A stretch of DNA of 64,000 bases from contig JBBINQ010000009.1 of NCBI GenBank assembly GCA_037443805.1, forward strand, positions 1,884-65,883. The letters are read 5' to 3'. The translations under genes were made by a program, and so were the position numbers. Positions 1-64,000 of this stretch are shown piece after piece. Positions within the stretch are counted from its first letter, which is position 1. Each line of letters starts with the position of its first letter. The notes beneath the pieces are model-generated. The model worked only from the letters and a program-made list of their open reading frames with translations, did no database searches and had not been told where the DNA came from. This DNA is from a candidate division WOR-3 bacterium (GTDB taxonomy: Bacteria; Hydrothermota; Tepidihabitantia; SM23-42; JAOAFX01).

Positions 1-1324
1 TCTGGTCAGGCTCAGCAAACAATTCACTTTTTTGCAAAAACCAAGGAATGTACAGTTGGAAACTTGCCCAGCCTGCGCTCGGTGCCATTGCTGCAAACAG
101 ATCTGGATGTGATAATCCAATATGCCAGACACCATGTCCACCCATTGAATGCCCGGTTAGATAAATACGATTATTATCAATCTTGTAATTTCTTTTTGCT
201 TCATCCATTACTTCAAGAAAATCAAGTCTTCCCCAATCCTGCCAGTCAAAACCATATTTTCTGCGATTGGTCGGTGCCACAATAAAAGCCCAGTTCTTTT
301 GCGAATATGATTTTACCTGGTTGAGCGCTTCAACATTCGCACCATGACAGGACATAATCAGGGCATAAGTGGATTCAGGATTATAATTTTTAGGTGGAAG
401 CACTGCATAATACTGGCAGGAATTATCTATTTTTGAAATAAAAGTAATAATATGTGGTTCATTCTGGTCTTTTACCTTTATCCAGAAAGAATCGCTTGTG
501 CTATGTTCATCATTTGATACATCTATTTTGATCAAGATACTATCCTCTTTTTCAATCTCACCTTTTAATAAAATTGAAAATGGCACTTTTACTGCGGATA
601 ATGGCATTATCCGTGGAATTATTCTCTTGCTCTTTTCAATTTTATCTCCATAAACCTCAATTTTTAATCCTGCCATTGGTTTCTCTGTAGTATTTAAGAT
701 AGGTATGCCAATATAAGCTTCTGCGTGATTCTCTCCTCTAATTAAATCAGGCAGTGTAATATCATTTTTTATAAGCATCAATGGCTCAGGTTCAGGTATA
801 ATTTTAAAAGAAACATTGTGTTCTCCATATCCTGATAATTTGATAATTATTCTGTTAATGCCACTATTCAATATTACTGGAATCTGAACATATCCCGTAT
901 GATACACATCACCAGGATAAACTTTGCCATTGAGCACAAAAGAACCCGCACCTGATGCCTGAACCAGTGCGTGCATCTCTTTATCACAATGTAATTCTCC
1001 ATAAACAACACTGGCACACAAAATCCCAGCAACACCGTAATAATCCTGAATTGTATCCCATAATACATCGTCGTATTTGATCGTAATTCTATCATTCTCT
1101 GCCTCTATTTTATGCCATTTCGCAAAACCACCATTTATTAGAATACTTGGATATTGGATAGTTGTATCGGGTTTGAAATTTTCACGCTCTAAATCCAAAT
1201 CAATGCCAATAATCCCTTCACGAGCACCAATAGAAAACGGACCAATATACCACCAATCTTTAATCGCGATTGTATCACCTGATTGTAATGGAATGGTATT
1301 TAAGATCAGAAAAAATAAAAACAC
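1..1324 (-). CDS. Secreted alpha/beta-hydrolase, prolyl oligopeptidase (S9)-like; truncated by the window edge
   Basis: Not in the ORF track; translated by hand. The frame starts at GTG 1324 (VFLFFLILNTIPL..., signal-like) and contains PTNRRKYGFDWQDWGRLD and the nucleophile motif LTGHSMGGHG near 130-160. Confidence 0.8.
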   Translation of the reverse strand, partial: MFLFFLILNTIPLQSGDTIAIKDWWYIGPFSIGAREGIIGIDLDLERENFKPDTTIQYPSILINGGFAKWHKIEAENDRITIKYDDVLWDTIQDYYGVAGILCASVVYGELHCDKEMHALVQASGAGSFVLNGKVYPGDVYHTGYVQIPVILNSGINRIIIKLSGYGEHNVSFKIIPEPEPLMLIKNDITLPDLIRGENHAEAYIGIPILNTTEKPMAGLKIEVYGDKIEKSKRIIPRIMPLSAVKVPFSILLKGEIEKEDSILIKIDVSNDEHSTSDSFWIKVKDQNEPHIITFISKIDNSCQYYAVLPPKNYNPESTYALIMSCHGANVEALNQVKSYSQKNWAFIVAPTNRRKYGFDWQDWGRLDFLEVMDEAKRNYKIDNNRIYLTGHSMGGHGVWHIGLSHPDLFAAMAPSAGWASFQLYIPWFLQKSELFAEPDQ

Positions 1325-1332
1325 AATGGTAA

Positions 1333-2631
1333 TTACAATTTAAATGGCATTTTACCCGGCATCTTACCTTTACTCATTTTTTTGAGCAGGTCACGGGCAT
1401 AGAAAAACTGTTTCAACAACTGATTCACATCAGCAACGGTCGTGCCACTACCCATTGCAATCCTGCGCCTCCTTGAACCATCAATGATTTCTGGATGTTG
1501 TCTTTCCTTTTTGGTCATTGAATTGATTATTGCCTCAATCTTTTTGAATTCATCTTCATTCACATCAACTTCTTTTACGCCCGGCAACATTCCAGCAAGT
1601 TTAGAAAGTGGACCAAGTTTTTTTACCGCACGCATCTGCTCCATAAAGTCTTCCAAATTCAAATCACCTTTTGCAATCTTTTTTTGCAATTTTACCTGGT
1701 CAACCTCTTTTTCAACGCTCTTCACTTTTTCAACGAGACTGATAATATCCCCCATCCCAAGGATGCGCTGGGCAATACGGTCTGGATAAAATTCTTCAAA
1801 GCCATCAATATTTTCACTCGTACCAATGTAGTATAAAGGAACACCAGAAACACGGCTAATTGAGAGGGCAGCGCCACCCCTTGCATCGCCATCCAATTTT
1901 GTAAGTATCACGCCATCCAGTCCCACCTTCTCTTTAAATGTCTTTGCCTGGTTTACTGCATCCTGACCTGCCATTCCATCGGCAACAAGAATCCTGTAAT
2001 CAGGAATAACAGTTTTATTTATCTCTATCAATTCATTGACCAGTGCTTCATCAATATGGAGTCTGCCTGCAGTATCAATGATAACAATGCCATAATTTTC
2101 TTTTTCCGCAGCCTGCCTGGCAAGTTTAACAGTCATTATCGGGTCATTGTCTTTCAGGGGGAATACAGGAATATTGTTTCTCTTTCCAATCTGGGTGAGC
2201 TGTTCAACTGCGGCAGGACGCTTCACATCTGCCGGCACGAGTAGTGGTTTGCGATTATTAAAACGATAGGCAATCTTTGCGGCGGTTGTAGTCTTACCCA
2301 CACCCTGTAGACCGAGCAGGCTGATTATTGTTGGACCAGTATTTTTAAAAGCAAGGTGATGCGGATTTTTTCCCAACAACTCCACAAGCTCTTCAAAGAC
2401 AATCTTCATTACGAGGTCACCCGGATTCAGTCTTTTATCAAGGTCCTGGCTCATTGCCTTTTTGCTTACATTTTCAATAAATTCTTTTACTACCTGATAA
2501 TGAACATCTGCTTCAAGCAGAGTAATGCGCAGTTCTTTTAAAATTACATCAATCTCAGTTCGGGTAATTCTACCATAGCCTAAAACCTTACGCCTTAAAA
2601 TCTGAAAGCGGTCAACTAAATGCTGGAACAT
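1333..2631 (-). CDS. ffh: Signal recognition particle protein Ffh
   Basis: GLQGVGKTT, DTAGR, TKLDGDARGG and M-domain SRRRRIAMGSG motifs. Confidence 0.97.
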   Translation of the reverse strand: MFQHLVDRFQILRRKVLGYGRITRTEIDVILKELRITLLEADVHYQVVKEFIENVSKKAMSQDLDKRLNPGDLVMKIVFEELVELLGKNPHHLAFKNTGPTIISLLGLQGVGKTTTAAKIAYRFNNRKPLLVPADVKRPAAVEQLTQIGKRNNIPVFPLKDNDPIMTVKLARQAAEKENYGIVIIDTAGRLHIDEALVNELIEINKTVIPDYRILVADGMAGQDAVNQAKTFKEKVGLDGVILTKLDGDARGGAALSISRVSGVPLYYIGTSENIDGFEEFYPDRIAQRILGMGDIISLVEKVKSVEKEVDQVKLQKKIAKGDLNLEDFMEQMRAVKKLGPLSKLAGMLPGVKEVDVNEDEFKKIEAIINSMTKKERQHPEIIDGSRRRRIAMGSGTTVADVNQLLKQFFYARDLLKKMSKGKMPGKMPFKL

Positions 2632-3266
2632 TTCAATTGTTTTATTGCTTTTTTATAATCAGTAGCCTTAAAAACACCTGCGCCTGCAACGAGTATATCT
2701 GCCCCGGCTTGCGCAACAATCCGGGCATTCTCTCCATTTATTCCACCATCAACCTGGATTAAACACTCAAGATTATTTTTATCAATCAATGCTCTTGCCT
2801 TTTCAATCTTTTTTAAAACTTCTGGAATAAATTTTTGACCATAAAAACCTGGATGCACAGTCATTATCAACAAAAAATCTAATTCTTCAATGTATGGAAA
2901 AACTCTTTTTAATGGTGTCTCAGGGTTGATTGCAATACCGGCACGGCACCTATTTTTTTTAATGAATTTAATGCTTGTTTTTACATCTGATACAGTTTCA
3001 ATATGAAAAGAAATCCAATCTGCCCCGGTCTCAATAAATCGGGCAAAATATTTTTCAGGTTTGATAATCATAAGATGGGCATCAAGTTCAAGGGAAGTCA
3101 TATTGTCAATTGCCTGCACAATCATTGGTCCAAAAGTAATATTTGGCACAAATAAACCATCCATAATATCAAGGTGTATCATATCAGCACCCGCTCTTTC
3201 CACTGCCCTGATTTCCTGAGAAAATTTTGTGAAATCAGCAGCAATAATGGATGGAGCAATCTTCAT
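2616..3266 (-). CDS. rpe: Ribulose-phosphate 3-epimerase
   Basis: IAPSI, HLDIMDG..VPNITFG, MTVHPGFYGQKF, VDGGI. Confidence 0.97.
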   Translation of the reverse strand: MKIAPSIIAADFTKFSQEIRAVERAGADMIHLDIMDGLFVPNITFGPMIVQAIDNMTSLELDAHLMIIKPEKYFARFIETGADWISFHIETVSDVKTSIKFIKKNRCRAGIAINPETPLKRVFPYIEELDFLLIMTVHPGFYGQKFIPEVLKKIEKARALIDKNNLECLIQVDGGINGENARIVAQAGADILVAGAGVFKATDYKKAIKQLKCSSI

Positions 3267-3967
3267 TTTACAATCATCAGATTTATTGTATCACCCTCAT
3301 CAACCACCTGGTCAGGCTGGGGGTTCTGCACAATCACTGTGCCTTTTTCACCGCTCCCCTCTATCTCTGTAACAGTTCCCAGAACAAGATTTAGTTTTTT
3401 TATTAAACTTTTTGCCTCATCAAGTTTCAATCCAACGAGATTAGGTGATTTTAATACAATTCCTTTGCTGATTATGAGTTTTATTTCATCACCCTTCTTG
3501 ACTTCAACCTCTGCCTCAGGTATGGTTCGGATTATTTTCCCTGCTCCTATTGAATCAGAATAGACAGAATCAATATCGCCTATTACCAATCCAAGACGGT
3601 CAATAATCTGTTTTGCTTTTGCATATTCCAGACCAGTGATTACCGGTATCGTTATCTTTTCAATCCCAAGGCTGACTGAAAGATTAATTATTCTTCCTTT
3701 TTTGACCTTTGTGTCTGGTAGTGGTTCTTGAATGATTATTCTACCCTGTTCAATTATACGGTCGTATCGCCGTTCTGTGACAACCGATTGCAGACCAGTT
3801 TTTTTAAGTATTACTGTTGCAGAATCAAGTGGCAGATTACAGACATTTGGAACAATAACCTCTGCGCCCTGTCTCACAAAAAGGGGCATCAATAAAAAAT
3901 TGGCAAACAAGAGTCCAATTATAAAAAAAATTAAGACAATAATGAGATAGGTCAAAAACCTTTTCAT
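3263..3967 (-). CDS. Membrane-anchored protein with about three PASTA domains
   Basis: N-terminal TM helix, then repeats of VP.V.G...A....G..I.Q.P. Confidence 0.88.
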   Translation of the reverse strand: MKRFLTYLIIVLIFFIIGLLFANFLLMPLFVRQGAEVIVPNVCNLPLDSATVILKKTGLQSVVTERRYDRIIEQGRIIIQEPLPDTKVKKGRIINLSVSLGIEKITIPVITGLEYAKAKQIIDRLGLVIGDIDSVYSDSIGAGKIIRTIPEAEVEVKKGDEIKLIISKGIVLKSPNLVGLKLDEAKSLIKKLNLVLGTVTEIEGSGEKGTVIVQNPQPDQVVDEGDTINLMIVK

Positions 3968-4695
3968 TCGTCAAGAACTGTAGCAACGGTCAAATCAATT
4001 TTTGAACCTTTTTTTGCCTTTGTGCCGGCACGGGGATTTTGCGCCATCACAATACCTACATCAAATTCTGTGCTAACCTCATAAGAAACATTACCAACAA
4101 TAAATCCCCTTTCCTCAATTATTCGCTTTGCCGTAGAAAGTGCACGACCAATAATTCTTGGCACTTCAACCATCTCTGCGCCACCACTGAGAACGATTGT
4201 AACAGCATCGCCCTTTTTTACGCGTGTGCCAGACACAGGTATTGATGATACAATCTTATCCTTTTCAACTGCTGAATTCTCCTCGGTCTTAATATCACCA
4301 ATCCTTAAACCAAGCTCATTGAGCCTTGCCGTTGCCTCACTCAACCCCATGCCTTTAAGTTCAGGAACAATTACACTGCTTGAACCTTTTGAAATAAATA
4401 CCGTAATGCTTGATTTACTTCTCACAATAGACCCAGGCAGAGGAGTCTGTCGGCAGATTTGATTATCTGCATACTTCTCATTCTCTTCCTCACCACCAAC
4501 TACCAGCAATAATCCCCTATTTTCCGCAATCACCCTTGCCTGCTCTGGTGTTGAGCCGGTTAAATCCGGAATTACAACATCACCGCCAGATTTGGCAATC
4601 GGCAGAAGAAAAAGAAATACTACACATACAATTATTGAAGTTATAAGTGAAACCAGAAAAGAAATAAGAAATATCTTTGCTCCATTATAATACAT
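3964..4695 (-). CDS. Membrane-anchored protein with about three PASTA domains (paralog)
   Basis: N-terminal TM helix, then IPDLTG, VPELKG and VPRIIG PASTA repeats. Confidence 0.88.
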   Translation of the reverse strand: MYYNGAKIFLISFLVSLITSIIVCVVFLFLLPIAKSGGDVVIPDLTGSTPEQARVIAENRGLLLVVGGEEENEKYADNQICRQTPLPGSIVRSKSSITVFISKGSSSVIVPELKGMGLSEATARLNELGLRIGDIKTEENSAVEKDKIVSSIPVSGTRVKKGDAVTIVLSGGAEMVEVPRIIGRALSTAKRIIEERGFIVGNVSYEVSTEFDVGIVMAQNPRAGTKAKKGSKIDLTVATVLDE

Positions 4696-4774
4696 AATTC
4701 TCCTTTCATTTCAAAATGAAACCTTTAAGTTCTTATTAGAACCGCAATATTTTTGCATCCTGACGAGGTCTTCA

Positions 4775-4863
4775 CGGAGAGGGCGGGATTTGAACCCGCG
4801 TTCCGTCTTTCGACGGAAACACGATTTCCAGTCGTGCTCCTTGGGCCACTCGGACACCTCTCC
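4775..4863 (-). tRNA. tRNA-Ser (anticodon GGA), CCA not encoded
   Basis: Reverse complement reads GGAGAGGTGTCCGAGTGG...CACGA-CTGGAAA-TCGTG, a long variable arm, then GGTTCAAATCCCGCCCTCTCCG. Confidence 0.96.
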
Positions 4864-4909
4864 TAACATATCATTACTCGTTTATTGGTTAGGACGCCCG
4901 TTGTTATTT

Positions 4910-5086
4910 TCATTCTTTCTTCTCTTCTTTTTTTTCCTCTTCAGAACTGTCTATCTCGTGCAAACCTTTTTTAAATTCTCTAACCCCTTTGCCCAGACCT
5001 TTTGCCAGTTCAGGAATCTTTTTCGCACCGAACAAAATCAAAACGATCAATAAAATCAATAAAATTTCCTGCCAGCCCAGATTCAT
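4910..5086 (-). CDS. tatA: Twin-arginine translocase TatA/TatE (58 aa)
   Basis: Hand translation [41 protein letters not shown]; AGGAGG RBS; below the ORF-track length cutoff. Confidence 0.93.
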
Positions 5087-5105
5087 TTTGTGCCTCCTTA
5101 CATCA

Positions 5106-5133
5106 AGTATATAGAATTTTCCCTTATTGTCAA
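5106..5133 (-). promoter_or_regulatory. sigma70-type promoter for tatA
   Basis: TTGACA-N16-TATACT. Confidence 0.7.
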
Positions 5134-5199
5134 GTTTTATACGGGTCCCCTTTTTTGAAGATATGAAACAGAGAGTAAAAGTGAAAAAATTTCAGATGA

Positions 5200-6039
5200 T
5201 TATATCGCGATATTGTCTATCAATCTTGTTTTACCAAAAAAAACTGCAATTAGAATGCGGTCTCCTTTTTTGATAAACCGCACCGGGCTTAAATCATTTT
5301 TATCTACAACAGCAATGTAATCTACAATTCCGTTCTTTGCTTCAATCATCTGGCGCATCTGATTTATTATATATTCAGGACTCTTGATATTCTCCTTATG
5401 GAATGATTCTTTTGCCCATTTTAATGATTGATAAATTACGGCTGCATTCTTCCGTTCATCAGGATTCAAATATGTATTACGCGAACTCATTGCCAGCCCA
5501 TCATCTTCCCGCACAATCGGACCAATAATAATCTTAACATCAAGATTTAAATCCTTTACCATCTTCTGGATAATTACTGCCTGCTGATAATCCTTTTCAC
5601 CGAAGACTGCAATATCAGGTTGAACAAGATTGAATAGTTTAAGCACCACAGTACTTACCCCGCGAAAATGTCCGGGTCTTGATTTACCACAGAGTATTGA
5701 ACTCAATTCAGAGACCTCAACATAAGTTTTATAATCTTCTGCATACATTTCTTTAACTGAGGGATAGAATAATAGATCTATTTTCTCTTTGCTCAAGAGC
5801 TGTTCATCCCTTTTTAAATCCCTGGGATAGCGATTAAAATCCTCATTTGGCCCAAACTGTATGGGATTGACAAAGATTGAGCATACGACAAAATCGCTCT
5901 GTTTATGAGCAATCCTTATCAGGGATAAGTGCCCCTCATGCAGATAACCCATCGTAGGCACAAAACCAATTTTTTTGCCTTTCTTCTTTATTGATTTAAG
6001 CAACCCCTTAAGCAGAGAGATTTTTTTAATTATCTTCAT
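5200..6039 (-). CDS. panC: Pantoate--beta-alanine ligase
   Basis: VPTMGYLHEGH, FVNPIQF, GEKDYQQ, GLAMSSRN, RLIDN. Confidence 0.97.
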   Translation of the reverse strand: MKIIKKISLLKGLLKSIKKKGKKIGFVPTMGYLHEGHLSLIRIAHKQSDFVVCSIFVNPIQFGPNEDFNRYPRDLKRDEQLLSKEKIDLLFYPSVKEMYAEDYKTYVEVSELSSILCGKSRPGHFRGVSTVVLKLFNLVQPDIAVFGEKDYQQAVIIQKMVKDLNLDVKIIIGPIVREDDGLAMSSRNTYLNPDERKNAAVIYQSLKWAKESFHKENIKSPEYIINQMRQMIEAKNGIVDYIAVVDKNDLSPVRFIKKGDRILIAVFFGKTRLIDNIAI

Positions 6040-6052
6040 AAAACTGCATTTT

Positions 6053-7735
6053 TTATCTTATGAGCAGGAACTTACCGGTTATTATATCATTATCTATGCT
6101 TATGCGATAGAAATATGTGCCACTTGAAAGTTGACCATATTTCCGGATATCTAAACTAATTGTATATTTGCCCTGTTTGTATCTATTTTCTGAAGTCATA
6201 ATCTGCTGTCCGAGTGCATTATATATGGTTAATCTTACATCCGCTTCAGCGGGTAAAACAAGCGAAAAATTGATAATGCCCTTTGTTGGATTGGGGAAGA
6301 TACCAAAACCATTGATTGTTTGAGTAATCTGTTCCAGCACTGCAACTGGTAAAATTTTAAACGAATATAATTGCGGCGGTACATATACCGGTGATGTCTT
6401 TCTAATATTAACTACATTTTTTGCAAGTAGATAATAATGAACTGTATCACCTGGAGACTGCGGTGGAATATAACCCGCATAAATTCCAGGTGTATCAACG
6501 ACCGCACTCAATGGTGTAGCAGTAAAACTTGATGCACTATTTATCTTGTAAAAGACTAAAGTAGATTCAGCCACAAGATTATTTGAAGTGATAATACGCG
6601 CACGCACCCGATAAGGAGTGGTTGTATTATTTGTATCATTCAAACGGTTATGGGCAATGTGAATGTATTGTGATTTAGGAACCTGCATAGTAATGCAATG
6701 GATTGCACCACCAGAATTAGCCATTGATGAACAATTAATTCCCACAACTGTATAACCAGGTAGATACTGTTGATAAGTATTCAATGCCTGCTGGTCTTCA
6801 GGTAGCCCCCAGGTTGGAACAAGGATTCTATTATTTACAAAAAGTGAATTAAGATAAGTGGGTGGCGCATCTGAAGTAGACCAGGGCATTACAATTCTCA
6901 CTACCCGATATGGAAAACCTTCTCTATTTTTGCAATGACTGATTGAATCTGCACGATTGTCAAGAACCGTATCATTGGGATGGCCTGATGCATATTCACC
7001 AACCATTACCAGTGTATCATTTAAAATCTTTGTCCACAAATCAATGTGTCCGGTATATTCAGTTAGAATCCTTTTTACTGGAATGGTTTGCTCAAGTCCA
7101 CTATACTCAAGCATCAACTGATTTATCTGAGCAGGTGTATATCCAGGGTTCTCTTGATAGATTAGGCTACTGAAGAATCCTGTGCCATGGCCATCTACCA
7201 TAAAATTTCCACCAGGGTGTTCAAGGGGTGAGCCATAAACTGGTATGCCCCATGCCTGACCAATACGCCAGGGTATTGCATCATCACTGGGTCTTGGACG
7301 ATTATACTGAAAATCAATAATGCCTTCAGTGTTATCCTGTTTTCTTATAAACCAGGGTCCATAATCACGAATCCATACAGAATTGTATGGAAATACACTA
7401 AATCTAACACTATCCAGTGATATGCCACCACTCGTCAAATAAGATTTAATACTATTTGTATCGCTTGCAGAAGCTATAATATATGCCTTGCATGAAGGAA
7501 CTACATTTCGCACAATTTCACGCATAACAGTCTGATAAGTACCAGTCCAGGTTAAAAACACACCTCTTACCGGTTCATATTCTGCAGGAGTAACAACAAA
7601 GCCGCCGGGTGGAGCAGTTATAATATGTCCTTTGCCAATTTCATTTATCCTTAAACTCTCTTCAGGTGTCATCCATATAGGTAAAAATTCAGATGGCTCT
7701 ACAAAAGAGAGCATTACAAGAAATATTAAACCCAT
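6053..7735 (-). CDS. Secreted agmatine/peptidyl-arginine deiminase family protein with T9SS-type C-terminal domain
   Basis: WIRDYGP, GGNF, GHID and GGAIHCITMQ catalytic motifs; C-terminal FPNP...IYNALGQ...GTYFYRI...KFLLIR. Confidence 0.88.
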   Translation of the reverse strand: MGLIFLVMLSFVEPSEFLPIWMTPEESLRINEIGKGHIITAPPGGFVVTPAEYEPVRGVFLTWTGTYQTVMREIVRNVVPSCKAYIIASASDTNSIKSYLTSGGISLDSVRFSVFPYNSVWIRDYGPWFIRKQDNTEGIIDFQYNRPRPSDDAIPWRIGQAWGIPVYGSPLEHPGGNFMVDGHGTGFFSSLIYQENPGYTPAQINQLMLEYSGLEQTIPVKRILTEYTGHIDLWTKILNDTLVMVGEYASGHPNDTVLDNRADSISHCKNREGFPYRVVRIVMPWSTSDAPPTYLNSLFVNNRILVPTWGLPEDQQALNTYQQYLPGYTVVGINCSSMANSGGAIHCITMQVPKSQYIHIAHNRLNDTNNTTTPYRVRARIITSNNLVAESTLVFYKINSASSFTATPLSAVVDTPGIYAGYIPPQSPGDTVHYYLLAKNVVNIRKTSPVYVPPQLYSFKILPVAVLEQITQTINGFGIFPNPTKGIINFSLVLPAEADVRLTIYNALGQQIMTSENRYKQGKYTISLDIRKYGQLSSGTYFYRISIDNDIITGKFLLIR

Positions 7736-7747
7736 ATTGTCTCCTTT

Positions 7748-9097
7748 TTATTTTAAGCCTGTTTTTTCAAGGCTGGTTAAAAATAAATCTTTTATTTCAT
7801 TCAGCCGTTCTTCGGTTCTTGCTTCAAAACGCAAAACCAGCACAGGCTGGGTATTTGATGCCCTGACCAACCCCCATCCATCACCAAAGTCCACACGCAC
7901 ACCATCAATATCTATAATTTTGTACTGGTTTTTGAATTCATTCTTTAATTTTTCTACAATCAAAAATTTTTTTTCGTCTAAGGTATCCACACGGATTTCA
8001 GGTGTGGAATAATATTTGGGCACCTTGCTCGCAAGCTCAGAAAGTCTTTTTCCTTCACTCAATATCTCAAGGAGTCTCAATGAGGCATATATTGCATCAT
8101 CATATCCATAATAGCGGTCTGCAAAAAAAATATGGCCTGACATCTCACCAGCAAGGGGCGCATTCTCCTGTTTCATCTTTGCCTTTATCAGAGAATGGCC
8201 TGTGCGATACATCAAAGGCAAACCACCCAGTTGCTCTATCCGTTCAATTAAACCTTTTGAACATTTTACTTCAAAGATTATTTTTGCACCGGGCAGTTTT
8301 TTCAAAATCTTTTCAGCAAAGATAGCAAGGAGCACATCTCCCCAGATTATATTGCCATTTTCATCAATTACACCAATCCTATCACCATCACCATCAAGAC
8401 CAATGCCCGCATCAAAATCCCCTACCTTAATTTTTTCAATCAAATCTTTTATATACTTCTCAACGGTCGGGTCAGGAAGATGGTTAGGAAAATTTCCATC
8501 AGGTTCTTTATATAAAATTTCAAAGCGTGCGCCAATTTTTTGTAGTATCTGTTCCATTATTGGACCACAGGTGCCATTTCCTGTATCAACCACCAATCTT
8601 AACGCCCTGTTTATTTTTATATCTCCAAGAACAGTATTAATATAATCAGGAATGATATCCCTTTTTTGATAATTACCACTGCCCGATGCAAAATCGGCTT
8701 TTTCAATTATTTCTCTTATTTTTAAAATCTCATTACCATAGATAGCAGTCTTATTGGCACACACCTTGAAACCATTAAACTCCTTAGGATTATGGCTTGC
8801 AGTAACCATTATACCATTAGGGATATTGTAATGGAATAAAGAAAAATATAGTACCGGAGTGGGCACGATGCCAATGTCAATAATATTACAACCTGTTTTC
8901 TGAAGATGTTTAATCAGGGTTGACATAATGCGCGGTGTGGAACTCCGCACATCGCCACCTACTACAATATTATCTTGTTTATTCAGACGAAAATATGTGC
9001 CGAGCCCCAGCCCCAGCAATGCTACATTCTCATCCTGTAAATCAGTATCTGCCAGACCCCTGATGTCGTACTCTCTAAAGATCGCGGGATTAATCAT
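7748..9097 (-). CDS. Phosphomannomutase/phosphoglucomutase
   Basis: FREYDIRG, TASHNP, DGDGDR, GEMSGH, RASNTQP. Confidence 0.95.
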   Translation of the reverse strand: MINPAIFREYDIRGLADTDLQDENVALLGLGLGTYFRLNKQDNIVVGGDVRSSTPRIMSTLIKHLQKTGCNIIDIGIVPTPVLYFSLFHYNIPNGIMVTASHNPKEFNGFKVCANKTAIYGNEILKIREIIEKADFASGSGNYQKRDIIPDYINTVLGDIKINRALRLVVDTGNGTCGPIMEQILQKIGARFEILYKEPDGNFPNHLPDPTVEKYIKDLIEKIKVGDFDAGIGLDGDGDRIGVIDENGNIIWGDVLLAIFAEKILKKLPGAKIIFEVKCSKGLIERIEQLGGLPLMYRTGHSLIKAKMKQENAPLAGEMSGHIFFADRYYGYDDAIYASLRLLEILSEGKRLSELASKVPKYYSTPEIRVDTLDEKKFLIVEKLKNEFKNQYKIIDIDGVRVDFGDGWGLVRASNTQPVLVLRFEARTEERLNEIKDLFLTSLEKTGLK

Positions 9098-10518
9098 AAT
9101 TGTGCCTCAACAAAATTTATTGCCTCTTCAATAATCTTCAAGGCAATATCTGCATCATCCCTGGTAATTATCAATGGTGGCGAGATGCGGAGCGAATTAA
9201 AACCTGCACCATAGATTATCAATCCCCTTTTGTAGCATTCTCCAGTAATTACCTCTTTTATATTTTTACCATCCCTGGTAACAACACGGGGAAAATGCTC
9301 TTTTGTATCTTTATGTTGAACAATCTCAAGTCCAATCATCAAACCCAAACCACGCACCTCACCAATAATCTTATGCCGATTCATTATCTCAATCAGACCC
9401 TGTTTTAAATATTCGCCAATAACACGGGCATTCTCTATTAAACCATTTTCTATTAATCGCAATGATGCAATTCCTGCTGCCGCAACCACTGGATTACCGC
9501 CAAATGTTGAGCCATGTGCACCTGCAACCCAGGCACGGGAATCAACCGCAGGGTCCATCAATTCTGCCTTTGCTACTGTTGCACTCATTGGTAAACCTGA
9601 GGCAATAGCCTTGGCAATTAAAATAATATCAGGTGAAATATTCACATGGTCACAGGCAAACCATTTTCCAGTTCTGCCCAGACCACTCTGAATTTCATCA
9701 AAGATTAAAATGATGCCATATTTATCTGCAATCTTGCGCAATGCTGGTAAAAATTCTGGTGGCGGAACAATATAGCCACCTTCACCCTGGATTGGCTCTA
9801 CCATCATCAGTGCCACATCTTCAGGGTCAATGAGCCTTTCAAATATCACATCTGTAAGATAAGAAAGGCAATAAATCAATGGCACACCTTCAAAATCATT
9901 TTTTATACACTCTGGATAAGTCTGATTGAAGACACAATGATAACAATAGGGATATGGTATATGATACACTTCTGGAATTAATCCAGAAAAATGTGCCCGC
10001 TGGACCTTTTTGCTACCTGACATCGTCATACCAGCAAATGTCCTGCCGTGGAATCCACCCAGAAATGAAATCATTCTTTGCCGTCTGGTATAGTATCGGG
10101 CAATCTTCAGTGATGCTTCTATTGCCTCAGCACCAGAACTACCAAAATAGACTCGTTTATCAAAATCACCAGGCGTGATTTCAATCAATTTCTCTGCCAG
10201 GGCAACCTGTGGTTCATAGTAAAAATCACTTCCTGAAATGTGTATCAATTTTCTCATCTGATTATTGACTGCTTTGATCACCTCTGGAGGGCAGTGTCCA
10301 GTACCAACCACAGCAAATCCTGCACCAAAATCAAGGTATTTATTTCCATCTATATCTGTTATCCAGGCTCCTTTTGCCTGTTCCACTACGAGCGGGATCT
10401 CCCTTGTTCGGGTATGGGCACCAAACATTACTTTTTTGTCCCGTTCTATCAATCTTTTTGCCTTTTTACCAATCTTAGGTGATTTATATGTTATAAATCC
10501 CATAAACTCCTTTCTCAT
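9094..10518 (-). CDS. Class III PLP aminotransferase (4-aminobutyrate/acetylornithine family)
   Basis: SGAEA, FHGRT, EPIQGEGG, DEIQSGLGRTG, STFGGNP. Confidence 0.92.
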   Translation of the reverse strand: MRKEFMGFITYKSPKIGKKAKRLIERDKKVMFGAHTRTREIPLVVEQAKGAWITDIDGNKYLDFGAGFAVVGTGHCPPEVIKAVNNQMRKLIHISGSDFYYEPQVALAEKLIEITPGDFDKRVYFGSSGAEAIEASLKIARYYTRRQRMISFLGGFHGRTFAGMTMSGSKKVQRAHFSGLIPEVYHIPYPYCYHCVFNQTYPECIKNDFEGVPLIYCLSYLTDVIFERLIDPEDVALMMVEPIQGEGGYIVPPPEFLPALRKIADKYGIILIFDEIQSGLGRTGKWFACDHVNISPDIILIAKAIASGLPMSATVAKAELMDPAVDSRAWVAGAHGSTFGGNPVVAAAGIASLRLIENGLIENARVIGEYLKQGLIEIMNRHKIIGEVRGLGLMIGLEIVQHKDTKEHFPRVVTRDGKNIKEVITGECYKRGLIIYGAGFNSLRISPPLIITRDDADIALKIIEEAINFVEAQL

Positions 10519-10536
10519 TTAATTAGAGGAATTGTG

Positions 10537-10935
10537 TTATTTTTTTGATTCACCTTGAAGGTTTGCCTTCTGTTTTTCAATTGCCTTAATTGCCTCTTCA
10601 CGGTTTGCATATATATTGGGTGGAAACTTTGCCTTCAAGGATGTTGTTCTGACGGTCATGCGCGCACGGTCTTCTGTTCCATATCGCGCAAAACCGAGAA
10701 GAAATATGGCAACTGTATTTTTTGCTACCTCACCATAATAATCGGCAACCTCAGCATGGACCAGCAGGTCATCAATATTTGAAATCATATAGACCTTTTT
10801 TGCCAGCTTCTGGAAATACTTCTGATATTCTGCAAAGAACTCATCCACATCCTGTCTGGTCTTTATCTCCCAATGGTCTTCAGTAAAAACAATATTCAGT
10901 TTCTCATCATATTCAAATATTACTCTTCCAGGCAT
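10537..10935 (-). CDS. Hypothetical protein, possibly STAS/SEC14 (SpoIIAA-like) fold
   Basis: AAGGAG RBS; 132 aa; C-terminal NIYANREEAIKAI resembles the STAS/SEC14 tail. Confidence 0.55.
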   Translation of the reverse strand: MPGRVIFEYDEKLNIVFTEDHWEIKTRQDVDEFFAEYQKYFQKLAKKVYMISNIDDLLVHAEVADYYGEVAKNTVAIFLLGFARYGTEDRARMTVRTTSLKAKFPPNIYANREEAIKAIEKQKANLQGESKK

Positions 10936-10964
10936 AATATACTCCTTTTATAATATCCTATAAA

Positions 10965-10992
10965 ATTATAATTATTTAGGGTGCATTGTCAA
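10965..10992 (-). promoter_or_regulatory. sigma70-type promoter for the 10935-5200 gene run
   Basis: TTGACA-N16-TATAAT. Confidence 0.75.
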
Positions 10993-11000
10993 CATTGGTA

Positions 11001-12248
11001 TTATAATTTTCTTGCCTGCTCAGAAACAGAATTTATGAGCAAAATCGCAAGCAGTGTTAATATGCCAATAAGTATTCCGGTCAATCGCAGAATAGTAAAA
11101 GGTGTTAATATATGTGAGACCACACCAATGACAATTGCACACAGTAGGAATGTCAAATTTATGACAAATTCTTTGGTCGCAAAAATTCTACCCCTTATTG
11201 ACCGCAAAACATCCTCCTGCAGAATCGTATCCTGCGCAATACCAATAAATGAAAAGACCATACCTGAGATGACTGCAATAACATAGAGAAATACTGGATT
11301 CATCAAAAATGGACCAATAATGAAAAGCATTGCTAATATCAACATACTACAGATAATTATTACTGTCCGATTTATTTTTCTACCAAATATACCCATTAAA
11401 ATACCACCTAAAAGCATACCCACACCGATTATCCCACCAAACCATCCCACGCCCGCTGTGCCCATATTAAATGTTTGCTGAACCAAGTATATAAGCACTG
11501 TATAGGCAATAGCTGCAGAAAAAGGGAGAACAAACACTGAAATCATAACAAATAATACAATTCGGTCATGTATGATAAGATTTATTAATTCTTTTAGATC
11601 CTGTAGAAAAATCATTAATGATTTTTTTAATTCTTTTTTTAATGAAAATTGAATCTTTACACCTGGCTCAAATAAAATTCTCGCGCCCATGCCAAAAACA
11701 AGGATGCCTGCTATTAAATGCGTGCTTGCATCAATATAGAATCCCAATCTCCAGCCAACCCATTTTATTAGATAACCACCGCCCACCATTCCTAAAAAAG
11801 TCGCAATCCTTGCAATTGTAATGATAAAAGAGTTTGCTGAAACAAATTCTTCGTAAGCTACCAGATCAGGAATAACTGCGCTCTTTGATGTATTATTAAA
11901 CACATCAAGGGCAAAAAAAATAAAGACCAGAACCCAGATGGGAATTAAACTGTTCGTCAAAATGACAATACTCGGTGTCAAAAATATCAGGATTGATTGG
12001 ATTAAATGGCAGCGAAACATTATGCTCTGCTTGTTCCAGTGGTCAACAATGACACCTACAAATGGTGCAAGAATGATTATGGGCAGAGAAAAGGTAACGG
12101 CAAATTCACTGAATGCAGATACCTTGCCCGGGTATTTTGCACCAATCAGGGTAATGATAACCATATGGGTCAAACGGTCACCGAGCTGGGATACTCCATT
12201 AGAAAGGCCTAAGAATAGAATACCCTTTCTTTTGAAGAGATGGAACAT
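11001..12248 (-). CDS. MFS transporter (DHA3/H+ antiporter-like)
   Basis: About 12 hydrophobic segments; SQLGD, GVIVDHWNK, RGRIFA. Confidence 0.9.
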   Translation of the reverse strand: MFHLFKRKGILFLGLSNGVSQLGDRLTHMVIITLIGAKYPGKVSAFSEFAVTFSLPIIILAPFVGVIVDHWNKQSIMFRCHLIQSILIFLTPSIVILTNSLIPIWVLVFIFFALDVFNNTSKSAVIPDLVAYEEFVSANSFIITIARIATFLGMVGGGYLIKWVGWRLGFYIDASTHLIAGILVFGMGARILFEPGVKIQFSLKKELKKSLMIFLQDLKELINLIIHDRIVLFVMISVFVLPFSAAIAYTVLIYLVQQTFNMGTAGVGWFGGIIGVGMLLGGILMGIFGRKINRTVIIICSMLILAMLFIIGPFLMNPVFLYVIAVISGMVFSFIGIAQDTILQEDVLRSIRGRIFATKEFVINLTFLLCAIVIGVVSHILTPFTILRLTGILIGILTLLAILLINSVSEQARKL

Positions 12249-12298
12249 ATTAGAGTTTACAGATTATTAAACAAAAGTCAATTATCGCAATAATAATC

Positions 12299-12370
12299 CT
12301 TGATACTTGATACTCAATACTCGATACTTGATACTGGCTTCATATTACCTACTACTTACAACCTACTAAT
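12299..12370. repeat. Intergenic heptamer tandem repeats (GATACTY-type about 5 copies; CTACTAC-type about 3 copies)
   Basis: cttgata cttgata ctcaata ctcgata cttgata ctgg, then cctacta cttacaa cctacta. Confidence 0.8.
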
Positions 12371-12444
12371 ATTATCTCCTTATTACCCTTGTCTTTCAAC
12401 GGGCTTCATAACCGTATTACGATACCCTAATCCTTTATTGCTCC

Positions 12445-12472
12445 TTGACAAAAAAGATTTTTTAGATATAAT
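12445..12472 (+). promoter_or_regulatory. Consensus sigma70-type promoter
   Basis: TTGACA-N16-TATAAT. Confidence 0.85.
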
Positions 12473-12477
12473 GGCAG

Positions 12478-12570
12478 ATGATGAATAATAAATTTAACTT
12501 CAACTCTTCATTGGTTTCCATAGTGGCAATAGTTATTCTTTTAAAGAGGTTGGGTCCTATGGTGTCTTGA
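12478..12570 (+). CDS. Putative Ile/Val/Leu-rich attenuator leader peptide (30 aa)
   Basis: MMNNKFNFNSSLVSIVAIVILLKRLGPMVS; starts 5 nt after the -10 box and is followed by an intrinsic terminator. Confidence 0.6.
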   Translation: MMNNKFNFNSSLVSIVAIVILLKRLGPMVS

Positions 12571-12593
12571 TCTTATATAAGGCATCAAAATGG

Positions 12594-12618
12594 GCCCACC
12601 ATATTGGTGGGCTTTTTT
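12594..12618 (+). terminator. Intrinsic terminator, probable attenuator
   Basis: GCCCACCA-TAT-TGGTGGGC followed by TTTTTT. Confidence 0.85.
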
Positions 12619-12635
12619 ATTTGAAAGGAGGTATA

Positions 12636-12833
12636 ATGAGCCCAAGAAAAAACCAAAAAAAAGCAATGAATGGAAGAAAGAAGAAGAGATGGCATAAAGA
12701 TGGTAGTAGTTGCTTCTTTAAGAAGCGGTTGCCAAGGCGTAAGGTGTCTGTGGATCTATTCACACCTGAAGGTATCGTTGTAAGTTCACCTCTGAATCTG
12801 GGGATAAGCTTTACGACTGTGGATTCGTTCTAA
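12636..12833 (+). CDS. Small basic ORF (65 aa) or gene remnant after the attenuator
   Basis: Strong AAAGGAGG RBS; no recognisable family. Confidence 0.35.
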   Translation: MSPRKNQKKAMNGRKKKRWHKDGSSCFFKKRLPRRKVSVDLFTPEGIVVSSPLNLGISFTTVDSF

Positions 12834-12908
12834 TATAATCTATGTGAACAATTGTCGTTGATGCGGACAGATTTTAGCAAAAAACGATTGAAATTTCTTA
12901 AGTTTTTT

Positions 12909-12924
12909 TGGCACAACATTTGCA
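12909..12924 (+). promoter_or_regulatory. sigma54 (-24/-12) promoter of the diguanylate cyclase gene
   Basis: TGGCAC-AACAT-TTGCA, ending 11 nt before ATG 12936. Confidence 0.75.
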
Positions 12925-12935
12925 TATAGAATAAG

Positions 12936-14870
12936 ATGATGAAAGGATTATCTATTGCCAGGTTGTCCCTAAGGTCAAAGGCCTTGCTATATATTATCCT
13001 CAGCATAGGATTTCTCATCCTTATATTCACCATCATCTCTGAGACTCTCTTAAAGGCACAATTCCAGGATCTGAGCCAGAGGCATATCATTAGGGATATT
13101 GAACTGGTGCATAAACTCCTTAGTGCTGAGAACGACCGACTTGCCCAGTTGAATAAAGACTGGGGTGCGTGGGACGAAACCTATGAGTTTATTCAAGGCA
13201 AAGACCCTGATTATAAAAAAAGGAATTTGATTCCAGAGACCTTTGTGACCCTGGACCTCGGCTTTATTATATATTTTGACCTTAAGGGAAATGTGGTCTA
13301 TGCAGGTAAGTATGAGCCAGAGACCGGAAATATATTGCCCTTAAATCAAGAGACAGTAAGAAAGATCACGGATAATCTATACAATGATATACTACGGCAA
13401 TATCTGAATAAAGGAACCATCGCTCCCTTTGAAAACCAACCCTATGTCCTCTCCGCAGAGTCCATCCTCACCAGCACCCATAAAGGGCCATTAATGGGCT
13501 GGCTGGTAATGGGCAGGAAATTGAATCTAAAAGCCATTATGGAACTGACCAATCTATGGATTTATGTAAAACCTATTGATTCCACCCGGATATGTGCTTA
13601 TGATTTCAATCCTGAAGAACATACTGTGTCTATAAATACCAGTAAAGGCGATACGCTCTCAGCGTCCCATAAATTTTATGATGTCCTCAATGAACAGATG
13701 ATAATGGTCAATATCGCAGAAAAGAATGAAATTTTAAGACAGGGGAAAAGGGTCAGCAAATATATCATATTTTTGGTTATCACATTCGGATTGATTATCA
13801 TAGCCTCGTCATCTGTGTTTTTAAATAATGCAATTCTACAACCACTCATTGAACTCTCCAAACAGTTCAAAAAGATAGATTTAGACAGGATAGAAAATAA
13901 AATAGCCCTTTCAGAGACGAGCGCTGAATTCAATACTCTTGCCGAGAATATAAATAATATGCTAATGACGATAAAGAAACAAAAACAAGAGATTCTTGAA
14001 AAAGAACTCAGATATCGGGACCTCGTTGAGAATGCTGAGGTGGGAATTCTCGTAGATGACCTCGCAGGAAATGTGGTATACTTCAATGAAAAGCTTGCTG
14101 GACTCTTTGGTTATAAACTAAATGAATTTGCAAGGTTGAAACCCGAAGACTATATCCATCCTGAAGACCTGAAACTTATCAGGGAATATCACCGGCGTCG
14201 ACTCAATGAAGAGGAAGCACCGGCCCGATATGAAATTAAGGGAATTGGTAAAAATAAAAGGTTCATTGACCTTGAAGTCCATACTGTTTTACTGAAGAAA
14301 GATGGTAAGATAATTGGAACGAGAAATTACATAATGGATATAACAGAGCGGAAAAAGGCAGAGGAGCAATTGAATATCCAGTCAATGACTGATGAACTCA
14401 CTGGTTTATTAAACCGGCGTGGTTTCAAATCCTTTGCCCAGCACCAGTTAGAACTTGCAAAAAAAATAAAAAAAGGGTTCTATCTCTTCTATTGTGACCT
14501 CAATGATATGAAAAAAATAAACGATAAATTTGGACACTATACTGGAGACTGGGTTTTAAAAGAACTTTCAAATATCTTAAAAAATAGTTTTCGTAAGACT
14601 GATATTATTGCTCGGGTGGGCGGAGATGAATTCATCGTCCTGGCGCCTGAAGCAATCCCGGAAAGTTTAAATGTAATGCTCAATCGTTTAAATGCCAATA
14701 TTGATAAATTCAATGTATCAAATAATTCTCACAAAATTTCTTTGAGCATTGGTTATGCCTATTTCAATCCTGATGAGTCAAAGACCCTTGATGAGATAAT
14801 TGAAATCGCTGATAAGAAAATGTATGAGGAAAAAATAAAATTAAAAAATAAAGTCATTGACTCCTATTAA
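12936..14870 (+). CDS. Membrane diguanylate cyclase (CHASE4-HAMP-PAS-GGDEF)
   Basis: DWGAWDETY (CHASE4), two TM helices, IHPED PAS, RKTD I-site and intact GGDEF. Confidence 0.93.
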   Translation: MMKGLSIARLSLRSKALLYIILSIGFLILIFTIISETLLKAQFQDLSQRHIIRDIELVHKLLSAENDRLAQLNKDWGAWDETYEFIQGKDPDYKKRNLIPETFVTLDLGFIIYFDLKGNVVYAGKYEPETGNILPLNQETVRKITDNLYNDILRQYLNKGTIAPFENQPYVLSAESILTSTHKGPLMGWLVMGRKLNLKAIMELTNLWIYVKPIDSTRICAYDFNPEEHTVSINTSKGDTLSASHKFYDVLNEQMIMVNIAEKNEILRQGKRVSKYIIFLVITFGLIIIASSSVFLNNAILQPLIELSKQFKKIDLDRIENKIALSETSAEFNTLAENINNMLMTIKKQKQEILEKELRYRDLVENAEVGILVDDLAGNVVYFNEKLAGLFGYKLNEFARLKPEDYIHPEDLKLIREYHRRRLNEEEAPARYEIKGIGKNKRFIDLEVHTVLLKKDGKIIGTRNYIMDITERKKAEEQLNIQSMTDELTGLLNRRGFKSFAQHQLELAKKIKKGFYLFYCDLNDMKKINDKFGHYTGDWVLKELSNILKNSFRKTDIIARVGGDEFIVLAPEAIPESLNVMLNRLNANIDKFNVSNNSHKISLSIGYAYFNPDESKTLDEIIEIADKKMYEEKIKLKNKVIDSY

Positions 14871-14884
14871 AAATTTTGTATAAT
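14857..14884 (+). promoter_or_regulatory. sigma70-type promoter for the aspartokinase gene (probably leaderless)
   Basis: TTGACT-N16-TATAAT, 6 nt before ATG 14891. Confidence 0.7.
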
Positions 14885-14890
14885 TATGCT

Positions 14891-16099
14891 ATGGGATTGA
14901 CCGTAGCGAAATTCGGTGGAACATCAGTAGCGAATGCTGATTTAATATTAAAAGCAGCAATGCGCGTTGCCGAGATAAAGGAAAATAATGATGTCATAGT
15001 CGTCGTCTCAGCAATGGGGCACACTACTGACCAGTTGATTAAGATATCCCATAAGATTACTGAAAATCCAAGGCCAAGGGAGATGGATATGCTTCTCACT
15101 GCTGGCGAAAGGATCTCGGTCGCACTATTTACAATGGCACTCCAGAATTTGCATTTAAAGGCGATATCTTTTACTGGTTCTCAGGTCGGCATCATTACTG
15201 ACAATCGCCATACTGATGCACGGATAATGGAAATAAAAGGTGAACGAATTAAAAATGCACTGAATCAAGGATTTATTCCTGTAATCTGTGGATTCCAGGG
15301 AGTAAGTTTTGAAAAAGAGATTACCACTCTGGGCCGTGGTGGCTCTGATACTACTGCTGTGGCACTTGCTGCCGCACTAAGAGCACAGAAATGTATTATT
15401 TTTACTGATGTTGATGGTGTCTTTACTGAAGACCCAAACCGATTCCCCGGTGTGAAGAAAATAGATAGAATATCCTATGAAGAGATGCTTGAACTTGCCA
15501 GCCGCGGGGCAAAAGTTCTCCATCCAAGGGCAACCAGTATTGGCGCACGATTTAATATTCCCATTGAAGTAAAGAATAGTTTTAATAAAAGATCCGGCAC
15601 ACTCATCACGCAGATCAGTAGCATAGAACACTCAAAGCCAAAAGCAATCACACATAGTGAAGACCTCTATCTGATTACACTTATCAAGGTGCCCAAGAAT
15701 CCAAAGTATTTATCTTATATAACAAGGGAACTTACTGATGCTGGTGTCCACTTGAAGTTCTTTTTTCATGGCATCTCTGATGCTCCGCAATTTGACCTTT
15801 CATTCATTACTCCGCTTGAGCAAAGGAATCTTGTAAAAAACATAATTGCAAAACTTGCCCGTAAATTGGGAATAAAAGAAATAAAAGAATCACTGGATAT
15901 ATGCTCAATAAGTATTATCGGCATTGGTATAGGCTCAGAGAATAAGGTCCTTGCCGATATATTCAAAGAACTTTCAACAATAAAAGTTCATATTGAGGCA
16001 GTTACTACATCAGAACTTTCCATAACCCTGTTTTTGAAAAAGAAATTTTTAAACAGAGCAATTAATACCCTATTAAAAACCTTCAAATTAAAAGAATAA
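14891..16099 (+). CDS. lysC: Aspartate kinase
   Basis: VAKFGGTSV, VVSAMG, LGRGGSDTTA, TDVDGV and C-terminal ACT-like domains; start moved to ATG 14891. Confidence 0.93.
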   Translation: MGLTVAKFGGTSVANADLILKAAMRVAEIKENNDVIVVVSAMGHTTDQLIKISHKITENPRPREMDMLLTAGERISVALFTMALQNLHLKAISFTGSQVGIITDNRHTDARIMEIKGERIKNALNQGFIPVICGFQGVSFEKEITTLGRGGSDTTAVALAAALRAQKCIIFTDVDGVFTEDPNRFPGVKKIDRISYEEMLELASRGAKVLHPRATSIGARFNIPIEVKNSFNKRSGTLITQISSIEHSKPKAITHSEDLYLITLIKVPKNPKYLSYITRELTDAGVHLKFFFHGISDAPQFDLSFITPLEQRNLVKNIIAKLARKLGIKEIKESLDICSISIIGIGIGSENKVLADIFKELSTIKVHIEAVTTSELSITLFLKKKFLNRAINTLLKTFKLKE

Positions 16100-16194
16100 C
16101 CAGGTTTGTTCTCTAAATTGCCACCGCATTTCATCCAAATAAAGTTGGTGCCCGCAAAAAATCCTAATAATTACTAAACTGTTACTTTTTTGTA

Positions 16195-16265
16195 GTAGCG
16201 TCCAGATTTATCTGGACGAAGAAATACCGGAATCATTATATACGCCCAATAAATTGGGCAACTAC
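16195..16265. repeat. Inverted pair of GTAG-type REP palindromes (REPIN/BIME-like) between convergent genes
   Basis: Plus strand GTAG-CGTCCAGA-TTTA-TCTGGACG; minus strand GTAG-TTGCCCAA-TTTA-TTGGGCG. Confidence 0.7.
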
Positions 16266-16285
16266 ACTTTTTTGAAGATTCTTTC

Positions 16286-18088
16286 TTAGGGTCTTGGAGC
16301 AATGGGCAATCTTCTTATCTCACCCTTTTTCTGGATTAAATCCATCTCTTCAATCAACACAGCAGGTGCAACGACTGAGACTGGATATTCATTACCATTG
16401 TCGTCCCGATAGACAAAATTGTAAACATATTCTTTATCACCAGTGACGACAATATCGCGTAACATCCTTGGTGTCACCTGGGAAAAATCAAGCCCTTTTA
16501 TTAATTCTAAAGCATTCGTCTTCAGATTTAATTTATATATATTGAGTGGTGAAGAGAGTAGTGGTGGAATCTTTCCCCGGTTTTGATAGAATCTCTGGTA
16601 TCGTTCTTCCAAACTCTCTGGTTTTCTGGATACAAGTTTTGTTATCACAATTGCAAAGTCATTGCCGTAGTCCTGTGCCAGCTCTTTAAGTTTTTTCAAA
16701 AGTTCCTGAGCAGAAATTTTTTGCTCAGAGTCTATTATCAGGTTGCTAACAAATCCTATATGTCGTGTGCCAAAAGGATTTTTATAATATCTGGCGTGTC
16801 CATTGGTCTCTTTTATTTTGGCTATTGGTGTCCGGCACATTGATAGACCAGTAAGTTTGCCATTTTTTACAAGTTCAACATCCTCTGCCCGCACACCCTG
16901 GTCATCTATGGTAAATCCACCCACGAGCCGGGTATTGTCCCATTCTTTTTTATTTGGTCTATCATATACAGAAATAAAATTTGGTAAAACCCGCCTTCCC
17001 AGTCTATTTGAAAATATTCCTAAATTTTGACGGGACATATTCCTCTCCAGGATTTCATTCTCATAGATTGGTGCACGCACATCACTCACACCCAGACCAA
17101 GAATCTGGAAGAACAATTCGCATGCTGCTTGCCCTAAAAACAATACTGGACCAGTATAATCCTCTTCACTATCTTTTAATTTAACCATCATATACAAAGT
17201 TTCTGCCCAGGCATTAATTGCATTTTCAATGGTGGTAAAATCTAAGTCATTAAAATCTTTGCCGTGAAATTCTGTAAAATCTTCAATGAGCTCTCCATTA
17301 TCTGACTGTGCCTTTGCCCATACCAATAAACTGACGAGCCTCTCCTCTCTGAGATTCTTTGCCCCTTCATTATTTAGAAAATATTGATTGCCTGCATAGA
17401 ATTTAAATGCTACATAAGATTCCAGTATCTGTGGATACTTATTAAAGATTTTAGAAAATTCAATGACTTTTGCCTTAACTTTATTTTTATCTAATTCAAA
17501 CTTTGCAAGCGGTTCAATTATTGAACATGGTCTTACGGCAATAAAATCCTGGATTGTATCATTTGTTTGTTTATTCTGAAAATACGCCTTTTTTCGTGCC
17601 AGCGTCTCCAGTGCTTTTTTATATGTGCCATCGGTCACGAGCCAGATTGCCTGGCGTAATGCAAAATATTCATCCTCAACAGGGAGCCGGGTCTCATCGG
17701 TTTCAATCACACCTCCACCAGATACCTGACAGATAAAATTGCTATTATCCAGCTGATAGTTTCCCACCCTCAAATCCACATAAAGATTTCTTGAATGCGA
17801 TTCATTGTTTAATAACAATCCACCAAAAGAGGCTCTAATTTCAATCTCTTTTAAATCCAGGACACGATAGGCAATATAAAATGGTTTTGCCTGACTTTCA
17901 AGTTGTAGTCTGGTGATACTACGGTTCAACTCATCACTCAATGCCCGAAACAGGATGCTATTATTTAATTCGCCTGCTGCAAAAGTAAGAGAAGCACATA
18001 ATGTCAGTATCCCAACCCATAAATTAATTATTTTGATCTGTTTCGGATTTCGGATTTCGAATTTCGAATTTATCTTTTTCATATTCAT
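16286..18088 (-). CDS. TldD/PmbA family protein, non-catalytic TldE-like partner, with signal peptide
   Basis: YTGPVLF...IDDQGV...TNGHAR; lacks HExxGH. Confidence 0.85.
   Translation of the reverse strand: MNMKKINSKFEIRNPKQIKIINLWVGILTLCASLTFAAGELNNSILFRALSDELNRSITRLQLESQAKPFYIAYRVLDLKEIEIRASFGGLLLNNESHSRNLYVDLRVGNYQLDNSNFICQVSGGGVIETDETRLPVEDEYFALRQAIWLVTDGTYKKALETLARKKAYFQNKQTNDTIQDFIAVRPCSIIEPLAKFELDKNKVKAKVIEFSKIFNKYPQILESYVAFKFYAGNQYFLNNEGAKNLREERLVSLLVWAKAQSDNGELIEDFTEFHGKDFNDLDFTTIENAINAWAETLYMMVKLKDSEEDYTGPVLFLGQAACELFFQILGLGVSDVRAPIYENEILERNMSRQNLGIFSNRLGRRVLPNFISVYDRPNKKEWDNTRLVGGFTIDDQGVRAEDVELVKNGKLTGLSMCRTPIAKIKETNGHARYYKNPFGTRHIGFVSNLIIDSEQKISAQELLKKLKELAQDYGNDFAIVITKLVSRKPESLEERYQRFYQNRGKIPPLLSSPLNIYKLNLKTNALELIKGLDFSQVTPRMLRDIVVTGDKEYVYNFVYRDDNGNEYPVSVVAPAVLIEEMDLIQKKGEIRRLPIAPRP
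18041..18071. repeat. Heptamer tandem repeat (TTTCGRA x4) inside the start of the tldE-like gene
   Basis: tttcgga tttcgga tttcgaa tttcgaa ttt; encodes NSKFEIRNPK. Confidence 0.8.
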
Positions 18089-18096
18089 ATCTCCTC

Positions 18097-19770
18097 CTAT
18101 CTTGACGGCTCAGTCGGTGCCGGCAATATTGGCGGCCGTTCTTGTCCTTTTGCCTTTTTCTCCACTTCAATTTCAGATACTAATATTGAAGGTGAGATTG
18201 ATGATACCGGCACCCAGCCCGATTCTGCTCCACAGGTTCCATTAAAAATATCATAATCATCTCCGGTAAGGACAATCTTTGAGAGTGAAAGCAATGGTGT
18301 GCCCACAATATCTACCCCACGCACAACTTCATCTGGTCTGCCATCAACATAGACCCTTTTTACAAGGAGCGGTATTACCTTAAAGGTCTGTGGACCATAT
18401 CTACCCGTAGTTGTGAATCCTCCAGAGATATCATAAAAAATAAGACCGTATGGTTTATTCTGTTTTCTACATTCATCAATTAGGGCATCTCTCAGTTGGG
18501 CAAAAGGGACTTCCTTGCTTGATTTCACATATAAGACACCCTGACGCGAAACAACCTTTCTTCCATACTGCCTCCTGCCATGACCATTGGATTGCGGAAA
18601 TTTGGCAATGGGCGAACGGCTCATTAAAAATCCTTCAAGTATACCATTCTCTACAATCACTGCCCTCTGTGAACGCACACCTTCATCATCAAAAAGATAG
18701 TATCCATTCAGGTCATTGCCTTCAAATTTATCCATTGTTGGGTCATCATAGACTGAGATAAATTCTGGCATAATCCTTTCATTCAATTTTTTGGTAAATG
18801 TCTGACCTTCAAATTCGCTCTTCTGGCGATGGCCCTCAATGCGATGACCAAAAATCTCATGGAAAAATACACCGCACGCACGATTCATTAGAATTGCTGG
18901 ACCTGAATATGGCTCTACCATTGGTGCATTTCTCAAGGCATCAAGATTATTAATTAAAGAATCAACCTGTCGCTTTAATTCATTCATATCGGGCAGATTT
19001 TTTATATCAAATACTACATTGGGCGATGAAAGATATAGTTCCATTCCATCTTCAGCCATTGTTTCTGCAGTGATGCGCAGATTATAACGGATACTATTAT
19101 GCTTTAACTTTGTGCCATCAGTATTTACTAAGTATTTGGTTAAGGAAGTGGCGCGCAGGCTAATATTGGAATTATATATCCAGGGATAGTCTTTGAAAAT
19201 TGCTGAAAGTTCACGTAGGTGGCTCTTCCATAATGCCCTATCAAAGTCAATTTTACCAATTTCACCTGTATATTCAATTGCTGGTGCTTTACTAAAATCA
19301 GGCGATGTGTCTGATTCTAAAACCTTTACCTGTCTTTCATTGAGAACCTTAATATACTTTTCCTGGGCAGATTTGAATTCTTTATCAGTTGCTGACCAGA
19401 GTATGATTTCTAAGGCATCCGGGTTATCATCAATCGGCACTTCAATGGGAGATGACCACCAGTCATCATCTTCAGCACCACGAATTTCATGGGTATTATC
19501 AAGCTTATAAGAGCCAATCCTCACATCCACATCCAGATAGCGATGATGTTCGTCAGTTTCACTGGTAATAACTCCAAGTGTAGCAGAAATATTTACCTGA
19601 TGCTCGTCCATAAGTTCATACTGAAGAAAATACAGAGGGTATGGTTTTTGTTTGCTCAAAATTTTATATGAACGATTCAGTTCAGCAGTCATTGTCTTGA
19701 GCACTATGTCTTTTTGTGCAAATAATTGGTGCACCAAAACTAAGGACAAGCAAAGAAAAAATTTTTTCAT
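18097..19770 (-). CDS. tldD: TldD family metalloprotease with signal peptide
   Basis: FFHEIFGH zinc motif, DDEGV, GTCGAESGWVPV. Confidence 0.88.
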   Translation of the reverse strand: MKKFFLCLSLVLVHQLFAQKDIVLKTMTAELNRSYKILSKQKPYPLYFLQYELMDEHQVNISATLGVITSETDEHHRYLDVDVRIGSYKLDNTHEIRGAEDDDWWSSPIEVPIDDNPDALEIILWSATDKEFKSAQEKYIKVLNERQVKVLESDTSPDFSKAPAIEYTGEIGKIDFDRALWKSHLRELSAIFKDYPWIYNSNISLRATSLTKYLVNTDGTKLKHNSIRYNLRITAETMAEDGMELYLSSPNVVFDIKNLPDMNELKRQVDSLINNLDALRNAPMVEPYSGPAILMNRACGVFFHEIFGHRIEGHRQKSEFEGQTFTKKLNERIMPEFISVYDDPTMDKFEGNDLNGYYLFDDEGVRSQRAVIVENGILEGFLMSRSPIAKFPQSNGHGRRQYGRKVVSRQGVLYVKSSKEVPFAQLRDALIDECRKQNKPYGLIFYDISGGFTTTGRYGPQTFKVIPLLVKRVYVDGRPDEVVRGVDIVGTPLLSLSKIVLTGDDYDIFNGTCGAESGWVPVSSISPSILVSEIEVEKKAKGQERPPILPAPTEPSR

Positions 19771-19816
19771 AATACCTCCTGATCTATTCCTTTTAGCGAC
19801 TTCAGTCGCATAAAAT

Positions 19817-19844
19817 ATTATAGTGGTACAGCATTAAAAGTCAA
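19817..19844 (-). promoter_or_regulatory. sigma70-type promoter for the tldD pair
   Basis: TTGACT-N16-TATAAT; 5' UTR hairpin GCGAC-TGAA-GTCGC at 19796-19809. Confidence 0.7.
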
Positions 19845-20454
19845 GGAATTCCTTTAATTTTTCTATATCTTCCGGACCTTTGACTTCAAATATCTGCATC
19901 CCAACCTCTTTTGCTGGCACCAAATCCACATCATAACGGTCGCCCACCATAAGACATTCATCGGGTCTCACACCGATTTTATTGATAACCTTCTTAAAGA
20001 TTTCAGGGTCAGGTTTAATTAATTTAAAACTTTCATAGGTAAATTTATAATCAAAAATTTTTTCTATCTTGAGTTTCTTTAAAATCCGCTCGGTCTGAAT
20101 CTTATTATTATTCGTTAAAACGCCAAGTTTATATCTTTTTTTTAACTCTTTTAAAAAGTTTTGCAATTTTTTATCTTCACTGAGGTAGACTCCTGCGTCA
20201 AAGAATTTTATATTCTCCTTATGCCATTTTTCTATCGGAATATTAAAAGCGAGTAGTGCCAGAGTATAAGGCACAGCATAACCCCTCTCTCTTTTCATTT
20301 CATCCCTTTTTGTTTCAAGAATTTCCTTTGCTTTCTCAATTGTCGTATGCTTTATCAGAGCATAGGTATGGTATGCTGCCTCAGCAAATTTTTGATAAAT
20401 TTCTGCGCTTTTATAAAGCGTGCCATCAAGGTCAAAAAGGATTATTTTCAGCAT
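19834..20454 (-). CDS. HAD-superfamily hydrolase
   Basis: FDLDGTL, LTN, KPDP, VGDRYDVD. Confidence 0.92.
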   Translation of the reverse strand: MLKIILFDLDGTLYKSAEIYQKFAEAAYHTYALIKHTTIEKAKEILETKRDEMKRERGYAVPYTLALLAFNIPIEKWHKENIKFFDAGVYLSEDKKLQNFLKELKKRYKLGVLTNNNKIQTERILKKLKIEKIFDYKFTYESFKLIKPDPEIFKKVINKIGVRPDECLMVGDRYDVDLVPAKEVGMQIFEVKGPEDIEKLKEFLDF

Positions 20455-20465
20455 ATCAAAACAAA

Positions 20466-20520
20466 TGGGGCAGGCAATTCATATTTTCCTGAGTGTGGTC
20501 CATATAAATAGCCTGCCCCA
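20466..20520 (-). other. Long intergenic RNA hairpin after porB
   Basis: TGGGGCAGGC...GCCTGCCCCA arms, extendable to about 19 bp. Confidence 0.55.
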
Positions 20521-20525
20521 AAGAT

Positions 20526-21446
20526 TTATTCAGCGGACCTCTTTAAGAGTTTCTCCCATATTCTATCAACTTCTGCCTGAAATTCTTTTATTGGTGTATC
20601 GTCCTTTAATTTTAGCAAATGGGAAAATCTACCCTGCATCTTTAAAAATTCAACAATTGGCTTCTTCTCTTTTGGTTTTACTGTAATCCGATATTTTCCA
20701 TTCTCATACTCGTAAAGGGGCCAGACACAGGTTTCAACAGCAAGACGGGTTATTGCTGCAGTCTTTTCTGGTGGATATGCCCAGCCCAGACGGCAGGGTG
20801 AAAAGATATTGATAAAAGAGGGACCATTTGCATCCAGTGCCTTACGCACTTTGGTGACGAGGTCATTCCAGTAGCCGATCGTTGCCTGTGCCGCATATGC
20901 TGGTTCATGGGCAATGATAATCTCGGTAAGATTCTTTCGTGGCTGTAATTTACCAGGAATCTTTGTTCCGGCAGGAGATGTTGTTGTATGTGCACCATAT
21001 GGCGTTGCTGATGAGCGCTGGATTCCAGTATTCATATATGCTTCATTATTGTAACATACATATAAAACACGATGCCTTCTCTCAATCATTCCAGATAATG
21101 ACTGTAATCCAATATCATAAGTACCACCGTCGCCGCCAAACGCAATAAAACGAAGTTCTTTTGTAATCTTGCCCTTCTTTTTTAATGCATTATAAGCGAC
21201 TTCAACTCCGGACATTGTTGCTGCAACATTTTCAAATGCATTGTGGATATAGGGCACATTCCAGGCTGAATATGGATAGATTGTAGAAATGACCTCAAGA
21301 CAGCCTGTAGCAGCACCGACTACTACTGGATACTGCGCAGCAAGTAAGACCTGCCTTGCTATAATCGTCGCTCCACAACCTGCACAGGCACGATGCCCAC
21401 CAAGAAATTTCTCTCCTTGTTTTGCAAGTTCTTTTAGTGATGCCAT
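20526..21446 (-). CDS. porB: Pyruvate/2-oxoacid:ferredoxin oxidoreductase beta subunit
   Basis: GHRACAGCG, GGDGGTYDIG, YNNEAYMNTG. Confidence 0.95.
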   Translation of the reverse strand: MASLKELAKQGEKFLGGHRACAGCGATIIARQVLLAAQYPVVVGAATGCLEVISTIYPYSAWNVPYIHNAFENVAATMSGVEVAYNALKKKGKITKELRFIAFGGDGGTYDIGLQSLSGMIERRHRVLYVCYNNEAYMNTGIQRSSATPYGAHTTTSPAGTKIPGKLQPRKNLTEIIIAHEPAYAAQATIGYWNDLVTKVRKALDANGPSFINIFSPCRLGWAYPPEKTAAITRLAVETCVWPLYEYENGKYRITVKPKEKKPIVEFLKMQGRFSHLLKLKDDTPIKEFQAEVDRIWEKLLKRSAE

Positions 21447-22618
21447 TATTCCCCCCTTACTCCATAATATACAATATCTTTATCAACCTTACCCGTATTC
21501 TTAATCTTGAGTAGTTGTTCAAAGACTGTTTCAATCTCTTCAATGCTGATATCCCGTCCACCAAGTCCATAGATATAGTTTTTAATTAAGGGTTTTTTAT
21601 CTGCATCATAAAGAATAGAACGGCAGTCATTATATAGATGGCCGCCCATTGTAGAGAATGTATCAGCGCGGTCCATAATACCGAGTGCCTTTACCTTTGT
21701 TATTGCCCTGAGCATTGCTTGCTTGGGAAATGGACGATAAATTCGGCAGCGAATCAAACCCACCTTTTTACCCTGCTCACGCATCCTTTCAACTGCCACC
21801 TTTGCAGTTCCACCAGTAGAACCCATGGCAAGGATTGCTACTTCTGCATCATCCATTTTATATTCATCAACAATTGGATAATACCTGCCAAATGTATCAC
21901 CAAAATCTTTTTGCACTTTTTCAATTATTGGCAGACAATTGTTCATCGCCTCAATCTCCTGACGCTTATGTTCAAAATAATAGTCCTGCAAATCAAGTGA
22001 ACCCAGGGTTATCGGTTTATCAATATCAAGCAGGTTATTTACCACCTTTCTTTCACCAAGCCATTTGGGCACCTTCTTATCGTCAATAAGTTCAATCCTT
22101 TCCATACCATGGCTGATAATAAATCCATCGGTCGTTACCATTGCCGGCAACATAATCTCCTCTGCCATCTTCACTGCCATAATTGTTGTATCATATGCTT
22201 CCTGGGTATTTTCAGTAAATATCTGTAGCCAGCCTGAATCACGGGAAGCCAGTGAATCTGAATGGTCACAATGGATATTGATGGGGCTTGATAGGGCACG
22301 ATTGACCAAACAGATAACGATTGGTAAACGCATACCGGCAGCAATAAAAAGGATTTCATGCATTAAGGCAAGCCCCTGGGAAGATGTTGAGGTCATCACC
22401 CGTGCACCTGCGGCTGATGCACCAACACAGGCACTGAGTGCTGAATGCTCACTCTCTGCTGGCACAAATTCAGTGGTCACAAGGCCATCTGCTACAAATG
22501 AGGCAAATAATTGAACAACCTCGGTTGCTGGAGTGATTGGATATGCAGCAACCACATCAGGATTTATCTGCCTCATTGCTTCTGCCATTGCTTCATTACC
22601 AGTGCGGGCAACTATCAT
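21446..22618 (-). CDS. porA: Pyruvate/2-oxoacid:ferredoxin oxidoreductase alpha subunit
   Basis: AYPITP, ESEHSA, TSSQG, YGLGGRD; start moved to ATG 22618 (AGGGAGG RBS, overlaps the porD stop). Confidence 0.95.
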   Translation of the reverse strand: MIVARTGNEAMAEAMRQINPDVVAAYPITPATEVVQLFASFVADGLVTTEFVPAESEHSALSACVGASAAGARVMTSTSSQGLALMHEILFIAAGMRLPIVICLVNRALSSPINIHCDHSDSLASRDSGWLQIFTENTQEAYDTTIMAVKMAEEIMLPAMVTTDGFIISHGMERIELIDDKKVPKWLGERKVVNNLLDIDKPITLGSLDLQDYYFEHKRQEIEAMNNCLPIIEKVQKDFGDTFGRYYPIVDEYKMDDAEVAILAMGSTGGTAKVAVERMREQGKKVGLIRCRIYRPFPKQAMLRAITKVKALGIMDRADTFSTMGGHLYNDCRSILYDADKKPLIKNYIYGLGGRDISIEEIETVFEQLLKIKNTGKVDKDIVYYGVRGE

Positions 22619-22905
22619 TTTTCCTCCCTGACCATTGTGATTGCCTTTATCTTTGGTGGACATTCCTCAGCGCAGATGCCACAGCCTTTACAGTATTTAT
22701 AGTCTATCCCCTGAACCTTACCGTCTTTAATAATGATTGCAGAATCAGGACAGTATATCCAGCAGATAAGACAATGCGTGCACTTTTTTTCATCCCAGAT
22801 TGGTTTATCACTGCGCCAATCACCAGTCTCAAATTCTTTGCTGGTGCCAGAATCCAGAACTAATCCTATGGGGATTTCTTTCCAGCCTTTTTTCTCTTTT
22901 TTCAT
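22615..22905 (-). CDS. porD: Oxidoreductase delta subunit (2x[4Fe-4S])
   Basis: TGDWR, CTHCLICWIYCP, CKGCGICAEECP. Confidence 0.95.
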   Translation of the reverse strand: MKKEKKGWKEIPIGLVLDSGTSKEFETGDWRSDKPIWDEKKCTHCLICWIYCPDSAIIIKDGKVQGIDYKYCKGCGICAEECPPKIKAITMVREEK

Positions 22906-23474
22906 TCTTTTACCTCCTCATATGCCCGAATAATTGCTTTGATATTTCCTTCAACTACATCAGGCCGATTGGGAAACTTATGTTCAAGACGCTTTTTCAC
23001 TGATTCTAACATCGGTTCAAAATCTAAGAGTTTGGACACCTTTATCAATGCACCAAGCATTGGAGTATTAGGAATATCGCGTTTCAAAATATCTTTTGCA
23101 ATCTTGCTTGCATCCACGACATAGACCTTCTGTTTTTTTATTTTTAATTGTTCTTTTATTTCCTGGGCTGTCTTCTGGGTATTTACTAAAATAATCCCAT
23201 CATCAGCAAGCCCTTCAGTAACATCTATGGTCTCCATCAATGTAGGGTCAAGAACAACTACAATATTCGGGCTCTTGATCCCACAATGTTGCAGGATAGG
23301 TTTATCTGATAATCTATTAAAAGCAAATACTGGTGCACCCATCCTTTCTGGACCATACTCAGGAAATGCCTGGATATATTTTCCTGTTTCAACAGCAGCA
23401 TCAGCAAACAGGAGTGCCGCAGTCTTTGCACCCTGGCCTCCTCTGCCGTGCCACCTGATTTCAAGTAATGCCAT
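22902..23474 (-). CDS. porC: Oxidoreductase gamma subunit
   Basis: HGRGGQG, YGPERMGAP. Confidence 0.95.
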   Translation of the reverse strand: MALLEIRWHGRGGQGAKTAALLFADAAVETGKYIQAFPEYGPERMGAPVFAFNRLSDKPILQHCGIKSPNIVVVLDPTLMETIDVTEGLADDGIILVNTQKTAQEIKEQLKIKKQKVYVVDASKIAKDILKRDIPNTPMLGALIKVSKLLDFEPMLESVKKRLEHKFPNRPDVVEGNIKAIIRAYEEVKE

Positions 23475-23585
23475 TATTCACTCCTTTTTTATAAAATATT
23501 GCCCCTTTTTATTCTAAAACTATGGGGTGATTTTAAATTTAATCTTGCCGTTAGTGTATTTCTCTTAATAGATAGTTATATTTCT

Positions 23586-23729
23586 ATTATATGCATTTTT
23601 TTCAGGAAGTCAAGGGATATTAGCAAACATTAACACACATCCTTACCAGTTTAAAAAGGCTCAAGAAGGCTAAAAAAGACTAAAGGGCGAATAAAAAATC
23701 CTTGACTTTTGTGAGAAAATATATATAAT
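23586..23729. promoter_or_regulatory. Divergent sigma70-type promoters (por operon and lipoprotein gene)
   Basis: Minus strand TTGACT-N16-TATAAT at 23613-23586; plus strand TTGACT-N16-TATAAT at 23702-23729. Confidence 0.75.
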
Positions 23730-23765
23730 CATAGGGTAATATTATAAGAGCAAAAAGGAGGTAAA

Positions 23766-25175
23766 ATGAAAAAGCTCTTAATCCCGTTGATGGCAGTAAT
23801 ACTAATGTTCTTAGGTTGCCCTTCTGAAACCGAAGTAGCAACGGTCACGGTCACACCAGGTACTGCTTCTATTTCTATTGGCTCAACCCAGCAATTTACT
23901 GCCACTGCATATGATGCAGACAATAATGAAGTTACAGATGTTGATTTTACCTGGACTTCATCAGATACCACTGTTGCAACAGTGAATGCAAGTGGTCTGG
24001 CAACTGGTGTCAGTGGTGGTACCTGCACAATTACGGCGACGACCGGTGATGTAAGCGGAACTGCCACACTTACTGTCACAACCGGTCCTACCACTCACAG
24101 TGGTGCAATAACTGCGGATGAAACCTGGTACCCAAGTGCCAACCCACATATTATTGAAGATGATGTATGGGTAGAGAATAATGCTACATTGACCATAAAA
24201 CCAGGCTGTATTGTCAAGTTTAACCAAGGCACTGAATTATATGCTGGATATTCCAGCACTGCTGGTGCAATCATTGCCAATGGCACTGCTGATTCTACCA
24301 TTCTCTTTACTTCCAATGTTGCAAGCCCATCTCCTGGAGATTGGTATAATGTAGGATTATATGACAATGCAATGAATACTTCAAGTTTCAGTTATTGCAT
24401 ATTTGAGTATGGTGGTGGTTCATCAAGCTGGGCCGGAGAACTCCATGCCGAAGGAATCACATTCGTAAAGATTTCCAATTGCACATTCAGACACAGCGGT
24501 AATTATGGTGTGTATCTTGCAAGTGATGCTGGTTTTAATACCTTCACTAATAATACAATTACCAGTTGTGCCCAATATCCATTGCATATCAACTGCGAAT
24601 ATGTGCGCACAATTGGAAGCGGTAATACACTGACTGGTAATACAATTGATGCAGTTGAGGTTACGGGTGGCACTGTTCACACCAGCGGAACCTGGGTCAA
24701 TCCTGGTGTTCCTTATGTTATTGATGATTATGTCGCAATTGAAGATAATACAACGAATCCAGTTATTACCATTGCACCAGGCAATATCATAAGATTCCAA
24801 CCCGATGTTGATTTCTATGTGGGTTATAATGGCTCAGGCGGTTTAATTGCTGATGGAACCAGTGGAAGAATCAGATTTACAAGCAATGTTGCCTCACCGA
24901 GTCCAGGAGATTGGTATAATATCGGTTTTTATGATCTGTCAATAGATGCATCCTGCCAATTGATAAATTGCACTATTGAATATGGTGGTGGTTCATCAAG
25001 CTGGCCCGGGCTCATCTATATTGAAGACGCACTTCCAACAATCACGGGTGATTCACTTGGTCATAGTGGTAATTGGGGAATATATTTAAATGGTACAGTC
25101 TATCCCAATCCCAATGACCTGCTTAACAATAATACTTTTTATGATTGCCCGAGCGGAAATGTGCGAGTGCCATAA
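23766..25175 (+). CDS. Lipoprotein with Big_2 Ig-like domain and a duplicated right-handed beta-helix region
   Basis: Lipobox FLGC; VTVTPG...WTSSD..VATV Ig domain; two copies of FTSNVASPSPGDWYN...EYGGGSSSW. Confidence 0.85.
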   Translation: MKKLLIPLMAVILMFLGCPSETEVATVTVTPGTASISIGSTQQFTATAYDADNNEVTDVDFTWTSSDTTVATVNASGLATGVSGGTCTITATTGDVSGTATLTVTTGPTTHSGAITADETWYPSANPHIIEDDVWVENNATLTIKPGCIVKFNQGTELYAGYSSTAGAIIANGTADSTILFTSNVASPSPGDWYNVGLYDNAMNTSSFSYCIFEYGGGSSSWAGELHAEGITFVKISNCTFRHSGNYGVYLASDAGFNTFTNNTITSCAQYPLHINCEYVRTIGSGNTLTGNTIDAVEVTGGTVHTSGTWVNPGVPYVIDDYVAIEDNTTNPVITIAPGNIIRFQPDVDFYVGYNGSGGLIADGTSGRIRFTSNVASPSPGDWYNIGFYDLSIDASCQLINCTIEYGGGSSSWPGLIYIEDALPTITGDSLGHSGNWGIYLNGTVYPNPNDLLNNNTFYDCPSGNVRVP

Positions 25176-25197
25176 AAAGCATAGATTATAAAGATAC

Positions 25198-25222
25198 AAG
25201 GGGGCGTAAACACGCCCCCTTA
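25198..25222. terminator. Intrinsic terminator between convergent genes
   Basis: AAGGGGGCGT-AAAC-ACGCCCCCTT. Confidence 0.8.
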
Positions 25223-25276
25223 TTATTTTACAATATTAAAATTGGTTAAGAGAAAAGAGTATAAAAGTATATCTAA

Positions 25277-26134
25277 TTATTGAATTACAATCTCGATCTT
25301 TGAATATTTAGGTAATAATCCAGGAATAAATCTTGGCGCTGTGCTTACCCCTTTATCAGGCAATACAGCCCGTTTTGTAATCTCATTGAGTATTGCCTCG
25401 CCCCGTGAACGAGCCAGTGATTCAGATTCTGAATAAGAATAGACTACAACCTCTTTTTTGAACTTTTCTTTGACAAGATTGGCAATCTCCTCAATATAGG
25501 GTCCGGCTTCACTATGGAAACTATATGAGTCTTCATTGAACAGAACCTTTGATGCAACCGCAATAATTGTTGTTCCCTTTTCTTCATATACAATACCATT
25601 AAATTTATAAGCCCGTCCTGTGATACGCGTTGGATTTCCAATGGCATCAAATGCAGTAAAAACATAGTTATACACCTCACCCATATTACACATCTCACCA
25701 TTATCAGTCCTGCCATCCCAGTATAATGCAGGAGGTGGCATTCCCCTCTGGGCATAACGCCTCACCACATCACCCTTTGCATCAATTATGACAAGTTCCC
25801 AGGATGAAACTGTTTTTTCAAACTTAGGTATGAAAAGGGCAATACTACCATACATAAATCTTGCCACAAGCGGAACCCTTAAATATTCACTATGGAGATA
25901 TAGAATGGGTGTATTTAAAGCATCAATTGTGCTATATAATTTTTCATCAAAAATATACCGTTCTTTTGAGATTATTGAATCAAGCGGCGCAAATGGATTA
26001 AGTTCAACCTGTAAATATATCTTTGGGTCAGTAATCTTAAACTTTAATTCACCCTTAATAACCTCTTCACCAATTTCGTGTTCAGATTTTTTTGCTTCCT
26101 GTGATAATAAAAAAATCAGTAAAAGGAATTCCAC
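25277..26134 (-). CDS. Exported protein with FlgD-like Ig domain and degenerate OmpA-like C-terminus
   Basis: WELVIIDAKGDVVR...WDGRTDNG...AFDAIGN; the tail VLFNEDS...LARSRGEAI...KIEIVI echoes OmpA_C. Confidence 0.6.
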   Translation of the reverse strand: MEFLLLIFLLSQEAKKSEHEIGEEVIKGELKFKITDPKIYLQVELNPFAPLDSIISKERYIFDEKLYSTIDALNTPILYLHSEYLRVPLVARFMYGSIALFIPKFEKTVSSWELVIIDAKGDVVRRYAQRGMPPPALYWDGRTDNGEMCNMGEVYNYVFTAFDAIGNPTRITGRAYKFNGIVYEEKGTTIIAVASKVLFNEDSYSFHSEAGPYIEEIANLVKEKFKKEVVVYSYSESESLARSRGEAILNEITKRAVLPDKGVSTAPRFIPGLLPKYSKIEIVIQ

Positions 26135-26173
26135 TCTATCCTCCCTGATACCACAAAAAGTTATAATGTAAAA

Positions 26174-27079
26174 TTATCCACATACAAATCTAAATGTAAT
26201 AATACCCCATTGGATTTCCTGTTTGACACTTGCGGGCAGTGGTGCAAATAACCAAGCCTTTACTGCATTCACCACACTCTGGTCAAGGTCTGGATAGCCT
26301 GAAGAGATTTCAATCCTGATATTTTCACGCACACTTCCTTCAGGATTGACCTCAACCCTTATCTTAACTACACCAGATATGCCTCTCTGCAAACACCAGG
26401 CAGGATACTGGGGTAATAATTTTCGTAATATCTCACGGTCAGCAATTGGACCAGCAAGTGAGATGGCTGTTCCTTTGGTTTCCACCTTCAATTTTTCTTC
26501 AATTTTTGTCTCTACCTGTTTCCCAATCTGAGATGTGGGAGTAGTGGGCGGTGGTTTTTTATCTATCTTTATTGTTGGTGCGGTCGCCTGTTTACCAATG
26601 CCACCATAAACACCAATTCCGGTTCCACCCTCTGTGCCTGCGCCTCTGGGTAGATTCTTTGCCAGTGAAATTGGCTTCTCTGCAAGAATCTCTTCAGTGG
26701 ATTTCATTGTGCCATTTTTAGAACTACCAATCTTTATGACCTCACCTGTGCCTTCTTGTGGTGCATATCGTTCAAGGTCAATCTTTGCCTGACTGCGGTC
26801 AAGTTTCACATTCAAATCTATTGCTGGTGTTACAATATCACTTCCACCATAAGTACCAGAAGCAGGTGCTGGAGTCTCACTCACCTCTGCCCAGATTGAA
26901 CCTTTTGATACCACCTTTGCCACTTCAGGACGATAAGATTGGTCAAGGAATGTCACTTCTTTTATATCTTCATAATTACCTGTAGATGCTGAGCTCGGAC
27001 GGGAAAAGAGCAAAAACAATACAATGTGAATAATGATTGAAATAACAATACCGATATCCAATCTTTTATCTTTTAACAT
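26174..27079 (-). CDS. tonB: TonB family energy transducer
   Basis: TM SIIIH (SHLS-like), low-complexity linker, PQYP...G.V.IRVEV..G...SSG..LDQS....W.F.P C-domain. Confidence 0.85.
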   Translation of the reverse strand: MLKDKRLDIGIVISIIIHIVLFLLFSRPSSASTGNYEDIKEVTFLDQSYRPEVAKVVSKGSIWAEVSETPAPASGTYGGSDIVTPAIDLNVKLDRSQAKIDLERYAPQEGTGEVIKIGSSKNGTMKSTEEILAEKPISLAKNLPRGAGTEGGTGIGVYGGIGKQATAPTIKIDKKPPPTTPTSQIGKQVETKIEEKLKVETKGTAISLAGPIADREILRKLLPQYPAWCLQRGISGVVKIRVEVNPEGSVRENIRIEISSGYPDLDQSVVNAVKAWLFAPLPASVKQEIQWGIITFRFVCG

Positions 27080-27471
27080 TATTCACCCTTTGGTTTTTTA
27101 GTGGCACAGGCAATGCGCTTTGCGCCTGCCGCCTTTATCTTAGCAAGGATTTCAAGCACATCCTTGTGCAAAACAGTCTTATCTGCCCGAATAACAATCA
27201 ATTGATAAGGGTCCTGTTCTACAGCCTGCCTTACAATACTCTCAAAATTTTCAGGTGCTACTGGTTGGTCATTTACAAATAATCTCTGGTCCGCAGTATA
27301 AGTAACAGTAAAATTCTCTTCGGTCTTTGCCTCAGCCGTGTGTGCCCTGGGCACCTCAACTGGTGTATTGGTATGGGTCATCGTCATCGGTGCAAGAATC
27401 ATCATCATTAAAACAACCATCAAAGCCACTGCTGCCATTGGTAGAATATCAATGTTATCCATTCTCTTCAT
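27079..27471 (-). CDS. exbD: ExbD/TolR family protein
   Basis: IDILPMAAVALMVVLMMM TM (canonical Asp apparently Ala), IRADK. Confidence 0.85.
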   Translation of the reverse strand: MKRMDNIDILPMAAVALMVVLMMMILAPMTMTHTNTPVEVPRAHTAEAKTEENFTVTYTADQRLFVNDQPVAPENFESIVRQAVEQDPYQLIVIRADKTVLHKDVLEILAKIKAAGAKRIACATKKPKGE

Positions 27472-27881
27472 CTTCTGCTCCTTAATAAGGCTAATTCTCC
27501 AGCACCTTTCTGTTTTGCCAGGTCAAGAATCTGGATTACCCTTTCGTATGTAACCTCAGAATCAGTAGAGATAATCACCCTTTTTTCCAGACTTCGCGCA
27601 AGAAGTTGCGGAAGCAATTCTTCTAACTTTTCATAACTGACCAGTTCTTCATTTAAGAGTATCCCACCATCACTCAATAAATGGATATTCACTTTAATAT
27701 CACTTACCTCAGCAGCAGAACCTGAAGCCACACCTGGCGCATTCACAAAAATGCCGGATTCAAAAAATAGCGGTATTGCGACAATAAATCCTATAACCAA
27801 AGAAAGCGCAATATCCACCAGGGAATTGAGAATCAAACCCTGGGGTTCTGCACCGAAATTTAATCGCTTTCTTTTCTTCAT
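27468..27881 (-). CDS. exbD: ExbD/TolR family protein
   Basis: LNSLVDIALSL TM with conserved Asp; V.YERVIQILD. Confidence 0.85.
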   Translation of the reverse strand: MKKRKRLNFGAEPQGLILNSLVDIALSLVIGFIVAIPLFFESGIFVNAPGVASGSAAEVSDIKVNIHLLSDGGILLNEELVSYEKLEELLPQLLARSLEKRVIISTDSEVTYERVIQILDLAKQKGAGELALLRSRR

Positions 27882-27906
27882 AATAATATCAAACCCATTT
27901 CATATC

Positions 27907-28614
27907 TTAGAACTTCCAGCTCGTATCTTCAGCAGGTGGTTGTGGCGCAGGCTTTGGTGCTGGTGCTGGCTCAGGATTCACGCTTCCAGATTTTTTCTTT
28001 AATGTATCTAAGAGCACAATAAGTTTATCAGCGGCACCATCAAGTGCCATTGCTAATTCATTACTCTTTTTTGTATAATAATTGTAGAAAAATAGTGTAG
28101 GAATACCGATAAATAGTCCAAATGCAGTTGTCAATAGTGCTTCAGCAATACCTGCTGAAATTACTGCAGGACCGCCAGACCCGGTAATGGAAATATTGTG
28201 GAATGCCCTTATCAATCCAGTAACCGTGCCTAAAAGTCCTAATAAGGTTGCTGCATTTGCCAGTGTTCCCATACCGCCAAGATAACGGTCAAACTTGAGT
28301 TTTTCTTCAATAATATAGCTTGATAGCACATCATACAGATTCTCTGCGTCAAGATGCTGATTCTGCAGGGCAACAGTGAATAGCCCGAACAATGGATTCT
28401 TTTTTTGACTGGCATAGGCAAGGGCTCCATTTACGCCCTGACTTCTCAGCACCTGGCTAAAACGCAAAAATCCAGTGCGCGTATCAAAACTGTGCCTTAC
28501 AAAATATAAGAACCGCTCTATTATTAATGCCAGTGCAATAATAGAACATACTAACAGAATAAGCATCACAATACTGTTCTTAAATACATCAACCAATGGT
28601 TGTCCAAGTATCAT
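27907..28614 (-). CDS. exbB: MotA/TolQ/ExbB proton channel protein
   Basis: LLGLLGTVTGLIRAF, GIAEALLTTAFGL. Confidence 0.93.
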   Translation of the reverse strand: MILGQPLVDVFKNSIVMLILLVCSIIALALIIERFLYFVRHSFDTRTGFLRFSQVLRSQGVNGALAYASQKKNPLFGLFTVALQNQHLDAENLYDVLSSYIIEEKLKFDRYLGGMGTLANAATLLGLLGTVTGLIRAFHNISITGSGGPAVISAGIAEALLTTAFGLFIGIPTLFFYNYYTKKSNELAMALDGAADKLIVLLDTLKKKSGSVNPEPAPAPKPAPQPPAEDTSWKF

Positions 28615-28641
28615 TTTTTACCTCCTATGTAACTTGTTTTT

Positions 28642-31600
28642 TCATTTAAGATAAATCACCTTTTCTATCTTCTGGTAATTATCGGCCTCTAAATTCATAA
28701 AATAGACACCAGAAGATAAATCCTTGGGCACAAGCAAAACTTCATTATTACCAATCTTCGCCTTTTTCAATTTTTGTTTATCAACCAATCTACCTAATAC
28801 ATCATATAACTTGATTGTAATAGGTCGCTCATCTGGAGAATTGAAACGAATCCGTAAAAGACCCTTTGTTGGATTTGGAAATATTCTTTCAAATGAGAAT
28901 GTTTTTGAAATAAGTCCCTCTTCGCCCATTATGCCACCTGCCACTTCTCTTTCAATCTCGCAAGGAAACTCATAAAGCCCAATCTCACTGCATATAACCC
29001 GCTTGCCTTTTACTTTATTGAATTCAAGAATAATCTCACCATTCGCATAAGATTCTTTTTTTAACCAGATTGATTTCCTAACTAATTTATTTGGAGTAAT
29101 GAATATAGTATCCAAAGGTGTGCCATCAACAACCATCGCCTGAATTATCCTTCCAATCCCCTTTTCGTCAATAGGTTTCTCGTCGGTGTCATTCTGAACT
29201 ACACCCGCGTTGTCATGCCGAACTTGTTTCGGCATCTCATTTTGCTCATTATTTATGATTTGAATATTGGAATTTGTTTGGGATTTGGGATTTGGATTTT
29301 GGGATTTTTTCTCTTCAATTGCCTCCAATTGCCCCAAATTGCCTTTAATTGCTTCATTTCTGAAGTAATACGCCAAATCCAGCCGATACTCTTTTTCCTG
29401 GTCCAAACCTGTAAATCTATATCGTAAATCCTCGTAACCCCAATCCGTAGTCTCGTAAGGCTTAGTCCCAAATTTCCAATAACCATCCCTTTCAAGGGTA
29501 TATGGCGATTGGACAGGCTGACCCAAATCCACAAATATCTTTGCCACCGGGTCAACACCAAGTCTTTGAAATTTAATTGAATAGGGAATTGTATCACCCT
29601 CGGTCCAGAGACAATATAATTTTGCAGAGGCGGTATCTACCAAGGCATAGGCACTATGGGGAAATACTGAAGCAGTAGAAGTATTAGAAATATTCACTGG
29701 TGTTGTCCAGATTCCGGCAGTATCAACGAATTTGCTCAGATATATCTCCCAATTGCCCGATGAATTATCCTGCCACAGACAATAATGGGCACCAGCAAGG
29801 GTTGGAAATTTTGATTCACCAACTGTACTCGCAACTTTTTTAACTGAATCCCAACCCACATCGGTCTTCATTCTGCTATAAATATCCAAATTGCCCAGCG
29901 AATCTCTATTCTGCCAAACCGTATGTATATTTGTGCCGTAAAGGTCAATCACAGGGTATAACCTCTCATTGGTTCCTGTAGTATAAATCGTATCCACACC
30001 AAGCCAACCAGTTGAATCCTTCTCTTGATAACAGATGCACTTTTCACTCTCCCAAATTATATGCAAATTTTTTGATAAATCAAGTGTTAGTGAAGGTGTG
30101 CGACAGAAGGTATTGGTCAAAAGGGTCTCAGAAATAGCTTCATCAAAATACTCCCGATGGAATTTCAAATAAATTAAGTCGCCGGTATCTGAAGGCAACC
30201 AATAATATTGAGTAAAGACGATGTGAACCGTGTCAGTAGTATCAACCACCATTGAAGGTGGCGAAACATTTACTACCGGTATGACAATGGTATCAGGTGG
30301 TGCCCAGCTTGCAGTCCAATAAGTATAATAAATATTTGAACCATCCACCCAACTGGCACAGGGATTGCCCGCAGTATCAATTGCTAATGCAGGATACATA
30401 CCCGGACCACCAACGAGCGCTGATGCTGAAAAACTCTTGCCACTATCTGAAGAATAACTATAGTAAATACCCGCTTGAGTTAACCAGCCTTCATTGGCAT
30501 AAACAAAATCAATTTTTTTGCCTTCATTATCACTTATTATTTTATGCCCGGAATTATAGGCAGTTGCCAGAGCAAAATCCGAGGCGACAAAAAACGGCAC
30601 AATCACCGTATCCTCATTAGAAAATCCACTTTCGTTTTTGTTTGTATCAACCGCCGAGACAACATAATAATAGGTCTTACCTAAATAAAATACTGAATCA
30701 ACAAATGTTGTATCTGGCTTGAATACCAAATCAAGTGGCAGAGTATAACTCCCCGAAGTCTCTGAGCGATATACCTTATATAACTTGAGGTCACCATCCG
30801 GTGACGAACGCCAGAGCAGTGATACCTTTTGGGCAATTGAATCATAACTTGCCACAAGATTTGTGGGCACAGCCGGTGGAATATTGTCAATAAATACCGA
30901 AACTTGATTGGAAAAACCACCTTCATTGTTTAAATTGTCATAAGCGGTAGCAACATAATAATTCATCCCCTCTAAGGGCAGGGTGTCAATAAAGGTCGTC
31001 TCTGGTGCCAGAATTGTAGCATAAGGAGTCGTGCCATATTGATAAGAAGTAGCCGAGCGGTAAATCTTATATCCAACAAGGTCGTGGTCGGTATTCTGTT
31101 TCCAGGTGAGTCTTACCTTTTTTGCCGGCAACTTTCCTCCAAGAACTTCACCCTGCAAATTCTTTACTATTGCCGGGGGTGTCTTCAGGGTATCACCAAT
31201 GTATAAATAGATCTCATTATCGTGGCCATCCCAGGCATCATAGACCACCAGTCCCTGATGCATACTAATCCGATAACTATCTGAACTTCTCTCTAATAAC
31301 TTTTTAATTTGTTGACCATCGTAATAAACTGGATAATATACAGCACCCAATTGTAGCCATACTGCCTGAGTATTTTCTACCCGCCAATTCCAGACTACAA
31401 AATCAGTGGTTGAATAACCACTAACCAAAATATTATCCTGCCATCCATCATAATAATGGAGGCGCTGTAGACCGGTGCCACTATAATAATCATGCCACAT
31501 CACATCACCATTCTGTATCTCGGGCCAATAGATGCCATAATTAATATAGGGTAAAACACTCAATTGCCGACCCCCGACACCATCATAAACCCAGACCGCG

Positions 31601-33693
31601 ATCGTTAAGGTATCCTTATTCCAGGTGTATCTCATCCAGGCAGATTGTCCCTGTGACACGGAAGGCATCGCATTGATACTGCTATCCATAAAACTCGTTA
31701 AATTCCATACCCCAAAATCACCACGCAAATAGATGTCTTTGGTATATACTGCCCGACTATCCCCCAAAAACCCAATATTTTTCCGGGCATTTTTAAAACC
31801 ACGCTCAAACCAAAGCGAAATACTATTATTTCTGAAACCATTAAGATTAAAATCACCTTTCAAACTTGCCGTTTTTCCATGTTCCCAGACAATCATACTA
31901 CCATCAATATCAACATTACGACTGAAACCGTCCTTCACGGTATATTTATCAAGCAATAATAATCCTGCGCCAATCTGATAATACTGAACCCAAATTGTAT
32001 CGGGGTATCCACCGTCCCAACGAATTGTAGAATACATTACTATTCCGCAGGAATCAAAATCATATTGGTTACGGAAAAGACCCTCGGAAACGATTAGCTG
32101 GATTGAATTTCCATCCCAATACCATATGCGGTCGCCAGAAATGGCCTCCTCTCGCCAGGCAACCCGATCTTTCCAGACAATCGGCCAATTGTGAAAACCA
32201 TCGGTTGTGGTGTTGAGCCTCACGGTATTATGGGATGTAATGTTATGCAGTTTAAGATTGCTTTGCGTTGATGACAGAACCTCAACCCAGGCAATATTAT
32301 CACCATAAATATCTGGTCTAATATCCATTAAGTCGTTATCAGTTATTTTGATTACCCCGACCGTAAACTTCCAGGTATATGATGCAGGACTTTTACTACC
32401 GCTAGGCTCAAGACTCTTTCCAGCCAAATCCTTGATGCTATCTGACAACCAAACTTGAACTTCATCATGGAACCTAAATGAATCAACCTCAAGAATGAGT
32501 TTATGCAAACTGTCAACATAGGTGATGTTAGTGATAGAATAATAATATATTGTATCCACTAAACTTCTGATTTTGATATTGGTTGTATTAAGCGTTGCAG
32601 TATCCATCGCCTCTGAGAATACGCACCAGACCTCTTTCTCATCCCTGGCAATCCAACGATACCAATTATCAGGGTAGGTGTGTTTCACCCGGGGATTGAA
32701 GTTGTCAACATGAACCCGAATGGTTTCTGAATCGCACGGATTTGTGATCGGCCGGCAAATATCCCAGGCTTTGATTTTTACATAGAAATATCCGTCTTTA
32801 AATTTTGCCACCTCGATTGATTCGGCAGGCGGCTCATACCATTGCCGATTAATATGCTGCTTTGTATTCCAGTATTGATTTGCAGTATCCAAAAATGGTG
32901 CATTGGATACCCAATAATAGAAAATCCCATTCTCCCAATCAGTGCTATCATGATAAACTAATGCGTATCTGGCGGTAGCAGAATTTAATGGTAAAGAATC
33001 AAATTGATAAGAGTTTATTGCACCAGCAATAGGATTTTTTAATGTATCAAGAATCTGATACTGGATTTTATAAATGCCCATGCCTCTACCAGCATTGCCA
33101 CCCGTTGTATCAACTCTTGGGTCATAAACTCTGACGACGATATCTACTGAATCATTTAAGTTGTTTTTATCCAGGTGCGCACCACTTCCCTGGCGCTTAA
33201 AACTTACAGACTCAATAATCGGCGGAACTGTATCTAAAAATGGGCTAAGACCTGCAGAACGAAGGGGATTGAGATACTGCAACGTTGTAGCCTCTCTTTC
33301 AATTAGATGACAATGGGCTTTGGATGCAAAAATACGCCCAATAGTATCAACAAAAGCAGTGACAAAAGTTGATTCGGCGACTCTATTGGTAAGATGTAAG
33401 TAGCAGTAAATACTATCATTATCAAAAACTCCATTAGTAAAAGTATCTGTGGGATAATTATACCTCAATATCGTATCGCTCCTTAAAGAGTAAACAAGCC
33501 AGAATGAATCAGTCGGCACCGTAGTTTTAGGCATAATATCAACTCCAGTGTGGAAGCGAGTGCCTCTACTCTCACCCAGCGTAGCAATAACTTTATGTTG
33601 TTTATTGAATGGCTTCATAGGGTAATCATAGGCCACTAAAATAGTTGCAATAAAGACTCCTATTGTTAACACTAAGAAACGAATAAACCTCAT
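28642..33693 (-). CDS. Large secreted multidomain protein: M23-like peptidase, Ig-like, beta-propeller, FN3 repeats, T9SS-type CTD
   Basis: Signal peptide; RFHTGVDI (HxxxD), YLHL, HCHL (HxH); FSEAMD Ig; two YKIYRS...NE.GFSN FN3 repeats; FPNP...YDVLGR...GVYF...KVIYLK CTD. Confidence 0.75.
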   Translation of the reverse strand: MRFIRFLVLTIGVFIATILVAYDYPMKPFNKQHKVIATLGESRGTRFHTGVDIMPKTTVPTDSFWLVYSLRSDTILRYNYPTDTFTNGVFDNDSIYCYLHLTNRVAESTFVTAFVDTIGRIFASKAHCHLIEREATTLQYLNPLRSAGLSPFLDTVPPIIESVSFKRQGSGAHLDKNNLNDSVDIVVRVYDPRVDTTGGNAGRGMGIYKIQYQILDTLKNPIAGAINSYQFDSLPLNSATARYALVYHDSTDWENGIFYYWVSNAPFLDTANQYWNTKQHINRQWYEPPAESIEVAKFKDGYFYVKIKAWDICRPITNPCDSETIRVHVDNFNPRVKHTYPDNWYRWIARDEKEVWCVFSEAMDTATLNTTNIKIRSLVDTIYYYSITNITYVDSLHKLILEVDSFRFHDEVQVWLSDSIKDLAGKSLEPSGSKSPASYTWKFTVGVIKITDNDLMDIRPDIYGDNIAWVEVLSSTQSNLKLHNITSHNTVRLNTTTDGFHNWPIVWKDRVAWREEAISGDRIWYWDGNSIQLIVSEGLFRNQYDFDSCGIVMYSTIRWDGGYPDTIWVQYYQIGAGLLLLDKYTVKDGFSRNVDIDGSMIVWEHGKTASLKGDFNLNGFRNNSISLWFERGFKNARKNIGFLGDSRAVYTKDIYLRGDFGVWNLTSFMDSSINAMPSVSQGQSAWMRYTWNKDTLTIAVWVYDGVGGRQLSVLPYINYGIYWPEIQNGDVMWHDYYSGTGLQRLHYYDGWQDNILVSGYSTTDFVVWNWRVENTQAVWLQLGAVYYPVYYDGQQIKKLLERSSDSYRISMHQGLVVYDAWDGHDNEIYLYIGDTLKTPPAIVKNLQGEVLGGKLPAKKVRLTWKQNTDHDLVGYKIYRSATSYQYGTTPYATILAPETTFIDTLPLEGMNYYVATAYDNLNNEGGFSNQVSVFIDNIPPAVPTNLVASYDSIAQKVSLLWRSSPDGDLKLYKVYRSETSGSYTLPLDLVFKPDTTFVDSVFYLGKTYYYVVSAVDTNKNESGFSNEDTVIVPFFVASDFALATAYNSGHKIISDNEGKKIDFVYANEGWLTQAGIYYSYSSDSGKSFSASALVGGPGMYPALAIDTAGNPCASWVDGSNIYYTYWTASWAPPDTIVIPVVNVSPPSMVVDTTDTVHIVFTQYYWLPSDTGDLIYLKFHREYFDEAISETLLTNTFCRTPSLTLDLSKNLHIIWESEKCICYQEKDSTGWLGVDTIYTTGTNERLYPVIDLYGTNIHTVWQNRDSLGNLDIYSRMKTDVGWDSVKKVASTVGESKFPTLAGAHYCLWQDNSSGNWEIYLSKFVDTAGIWTTPVNISNTSTASVFPHSAYALVDTASAKLYCLWTEGDTIPYSIKFQRLGVDPVAKIFVDLGQPVQSPYTLERDGYWKFGTKPYETTDWGYEDLRYRFTGLDQEKEYRLDLAYYFRNEAIKGNLGQLEAIEEKKSQNPNPKSQTNSNIQIINNEQNEMPKQVRHDNAGVVQNDTDEKPIDEKGIGRIIQAMVVDGTPLDTIFITPNKLVRKSIWLKKESYANGEIILEFNKVKGKRVICSEIGLYEFPCEIEREVAGGIMGEEGLISKTFSFERIFPNPTKGLLRIRFNSPDERPITIKLYDVLGRLVDKQKLKKAKIGNNEVLLVPKDLSSGVYFMNLEADNYQKIEKVIYLK
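29187..29309. repeat. In-frame insertion of a GTCA-palindrome plus TTTGGGA-type heptamer array
   Basis: tgtcatgccgaacttgtttcggcatct at 29211-29237, partial copy tgtcattctgaac at 29187-29199, heptamers at about 29259-29309. Confidence 0.75.
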
Positions 33694-34907
33694 TGCCCAC
33701 CTCCAGCAATTTTATAGCAATAAAGGTTATTGCTATTGCTGACAATCAGATGCCTTCCATCATCAGTAAATCGTACATTAGGTGCCCTTTGCTGTTGAAT
33801 CTTTAATTCCATCTTCCAAACTATATCGCCCTTTTTATCAAAGAGATAGACAACCGAAGTATCACCGACTGGTAATTCTCTTGTGCCACCTCCATCTGCG
33901 CAAACTACAAATGCACCATTGGTGGATACATCAAGCGAATAAATTGAGCGAGTAAAGTTACTATTTATCTTTTTACCTATTTTATCAGCAGGATAACGCC
34001 ACAATAATTTACCTTCTTTAACACTGAAAAACCAAATACCTGACCAAGTAGCATAGACAGCTAAAAATTTCTCGTCGGGCGAAAATGATATAAAATGGGT
34101 TCCGGCCCCTATAGGTTTTTCCCAAAGTATATTTCCTTTTAGTGTGTAGAGAAAGAGGGTATTACCCCATTTTTTTCCGAAGCACGCGATGTAGCTACCA
34201 TGCGGCGAAATTCCTATTCCAGCGGCATGGGAATTTTCTATGCTCCTTTTCCAGATTTCTTTGCCTGTATCATCGTATAATATCACCCCAATCCCTGATA
34301 CATTTAAAGCAAAGACATTACTATTTTGAGCAACACTGATATAGGTAGACGGTCTCATATCACCATAATCAAAGATGAGTTTTCTCGTCCCGTCTAACTG
34401 CTCTAAAAATATTCTTGCATCTTCTAAAACACCGGATATAAGAAATGCTCCATTGTTCAGTAAAATACTGGGCTTGTAATTATCGGTAACCACTCGTATT
34501 GTAAGTAGATTGCCAGCTTTGTCATATACCTGAAATTCGCTCCCCTCCTGAATACGGCCATAGATTCCATAATGGTACTTACTTATTCCAATATATTCGC
34601 CATTTCTTGAAAATGATACACCATAAACCCAACTTTCATTCCAATTCAGTTGTAAACTTCTTGTGGATATTTCCTTTCTTTCTTTAGCTAAAAACTGTAC
34701 TTTATCAGCAGTAACAACCACTTGCAAAGCAGGCATACCATTTATTTCTGTAAGACTGAAGTCCGATACGGGAGATTCAAACTCCTTCTCCCACACCAAC
34801 TCCAGTTTTATTTGCGGCTCTGCCTGTGCGGAATCCTTCTCCTGGGCATAAAGCCCAAGGGTTGTTGCCATTAAGGCAATGATTGATACTAATAAAATTC
34901 GTTTCAT
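33690..34907 (-). CDS. Secreted WD40/PQQ-like beta-propeller protein
   Basis: GGAGG RBS before ATG 34907; signal peptide; repeated G..LW and FSPD.K blade motifs; ATGA overlap with the next gene. Confidence 0.75.
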   Translation of the reverse strand: MKRILLVSIIALMATTLGLYAQEKDSAQAEPQIKLELVWEKEFESPVSDFSLTEINGMPALQVVVTADKVQFLAKERKEISTRSLQLNWNESWVYGVSFSRNGEYIGISKYHYGIYGRIQEGSEFQVYDKAGNLLTIRVVTDNYKPSILLNNGAFLISGVLEDARIFLEQLDGTRKLIFDYGDMRPSTYISVAQNSNVFALNVSGIGVILYDDTGKEIWKRSIENSHAAGIGISPHGSYIACFGKKWGNTLFLYTLKGNILWEKPIGAGTHFISFSPDEKFLAVYATWSGIWFFSVKEGKLLWRYPADKIGKKINSNFTRSIYSLDVSTNGAFVVCADGGGTRELPVGDTSVVYLFDKKGDIVWKMELKIQQQRAPNVRFTDDGRHLIVSNSNNLYCYKIAGGGQ

Positions 34908-34926
34908 CTCAAACCTCCCCGTATAA

Positions 34927-35024
34927 CAAATACCTAAAGTCCAAAACACCTAAATACCTAAACCTGTCCTGAAATTGATTCAGGATACCTAAATGCCTAA
35001 AACCTGTCCCGATGAATATCGGGA
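34927..35024. repeat. Octamer array (AAATACCT) with two CCTG-initiated palindromes
   Basis: cctg-tcctgaa-attga-ttcagga at 34963-34985 and cctg-tcccgat-gaat-atcggga at 35003-35024. Confidence 0.7.
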
Positions 35025-35367
35025 ACTCTAAAAAATTATACGAAATATCCATAAAAACCAATGCTTGAAATTTTGGAATTTTAAATCTTGCATCCTCTAT
35101 TGAATCTGCATTTGCGGTGCCGGCAATGTTTATCTTTGTGAGCCAGCAGTTCTCCTGAATATTTGAAAGCCCATAGCCAAGTTAAGGCGGCACCGAGTCA
35201 CAGTTAGTGGCAATATACCAATTTCTAAAACGACTGGATAAAGAACCATCAATAGGATCAGCATAGGTAAGATAATATTTTAATAAATCTGCGCCTTCTA
35301 TTGTAACTCTCATCTCAAACATCTTGGATTTGAACCAATTGGATAGTATAAATTTTGCTTACCATCT

Positions 35368-37845
35368 TCACTTTTTTCCCTTCAGGCTATCCTGGGTGGG
35401 CTCAGTATTAGGTATTTCGGTTTCGGGCGTTACTGTAGAACCTGGCTCGCCAAGATACTTTTTACAAACATCAACATTATGCCGGGCATTGGCAAGATAT
35501 TGAGATGAAGGGAACGAATCCACAACTGCCTGAAAGTTTTTTAATGCCTTACCATATTCTTTTAAATTAAAATAAGAAGAACCTAAATTAAAATAGACTG
35601 CATCTTTTTCCTTCCCCTTGGGAAAATAGCTGAGATACCTTTCATAGAGTTCTACTGCCTTTTGCCAATTTTCTATATTTACTCCACATTCTGCAGCAAG
35701 GAGCAGGGCATCCGAAGAATAGGAAGACCCGGGGAAATTGACTACCACCTTGATAAACTCATCCATTGCCTGACTGTATTTTTTATCATCAAAATATTTT
35801 TGGGCAATCTGATATTGACCATCTGCGGCAAGCTCACTCTGGGGAAAACGTTCTACAAAATATTGCATTGCCTCTGTGGATTCAAGCCCTTTCTGGTAAT
35901 AACACATCTCCATCCCTTTTCTTGCAGCAACTGCTTCAGTAGCAGTAGGAAACAGGTCAAGGAATTTCTGAAATTCTCTTATTGCCTCATCATAGTTTTT
36001 CTGGTTGTAATAACTCTGGGCAATTGCCAGTTGTGATGAACGTGCATAATCATCATTGGGATGGTTTTCCACGACCCAGCGGAATAGACTCCTTGCCTTT
36101 TCATATTCCAGTGCTTTGAAATATGTATCGCCCGCACGGAATCCAGCCTCTGCTGACTTTTTTGCCATCGGAAAATTACTGATTAATTTTTCCCAGGACT
36201 CAATCGCATTTGCATAATATTCTAAATTGTAGTATGACATTCCGGCATAAAAAAGTGTAGGAACAGCACACCGCTCATCTTTGGGAAAGGTATTATATAA
36301 TACTTCAAATGTTTCCCGCGCCTTCATATAATTTTGCTGATTAAACTGGGCATATCCAAGACCAAGGTATATTGCCATTAGCAATGTTGAATCTTCATAA
36401 GGCACCTTGCTCATACCCGCAAAAATATCCTCTGCTTCCTTTGGTCGGCCCTGATTATATAAAGCATAAGCCAGACCGAGCCGTGCATAAGGCGATACTT
36501 CAAGACCAAAATAATCCTTGGTGACCTTTAAATATGTCTTTTCTGCTTCACTAAAATTATTCTGGTAATAATATGCCTCAGCCAGGAAATAGAGTGTACG
36601 TCCTCGCCATTCACTCTTTTCTTCAGGAAAGTCTTTTATATATTTACTCCCAAAGGTCACTGCATAATCAAAATTTTTTAAATTGTATAACGCATACAAA
36701 AGCATTGTAGCACCGGGTTCGCGCAAAGCAGAATTAGGATACCGCGATAATAGTGATTCAAAAAACTTGATGGCATTGAGATAATCTTTCTTTTGAAAAT
36801 AGATCATTCCCGTAAGATATTCACCCACACTGGCAAGTTCACCACTGGCAAACATTGTTGACAGCTGGGATGATGATGTCAATGCCTGGAGCGTATCACC
36901 ATAAGCGAGTAGTGCCTTGGTCAGTTGCAGGTTCGCATAAGAAGATATCATTGTGTTGGGATAATTTGCACGCACCCTCTGGAATGCACTCACTGCACCA
37001 AGCCCATCATTGAGATTCATCCGGCAGATACCGAGAAAGTATCCAGCATGGGCAGCAAGAAGATTATCAGAATGGCGTGTCAAAGGTAAAAGATGCTCTG
37101 CTGCACCGGCAAAATCTCCATAATGGATCAAGGATGCCGCATAAAAGAAATGGGCATAATCAATCAAGGGTGATTTGGGATAATTGGCAATAAAATCACG
37201 GAATTTGACCTTTGCGCCATCAAAATCATTATTAAAGAACAATGCCTCAGCCCTTGAAAATTCAGCAAGCACCGCAATCGGCGTATTGGGTGACTGGTCA
37301 AGAATCTCTTTGAATGCCTTTATTGATTCAAGGGGATTGCCTAAACGGGATAATGCCTTACCATAATAAAATTTTGCCTCAAGCAGTTTTAATCCTTCAA
37401 GTTTTTCCTTTGCTTCAACATAACTACCACGAAAATAATAGAGCACACCCAGGGCAAAATTTGCACGGTCTTCTTCCTGATATGCGGGATTTTTTAGCAA
37501 TCTCTGTAAAACCTGCTCTGCTTCTTTAAAATTGCCCTGTAAGATATCAATCATTCCAATCGCATAAAGACACTCTGGTTCAAGATAGGCAAGATTTTTT
37601 CTTCTCAAAATCGTCTCAAAATGCTCTTTTGCATGGTCATAATCCTTTATATTAAAATAACATTCTGCCACACGAAACCTAATTTCATCCTCAAATTCAG
37701 TCCCGCCGTATTTTTTCAGAATAACATTAAAATATTTTAGGGCATCAGTATAATTCTCCTGCAGAAATAGTCTATGGGCAATCTCATAATCAGTAACCAG
37801 TTGATTATAGTCAGTAAGGGAAATGAGTGTAATCAAAATCAGCAT
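35368..37845 (-). CDS. Long periplasmic tetratricopeptide-repeat protein (BamD/CpoB-like repeats)
   Basis: Many A..YF...Y..A...F......YP.S repeats; short signal peptide. Confidence 0.9.
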   Translation of the reverse strand: MLILITLISLTDYNQLVTDYEIAHRLFLQENYTDALKYFNVILKKYGGTEFEDEIRFRVAECYFNIKDYDHAKEHFETILRRKNLAYLEPECLYAIGMIDILQGNFKEAEQVLQRLLKNPAYQEEDRANFALGVLYYFRGSYVEAKEKLEGLKLLEAKFYYGKALSRLGNPLESIKAFKEILDQSPNTPIAVLAEFSRAEALFFNNDFDGAKVKFRDFIANYPKSPLIDYAHFFYAASLIHYGDFAGAAEHLLPLTRHSDNLLAAHAGYFLGICRMNLNDGLGAVSAFQRVRANYPNTMISSYANLQLTKALLAYGDTLQALTSSSQLSTMFASGELASVGEYLTGMIYFQKKDYLNAIKFFESLLSRYPNSALREPGATMLLYALYNLKNFDYAVTFGSKYIKDFPEEKSEWRGRTLYFLAEAYYYQNNFSEAEKTYLKVTKDYFGLEVSPYARLGLAYALYNQGRPKEAEDIFAGMSKVPYEDSTLLMAIYLGLGYAQFNQQNYMKARETFEVLYNTFPKDERCAVPTLFYAGMSYYNLEYYANAIESWEKLISNFPMAKKSAEAGFRAGDTYFKALEYEKARSLFRWVVENHPNDDYARSSQLAIAQSYYNQKNYDEAIREFQKFLDLFPTATEAVAARKGMEMCYYQKGLESTEAMQYFVERFPQSELAADGQYQIAQKYFDDKKYSQAMDEFIKVVVNFPGSSYSSDALLLAAECGVNIENWQKAVELYERYLSYFPKGKEKDAVYFNLGSSYFNLKEYGKALKNFQAVVDSFPSSQYLANARHNVDVCKKYLGEPGSTVTPETEIPNTEPTQDSLKGKK

Positions 37846-37847
37846 AA

Positions 37848-39188
37848 CTACTCCTGGGGCACAAATTGAATTTCACCCTGTGGACCGAGCGTAACAATCT
37901 TTACCAGAAAATCGCTGAATGAGATTCTCTCCTTACCTTTATCAATAATAATAATTTCATAGTAGTAACGACCATCAGCAACGAGCCTGCCCACATCATC
38001 AAGTCCATCCCAGGAGAGCCGTAGTGGTGGGTCATCCCAGCCTGAGTATGTTCTCACGACCTCGCCATAACTATTTTTTATCAGTAATTGCCAGCGTTCC
38101 ACTTCCCGTTTTGTTGTATAATGAAGGTCAAGCCATGCAACATTCTCTTTTCTACCGGGCGCCGGTGAAAATTCCTTAGGCGTTGAAGTGACCCAGGTTC
38201 TAAATCCACCAAATTCAATAAATATACCGACCTTATGACGATACGGCAATAGATAATTTGATTTATGGTGTAGCTCTATGGCATAATCAATGCCCAATGA
38301 CATATTACCGAAAAATCTTCTCACACCGAGCCCCGCATTTAATGTGTTCTCATCAAACCCTGCACGGAGAATCAATATTGGGTAGACCGGCACAAATTCA
38401 AAACCGAGATGCGGTTTGACCCCTGAATAATCAAGAATGTTTTTCACCAGGTCAGCAACAATAACTGCCCTTCCCTGATACAATTTTATTGCTCCACCAA
38501 ATCTAAATGTAACAGGGAATTCGTCAGTGGCTCCACCATCCAGATATTGCAGTTTTGGTCCCAAAATGTTTTGAACAGATACACCTAATGTATAATTATG
38601 TCTTGGAAAAAGAAAAATTCCCAGGTCGCCACCAATACCCACACTGCCATACTGAGCAATCTTACTCGTGACAAATTTCAGATTTGTTCCCATACTCAGA
38701 ACATCACCAGTAAGGTAGGCATAAGATAAAAGTAAACAACTCTGGGCAAAATAGTATGTGCCATAGGGATTCATATTCTCATCCCTTGAATCAATGCCCT
38801 TGGAGCGGAAATGTATGACATTCGCACCAAATGTTCCAAACCGCCTTGTGGGCAGGGCATATCCAAGATAACCGAGCTGATGCCCATAAAGGTCAAGATA
38901 AGACGATTTTATATTATGAGAATATAACTGAGCAAGACCAGCAGGATTGTAATAAATTGCCTCAGCATCATCTGCGAGTCCGGTAAATGCCTTGCCTAAG
39001 GCAGTGGTTCTCGGACTCATTCCATAATTGAAAACCGCACCAGGAAGACCACCATCCTGTCCGTAGAAAACAGTAGGTAGTAGGTAGAAAACAGTAGGTA
39101 GTAGGTAGTAAGTAGTAAGTAGTAAAAAGGAAAAAATTGTGCTTAATTTTGGGCTTTGGGTTTTGGGATTTGGGATTTGTTTTACCAT
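37848..39188 (-). CDS. PorV/PorQ (UPF0164)-like outer-membrane beta-barrel with C-terminal FlgD-like Ig domain
   Basis: SPRTTALGKAFTGLADDAEAIYYNPAGLA signature; LRAG...GLG...IDYA; WDGLDDVGRLVADGRYYY. Confidence 0.82.
   Translation of the reverse strand: MVKQIPNPKTQSPKLSTIFSFLLLTTYYLLPTVFYLLPTVFYGQDGGLPGAVFNYGMSPRTTALGKAFTGLADDAEAIYYNPAGLAQLYSHNIKSSYLDLYGHQLGYLGYALPTRRFGTFGANVIHFRSKGIDSRDENMNPYGTYYFAQSCLLLSYAYLTGDVLSMGTNLKFVTSKIAQYGSVGIGGDLGIFLFPRHNYTLGVSVQNILGPKLQYLDGGATDEFPVTFRFGGAIKLYQGRAVIVADLVKNILDYSGVKPHLGFEFVPVYPILILRAGFDENTLNAGLGVRRFFGNMSLGIDYAIELHHKSNYLLPYRHKVGIFIEFGGFRTWVTSTPKEFSPAPGRKENVAWLDLHYTTKREVERWQLLIKNSYGEVVRTYSGWDDPPLRLSWDGLDDVGRLVADGRYYYEIIIIDKGKERISFSDFLVKIVTLGPQGEIQFVPQE
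39063..39180. repeat. Two heptamer arrays (AGTAGGT-type and TTTGGGA-type) encoding the signal-peptide region
   Basis: Translates as QIPNPKTQSPK and LLTTYYLLPTVFYLLPTVFY, including a 21-bp duplication. Confidence 0.8.
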
Positions 39189-40834
39189 ATTACACCTACC
39201 CTGATATGTTTTTCTAAGAACACATTGGTATGGATATAACCTTTTAATAAAACATAATAGACACCACTTGCCACTCTATGACCCTTGTCATTGGTTCCGT
39301 CCCAGGTCAGATTATTTATTCCGATTCTTGCACCATTTTGCCCGGCACTTATCTCTTCATGAAGGACACGATTACCAAAGGCATCATAAATTGCAAAGAT
39401 AACATTACAATTCTGTTGCAAATAATAAACAAAACGCGTGTATGCTTGATTGACCCTACCAAAAGGATTTGGATAGGCAATGATATTGCCCTCCATAACT
39501 GAAGAATCCGGGATAATCACATAGACCGTTGTTGTTTCTGCATAGTTATCAGCACTTATCATAATTGAATCAAGTTCATTAAAATAACCACTTGTGGCAG
39601 TAAATTGAGATTGGCACACACCCTGGAAGTTTGTTTGAACTGTATCATATTGAGGAATAATATATCCATTTCCACCAATGACCGAAAAATAGACCCATTT
39701 ACCAGAAATGGGCTCATTATTACGGTCATAGGCTGTGACCGTTATGTATGCTATCTCACCGGGAGTAACTGTATCTGGATTCACCACAATGTCAAAACTA
39801 TCTGCCCGGGCAACAACCCTTAAAAAATTGTCATAACTATTATAATTATTATTTAAATCACGGGCATACAAGAACTTTTCACCACTCGTTGAAAAATTTG
39901 CATTGAATGTGGCAACACCATTAGAAAGATTCTGTGCTGGTGGATTGGAAAATCCTGAAGAACCTGATACCTGTATTGAATAACCTGAGACATTGGTCTT
40001 ATTCCACATTGAATCTGTGGCATAGACCGTGATTTGAAAATCTTCAAGCACATACTGGTCTATTGGTGCGCCAGACTTTCCTGGTGTGTTCGTGGTATTG
40101 GTCGTGGTATCGCCAGCAAGGTGTGTTTCACCAGGAAGTAACACGAGCAATTTAGAGTATGTGCCTGGATAAATATAGATACTACTTGAAGTATCAGGTT
40201 TAATGCCTGAATTTGTTAGGTCACTTATATAAAAACGTTGGTTTCCCGCAGTCCTGAATGCATAGCTGATATCGGCGTTTCCATTGCTTAGGCGTATATC
40301 CATTGTCGGGCTGAATCCATCTGAACTGGTAATGCGTATAGAATCATTTGCCGAGTTTATTCTATTGCACCATTGGTCTGTGAGATAGATTGATGCATTG
40401 AAAAAATAACCTGCCTCCTGGCTCGTGGGATTGTCAATTCTTCCACTCTGGTTTCCCGGTGCATAGGTCTGGCCCGGCAATATTGAGATAACGCGATAAG
40501 GAGAATTCGGCACGACCTGGAATTGATTTGATGTTCCTGATGCACCACTACCTTCGCACCTCAGCACAATATTATCACTGGCAATGGATACCATTATGCT
40601 ACCCTGCCAGGAACTGTTACCATTAAAATAGACAATCGTATCCGGGCTCACAGGATATGAAATATTAGGAACATATAGGTGTGCAGAACCATTATAAGGA
40701 ACTGGTTGTCCTGAACTATTTAGCGCATAGACCGTAATCTGAAATGCCACACCTGCGGTTTTGGGTGAAGTGATTACATCAAAACCAAAATGGTCAAGCT
40801 GACCTATCATTAATAAACTCAAAAAATATATCAA
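39182..40834 (-). CDS. Secreted Ig-repeat protein with C-terminal FlgD/T9SS-CTD-like domain
   Basis: Duplicated LPG.T..PG...G module; AYPNPF...IYDAFGNRV...WDGTNDKGHRVASGVYY. Confidence 0.75.
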   Translation of the reverse strand: MIYFLSLLMIGQLDHFGFDVITSPKTAGVAFQITVYALNSSGQPVPYNGSAHLYVPNISYPVSPDTIVYFNGNSSWQGSIMVSIASDNIVLRCEGSGASGTSNQFQVVPNSPYRVISILPGQTYAPGNQSGRIDNPTSQEAGYFFNASIYLTDQWCNRINSANDSIRITSSDGFSPTMDIRLSNGNADISYAFRTAGNQRFYISDLTNSGIKPDTSSSIYIYPGTYSKLLVLLPGETHLAGDTTTNTTNTPGKSGAPIDQYVLEDFQITVYATDSMWNKTNVSGYSIQVSGSSGFSNPPAQNLSNGVATFNANFSTSGEKFLYARDLNNNYNSYDNFLRVVARADSFDIVVNPDTVTPGEIAYITVTAYDRNNEPISGKWVYFSVIGGNGYIIPQYDTVQTNFQGVCQSQFTATSGYFNELDSIMISADNYAETTTVYVIIPDSSVMEGNIIAYPNPFGRVNQAYTRFVYYLQQNCNVIFAIYDAFGNRVLHEEISAGQNGARIGINNLTWDGTNDKGHRVASGVYYVLLKGYIHTNVFLEKHIRVGVIW

Positions 40835-40920
40835 GAGCTCCTCCTATGTTGAATAAAATTCATTGAAAAGATTAAAGATTTAAGTCTACTGGATTTCGGC
40901 ATTATCATTTTTATACTGCC

Positions 40921-40948
40921 ATTATATATAAAATATCCCATTTGTCAA
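40921..40948 (-). promoter_or_regulatory. sigma70-type promoter of the envelope operon
   Basis: TTGACA-N16-TATAAT. Confidence 0.75.
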
Positions 40949-41868
40949 GAAAAATTTCGGGCTCTGACAAAATGTGCAGAACCTAATATTCCTCCATTAT
41001 CACCGAGTTTTGCCGGAATAATTTTTATTCTACGATATTCAGGGCCAAGGATTCTCTGTGCCACTGTCTTTCTCATTGGCGCAAAAAGAATCTTTCCTGC
41101 ACGGGCAATTCCACCTGACACAATCACAATCTCCGGGTCAAAAAGATTAATGATATTACTGATGCCAATACCAATGTAGTAACCAACCTCTTTAAAGACC
41201 TCCCGGGCAACCCGGTCCCCTTTCTTAGCTTCATCAGCAATCAATTTAGGATTAAGCACGCGATATTTTTTTAATCTGCTCGCTGAGCTTTTGATTTTTT
41301 TTCGTGCGAGTTCAACAATATATCGTGCTCCTCCATAACGCTCCAGGCAACCAAAATTTCCACACAGACATTCTGGTCCATTAAAATTTATCACTGTATG
41401 TCCGAATTCGCCAGCAAAACCATTTGCACCAAAAAGCAATCTTCCTTCACACACTGCTGCACCACCAATGCCTGTTCCCAATGTAAAAAGAAAAATATTT
41501 TTATAACCCTTACCTGCACCATAGAACCATTCACCCAGCAGAATTGCATTAACATCATTGATAATTTTTACTGGCTTTTTAAATGCTTGACGCAATATCC
41601 TGGCGAGTTCTATATCCTTCCATCCAATAAGGTTCGGTGAATATCTCACCACACCATTTTTTGAATCAATAATGCCAGCAATACCAATACCAATGCCTGA
41701 TGCCCGGTTAATAAAGTATTGCACTGCAGATTTTATCTGGCTAATACAGGCTTGAGGACCATGCTCTGCCCTTGTCCGAATGGTTATCTTTTTGACAACG
41801 TTTCCATCACAAACCAATCCTGCCTTAATATTGGTGCCACCTATATCAATACCAATCGTATATTTCAT
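40945..41868 (-). CDS. ROK family sugar kinase (glucokinase-like)
   Basis: GIDIGGT, NDVNA, LGTGIGG, GEFGH, CLCGNFGCLE. Confidence 0.93.
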   Translation of the reverse strand: MKYTIGIDIGGTNIKAGLVCDGNVVKKITIRTRAEHGPQACISQIKSAVQYFINRASGIGIGIAGIIDSKNGVVRYSPNLIGWKDIELARILRQAFKKPVKIINDVNAILLGEWFYGAGKGYKNIFLFTLGTGIGGAAVCEGRLLFGANGFAGEFGHTVINFNGPECLCGNFGCLERYGGARYIVELARKKIKSSASRLKKYRVLNPKLIADEAKKGDRVAREVFKEVGYYIGIGISNIINLFDPEIVIVSGGIARAGKILFAPMRKTVAQRILGPEYRRIKIIPAKLGDNGGILGSAHFVRARNFS

Positions 41869-43010
41869 CTATTCTTGTAATTTGACCTAATGAGTTTTTC
41901 GTATTCTAACGAAAGGATAATACCCCTGCGTGCCAGCACTGCACGTGCCATTTTTATCGCCTTTTCCAGCTCATAATCCTTTTCTGTATCTGGACCAATC
42001 CATTTGAATGAAGGCACAAACTTAGGCATCATTCCACCACCAAAAAAATTGACAAAACTACCAATAACCGCACCTGTAGGAATCAATGTTCCAATACCCA
42101 ATTTTGTGTGGTCGCCAATAAAACAACCAAGTTTTATCATTCCAGTATCATATTCAGTATTATCAATCTTTATGCGCACATTAGAATAATTATTCTTTAA
42201 ATCTGAATTGGTGGTCAGGGAACCGATATTAACCCATTCGCCAATAAATGAATGGCCCATAAATCCTTCATGGTATTTATTGGAAAATCCCTGGAATACA
42301 CACTCTTCAACTTCACCACCAATACGACAATAGGGTCCAATTGTTGATTTTATTACCTTTGCCCTATCTAATATTGTTCCTTCACCAATATAAGATGGAC
42401 CAACGATTGTTGTAAATGGTTTTATCTCAACCTTTTTATCAATGAAAATGGGTGCGCTCTGGCAGTCAAAAAAAACAAATTTATGAATCATTGCATCGCG
42501 TGCAATAAATAGCGATCTTCTGGGACCTGAAAATTCTATGGTGCGGGGAATCCGTGCAGGTTTTCTATGTTCCTGGAAATGTTCTAAAATCATCTCGCCA
42601 TTATATTTGATTATATCCCAGGGATAGTATATAATCTTCCCGGTAATCTTCTTTATTTTCTTTATACTCTTCAGTGCTGAAGCAATGTCATGCATTGACC
42701 GTGGAAATGGCGGGTTGACCTTTAAAAATCCTACCTCATAATCATCAACCATAAATTTTGTTTCCTCATAGGGTAAATGGATACGCTCTTTCAAGAGTAA
42801 CCGTGCGGAAAGATACATTGTGGGTTCATTTTTTAATGAAAGATTAAAATTGAATATTTCGCGACCAATAAAATCAAATTTGAACTTAGGAAAGTAAAAA
42901 GCAGTATGTTCAGCAATTGTCTTCATGCCAATACGCAAATTGAATTGGGGGAAGAAATTGATAAGAGGAAAGAACAGTTCTGTTTTATCTTCGTAGATTA
43001 CAATTCTCAT
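41865..43010 (-). CDS. Putative sugar nucleotidyltransferase/acetyltransferase (alternative GlmU-like family)
   Basis: FNLRIG; hexapeptide repeats; NKYHEGFMGHS, SDLKNNY. Confidence 0.85.
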   Translation of the reverse strand: MRIVIYEDKTELFFPLINFFPQFNLRIGMKTIAEHTAFYFPKFKFDFIGREIFNFNLSLKNEPTMYLSARLLLKERIHLPYEETKFMVDDYEVGFLKVNPPFPRSMHDIASALKSIKKIKKITGKIIYYPWDIIKYNGEMILEHFQEHRKPARIPRTIEFSGPRRSLFIARDAMIHKFVFFDCQSAPIFIDKKVEIKPFTTIVGPSYIGEGTILDRAKVIKSTIGPYCRIGGEVEECVFQGFSNKYHEGFMGHSFIGEWVNIGSLTTNSDLKNNYSNVRIKIDNTEYDTGMIKLGCFIGDHTKLGIGTLIPTGAVIGSFVNFFGGGMMPKFVPSFKWIGPDTEKDYELEKAIKMARAVLARRGIILSLEYEKLIRSNYKNR

Positions 43011-43411
43011 TTTGAAAGAAGAATACTGGCGACCAGGGCGAATAGAATCCCTAACAGACGATTCAATGTAATCGGCTCTTTAAGCATGATAAACCCATAG
43101 ATTACCGGGAAGAGCACATAAAGATTTGTCAGAGGAATGACCACAGATGCGGGTCCAGTGGTCAGTGCCCGATAGAATGCAAGGACTGCAATAAGTGAAA
43201 CAAAACCGACTGGTAAAGCATATATAGAGTGATGATTATATTGCAGACTATGTTTAAAAATTATAATAAACAAAACCAAAAAGATTAAATACCAGAGTGA
43301 TATCCAGAAGGTTATACTGATGGTATTTAAATGTTTACTCAAAATTTTACTACCGATTGCCCACAGTCCCCAGCCCAATAGGGCAATATACGCATATCTT
43401 ATATAATCCAT
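43007..43411 (-). CDS. EamA/DMT family small transporter
   Basis: About five TM helices; A.VVIPL...LKEPIT...G; promoter TTGACT-N16-TATAAT at 43444-43417. Confidence 0.85.
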   Translation of the reverse strand: MDYIRYAYIALLGWGLWAIGSKILSKHLNTISITFWISLWYLIFLVLFIIIFKHSLQYNHHSIYALPVGFVSLIAVLAFYRALTTGPASVVIPLTNLYVLFPVIYGFIMLKEPITLNRLLGILFALVASILLSK

Positions 43412-43450
43412 ACGATATTATACTGAATAGTCTATTTAAGTCAAGATAAA

Positions 43451-44062
43451 TTAACGAAGAAAACTTAAAACCGCATAATTCCTTTTTTTATCTCCGCGCC
43501 GGTGCGAATAAAAATACTCTTCATTGCATAGGGTACAATAATCTAAATCTGCAAGGCATCTCTCTATGCCGAGTTCCTGGACAACTGCCTTTTTTAAATC
43601 AAGATAGATTTTCTGCCCTCGTTCACTAATTGCGCCGGAATATTTCCGGGAAAATAGCGATGCCACATCAGACTTGACTTCATAACAACAGGGTCCAATT
43701 GCTGCACCCAGGCAATATTGATAATTTTTTAAGATATGCTTTGCTTTGGTTACAATTCCGTTGATAATAGAACGCCAGCCACAATGGAGAATCGCGATGA
43801 TCTGGCCATTGAACAGATAAACAGGTAAACAATCTGCAACCTTAACACCGATAGAACTACCTGAAGTAATCAATCCATCACCAACCCTGCCCTGCTCTTT
43901 ATCAATATCAATAATAATATCAGAATGAATCTGTTTGAGCATTATCGGAGCAAATCTCTCCAGAAATTTTTCTGGCCCAAACTTTGTTGAATATAAAAAC
44001 ATTTTATTTTCAAATATAAATTGAAAGTATTTTACATCAGGTTCATCAATTAACTTCCACAT
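43451..44062 (-). CDS. pgeF: YfiH/PgeF (polyphenol oxidase-like, purine nucleoside phosphorylase) family protein
   Basis: QIHS, ADCLP, HCGWR, IGPCCYEV, CT.C...FYSHRR. Confidence 0.88.
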   Translation of the reverse strand: MWKLIDEPDVKYFQFIFENKMFLYSTKFGPEKFLERFAPIMLKQIHSDIIIDIDKEQGRVGDGLITSGSSIGVKVADCLPVYLFNGQIIAILHCGWRSIINGIVTKAKHILKNYQYCLGAAIGPCCYEVKSDVASLFSRKYSGAISERGQKIYLDLKKAVVQELGIERCLADLDYCTLCNEEYFYSHRRGDKKRNYAVLSFLR

Positions 44063-45749
44063 TTTTTAATTCCTTGATACGCAGAACAACCTTTTTTTTA
44101 CCAACAAGCGAATCTTCGTAAATTGTATACAGGCAATCAATCTTTGTCTTTCCTGGTTCAAGTTGTAATATTTTATTTGCCTGATAAAAAGCAATCGCCG
44201 GGAATGCAACTCTATCTTTGCGGACCGCGAATTTCAGGTGCTCTTTGCCTACCACAATCGGCACACCCACCACCTCAAAACCTTCTCCTAAAAATACCGG
44301 CTGCGGATTCTCCATACCTGTCGGCTCAAAATATTTTAGAAAATAAACAACCTCTTCTGTAATCTCTTTTAAATCAAGCTTCATATCATAATAGAATCTT
44401 CTGGTAAAGATATCCTCATCAAATTCCCGGGCATATTGATTTATCTTTTCCCGAAACTTTTTGATATTGGTATTTGCTATCTCCAGACCTGCTGCCTGTT
44501 TGTGCCCGCCAAACTTTATCAAATCATCAGCACAAAAATTCAATGCTGCAGTGATATCAAATCCAGTTACTGAACGGGCTGAACCCCGTGCATGCTCTTG
44601 TTTCAGGGAAAGCACAATTGCTGGCCGTGCATACTCCTCTACAATCCTTGAGGCAACAATACCAATAACACCTTCATGCCAATCTTGCTTTCCTACAATA
44701 ATCACCCGGTCACCTTTTATCCCCTCATTCTCTATCTTCTCGATCGCCTCTTCTAAAATGTTGTCTTCTATCTCCTGCCTCAACTGATTATCATTAGAAA
44801 GTTCCTGGGCATAGTTGAATGCCTGATTAAAATCATCAGTAAGCAACATTTCTACCGCAATCTTTGCATCCCGTAATCTGCCACAGGCATTGATTCTGGG
44901 ACCAATTATAAAACCCAGATGATATGCAGTTATTTCGCCTTTCAAATCTGCTGCCTTTTTTAATGCATTGATACCAATATTTTTACTTTCGTTTATCTTT
45001 TTTAAACCCAGCTTCACAAGATAACGATTTTCATCAATCAGTGGCACCACATCCACCACACTGCCCAGGGCAACAAGGTCAAGGTCAGAAAATAATCTAT
45101 TCTCATCAAGTTTTTGAAAACGGTAAAGTGCCTGTAAAAATTTGAATGCCACGCCTACTCCCGCAAGTTCTTTGAATGGATAATTACTCTCTGGTAATTT
45201 AGGATTGAGCAGTGCACAGGCAAAAGGAATCTCAGATTTTGGTGCATGATGGTCACACACAATCACATCAATATTTTTTGATTGGGCATAATGTAGTTCT
45301 TCAAATGATGTAATCCCGCAATCCACTGTAATCATCAAAGAACATCCCTTTTCTACGGCATAATCAATGCCTGCACTTGACACACCATACCCTTCAATCA
45401 TCCGATTGGGAATGTAGTAGTCAACCTGCAAACCAAATTGTTTCAGATTCCGACACAACAGGGCAATACCTGTTATACCATCTGTATCATAGTCACCATG
45501 AATGAGAATCCGCTCTTTTTTTTCAATTGCAAGGGCAAGGCGCTTCACGGCTTTTTCCATATTCGGAATCAAAAATGGGTCATAAAGATTATTTATTGTT
45601 GGGGCAAAAAAAGATTCAATCGCTTCTTTTGATTGATAACCACGATTTTTCAAAATTTGCACAATGATTGCAGGAATCTTCTTACCGCGAATAATTAAAT
45701 CTTCGCCGGTTTCGCCTTTATGCTTACTGATCCATCTGGACATAGTCAA
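44046..45749 (-). CDS. recJ: ssDNA exonuclease RecJ
   Basis: GDYDTDG, VDCGI, DHH, GPRINACGR, GGHKQAAG. Confidence 0.96.
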   Translation of the reverse strand: MTMSRWISKHKGETGEDLIIRGKKIPAIIVQILKNRGYQSKEAIESFFAPTINNLYDPFLIPNMEKAVKRLALAIEKKERILIHGDYDTDGITGIALLCRNLKQFGLQVDYYIPNRMIEGYGVSSAGIDYAVEKGCSLMITVDCGITSFEELHYAQSKNIDVIVCDHHAPKSEIPFACALLNPKLPESNYPFKELAGVGVAFKFLQALYRFQKLDENRLFSDLDLVALGSVVDVVPLIDENRYLVKLGLKKINESKNIGINALKKAADLKGEITAYHLGFIIGPRINACGRLRDAKIAVEMLLTDDFNQAFNYAQELSNDNQLRQEIEDNILEEAIEKIENEGIKGDRVIIVGKQDWHEGVIGIVASRIVEEYARPAIVLSLKQEHARGSARSVTGFDITAALNFCADDLIKFGGHKQAAGLEIANTNIKKFREKINQYAREFDEDIFTRRFYYDMKLDLKEITEEVVYFLKYFEPTGMENPQPVFLGEGFEVVGVPIVVGKEHLKFAVRKDRVAFPAIAFYQANKILQLEPGKTKIDCLYTIYEDSLVGKKKVVLRIKELKNVEVN

Positions 45750-45769
45750 TGATGCGTTATCTTAAAGAA

Positions 45770-47251
45770 TTATCCAGGTGGCGGCACAGATGTAACTTTC
45801 GGGTGTTTTCCAAAAAGTTTGTAATAAATCTGCGGATAATCTGTTTTACCACATAATAGTGCAGTGCTTATCGGCGTTACCTTTTTTGCCAGATTACTCA
45901 TTGCCTGGGAAATATTTCTGATATCCCATTGGGCAGTTGGGTCTTCGCGCAGCCGTGAAATATGATAGAGTTCCCTTAGGTTTACATTTACGAGAACCCT
46001 CTTCCTGTGGGCATTGGTCAGAATATAAGCGCCCGCATACGGCGCAATCTTTATTATTTTTTTGTATAATTTTTCAGTTTTGTTTATTACTTTTTTAAAT
46101 GCTTCTTCCTGTTTTATCTCTTTTATTGATGGAGGAATTGTTATGCCTAAATCCGGGTCATAGTCCTGATTTATCAATGTCATCAAACGATGGCGTTTGA
46201 ACTGACCAAAACAGCCCGCAGAAACAATTAGAGAATATGTATAATTGACCATCTCAAATTCCCTTAAGACTACATCATACAATTCAAGGTATTTGCATGA
46301 TTGTTTAAAAAGTTCAATCTTTCTGGCTTGGCTCATATTCTTAACCGCGCTTAAACAATTCTTAAAACTTTGTTTGCTTGACCTGAAGAGTAATGCGGCA
46401 AGCAATCTATTGTCACTATCAGGAGTATAATCTTCAAGCACAACATCTCTATCTTGCTTATTGCTTTTTATTGTTTTTATACATCCACAGTATTGCTGAA
46501 GTTCAGAATAGGTCTTCTGGTCATAATCATTGGCTCTGTAAAAAAGAATAATGGATGGAGCAATGGCTTTGACTGTTTTATACAATTTCTCTCCGAGTTC
46601 CCGAATTTCAGCAAGAGGATGGCTGGCAAATCTACGAATCATTAATTCAAGATTTCGGGCATTGATGGTCGCACCGAGCTGGGTCTGGGTTGTCAGGGAG
46701 AGGATATACCGTGCATCTTCTTTGGCAGCATTTTCTAATAGCCTTAATGTATGTTGGTCTTTTATTCCCGGATGTTTTTTCAACTGGAATAATTTTAATT
46801 CATTAAATAATTTCTGATAAAGGTTATTTTGCAAATGGACGATATCACAGAACTCGTTCACCAAAGTCGTTTTTTTAATCTCTTCTGGAATTAAAAAATC
46901 CCCTTTTAATGTAACATAACGTTGTGACTTTTCAGTATATGAACATAGCCGAAAATGTTCAAACTCTTCCACTGCCATTCGGGAAATACCTGTGATATCA
47001 AAATTGAAGACTGCGTGTTCAGCAATAGAATGGTGGCTCATTTCAAAGATTATTCTTCTATTTGATGCTCGTGCCTTTTCTACTTCTTGTCGGGCTTCTT
47101 TTCTTAAAATACCAACCTCTTTAGGGCTACGGCTAATGCGGGCATAGGCAGCAGATATTGTTTCCGGGGTCAAAATAAGATTTTTATTTATTTTAGAAAA
47201 TTCTTTTATTATATCAATATCAAGATTATAACCGGCAAGGCATACTTTCAT
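45770..47251 (-). CDS. thyX: FAD-dependent thymidylate synthase, tandem two-domain form
   Basis: HHSIAEH and SYTEKSQRYV in domain 1; QFKRHR and NLRELYH...R....AQWDIR in domain 2. Confidence 0.88.
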   Translation of the reverse strand: MKVCLAGYNLDIDIIKEFSKINKNLILTPETISAAYARISRSPKEVGILRKEARQEVEKARASNRRIIFEMSHHSIAEHAVFNFDITGISRMAVEEFEHFRLCSYTEKSQRYVTLKGDFLIPEEIKKTTLVNEFCDIVHLQNNLYQKLFNELKLFQLKKHPGIKDQHTLRLLENAAKEDARYILSLTTQTQLGATINARNLELMIRRFASHPLAEIRELGEKLYKTVKAIAPSIILFYRANDYDQKTYSELQQYCGCIKTIKSNKQDRDVVLEDYTPDSDNRLLAALLFRSSKQSFKNCLSAVKNMSQARKIELFKQSCKYLELYDVVLREFEMVNYTYSLIVSAGCFGQFKRHRLMTLINQDYDPDLGITIPPSIKEIKQEEAFKKVINKTEKLYKKIIKIAPYAGAYILTNAHRKRVLVNVNLRELYHISRLREDPTAQWDIRNISQAMSNLAKKVTPISTALLCGKTDYPQIYYKLFGKHPKVTSVPPPG

Positions 47252-48321
47252 TATAAAAATCTTCCCTTTATATCCTGTGCTACAAATTTTAAAGAAGGAT
47301 ACATCTCAAGGGCAGTGTTGCGATATGCTTCTAAATCCTTTCCTACCGGGTCCGAGACCTCATTGTATTTGGTTCGTCTTTTATATTCTTTTAATAAAAA
47401 TGTCTTTATTGTTGCTTCTGGTGCAAGTTCCAGCACAGTTTCATAGTGTTTAAATTCCATTACCAGAACCAGGTCAGCATCATCCACCAGTTCTTTTGTA
47501 AGATATTTTGTCTTATGGTTGGATAATTCACCACCAAATTCCTTTGCTACAATCTGGGCGTTCTCGCTTGCAGGCAAGCCATCCATTGCTGCTGTGCCCG
47601 CTGATTTTATGGTAACAAGTTTTTCATCAAGCATGGTTTTTATAATGGCTTCAGCCATCGGGCTACGACAGGAATTGCCTGAACAAACAAACAGAAGATT
47701 GAATTTTAATGATGGAGCAAGTTTTATTCGTCTTCCATAAACTTTTTCAATTTCTAATATCGCCACCTTTCCTTTTCTTCGCACGATCGGAATTGTAGAT
47801 GTCAAATCCAATACCGTGGATGGTTTTCCTATTAATCGTCCTGCATCAATTATTAACTCAACCCAAGGAAATTTTTCGTCAATCTCCTGGGCACTTTCGA
47901 GCACTGGTTCGCCAGATAGATTGGCACTCGTTACGGCAATGGGCTTTTTATAATAGTCCAAGAAATTAATAATAAAATTTAAATCAGGTATTCTTACACC
48001 AATATTCTGTTCATTTACAGGCAGATGCGCCTCAGGATTTTTTTTTAAAATTACGGTGATTGGACCGGGGATAAAGTAATCTATGATTTTCTGCTTTGTA
48101 ACTATGGTATATTCCGGAAGTAAACTTTTGGCGATAAAAAAGGTAAAGGGCTTGCCATCCCTTTTTTTTAATTGTGCTAATTTTTCAAGTGCAGAAGAAT
48201 TAGTGCCATCAACTGCGAATCCATATATTGTATCTGTAGGCAGGCAAACGATTTCGCCTTTTTGAAGAACGCTGGTAATTTGTTCATAAATTTCTGGATT
48301 CTCTGAAATCTTTACAATCAT
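47251..48321 (-). CDS. Threonylcarbamoyl-AMP synthase (TsaC/Sua5) fused to a low-molecular-weight protein phosphatase
   Basis: PTDTIYG, PGPIT, TSANLSG, then FVCSGNSCRSPMAE and DPVG. Confidence 0.9.
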   Translation of the reverse strand: MIVKISENPEIYEQITSVLQKGEIVCLPTDTIYGFAVDGTNSSALEKLAQLKKRDGKPFTFFIAKSLLPEYTIVTKQKIIDYFIPGPITVILKKNPEAHLPVNEQNIGVRIPDLNFIINFLDYYKKPIAVTSANLSGEPVLESAQEIDEKFPWVELIIDAGRLIGKPSTVLDLTSTIPIVRRKGKVAILEIEKVYGRRIKLAPSLKFNLLFVCSGNSCRSPMAEAIIKTMLDEKLVTIKSAGTAAMDGLPASENAQIVAKEFGGELSNHKTKYLTKELVDDADLVLVMEFKHYETVLELAPEATIKTFLLKEYKRRTKYNEVSDPVGKDLEAYRNTALEMYPSLKFVAQDIKGRFL

Positions 48322-48332
48322 TGCTACTACTT

Positions 48333-49622
48333 CTATCTCACCTTCCTCTTCCGCTTCATCTTTTTCATTCCACCACTACCAATATCCTTGCGATAGAACA
48401 TACCATTGAAATGTATTTTTTTAATTTCTTCGTAAGCCTTCTGTTTTGCGATGCGTAAATTATCAGCGGTGCAAACAACATTGAGCACCCTACCACCAGC
48501 AGTAACAAGTCTACCATCTTCCATCTTTGTCCCGGCATGGAAAAGCAGAGTACCTGAATCCAGCGCCGATTTTATCTGAATCTCTTCGCCAATCTTATAA
48601 TCATAAGGATAACCTGCTGACACTAAAACTACACAGATTGACCAGAGATTTTTAATCTTCATCTGCAAATCCTGGAAATTATTTTCTATAACACTAAGGA
48701 ATAGGTCAACGATATCGTTTTCAATTAATGGTATGATTGCCTGGGTTTCAGGGTCACCAAAACGACAGTTAAATTCAAGTACCTTGGGACCCGATGCGGT
48801 TATTATTAAACCTCCGTAAAGAATCCCTTTATATGGGATGCCCATATCATGGAGGCAGAGAACTGTAGGTTGTATAATTACCTGTTGAATAATATTTGCC
48901 ACGCGTTTATTCGTGGGATAAGGCGCATAGGCACCCATACCGCCAGTATTAGGACCGCGATTCCGGTCATATAATCTTTTGTGGTCCTGCGCCGATGGTA
49001 AAAAGCTCACTCTTAGACCATCTGTTATTGCAAATACTGAACATTCCTGACCGCTCAAAAATTCTTCTACTACAATCTTTTTGCCTGCTTCTCCGAGTTT
49101 ATGCTGAACAAGCATCTCATCAATAATTCTCTCATATTCATTTTTATTATTCACAATAAAAACACCCTTGCCACTGGCAAGTCCGGCTGCTTTTACTACA
49201 ACCGGAAAAGTATTAATGGTTTTCAAATATTTAAGGGCCTGGGAAGCGCTGTCATAAATCTGAAATTTCGGTGCTGGAATACCAAATTGTGCCATAAACT
49301 CCCGGGCAAATGCTTTATCCGATTCAATTCTGCTTGCACCTTTTGTCGGTCCAAATATCTTCAACCCATTCTTACTAAATTCATCAACAATGCCCAGGGC
49401 AAGGGGCAATTCGGGTCCAACCACAGTAAGGTCAATATTCTTATCCCGGGCAAATCTAACAAGACCATTTATATCTGTAGGTAGTATGTTTACACAGGAG
49501 CCTATCTTTGAAATCCCGGGATTGCCAGGGGCAACATACAGATTTTTCACTTTTTTTGATTTATGGATTTTCCAGGCAAGGGCGTGCTCCCTGCCACCGC
49601 CACCAACCAATAAAATATTCAT
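48333..49622 (-). CDS. purD: Phosphoribosylamine--glycine ligase
   Basis: GGGGREHA, QDHKR, NTGGMG, EFNCRFGDPE. Confidence 0.97.
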   Translation of the reverse strand: MNILLVGGGGREHALAWKIHKSKKVKNLYVAPGNPGISKIGSCVNILPTDINGLVRFARDKNIDLTVVGPELPLALGIVDEFSKNGLKIFGPTKGASRIESDKAFAREFMAQFGIPAPKFQIYDSASQALKYLKTINTFPVVVKAAGLASGKGVFIVNNKNEYERIIDEMLVQHKLGEAGKKIVVEEFLSGQECSVFAITDGLRVSFLPSAQDHKRLYDRNRGPNTGGMGAYAPYPTNKRVANIIQQVIIQPTVLCLHDMGIPYKGILYGGLIITASGPKVLEFNCRFGDPETQAIIPLIENDIVDLFLSVIENNFQDLQMKIKNLWSICVVLVSAGYPYDYKIGEEIQIKSALDSGTLLFHAGTKMEDGRLVTAGGRVLNVVCTADNLRIAKQKAYEEIKKIHFNGMFYRKDIGSGGMKKMKRKRKVR

Positions 49623-49665
49623 ATATGTTCTCCTTTATCTTAAAAATAAATATTTATAATAAATT

Positions 49666-50406
49666 TCAAATCTTACGGCTGACAAACTGAACAATCTGTT
49701 TGAATTTCGCCGGAGATTCTTCAATAATACTACCCAGCACAATAAAATCAGCTCCTGCATTAATTATCTTCATAGCATCATCTTCTGTTCTAATACCACC
49801 ACCCACAATCACCGGAATAGAAATCTGTTTTTTTACTTCTCTAACCAGCATCGCCGGTACAGGCTCTTTTGCACCACTTCCTGCTTCAAGATAGATCGCC
49901 TTCATTCCCAGATATTCACCAGCAATGGCATGGGCAACCACAATCTCAGGTTTATTTCGGGGAATCGGCCGTGTATTTGAGATATACTCTACTGCGGTAA
50001 AATTATTTGACGAAATAAGAAGATACCCTACAGGGATAACTTCCAGACCATAGGATTTTATTAAAAAAACTGATTTGACATGCTCGCCAATCAAAAATTC
50101 AGGATTACGTCCACTTAAAAGTGAAAGAAAAAAAATCCCATCAGCAAACCTTGAGACCTGGTGCCAGGCTCCGGGAAAAAGGATTACCGGACAGGTAGCA
50201 TTCTCTTTGACTTTAGCAACAAAACCATCAAAATCTTCGGTCTTCAGGAGCGATGAGCCAATGAGAATTGCATTTACGCCACAATCAGATATAAATCTGG
50301 TAGTTCTTGAAATTTTTTCTTTAGCAATACGGTCAGGATCAAACAGGGCGATTATGCCTGGTCCGCAATGGGTCAATTGTTCCCAGATATTTTTTTTCGG
50401 CATCAT
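49666..50406 (-). CDS. Geranylgeranylglyceryl/heptaprenylglyceryl phosphate synthase (group II-like)
   Basis: DPD, LFPG, SLLSGRNPEFLIG, YLEAGSGA, VGGGIR. Confidence 0.9.
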   Translation of the reverse strand: MMPKKNIWEQLTHCGPGIIALFDPDRIAKEKISRTTRFISDCGVNAILIGSSLLKTEDFDGFVAKVKENATCPVILFPGAWHQVSRFADGIFFLSLLSGRNPEFLIGEHVKSVFLIKSYGLEVIPVGYLLISSNNFTAVEYISNTRPIPRNKPEIVVAHAIAGEYLGMKAIYLEAGSGAKEPVPAMLVREVKKQISIPVIVGGGIRTEDDAMKIINAGADFIVLGSIIEESPAKFKQIVQFVSRKI

Positions 50407-50410
50407 AAAG

Positions 50411-50494
50411 ATTATAATGCACTTAGAAAAAAAATCAAGTGTTATTTGAAACTCTGCATTTACCTATTGACAAAGTTCATTTTTTGATTATAAT
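50411..50494. promoter_or_regulatory. Divergent sigma70-type promoters
   Basis: Minus strand TTGATT-N16-TATAAT at 50438-50411; plus strand TTGACA-N16-TATAAT at 50467-50494. Confidence 0.7.
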
Positions 50495-50539
50495 GGATAA
50501 TATGATGAGGAGGTCGGATAACGCCCATTAAGATGTTGG

Positions 50540-51847
50540 ATGACCAGAAAAACCGAATTAATTATAAACATAGTTGGTGATTTAATAATTATTTTCTCCA
50601 TATTTTCTCTCAGCTGGCGAGCCGCAGGGCTAAACCTATCAATATTAAGCGAACATGCCATTATTGCCAATTTAGGTTTGCTGTTATTCTGGTTTTTCAT
50701 CTTTCGCTCTTTTGATCTGTATAAAACACGCTCCCGAATTCAGATTATGAATGAACTCTTTACTATGTTCAAAGCAATATTATTGGGGATGGCAATACTT
50801 CTATCATTCGCCTATATAATGAATATTGATTTCTTTAAGGCAAAAGGATTCTTACCTTCGTATGTTATTCTGTTTTCAACTCTGTTGCTCTGGCGATTTC
50901 TGTTCCGGGGTCTGGTTGGTGAATATGCAAAAAAACCTTTGCGCAATGTCATCGTATTCAAAAATGGCGAGAATGTTCCTGTTTATGAAGGTTTTTCTGC
51001 GGTGAAAGAAATAAAATTTTCTGAAATGACACCCAACCTTTCCAAACGGATCTTTAAAGAAAATAAAATCAGTGGTATAATCATTGATAGCAATGGACAT
51101 TCACATCAAGATATTCTTAATCTGATCTCTCAGTTTACTGAAACAAAATATGAAATCTATGTCTCACCAAAATTGTATTCACTGGTATATGATCATTTTC
51201 TTATTAAAAAAGTGCCGGATTCAAATCTTTTGCAGGTTATCTTCCACCCGCTCTCAGCCTGGGACCGTTTTCTTAAAAGGTTGACCGACATTGTGCTTGC
51301 ACTTTTTGCTTTAACAATCCTTTCTCCACTTATGGCGGCAATTGCTGTATTAATAAAAATTGACTCACCAGGTCCGATTTTTTATACGCAAAAAAGGATT
51401 GGTTTCCGCAATAAAAAATTCTCTTTGATTAAATTCCGTTCTATGGTGCAAGATGCAGAAAAATATACGGGTCCGGTCTGGGCAAAAAAGAATGATACAA
51501 GGATTACGCGCATGGGCAAACTTATGAGACCTTTCCGCCTTGATGAATTACCCCAGCTTTTTAATGTCCTTATGGGAGATATGAGTTTTGTTGGTCCAAG
51601 GCCTGAACGACCACATTTTGTATACAAATTTGTCTCAAATATTCCACTCTATTCATTAAGACATACTGTGCATCCGGGGATTACCGGGCTCGCCCAGGTG
51701 AAATATTCTTATGACCAGACAATTGAAGATGTAAAAAAGAAGTTAAATTATGACCTTGAATATATTAATAATATCTCATTACGGCTTGATTTGAAGATCT
51801 TTTTTAAAACTGCGCTAACCGTGCTTAAACGTCAGGGAGCCCATTAA
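50540..51847 (+). CDS. Polyprenyl-phosphate glycosyl-1-phosphate transferase (WcaJ/WbaP family)
   Basis: KRLTDI, KFRSM, RLDELPQL.NV..GDMS.VGPRPE, PGITGLAQV. Confidence 0.93.
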   Translation: MTRKTELIINIVGDLIIIFSIFSLSWRAAGLNLSILSEHAIIANLGLLLFWFFIFRSFDLYKTRSRIQIMNELFTMFKAILLGMAILLSFAYIMNIDFFKAKGFLPSYVILFSTLLLWRFLFRGLVGEYAKKPLRNVIVFKNGENVPVYEGFSAVKEIKFSEMTPNLSKRIFKENKISGIIIDSNGHSHQDILNLISQFTETKYEIYVSPKLYSLVYDHFLIKKVPDSNLLQVIFHPLSAWDRFLKRLTDIVLALFALTILSPLMAAIAVLIKIDSPGPIFYTQKRIGFRNKKFSLIKFRSMVQDAEKYTGPVWAKKNDTRITRMGKLMRPFRLDELPQLFNVLMGDMSFVGPRPERPHFVYKFVSNIPLYSLRHTVHPGITGLAQVKYSYDQTIEDVKKKLNYDLEYINNISLRLDLKIFFKTALTVLKRQGAH

Positions 51848-51890
51848 TTAATGATGTATTTCAAAATGAAATCAGAAGCGGAGCGGTAAA

Positions 51891-52529
51891 ATGATATTTT
51901 TATTATTAATTATTGGACAGAATCTACCCATTACCTGGTCACAGAGTTATTGCACATATGATGATGTATCGGTTCTGAATTCAGGCGAATATAGTATTGG
52001 TTTTGGAGTGGATAATTATTGTATCTACAGCGGCACAAATGATACAATTGCATATGATGAAAGAAGGTTTGATATCTGGGCAAGGACAGCGATTTTAAAA
52101 AATTTGGAATTTGAACTTAAATATTCATATCCCACTGCGGGAGTAATTTCAATAAAAAGGCATCTGTTTAAAAAATTTATAAGTAGTGCGCTCAAATTCG
52201 GATTTGGCTATATGAAGGGGACACGAGTCAATTATATTACAGATTATGTCTATGATTTTTATGGAACACTATTTTTAGAAAAAGAATTTTTTCCTGAATT
52301 GAAATTTTTGTATGCACCAAAAATTATCTTCTCAATGCATTATCGTGATAGGCAGGAACACACAACCCGACCACCCAGATACATCTCACATTTAGGCCAT
52401 TGTTTTGGTCTTTGTCTGGGCAGGAAATTTATCTTCCTGCCGGAAATAAACTGGCTCTGGGGGAATAACGAAGATACAGAATATATAGTGAACCAATTTG
52501 GTCTGGGAATAAATATTAAAATAGATTAA
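51891..52529 (+). CDS. Hypothetical exported protein, possibly a small beta-barrel
   Basis: Short signal peptide; aromatic alternating strands; ends QFGLGINIKID. Confidence 0.5.
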   Translation: MIFLLLIIGQNLPITWSQSYCTYDDVSVLNSGEYSIGFGVDNYCIYSGTNDTIAYDERRFDIWARTAILKNLEFELKYSYPTAGVISIKRHLFKKFISSALKFGFGYMKGTRVNYITDYVYDFYGTLFLEKEFFPELKFLYAPKIIFSMHYRDRQEHTTRPPRYISHLGHCFGLCLGRKFIFLPEINWLWGNNEDTEYIVNQFGLGINIKID

Positions 52530-52551
52530 CCGCAGTCCTTCCTTTCATCCC

Positions 52552-52579
52552 TTGACAATTTGTAAAATTTTATTATAAT
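52552..52579 (+). promoter_or_regulatory. sigma70-type promoter
   Basis: TTGACA-N16-TATAAT. Confidence 0.8.
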
Positions 52580-52677
52580 AATATATAGATTTATTAATCC
52601 AAGCTAAGCGAAAGGGGGTGGTCTTAAAAACAAAAAAATGGTACAGTAAAAATAAATAAACAAAAAGGAGGTAAAAA

Positions 52678-55428
52678 ATGATAGGTTTGGTCTCAATATT
52701 GATACTGGCGGTTTTGCCACCTGTTCCGGGCAAGATGACGCCTGAGCTGGTGGAGATACTCAATAACACTCCACCCAATGAAAAGATTTTTGTGATTGTC
52801 CATATGAATACTGAATATCCTTATGACCAGATTGCAAATATGACACCTCAACAGAAGTGTGATGTCTTTGAAATGGTAGCAAAGAATTCTCAAGCTCCAG
52901 TAGTGGAATATTTACGAACACTGCCAAAGGAAAAGGCTGAGTTAGGTGGTCAGTTCTGGATCTTCAATGGATTTCATCTGAAGGCAACTAAAGATGTTAT
53001 TGAGGAACTGGCAAGACGTGATGACATCTGGTTTATCTGTCATAATGGTATTATTCAGCTGGATGCCCGTCCTGGTGAGGAACCTGAGCCATTGGTCCCA
53101 GAATGGAACATTACAAAGATAATGGCAGAGTCCTGCTGGGCAGCAGGTTTTAATGGCGCGGGTATAATCATTGGTCATGTTGATACGGGTGTTGAAGTTA
53201 CACATCCGGCATTGGCTGGTAAATGGCTATCACCATACTGGTTAGATGGTGTGAGTGGGCAGTCTTCGCCTTATGATGATTATGGTCATGGTACACATAC
53301 GATGGGCACGATCTGCGGTGGTGATGGTCCTGGTTCATTTACAAATGATGTGGGGGTTGCTTATGGTGCCCAGTATATTCCGACCAAGGCATTTGATGCG
53401 AGTGGAAGTGGTCAGTATTCCTGGATTGATGCCTGTATGCAGTATTTAGCGAATTTGAAGCAGAGTGGTGTTGATATTCGGGTGATCGGTAATTCCTGGG
53501 GTGGTTCTGGCACGGACCAGCATTTCTGGGCTGCGGTTTTGAACTGGAAGAATCTTGGTATCTTTCCGGTTTTTTCAAATGGTAATAGTGGTCCTGGTTC
53601 AGGCACGGTCGGTGCGCCAGCGAGTTATCCATTGTCCTGTGGTGTTGGTGCCACTGATAATGGTGATAATATTGCGAGTTTTTCTTCTCGTGGTCCTGCA
53701 CCGAATCAGAGTCCCTGGAATGACCCTCAATACTGGTATTATTCTACCTGGAATCTATTAAAGCCTGATGTTTCAGCGCCTGGGGTGAATGTGCGTTCAT
53801 CTGTGCCAGGAGGCAGTTATGGCACAATGAGTGGTACATCAATGGCATCGCCCCATGTTACTGGAGGTACTGCGGTTCTATTGCAGAAAAATTCTAATCT
53901 TACTGTGACTGAGCTCTATGACCTTTTCAGGCTTTACTGTGACCAGCCTTCACAGGGGGCACCATATCCGAATAATAATTATGGCTGGGGTAGGATAAAT
54001 CTGTGGCATTCTTTACAAGCTGTGCCAACAGCCAACAGACCCAATGTCGTATTGAGCAGAACAAATATTGTGAATGATAATAATGGCAATGGCAAACTTG
54101 ACCCTGGCGAGAATGCGGGGATTGTGACCTATGTAAAGAACACAGGTGGAGTCCAGGCAACCAATGTTCAGGGTACATTGAGGACAACATCACCTTACAT
54201 CACTATCTCTGACTCTACTTATACCTATGGCACACTTGCCCCTAATGATAGTGCGAATAATGCCTCAGACCCCTATGATATAAGTGTCCATGCCTCAACA
54301 CCACCTGGCCATATGGCAAATTTCCAGCTTGTGCTTACTGCAGCAGAGACAACCTGGACAAGAACCTTCTCATACCAGGTTGGTGTTGCACCTGGAGAAA
54401 TCATCTGGGGTCCAAAATCACTACCCAACTTTCCAACGAGCCAGTTCATCTATGGAGTTGCCTATGATGGCATTGGTGATAGAATCTATGTCCTTGATTT
54501 CTATTCAACCTCTATTCGTTACTACTCTTCAGACAGTTTTGTAACATATTATGGTGCAATTACTGGTCCAGCAGATAGTGTCACTGATATCACCTATAGT
54601 CGGATTGGTGATGCCTTATATGTCTGTGCATTAAATCCCAAGACCGTCTGGAAAATAAACAAATCAACCGGTGCAATAATCCGTCAGTTTAATAATCCGG
54701 CAAATGACTATCCAGTAGGTCTGGCATATCGTGCACCAAATACAATGTGGTTTGCTGATAGAAGGTCGGCACTTGGTGGTACGCAGTTGATATATATTGG
54801 TGATACACTCGGCACTGCAACTCAATACAATAGTCCGGTCCAGGGATACTATAATACTCGCTGTCTTGCCTATGATAGTTTAGGCAATTCATATGTGAAT
54901 GTGCAGACCTGGTTCAATTCTGGTGGAACAGCCCTTGATAGTGTTGGTGTCGTAGAAATGCAGGGTCAACCACCAGTTGCTACAGGCAAAAGATTCCTTT
55001 TGAATCCAGGCTGGAATATCCGTGGTATTGAGGCTGACCCAAGGGATGGCAATTACTGGATAACGATTGTGCAGATCAGTGGAACTTATGTAAACCAGAT
55101 TGTAAAAGTCAAAGGTTTCTACACACCGCTCACACCTGTAGAGGAATCAGAAAAAGAGAATGTTGCGCAGTATAAACTGTTAAAAGTAGTGCCGAATCCA
55201 GCAAAGGGTCTTGTATTATTCCATATCAATCCTGATAATCTGAAGCACGATTACTTGAGTGTATACGATATCACTGGTAGATTAGTAGCAAAGGTTCAAT
55301 TTAATAAGGGAGACAGAATAATCCAGTGGAATCCAAGAAAAGATGGCGCACTCGCTGATGGTGTTTATTTTGTGAGTCTGGAAAAGGATGACGGTGTGAT
55401 TACCCAGAAGTTCATTCTGATGCGCTGA
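52678..55428 (+). CDS. Secreted S8 subtilisin-like protease with T9SS-type CTD
   Basis: VDTG, GHGTH and GTSMASP catalytic triad; VPNP...YDITGR...GVYF...KFILMR CTD. Confidence 0.93.
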   Translation: MIGLVSILILAVLPPVPGKMTPELVEILNNTPPNEKIFVIVHMNTEYPYDQIANMTPQQKCDVFEMVAKNSQAPVVEYLRTLPKEKAELGGQFWIFNGFHLKATKDVIEELARRDDIWFICHNGIIQLDARPGEEPEPLVPEWNITKIMAESCWAAGFNGAGIIIGHVDTGVEVTHPALAGKWLSPYWLDGVSGQSSPYDDYGHGTHTMGTICGGDGPGSFTNDVGVAYGAQYIPTKAFDASGSGQYSWIDACMQYLANLKQSGVDIRVIGNSWGGSGTDQHFWAAVLNWKNLGIFPVFSNGNSGPGSGTVGAPASYPLSCGVGATDNGDNIASFSSRGPAPNQSPWNDPQYWYYSTWNLLKPDVSAPGVNVRSSVPGGSYGTMSGTSMASPHVTGGTAVLLQKNSNLTVTELYDLFRLYCDQPSQGAPYPNNNYGWGRINLWHSLQAVPTANRPNVVLSRTNIVNDNNGNGKLDPGENAGIVTYVKNTGGVQATNVQGTLRTTSPYITISDSTYTYGTLAPNDSANNASDPYDISVHASTPPGHMANFQLVLTAAETTWTRTFSYQVGVAPGEIIWGPKSLPNFPTSQFIYGVAYDGIGDRIYVLDFYSTSIRYYSSDSFVTYYGAITGPADSVTDITYSRIGDALYVCALNPKTVWKINKSTGAIIRQFNNPANDYPVGLAYRAPNTMWFADRRSALGGTQLIYIGDTLGTATQYNSPVQGYYNTRCLAYDSLGNSYVNVQTWFNSGGTALDSVGVVEMQGQPPVATGKRFLLNPGWNIRGIEADPRDGNYWITIVQISGTYVNQIVKVKGFYTPLTPVEESEKENVAQYKLLKVVPNPAKGLVLFHINPDNLKHDYLSVYDITGRLVAKVQFNKGDRIIQWNPRKDGALADGVYFVSLEKDDGVITQKFILMR

Positions 55429-55441
55429 TTACAATAACCAC

Positions 55442-55474
55442 AAAGAGCCCCGGTTTTATACCGGGGCTCTTTTT
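55442..55474. terminator. Bidirectional intrinsic terminator
   Basis: AAAGAGCCCCGGT-TTTAT-ACCGGGGCTCTTTTT. Confidence 0.88.
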
Positions 55475-55480
55475 ATACAA

Positions 55481-56161
55481 TTATAATAAATTATGCTCGG
55501 AAAAAGAATAGAACCCTTCTTCGGCAATGATGATGTGGTCAATAATCCTGATTCCCATTAAGTCTCCAGCACTCTTTAATCGTTCAGTAATCTTTAAATC
55601 ATCTTCTGAAGGCTTTAAGATCCCACTTGGATGATTGTGTATCAAAAATAATCCACCCGCATTCTCAATAATCGCAAATTTGAAGACCTCTCGTGGATGG
55701 GTCAAACTTGCATCAAGAAGACCTTTTGAGATTGTAGTATCCTTAATCAATGCATTCTTGGCATCAACTGCCGCAACTTTGAATAGTTCCTGTTTTAGAT
55801 TACCAATCAGCGGTGCATAATAATCATAAAGGTCACGAGGTCTTGTAAATTTGATTATCCTCTCCTGTTTTTTTGAGTATGAACGTCTGCCTAATTCCAG
55901 TGCAGAAAGAATAGTAATTATCTTTGCCCGACCCAATCCTGGAATCTCTAAATTTTCAATCTCTTTTGCAGATTTTTCTGCAAGTTTTTTCAAACTGCCC
56001 ACCCGACTCAAAATCTCCTGAGCCAGGTCCAATGCTGAACGATTCTTCACACCTTTACCAATAATGATCGCCAGCAATTCAATATCACTCAATACATAAC
56101 TTCCCTGCTCATAAAATCTTTCCCTGGGACGCTCTGATTCAGGCCAATCTTTGATCTTCAT
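55481..56161 (-). CDS. radC: RadC/JAB domain protein
   Basis: ERPRER, ELLAI, HPREVF, HNHPSG...PS..D, DHIII. Confidence 0.95.
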   Translation of the reverse strand: MKIKDWPESERPRERFYEQGSYVLSDIELLAIIIGKGVKNRSALDLAQEILSRVGSLKKLAEKSAKEIENLEIPGLGRAKIITILSALELGRRSYSKKQERIIKFTRPRDLYDYYAPLIGNLKQELFKVAAVDAKNALIKDTTISKGLLDASLTHPREVFKFAIIENAGGLFLIHNHPSGILKPSEDDLKITERLKSAGDLMGIRIIDHIIIAEEGFYSFSEHNLL

Positions 56162-56195
56162 TACCTTACCTGTTCAACAGTTCATTATGATTGAG

Positions 56196-58280
56196 TTACT
56201 TCATCAGGGTTGCCCTTAATACAAAGCCGGCAAGGGTGATTGATGATGTCGCCATCAATTTAATCAGAATATTGAGCGATGGTCCTGATGTATCCTTGAA
56301 TGGGTCGCCCACTGTATCACCAACAACTGCTGCTTTATGTTCTTGAGAGCCCTTTCCACCAAGATTTCCTTTTTCAATATATTTCTTTGCATTATCCCAG
56401 GCGCCACCGCTGTTCGCCATCATCAATGCCACCACAAAACCTGAAATTAATGCTCCGGCAAGAATACCGACCACACCATTGGGACCTAAAAATATTCCCA
56501 CAATTAGCGGAGTCAATATCGCCAATAACGAAGGTAGAATCATTTCCTTCTGTGCTGCTCTGGTGCAAATATTGACTGCACGGGCATAATCTGGTTTTGC
56601 CTTATTTTCCATTAATCCGGCAATCTCTTTAAATTGACGACGCACCTCAATGACAATCAGACCAGCAGCACGTCCTACTGCCTTTATGGTTAAGGAACAG
56701 AATGCATAAGGCATCATTGCACCAATAAATAGTCCAGTGATGACTGCAGGATTGGTGATGGATAGATTAAGTTCCTTACCAAAAAGTAAAATCTGGTCAC
56801 GATATGCGGCAATCAAGGCAAGGGCGGTCAATGCTGCAGAGCCAATTGCAAATCCTTTACCCGTTGCAGCAGTAGTATTACCGAGTGCATCAAGGGCATC
56901 GGTCCGTTGTCTGACCTCTTCAGGTAGACCCGACATCTGGGCATTACCACCGGCATTGTCTGCAACCGGACCATAAGCATCAGTCGCTAAAGTAATACCC
57001 AGGGTTGAAAGCATTCCTACTGCAGCAAGGGAAACACCATAAAGCCCAATATTTGCATCTGTAGTACCACCACTCAAAAAATAGGATGCCAGCACTGCAA
57101 CTACAACTGCCAGAACTGCTGGTGTAGTTGAAAGCATCCCTACGCTCAACCCCTCTAAGATTACGGTTGCCGGACCAGTCTTAGCACTATCAGAGATACT
57201 GCGCGTAGGACGATAATTATCAGAAGTAAAAAATTCCGTGTTAAATCCGATAAATACACCCGCACCGAGTCCGGCAAGGATTGCCCAGTAAAAACCAAAA
57301 TGGTCAGGCAGGATATATTTAATAACAAATGCGGAAACGATGGCAATAATAATGCTTGAAGCATATATGCCACGACGTAGGGCAGTGAGGAGTGCGGATT
57401 GGGTCGCATCCTCTTTAGTGCTTACAAGAAATGTCCCAATGATAGAACAGAGCACACCCACTGTTGCCATCACCTGGGGCACAACCACACCCTGAATTCC
57501 AAGTCCGGCAGCAACTGCGAGTGCCATTGTGGCAATGATTGAACCGACATAAGATTCATAGAGGTCTGCTCCCATTCCTGCCACATCACCAACATTGTCA
57601 CCCACATTATCCGCAATCACTGCAGGATTGCGCGGGTCATCTTCAGGGATACCTGCTTCTACTTTACCCACGAGGTCTGCGCCCACATCTGCGGCTTTGG
57701 TAAAGATTCCTCCACCGACCCTGGCAAAGAGTGCCTGAAATGATGCACCCATACCAAAACAGATCATTGTTGAAGTTATATTTTGTATCTTCTGTGCCTC
57801 AGGAAGATTGCGATAAATCCAGTTTAATAACAAAAACCAGATACTCAAATCTAAAAGGCTCAAACCCACCACTACAAAGCCCATAACGCCACCGGCTGCA
57901 AATGCAACACGCAATCCACTGTTCAAACTCTGCCGTGCCGCATTGGCAGTGCGTGCAGAAGAATTAGTTGCCTGGGTGAGTCCGACAAAACCGGAGAGCC
58001 CCGAGAAAAAACCACCAGTAATAAAAGCGAATGGGACATAGATCGGTAGCATTCTGTTCAAAGCAATGATTAACAGAACGACAAATACTACTGCAAAGAA
58101 TATTGTTACTACACCATACTGCCTTTTGATATATGCCTTAGCACCTGTCCTTACAGCCTGGGCGATCTCTTGCATCCTATCAGTGCCTTCATCAAATTTC
58201 TTTGTTGACAGTGATAAATACCAGGCAAAGACCAGGGCAAGCAAAGAACCAACTGGCGTCAACCAGAATAATGGATGCAT
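56196..58280 (-). CDS. hppA: Membrane-integral pyrophosphatase, K+-dependent type (probably Na+-pumping)
   Basis: DVGADLVGKVE, DNVGDNVGD, GNTTAA (Ala marks K+ dependence), GDTVGDPFKDTSGP. Confidence 0.95.
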   Translation of the reverse strand: MHPLFWLTPVGSLLALVFAWYLSLSTKKFDEGTDRMQEIAQAVRTGAKAYIKRQYGVVTIFFAVVFVVLLIIALNRMLPIYVPFAFITGGFFSGLSGFVGLTQATNSSARTANAARQSLNSGLRVAFAAGGVMGFVVVGLSLLDLSIWFLLLNWIYRNLPEAQKIQNITSTMICFGMGASFQALFARVGGGIFTKAADVGADLVGKVEAGIPEDDPRNPAVIADNVGDNVGDVAGMGADLYESYVGSIIATMALAVAAGLGIQGVVVPQVMATVGVLCSIIGTFLVSTKEDATQSALLTALRRGIYASSIIIAIVSAFVIKYILPDHFGFYWAILAGLGAGVFIGFNTEFFTSDNYRPTRSISDSAKTGPATVILEGLSVGMLSTTPAVLAVVVAVLASYFLSGGTTDANIGLYGVSLAAVGMLSTLGITLATDAYGPVADNAGGNAQMSGLPEEVRQRTDALDALGNTTAATGKGFAIGSAALTALALIAAYRDQILLFGKELNLSITNPAVITGLFIGAMMPYAFCSLTIKAVGRAAGLIVIEVRRQFKEIAGLMENKAKPDYARAVNICTRAAQKEMILPSLLAILTPLIVGIFLGPNGVVGILAGALISGFVVALMMANSGGAWDNAKKYIEKGNLGGKGSQEHKAAVVGDTVGDPFKDTSGPSLNILIKLMATSSITLAGFVLRATLMK

Positions 58281-58385
58281 CTAACCTCCTTTATAAAAAT
58301 CTTAATGCCCAAATCAATAAAAAAAATCGTGAATTATATTATATGGAATTTATAACAAAAATCAAGAATTTTTAAGTTTTTTAGT

Positions 58386-59423
58386 TTAATAGAGTGTAAG
58401 ACGCTCTTTTAAATAGTCCGGGGCAAGTACGCCATCTGCGACAAGCTTTCTTTTTGATTGTTCCATATCCTGCATACCAAATTGCCTGCCAGTCTGAATT
58501 ACTGAATCAATCTGGTAGACCTTTTGTTCACGAATTAAATTGCGCACGGCCTGGGTTGCAATGAGAATTTCAAATGCAGCAATCCTGCCCGGCTTATCCT
58601 TTCTCGGATATAAACGCTGGGCAATAACACCCTGAAGTGATTCTGATAATTGGACCCTTATCCTATCCTGCTGGTCTGTAGGAAAAACATCAATGATTCT
58701 GGTAATGGTCTTTGAAGCGCTTGAGGTATGGAGTGTGGCAAAGACCAGGTGCCCGGTTTCAGCAGCAGTCAGGGCAAGGCTGATTGTTTCTAAATCACGC
58801 ATTTCACCAACCAGAATATAATCCGGGTCTTCGCGCAATGCACTCCTCAATGCATGATTGAATGAATGGGTATTAGAACCCACTTCACGCTGATTAACAA
58901 TACAATTTTTTGTATTATGAATGAACTCTATCGGGTCTTCAATGGTAATGATATGGCCATTTTTATTAGTATTGATATAATCAATCATTGCCGCAAGGGT
59001 CGTTGATTTTCCGCTGCCAGTTGGACCGGTCACCAGAATCAATCCATAGTCAAGGTCTATAAGTTCTTTAATGACCTTTGGCAAACCCAATTCTTCCATT
59101 GATGGAATCTTTTCTGAAATCACACGGAAAACAGCACCAAACCCCTGACGCTGATGAAAGATATTCACCCTGAACCTTCCAATATCAGATATATGCAGGG
59201 AAAAATCAAGCTCTCTTTCTCTTTCCAACAATGTTTTCTGCTCGTCAGTGAGTATATCATAGATTAATTTACGAATAATTTCAGGTCCGGCTCCATCCTC
59301 ACTCAATTTTTTCATTTCTCCATACACTCTCATCATAATCGGAGAGCCGGCACTCAGATGTAAATCACTTGCCTTTGAATCTATAATATGCTTTAATAAT
59401 TTTTTAATCTCGGACATAATCAA
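58386..59423 (-). CDS. pilT: Type IV pilus retraction ATPase PilT
   Basis: GPTGSGKST, EDPIE, LREDPD, AVRNLIRE. Confidence 0.95.
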   Translation of the reverse strand: MIMSEIKKLLKHIIDSKASDLHLSAGSPIMMRVYGEMKKLSEDGAGPEIIRKLIYDILTDEQKTLLERERELDFSLHISDIGRFRVNIFHQRQGFGAVFRVISEKIPSMEELGLPKVIKELIDLDYGLILVTGPTGSGKSTTLAAMIDYINTNKNGHIITIEDPIEFIHNTKNCIVNQREVGSNTHSFNHALRSALREDPDYILVGEMRDLETISLALTAAETGHLVFATLHTSSASKTITRIIDVFPTDQQDRIRVQLSESLQGVIAQRLYPRKDKPGRIAAFEILIATQAVRNLIREQKVYQIDSVIQTGRQFGMQDMEQSKRKLVADGVLAPDYLKERLTLY

Positions 59424-60007
59424 CCATTATCTTTCTGTTCCTGAAACTTTATCATTATATGAATCCTGCCTTTAAATTTCATAGTTGTGCCATCCTCATC
59501 AATGATCTCCATTGTTGCATGTTCTTTATCAATATCTATTTTAATTGTTCCCTTAAAAGATTCATTAATAAATATCTGTTCTGTCTGTTCCGTAAGAAAA
59601 AATTTATCAAGGAGTTCTAAAATTTTTTCTGGTTCTGCAGCAGAAAGTATAACTTCTTTTTTCACAAATTCCTTTATCTTTTCAAGCCCCTGTTTATCGG
59701 TCGGGTCGCCCATTGCAATATAGAGTTTACCCTCTATTTCATAGAGCGGGATTGCACAATGGTCATACAATAATTTTTCAGGGAATGATTTGATAAGCTG
59801 ACTATCCAGAACTTCTGGTTTCAATTCAATGAATGGTATTGCAACCTGTTCACTCAATAGCCAGACCAGGTCACGGGCATTGATATAACCAAGTTCAATC
59901 AAAATTTCACCCAGTTTCTTTTTATGTGTCTGCTGAATTTCTAAAGCCTTTTTTAACTGGTCTTCTGTAATAATTCCACTCTTTACCAGCAATTCACCAA
60001 TGCGCAT
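59420..60007 (-). CDS. Stand-alone MshEN (GspE N-terminal) domain protein
   Basis: RIGELLVKSGII.EDQLKKALEIQ and KLGEILIELGYI; no ATPase domain. Confidence 0.85.
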   Translation of the reverse strand: MRIGELLVKSGIITEDQLKKALEIQQTHKKKLGEILIELGYINARDLVWLLSEQVAIPFIELKPEVLDSQLIKSFPEKLLYDHCAIPLYEIEGKLYIAMGDPTDKQGLEKIKEFVKKEVILSAAEPEKILELLDKFFLTEQTEQIFINESFKGTIKIDIDKEHATMEIIDEDGTTMKFKGRIHIMIKFQEQKDNG

Positions 60008-60013
60008 AATTTA

Positions 60014-60373
60014 TCATATCCCAATCAATTCAAATACCTTTGCTTTCAATTGTTTTATTTCAATCGGTTTTGTTAAGAATGCGGCAACTTCCGAAGTCTT
60101 TACAATGACATCATCTTCAAGTAACTTATATGCCGAGCAGATGATTATGGGAATATTCTTATTTCGCTCCCTTATCCTTTCAATTACTTCAAGGCCATGA
60201 ACACCAGGCATCTTGATATCAGTTATCAAAAGGTCAAATTTTTCTTTGGTTATATACTTTACTGCTTCTCTACCATTATCACAGACAACAACATCATAAT
60301 CATTATTTAATGCCTCACTGAGCAATAATCTTATTGGTGCTTCATCATCACAGACAAGAATCCTTTTTTTCAT
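60014..60373 (-). CDS. Single-domain response regulator
   Basis: VCDDE, DIKMP, KP. Confidence 0.92.
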   Translation of the reverse strand: MKKRILVCDDEAPIRLLLSEALNNDYDVVVCDNGREAVKYITKEKFDLLITDIKMPGVHGLEVIERIRERNKNIPIIICSAYKLLEDDVIVKTSEVAAFLTKPIEIKQLKAKVFELIGI

Positions 60374-60394
60374 TGCATCCTCCTTAATCTATGT

Positions 60395-61960
60395 TTACCA
60401 GGCAGGTAAATAGACTTTTATTTTTGTTCCCTGCCCGGGCTTACTTTCTACCTCAATGTTTCCATGATGGTCATCAATAATTTTTTTAACGATTGCCAAT
60501 CCCAATCCAGTGCCCCTTGTTTTCGTTGTATAAAATGGAATGAAAAGGTTCTTTAAATCTTTTTCCTCAATACCCTTTCCATTATCAATAACTTCTGTAA
60601 GTATAAAATTATCAATTTTTTTGAAATCTATTCTCAATAGACCATTCTCATCCATCGCCTCAACAGCATTTGTAATAAGATTCACAAAAAGTCGGCGAAC
60701 AGACTCTTCTTCTCCGCGAATCAGGGGCTCTTCAATTCCTTCAATCATTGTCTGTATTTTTACTGTTTGCAATATATCTTCTATCAAATCTTTCACATCC
60801 ACCTTTTTCAATTCCATCTTTCTGGAACGGGCAAAGGTCAAAATATCATCAACAATATGATTTATGCGCTGTGTGCCTTTACGGATCTCATCAATATAAG
60901 AATCCATTTTCTCTTTATCCTGAATATTTTTCAAAAGCTGGGCAAAACCATCAATTGAGGTCAACGGATTGCGAATTTCATGGGCGACCCAGCTCGCCAT
61001 TTTACCAAGATAGGACAATCTCTCATTCTGCTTTACTTTCTCTTCAAGTTTTCTTATTTCTGAAAGGTCTTTAAATATTAATACACAACCGTTTATATCT
61101 TTTTCTGGTGTCTCTAATAGAGTGATATTAAAACCAATGGGGATTTTCTCTCCTATTTTGTTCTGAATCTCTACCTCTTCACGGATTATTGGTTTGCCAG
61201 TCGCCATTGCCTGCTCCATCTTATTCCAGAGTTTTTCAATACCTTCAAGGCTCTTTATACTATAACCAATCAGCTCGTCTTTTTTATATCCAAATGCCCT
61301 CTCTGCTTCAGGATTTACTGTGGTTATAAGTCCATCACTCTTTACTACCATTATTCCAGTCGCAACACTATTAATAATTCTTTCATTATAAAGACGAAGT
61401 TCAATTTCACGTGCTGTCACCCTCTCTACTTCTTTTTTTAATTCAATATTGAACCTTTCAAGTTCCTCTTTTTTCTTGAGCTCCCGGCGTGTAGACTCTG
61501 CCCAGTAGCTACTCACCAGCGATATAAGAAAGAAGAATGGAATACGAATTAAAAATTTTGAATCAAGAAAAGATATATCAGGATATTGCTGATGGATAAG
61601 CCAGGCATAGATAATACTTGCCACTATTGCTACCGGTAGACTCACATTAACTGTCTGACTAACCGCTGAGATAAATATTGCGAGGAAATAGATTAAATAA
61701 AAATCTGTTGCAATTCCTTCAGTGAAGTATATTGCAATAGAAATAATAACTATGTCCAGGAAAAATGTAGTAAAGGAAAACCAGGGTCTTGATAGAATTT
61801 TATCTGGAACACGGGTAAGGGCAAGACCTATGAGAAAATATACCAGTGCAATAATATATCCTGGTTCACCAAAGTGTAGCCCTTTTCTTGAATAGGTCAT
61901 TACAAGAATCGTGGTAAGGATTACAATAAACCTTAAGAAAGTTAATTTATTTTTCTCCAT
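60395..61960 (-). CDS. Membrane PAS sensor histidine kinase (PilS-like)
   Basis: Multi-TM N-terminus, PAS, AHEIRNPL, NAVEA, DNGKG, GTGLGL; start moved to ATG 61960 because a -10 box abuts 61975. Confidence 0.92.
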   Translation of the reverse strand: MEKNKLTFLRFIVILTTILVMTYSRKGLHFGEPGYIIALVYFLIGLALTRVPDKILSRPWFSFTTFFLDIVIISIAIYFTEGIATDFYLIYFLAIFISAVSQTVNVSLPVAIVASIIYAWLIHQQYPDISFLDSKFLIRIPFFFLISLVSSYWAESTRRELKKKEELERFNIELKKEVERVTAREIELRLYNERIINSVATGIMVVKSDGLITTVNPEAERAFGYKKDELIGYSIKSLEGIEKLWNKMEQAMATGKPIIREEVEIQNKIGEKIPIGFNITLLETPEKDINGCVLIFKDLSEIRKLEEKVKQNERLSYLGKMASWVAHEIRNPLTSIDGFAQLLKNIQDKEKMDSYIDEIRKGTQRINHIVDDILTFARSRKMELKKVDVKDLIEDILQTVKIQTMIEGIEEPLIRGEEESVRRLFVNLITNAVEAMDENGLLRIDFKKIDNFILTEVIDNGKGIEEKDLKNLFIPFYTTKTRGTGLGLAIVKKIIDDHHGNIEVESKPGQGTKIKVYLPAW

Positions 61961-62052
61961 ATATGCCCTCATCATAGTATACCCAATCTCCTTGTTTTGT
62001 CAATTTTTTTGCACACATTCTGGTTTCCGTATTTGCCATCACAATATTATAT

Positions 62053-62068
62053 TGCAATATTTGTGCCA
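62053..62068 (-). promoter_or_regulatory. sigma54 promoter upstream of kinase-RR-MshEN-pilT; a sigma70 promoter also lies at 62003-61976
   Basis: TGGCAC-AAATA-TTGCA; TTGACA-N16-TATACT. Confidence 0.75.
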
Positions 62069-62154
62069 GAGAAAACCTTGAAATTTCGGAGAAATTTTAT
62101 GATATCCTGTTTATTTCAAGGACATCTGTTTATAATCCGAACAAAACAGATGAA

Positions 62155-63528
62155 TCAACTCTTCTTAAATTCAAAAGGATTTATGTTGTGTTTTTTCATA
62201 AGACGAATCAGAAAATTCCTTGATATTCCAATAAGTTCTGCGGCTTTTGTTTGATTACCTTTACTTAATGTAAGTGCTTTTTTCAGAAGTTCAAATTCAG
62301 TCTGTCTTATTGCAGATTCATAATTGAGAGGGCTGGCCTCTTCAGAACTTGCTGGCTGAACCATTCCTAAACTTATATCATCTGGTGTTATCAAATTACC
62401 CCTGGCAACAATGATTGCCTTCTCCATTGTATTTCTTAATTCACGGACATTACCCGGCCAATCATAGTTTTGCAAAATTTCAAAGACTGCTGGGTCTATT
62501 CCTTGAATATTCTTATGGCATTCTTTCACAATTTCATTAGCAAAGTGCTCGGCAAGGGGGATAATATCTTCTTTCCTTTCCCTCAAAGGTGGCAAAGTGA
62601 TAGGAAATGTATTTATTCTAAAATACAGGTCCTTTCTAAATGTGTTGTTATTAACCATATCCTCAAGGTTGGTATTGGTTGCAACAATGATTCTCACATC
62701 CACTGCAATCTCTTTTTTCCCACCAAGTTTTCTAAAAGATTTTGTCTCTATCACCTTTAACAATTTGCCTTGCAGGAGTAAAGGTAAACTGCTGATTTCG
62801 TCAAGAAATAGCGTGCCTTTGTGTGCCAATTCAATAAGTCCTTCTTTTCTTTTTCTCGCATCTGTGAATGCTCCGGGCTCATAACCAAAAAGTTCTGATT
62901 CCAGAAGATTTTCTGGTATGGTCGTGCAATCAATATCAACAAACGAACTTTCTGCACGGTTACTTATCTGATGGATATAAAGTGCCAGGAGCCCTTTACC
63001 AGTACCACTCTCGCCTGTCAATAAAACAGTAGAGTTTGTCTTTGCTACTTTAACACACTTATCAAGCACCTGCTCCATCTTTTTTGATTTATACAAAATT
63101 GGAGTATATTTACCACGACACAAAACCTTAAGTCTATTGCGATAATGGTCACGCTCCATTTTTATTGCAAGGGTTTCCTGTATCCGATTTATGATAATAC
63201 GCAATTCCTGAATATCAAGTGGTTTTAAAAGATAGTTAAGGGCTCCAATTTCCATTGCCTTTACTGCTTCTTTAATCTCCCCATAGCCAGTGATTATGAT
63301 TATATTTACTTCGTTGTCGTATTCTTTCATCTTTTTTAATAAATCAATACCTTTACCGTCAGGTAATCGCTGGTCAAGTATTACCACTGAAGGATTTTCC
63401 TGGAGAAAGAGTTTCCATCCCATCTCTGCATTAGTCGCAGTATACACATTGTGCCCATCCTCTTCAAAAAGCGCAGAAAGGAATGCACGGATAGATTCAT
63501 CATCATCAACAATCAAAATTGATAACAT
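62155..63528 (-). CDS. sigma54-dependent NtrC-family response regulator (PilR/AtoC-like)
   Basis: REC domain, GESGTGK, GAFTDA, WPGNVREL, Fis-type HTH. Confidence 0.95.
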   Translation of the reverse strand: MLSILIVDDDESIRAFLSALFEEDGHNVYTATNAEMGWKLFLQENPSVVILDQRLPDGKGIDLLKKMKEYDNEVNIIIITGYGEIKEAVKAMEIGALNYLLKPLDIQELRIIINRIQETLAIKMERDHYRNRLKVLCRGKYTPILYKSKKMEQVLDKCVKVAKTNSTVLLTGESGTGKGLLALYIHQISNRAESSFVDIDCTTIPENLLESELFGYEPGAFTDARKRKEGLIELAHKGTLFLDEISSLPLLLQGKLLKVIETKSFRKLGGKKEIAVDVRIIVATNTNLEDMVNNNTFRKDLYFRINTFPITLPPLRERKEDIIPLAEHFANEIVKECHKNIQGIDPAVFEILQNYDWPGNVRELRNTMEKAIIVARGNLITPDDISLGMVQPASSEEASPLNYESAIRQTEFELLKKALTLSKGNQTKAAELIGISRNFLIRLMKKHNINPFEFKKS

Positions 63529-63533
63529 AAAAT

Positions 63534-63561
63534 ATTATACACGCTATTTATACTATGTCAA
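63534..63561 (-). promoter_or_regulatory. sigma70-type promoter placed for a leaderless regulator mRNA
   Basis: TTGACA-N16-TATAAT, 5 nt before ATG 63528, no SD. Confidence 0.75.
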
Positions 63562-63687
63562 CTGAAAAAATATAGAAATTTAAGTAAAAATAAATGATTT
63601 TTATGTACACAGATTTTGAGCGACTTAAATAATCAGAATATAATTTTTATCGATACTGACGCAAAGATTCTCTAAGAGTTGAGTAAA

Positions 63688-63891
63688 CTACTTCTTATTA
63701 TGTTGGATAACTATTGTAGAATCTGGCTTTTGTTTTTCCTTATTTATTTTTTTGGCAGGTATAATAATCCGCACCTGTATTTGTGAACTTACTTCTTTAT
63801 CTCCTCTCTGCGTAAGTCCTGAATTTATTTGCGGTGTTACGTTAAAAACAAGTCCTGTAAAGAATATTATTGCTATCATCAAATTTTTCAT
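63688..63891 (-). CDS. Small putative secreted protein (67 aa)
   Basis: GGAG RBS; signal-like MKNLMIAIIFFTGLVF. Confidence 0.45.
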   Translation of the reverse strand: MKNLMIAIIFFTGLVFNVTPQINSGLTQRGDKEVSSQIQVRIIIPAKKINKEKQKPDSTIVIQHNKK

Positions 63892-64000
63892 GTCTTTATC
63901 TCCACAATATAAGATATGCAATTTTTGTGTCGGAAGATCTTATGAATTTTCGGAGAATTTTTATTCTCCACAGTAACAAATAACTACAACTGCGCTTAAA

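Follow-up and report, generated by a model that had tools for sequence, protein, structure and literature searches.

The locus analyzed here raises the question of what a Ton-type motor is doing among the genes for a PorV-like barrel, a TPR protein and Ig proteins in an uncultivated WOR-3 bacterium. The combination points to an undescribed motor-driven machine of the cell envelope. In the window, the whole stretch of 64,000 nucleotides that was analyzed, the cluster occupies the minus strand, to which all coordinates below refer, and its genes are co-oriented from promoter to terminator, as the first-pass annotation had claimed for the run downstream of 40948. The promoter, of sigma-70 type (TTGACA-16-TATAAT; 40921..40948), matches the consensus at 12 of 12 positions, is the best of 60 sites found in 24800-41500 and lies 87 nt 5' of the first start codon. 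At the other end stands a strong intrinsic terminator hairpin (25196..25223, readable on both strands), whose 12-bp stem includes 7 GC pairs and runs into a T-rich tail. Because a consensus promoter and a terminator frame the run and its gene junctions are short or overlapping, ExbB, two ExbD proteins and a TonB-family protein are predicted to be co-transcribed with four envelope proteins. The genes listed in that annotation are all present, and two more inside the run, for a 419-aa propeller and a 1683-aa CTD protein, had been missed.

The motor comprises an ExbB/TolQ-type proton-channel subunit, two ExbD/TolR paralogues and a TonB-family force transducer. The first of these (235 aa; 27907..28614; PF01618, 95 bits) is one of three such proteins encoded in the genome and scores 98 bits with the tolQ model and 69 bits with the exbB model, both under the equivalog cut-offs. 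ExbD paralogue 1 (137 aa; 27468..27881; PF02472, 65.6 bits) has an Asp inside its membrane helix (LVDIAL), and paralogue 2 (130 aa; 27079..27471; PF02472, 75 bits) has one at the helix start (NIDILP). The two are divergent, matching each other only at E 1.6e-4, which agrees with the earlier description of two different ExbD proteins beside ExbB and TonB. The transducer (301 aa; 26174..27079; TonB_C, 53 bits at residues 223-298) carries an N-terminal membrane helix with a nearly invariant His18. The membrane Asp of ExbD and the His of TonB matter in the E. coli proteins, and since both ExbD proteins keep the former and the TonB-family protein keeps the latter, the motor parts look functional.

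The first gene encodes an Ig-like secreted protein of 550 aa (39182..40834) with a CTD/FlgD_ig domain at its end (residues 477-528, 33.4 bits, cut-off 27). It had been described as an Ig-repeat protein with such an end; the end domain stands, together with its motifs (AYPNPF, TWDG and ASGVYY in the translation), and the Ig repeats are represented by weak Big_1 and Invasin_D3 matches, both under the Pfam cut-offs. The CTD portion of the PorU model (C9:41134-41430) and the PorZ CTD region likewise find a match in the C-terminus, and the protein is probably a cargo of the T9SS as well as the subunit that the module exposes on the surface. In other genomes the Ig protein is likewise the first gene of the cluster, with lengths of 213-2831 aa.

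The neighboring gene (446 aa; 37848..39188) codes for a PorV/PorQ-family barrel of FadL fold with a C-terminal FlgD_ig domain. A score of 104.4 bits with NF033709 (PorV/PorQ family, cut-off 90, residues 54-238) and the FlgD_ig match at 355-411 bear out the claim of a PorV/PorQ-like barrel fused to a second FlgD-like domain. The predicted structure (AF2, pLDDT 83) most resembles the PorV chains 8gl6_F and 6h3i_F in Foldseek, with FadL and TodX close behind, and the 311 homologues at E<=1e-10 are named as PorV/PorQ family or FlgD Ig-like protein. The barrel reaches neither the PorV nor the PorQ equivalog cut-off; since C20:66-1073, one of four further PorV-family genes, scores 123 bits on the PorV equivalog model vs 28.9 bits for the operon barrel, the latter, on sequence, is not the best PorV candidate of the genome. 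Relatives of the barrel carry C-terminal fusions to TPR, SLH, LysM, SH3 or OmpA domains, all of a sort for which the operon has separate genes.

After the barrel gene comes, here and in the syntenic loci, that for the predicted periplasmic TPR protein of 825 aa (35368..37845), whose repeats are YbgF/CpoB- and BamD-like (TIGR02795, 256 bits, in 8 stretches; TIGR03302, 231 bits), as had been claimed, and whose orthologues have N-terminal signal peptides. The cluster closes, again also in syntenic loci, with F285, a secreted protein of 285 aa (25277..26134) present in a single copy in the genome. A conserved EE-x-IKG motif lies in its disordered N-terminus, after which come a sandwich resembling FlgD_ig and a C-terminal domain resembling OmpA/MotB, and its alignment has invariant I34, W112, P134 and W139. 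Of the description as a FlgD-like protein with an OmpA-like tail, the fold is upheld by AF2 and Foldseek, where the model (pLDDT 79) matches OmpA/MotB periplasmic domains with a TM of 0.52-0.75 on target and an rmsd of about 3 A; no Pfam or NCBIfam model matches the tail, the FlgD_ig match is weak (19.9 bits), and one F285 homologue carries PF00691. The F285 profile also picks up the Ig domain that barrel genes encode at their 3' end, with about 50 such matches among those listed (E 1e-11 to 1e-18) and 55 further matches of the search beyond these.

The two genes that had been overlooked encode a beta-propeller protein (419 aa, PQQ_2/BamB-like; 33690..34949; PQQ_2, 39 bits) and an M23-like protein with a T9SS type A CTD (1683 aa; 28642..33693; Por_Secre_tail, 49.7 bits at 1604-1680). 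A paralogous pair sits on C88, where the counterpart of the latter protein matches Peptidase_M23 at 30.2 bits. Both genes are missing from 35 of 35 other loci showing the junction (19 WOR-3 and 16 full-cluster), among them those of four relatives (L075-L077, L081) with barrel identities of 81-88%. As the sequences read, the propeller is a genome-specific insertion outside the conserved core, and the 1683-aa CTD protein was inserted together with it.

Outside this genome, the core itself keeps the order Ig - barrel - TPR - ExbB - ExbD - ExbD - TonB - F285 at 17 of 19 informative WOR-3 loci, which were drawn from about 19 WOR-3 families, and its linkage is thus more than chance. The other two loci (G050 and G055) have Ig-barrel-TPR with no motor nearby, and F285 lies on another contig. 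The same core occurs in 8 loci from records titled Goldbacteria/Goldiibacteriota, Spirochaetia, Methylomirabilis or Firestonebacteria, so that linkage of the PorV-like barrel and TPR genes to exbB-exbD-exbD-tonB is seen across WOR-3 and also outside it. In six Elusimicrobia-type loci, and two partial ones, the motor is exchanged: homologues of the Ig protein (122 bits) and of the barrel (116 bits, the operon barrel being the best match in G000) are paired with MotA and MotB. The barrel, there fused to TPR, is followed by a FliG_M/FliG_C+TPR protein, a protein of 1300-1650 aa, MotA and MotB. A homologous outer-membrane module beside MotAB and a FliG-like protein in other phyla fits a proton-driven machine.

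The operon might be an ordinary FCB-type TonB uptake system, energizing receptors or import through a FadL-like barrel, with the Ig proteins as neighbors or substrate-binding accessories. The ExbB, ExbD and TonB_C family matches suit such a role, the importers FadL and TodX are structurally close to the barrel, and the genome has 6 Plug-domain receptors which the operon TonB could simply serve. An ExbB-ExbD-ExbD-TonB set adjoining a TPR gene is moreover a common layout, with a precedent in Fibrobacter succinogenes: there the TPR proteins FSU_2397 and FSU_2398 lie beside ExbB-ExbD-ExbD-TonB (FSU_2400-2403) in a cluster that is up on cellulose, and the authors of the study suggest TonB-dependent cellodextrin import (PMC6851124). 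Yet all 6 receptors are encoded elsewhere and none on this contig, as the first-pass annotation had noted for its own region, and in 20 of 20 WOR-3 loci the cluster and its surroundings are free of receptor genes. A second ExbB-ExbD-ExbD-TonB operon, on C5, already adjoins a SusC-like TonB-dependent receptor, and five non-motor genes are fixed in order with the motor across phyla. The Elusimicrobia-type loci pair the outer-membrane module with a MotAB/FliG-like motor, for which we know of no uptake role, and FadL-type transport has, to our knowledge, no need of TonB. Uptake is therefore considered quite unlikely as the function of the operon.

The same parts could also form a second Tol-Pal-like tether, in which the motor regulates a bridge of barrel, CpoB-like TPR protein and Pal-like protein to the wall, and which would serve envelope integrity or division instead of a surface protein. 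ExbB and both ExbD proteins score higher with the TolQ/TolR models than with the ExbB/ExbD models, the TPR protein has 8 YbgF/CpoB-like units, F285 has a predicted OmpA/MotB fold, and fusions to SLH, LysM, SH3 and OmpA domains, all wall-binding, occur among barrel relatives. A precedent is PorE of the T9SS, interpreted in the literature as a CpoB-TolB-Pal-like fusion (PMC12204202). However, a Tol-Pal cluster (Pal, YbgF, TolQ, TolR, TolA and TolB, the last at 341.6 bits) is already found on C24, the conserved core is devoid of TolB, and the cluster always starts with the gene for a secreted Ig/CTD protein, for which a simple tether would have no use. That F285 binds the wall is itself putative. 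OmpA-like peptidoglycan-binding domains usually show the pattern GHTD...N..LS..RA, which is not evident in the sequence of its OmpA-like domain. A tether is thus judged unlikely; it overlaps with the explanation that we prefer and differs from it in output alone. That the operon is the Tol-Pal system proper is ruled out by the location of that system on C24. With Tol-Pal there and a receptor-adjoining Ton operon on C5, the other Ton and Tol jobs are already covered.

The first-pass annotation had raised another alternative, whereby the operon is the type IX energizer of WOR-3, a Ton-like motor replacing GldLM/PorLM and driving all CTD cargo via SprA and the PorV-like barrel. The genome codes for SprA (327 bits, cut-off 200) and PorU (474 bits, cut-off 420) and gives about 50 CTD matches, while GldL, GldM and GldN were undetected with four family models and with jackhmmer using a Bacteroidota GldK-N set (E<=10); a canonical T9SS with GldLM was thus not found. 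GldM was matched in 0 of 41 WOR-3 genomes; as a positive control, the same model gave matches in 4 of 21 genomes belonging to another phylum. The genome has no PorE equivalog (best 93 bits vs a cut-off of 600), the barrel is of the PorV/PorQ family with PorV as its best structural matches, and SprA-like ORFs of 1440-2115 aa occur in 10 of 10 tested non-WOR-3 genomes that carry some form of the module. The distribution of the operon within WOR-3 nevertheless weakens this alternative. SprA is found in 146 of 151 genomes, whereas the operon marker F285 is found in 98 of 151 and an ortholog-level barrel in about 86 of 151 (hand count). F285 is missing from families f14 (0/14), f7 (0/5), f28 (0/5), f11 (0/4) and f9 (0/3), in which barrel matches are paralogue-level or none and some genomes are 99-100% complete, yet SprA is present in most or all of their members (14/14, 4/5, 4/5, 4/4 and 2/3, respectively). 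No GldM was found in the genomes of f9, f11 and f14 that were sampled, f7 and f28 lying outside the sample. In roughly one in three of the WOR-3 genomes sampled, the module was not detected and is thus dispensable. Against a general energizer stand also the four other PorV-family genes, among which C20:66-1073 fits the PorV model better, and the deiminase and S8 protease of the window, which nothing links to the operon. We regard this alternative as very unlikely, and the proposal that the motor exports the CTD proteins of the window in place of GldLM is not sustained. What endures of the broader claim of an undescribed proton-driven system is the linkage of barrel and TPR protein to a motor in a genome where GldLM was not detected and Tol-Pal lies elsewhere; its role as a general CTD-export motor does not.

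The difference between 98 and 146 genomes argues for an accessory and dedicated operon rather than a general type IX motor. Our preferred explanation, held with roughly even confidence, is that it codes for a dedicated module which spans the envelope, is driven by protons and acts as an accessory to type IX secretion. Contacts between its products are inferred from gene order, fusions and predicted folds. Proton flow through an ExbB pentamer and an ExbD heterodimer would exert a pull on the TonB-like protein, whose C-terminal domain would reach the outer-membrane assembly. The C-terminal Ig domain of the barrel would be periplasmic, following the usual topology of such barrels, and its closest homologue appears to be the Ig domain of F285. 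The TPR protein may act as a scaffold, for which the predicted OmpA-like domain might provide a brace against the cell wall. PorV-family barrels hold CTD proteins, and the Ig/CTD protein would be exported by the SprA/PorU of the genome and then held on the surface by the barrel. The motor would move, tension, gate or release the surface protein or the barrel, and the output may be adhesion, surface movement, envelope tethering or a specialized transport step.

Each of the closest known systems shares part of this design. Like TonB-ExbB-ExbD, the operon has ExbB, ExbD and a TonB_C protein whose N-terminal helix bears a conserved His, and its one ExbB, two ExbD and TonB near a TPR gene recall F. 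succinogenes FSU_2397-2403 (PMC6851124); unlike it, the operon has fixed barrel-Ig, Ig+OmpA-like and CTD surface proteins in place of a linked receptor. With Tol-Pal (TolQRA, TolB, Pal, CpoB) it has in common a motor resembling TolQ/TolR, a transducer like TolA or TonB, CpoB-like TPR repeats and a periplasmic protein of OmpA fold. It differs in that its core is without TolB and includes a barrel of the outer membrane as well as a surface protein, and in that the OmpA-fold protein has an Ig domain and no lipoprotein cysteine. The Agl-Glt machinery of Myxococcus consists of one TolQ-like and two TolR-like proteins, TonB-like and TPR proteins, outer-membrane barrels and a surface adhesin. The same part types are thus joined there into a motor-driven, envelope-spanning machine, but the operon barrel is of the PorV/FadL family and membership by sequence is lacking, the sole Glt-related model match being NF033768 at 17 bits vs a cut-off of 40; no motility is known to us in WOR-3.

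The T9SS (GldLM/PorLM, SprA, PorV, PorE) likewise combines a PorV/PorQ-family barrel and CTD-type domains with a proton motor of the 5:2 superfamily, and the domains of PorE (TPR, propeller, Ig-like and OmpA_C) recur in the operon as separate proteins. In contrast to it, the operon motor is ExbBD-TonB and not GldLM, the PorV/PorQ equivalog cut-offs are unmet, and about a third of SprA-positive WOR-3 genomes do without the operon. BamG of the Bacteroidota BAM differs more in structure, since the operon barrel matches 9hiv_F and 9n2d_B with TM 0.40 and 0.38 vs 0.62 for PorV, and in setting, the operon having no BamA or BamD linkage and BAM no motor. BamG is described as a FadL-family, 14-stranded barrel that anchors a surface protein and does not serve as a transporter (PMC12611786), and this use of a FadL-family barrel as a structural anchor is what it shares with the module proposed here.

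The operon comprises ten co-oriented genes on the minus strand, joined by short or overlapping junctions and bounded by a sigma-70-type promoter at 40948-40921 (TTGACA-16-TATAAT, a perfect match to the consensus) and a terminator with a 12-bp stem at 25223-25196, both on the same strand. The first gene encodes a secreted protein of 550 aa with weak similarity to Big_1 and Invasin_D3, which ends in a FlgD_ig/CTD domain (33.4 bits for FlgD_ig; motifs AYPNPF, TWDG and ASGVYY) that also matches the CTD (type IX C-terminal sorting domain) part of PorU and PorZ. Next come a 446-aa protein of the PorV/PorQ family (the barrel) with a second FlgD_ig domain at its C-terminus, an 825-aa TPR protein of eight YbgF/CpoB- or BamD-like units, a 419-aa PQQ_2/BamB-like propeller, and a 1683-aa protein with a C-terminal Por_Secre_tail CTD (PF18962, 49.7 bits), a paralogue of which contains Peptidase_M23. 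The remaining genes code for ExbB, two ExbD proteins whose match to one another is limited to E ~1e-4, a 301-aa TonB_C protein and F285, a protein of 285 aa that matches FlgD_ig weakly. Both the 550-aa and the 1683-aa proteins carry the sorting domain of type A cargo of the T9SS (type IX secretion system), and are predicted to be such cargo. The first-pass annotation described this arrangement correctly, except that the fourth and fifth genes were missing from its run. Directly upstream on the same strand (40945-43010) lie genes for a sugar kinase of the ROK family and for an alternative GlmU-type protein (TIGR03991), which end 3 nt short of the promoter, such that transcriptional read-through into the operon is possible.

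The linkage of the PorV-like and TPR genes to exbBD-tonB proved to be conserved. Stretches of 20 kb around the barrel gene were compared for 20 genomes, which represent about 19 families of WOR-3 (WOR-3, Stahlbacteria and TA06 being names of relatives); one stretch is cut by a contig edge, and the order Ig-barrel-TPR-ExbB-ExbD-ExbD-TonB-F285 is kept in 17 of the 19 informative loci; the other two (genomes G050 and G055) display Ig-barrel-TPR alone, with F285 on a separate contig. The same eight-gene cluster is also present at eight loci whose records bear the titles Goldbacteria/Goldiibacteriota, Spirochaetia, Methylomirabilis and Firestonebacteria, the last in rearranged form. The scan for related loci employed two peptide patterns from a six-row alignment, and distant phyla such as Fibrobacterota lie beyond its reach. 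The propeller and 1683-aa genes (28642-34949), on the other hand, are missing at each of the 35 further loci with a visible TPR-ExbB junction, including four relatives with barrels 81-88% identical, and therefore represent a local insertion rather than a part of the machine. At this junction, extra genes of other kinds are found in other lineages. Paralogous copies or fragments of the two genes occur elsewhere in the source genome on contigs C88 (as a pair), C53, C41 and C7, and no direct or inverted repeats were found flanking the 6.7-kb insertion.

The motor genes of the operon all score above their family cut-offs, namely ExbB (PF01618) with 95.1 bits, the two ExbD (PF02472) with 65.6 and 75.0, and TonB_C (PF03544) with 53.0, and their products are accordingly classed, by family models, as predicted components of a TonB system. 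Both ExbD proteins keep the membrane Asp and the TonB helix carries a nearly invariant His, residues whose functional roles are known from E. coli. The source genome (2.23 Mb, 97% complete) codes for six Plug-domain receptors, all located elsewhere, with none in the operon or on its contig, and Pfam/NCBIfam-type family models for TolB and Pal gave no match in the conserved core of the operon. An identity of the operon with the Tol-Pal system was rejected, since a full Tol-Pal cluster is already present on contig C24 (TolB 341.6, Pal 114 and YbgF 112 bits). A second exbB-exbD-exbD-tonB operon resides at C5:56468-69300 (L015:5468-18300 in the retrieved locus), followed in order by genes for an unknown 344-aa protein, a SusC-like receptor (CarboxypepD_reg, Plug, barrel), an unknown 986-aa protein, a PorV/PorQ-family barrel (200.8 bits) and an 882-aa LVIVD/C39-like CTD protein; a PorV-family gene is thus found near a Ton motor twice in this genome. 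The operon is thus the third motor of the Ton/Tol family in the genome, and the two textbook Ton/Tol jobs already have candidates on C24 and C5.

The barrel protein matches the PorV/PorQ family model NF033709 at residues 54-238 with 104.4 bits (cut-off 90), and falls below the cut-offs of both the PorV equivalog NF033710 (28.9 vs 250 bits) and PorQ (81 vs 220 bits). Its AlphaFold2 model, built with 18 orthologues (pLDDT 83), has a barrel and, after it, an Ig sandwich spanning residues 351-431. The best solved matches to this model are the PorV chains of both SprA translocon structures (8gl6_F, E 3e-10, TM 0.62; 6h3i_F, TM 0.63), with FadL (TM ~0.55) and TodX ranking after them, which indicates a predicted PorV/FadL fold. 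A role in a BAM accessory complex, considered because of the BamD-like repeats and matches to BamG, was rejected: the structural match is weaker than that to PorV, and linkage to BamA is missing. The sequence encoding the N-terminus (39050-39188) contains a tandem duplication, YYLLPTVF YLLPTVFY, in the predicted signal region that is not present in orthologues, and the true start may lie further downstream than called.

The modelled structure of F285 (AlphaFold2, pLDDT 79) comprises a disordered N-terminus, an Ig sandwich at residues 98-172 and a C-terminal alpha/beta domain, for which Foldseek retrieved wall-binding domains of the OmpA, MotB and Pal type (TM 0.52-0.75; 6u83, 3s0h, 4b62 and 3oon among the matches). 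The tail of the source genome's protein has no match in Pfam or other families; among its homologues, one contains PF00691 and some bear the JGI label 'MotB'. The fold thus bears out the "OmpA-like tail" of the first-pass annotation, although family assignment does not, and the model points to an OmpA_C domain of the predicted wall-binding type. Among the matches listed for the F285 profile, about 50 fall on the Ig domain encoded at the barrel gene's 3' end, a further 55 matches of the profile lying outside that listing; the two Ig domains are each other's nearest relatives. The N-terminal region of F285 contains, in the alignment, an invariant Ile within a conserved EE-x-IKG strand, which is a candidate TonB box and hence a candidate contact of TonB. 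Three TAA stops break the F285 gene of one WOR-3 genome (G010:C28:2349-3207), in which the barrel orthologue was not found; the module looks like it is decaying in this lineage.

The first-pass annotation went further, and proposed that the operon may take the place of the GldLM motor in exporting or displaying the CTD proteins of the window. SprA (C69, 327 bits, cut-off 200) and PorU (C73, 474 vs 420 bits, the CTD part of the model matching about 50 further places) are indeed present in the source genome, and GldL, GldM and GldN were not found there. Models for GldL (TIGR03513), GldM (TIGR03517, PF12081) and GldN yielded no match at E<=0.1, and jackhmmer searches with Bacteroidota GldN, GldM, GldL and part of GldK retrieved no match to L, M or N, even with the threshold relaxed to E<=10. 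As a positive control, which concerns the GldM model only among these three, 4 of 21 genomes of another phylum matched; earlier control samples for GldM gave 0 of 5 genomes (three with Bacteroidota in their record titles) and, for the phylum to which genome G151 belongs, 0 of 20. A GldK-like gene at C5:99313-100137 (112 bits, cut-off 350) was considered as the marker of a hidden gldKLMN operon and rejected, being a lone FGE-type lipoprotein gene with unrelated neighbours. The genome contains no PorE equivalog. Type IX secretion in WOR-3 seems to operate with a reduced part list and without a known motor.

The prerequisites for a substitute motor serving all CTD cargo in WOR-3 hold, inasmuch as SprA was found in 146 of the 151 sampled genomes (133 above cut-off) and GldM in none of 41. 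The distribution of the operon, however, does not fit: 98 of the 151 genomes (three weakly) yield a match to the F285 profile, and 86, by hand count, an ortholog-level barrel (E<=1e-30). Members of several families lack F285 altogether (f14, 0/14; f7, 0/5; f28, 0/5; f11, 0/4; f9, 0/3), yet several of these genomes are 99-100% complete and nearly all possess SprA. The barrel is, moreover, a poorer match to the PorV equivalog model than another protein of the same genome (C20:66-1073, 28.9 vs 123 bits). A general substitution of GldLM by the operon is therefore unlikely. Outside WOR-3, ten genomes with the module in one form or another were tested, and all had SprA-like ORFs. The module is hence found only where SprA occurs, while SprA has no need of the module, as would be expected of an accessory that makes use of type IX secretion and whose first gene encodes a cargo of it. 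The combination of near-universal SprA, no detectable GldL, GldM or GldN, and an operon that is not a general substitute makes the power source of type IX secretion outside Bacteroidota directly testable. Two CTD proteins encoded apart from the operon, a Porphyromonas-type peptidyl-arginine deiminase (6053-7735, minus strand) and an S8 subtilase (52678-55428, plus strand), do carry the domain that had been ascribed to them, but nothing ties them to the operon.

The mechanism considered most likely for the module, as an accessory machine, is as follows. ExbB and a heterodimer of the two ExbD proteins would drive the TonB-like protein, which would reach a periplasmic assembly beneath the barrel, made up of F285, the TPR scaffold and the Ig domain at the barrel's C-terminus. 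A periplasmic position of this Ig domain is expected from the general topology of outer-membrane barrels. The CTD protein would be held outside by the barrel, by analogy with other PorV- and FadL-family barrels that hold surface proteins; a shuttle role has been assigned to PorV (PMC12618676), and BamG has been described as the anchor of BamH (PMC12611786). The motor's work could consist in moving or exposing the surface protein, in tethering to the wall in a regulated manner, or in gating the barrel.

In other phyla, relatives of the barrel bear C-terminal fusions to TPR (six), SLH (five, one of which also has LysM) or SH3 (one), and an OmpA-fused relative is encoded in the source genome itself (C68:2203-3879). 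The fused domains are the same kinds of module that the operon supplies as separate proteins, which speaks for a dedicated machine. The SLH-, LysM-, SH3- and OmpA-fused proteins (L137, L138, L140, L144, L152 and L125, from records titled Margulisiibacteriota, Saganbacteria and others, together with that on C68) look like outer-membrane-to-wall tethers built on the PorV/FadL family.

A different motor accompanies the module in six Elusimicrobia-type loci (L108:2-19387, L109, L111, L112, L115 and L117) and two partial ones (L113, L119). These code for a homologous giant Ig protein (122 bits) with a FlgD_ig end and a PorV-like barrel-TPR fusion, whose best match in the source genome is the operon's barrel (116 bits), followed by a 640-aa FliG_M+FliG_C+TPR protein, a familyless protein of 1300-1650 aa, MotA, and MotB with plug and OmpA domains. 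The cluster is non-flagellar, its FliG-like protein and MotAB lying outside a flagellar locus and tied to an outer-membrane barrel. Two different proton motors, ExbBD-TonB in WOR-3 and MotAB with a FliG-like protein in the Elusimicrobia-type loci, thus accompany the same outer-membrane module, which is hard to square with a chance neighbourhood or with plain nutrient uptake. The original suggestion of a proton-driven machine stands.

Two publications come nearest to the arrangement. In F. succinogenes, a region coding for TPR proteins (FSU_2397, FSU_2398) and ExbB-ExbD-ExbD-TonB (FSU_2400-2403) is reported to be upregulated on cellulose, and the two TPR proteins to belong to a multiprotein complex at the surface (PMC6851124). 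A survey devoted to force transducers of the periplasm lists function-unassigned clusters of the order TPR - tolQ-like - two tolR-like - vWA-transducer, and interprets PorE as a CpoB-TolB-Pal-like fusion (PMC12204202). Literature searches turned up no description of linkage between a PorV-family barrel and either ExbBD-TonB or genes of the MotAB/FliG-like kind. The culturable F. succinogenes, with its TPR-ExbB-ExbD-ExbD-TonB cluster tied to a cellulose-binding surface complex, may offer a genetic entry point.

The operon differs from each of its closest parallels. The family models applied gave no sign that it belongs to the Agl-Glt gliding machinery, the sole Glt match being NF033768 with 17 bits against a cut-off of 40; TolB and Pal, encoded together with TolQRA in Tol-Pal systems, are absent from its core; and homologues of GldL and GldM, the motor of the T9SS (GldLM/PorLM), were not found in the source genome. 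The system is real and conserved, and joins the motor-driven envelope systems of the Ton/Tol/Agl class as a variant that apparently has not been described before. One proton-driven engine underlies the motors Ton, Tol, Mot, Agl and GldLM, which vary it and differ in their load. To these the cluster, conserved in at least four candidate phyla, would add a load not found described, i.e., a PorV/FadL-family barrel together with a CTD surface protein and, in the periplasm, partners of the Ig, TPR and OmpA-like kinds, and the apparent exchange of the engine between lineages constitutes a rare natural experiment. A bolder reading, to which only a small chance is accorded here, is that the cluster forms the core of an unrecognised class of motor-driven surface machines in WOR-3, Goldbacteria, Firestonebacteria and Elusimicrobia-type lineages, whereby the PorV-family barrel holds an Ig-repeat CTD adhesin and the lineage's own proton motor, either ExbBD-TonB or MotAB with a FliG-like rotor, moves, tensions or exposes it. 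Should this be true, type IX secretion in those phyla would run without any GldLM-type motor, and the machine would represent a third solution to the mechanics of surface adhesins, after the GldLM-SprB gliding of Bacteroidota and the Agl-Glt system of Myxococcus.
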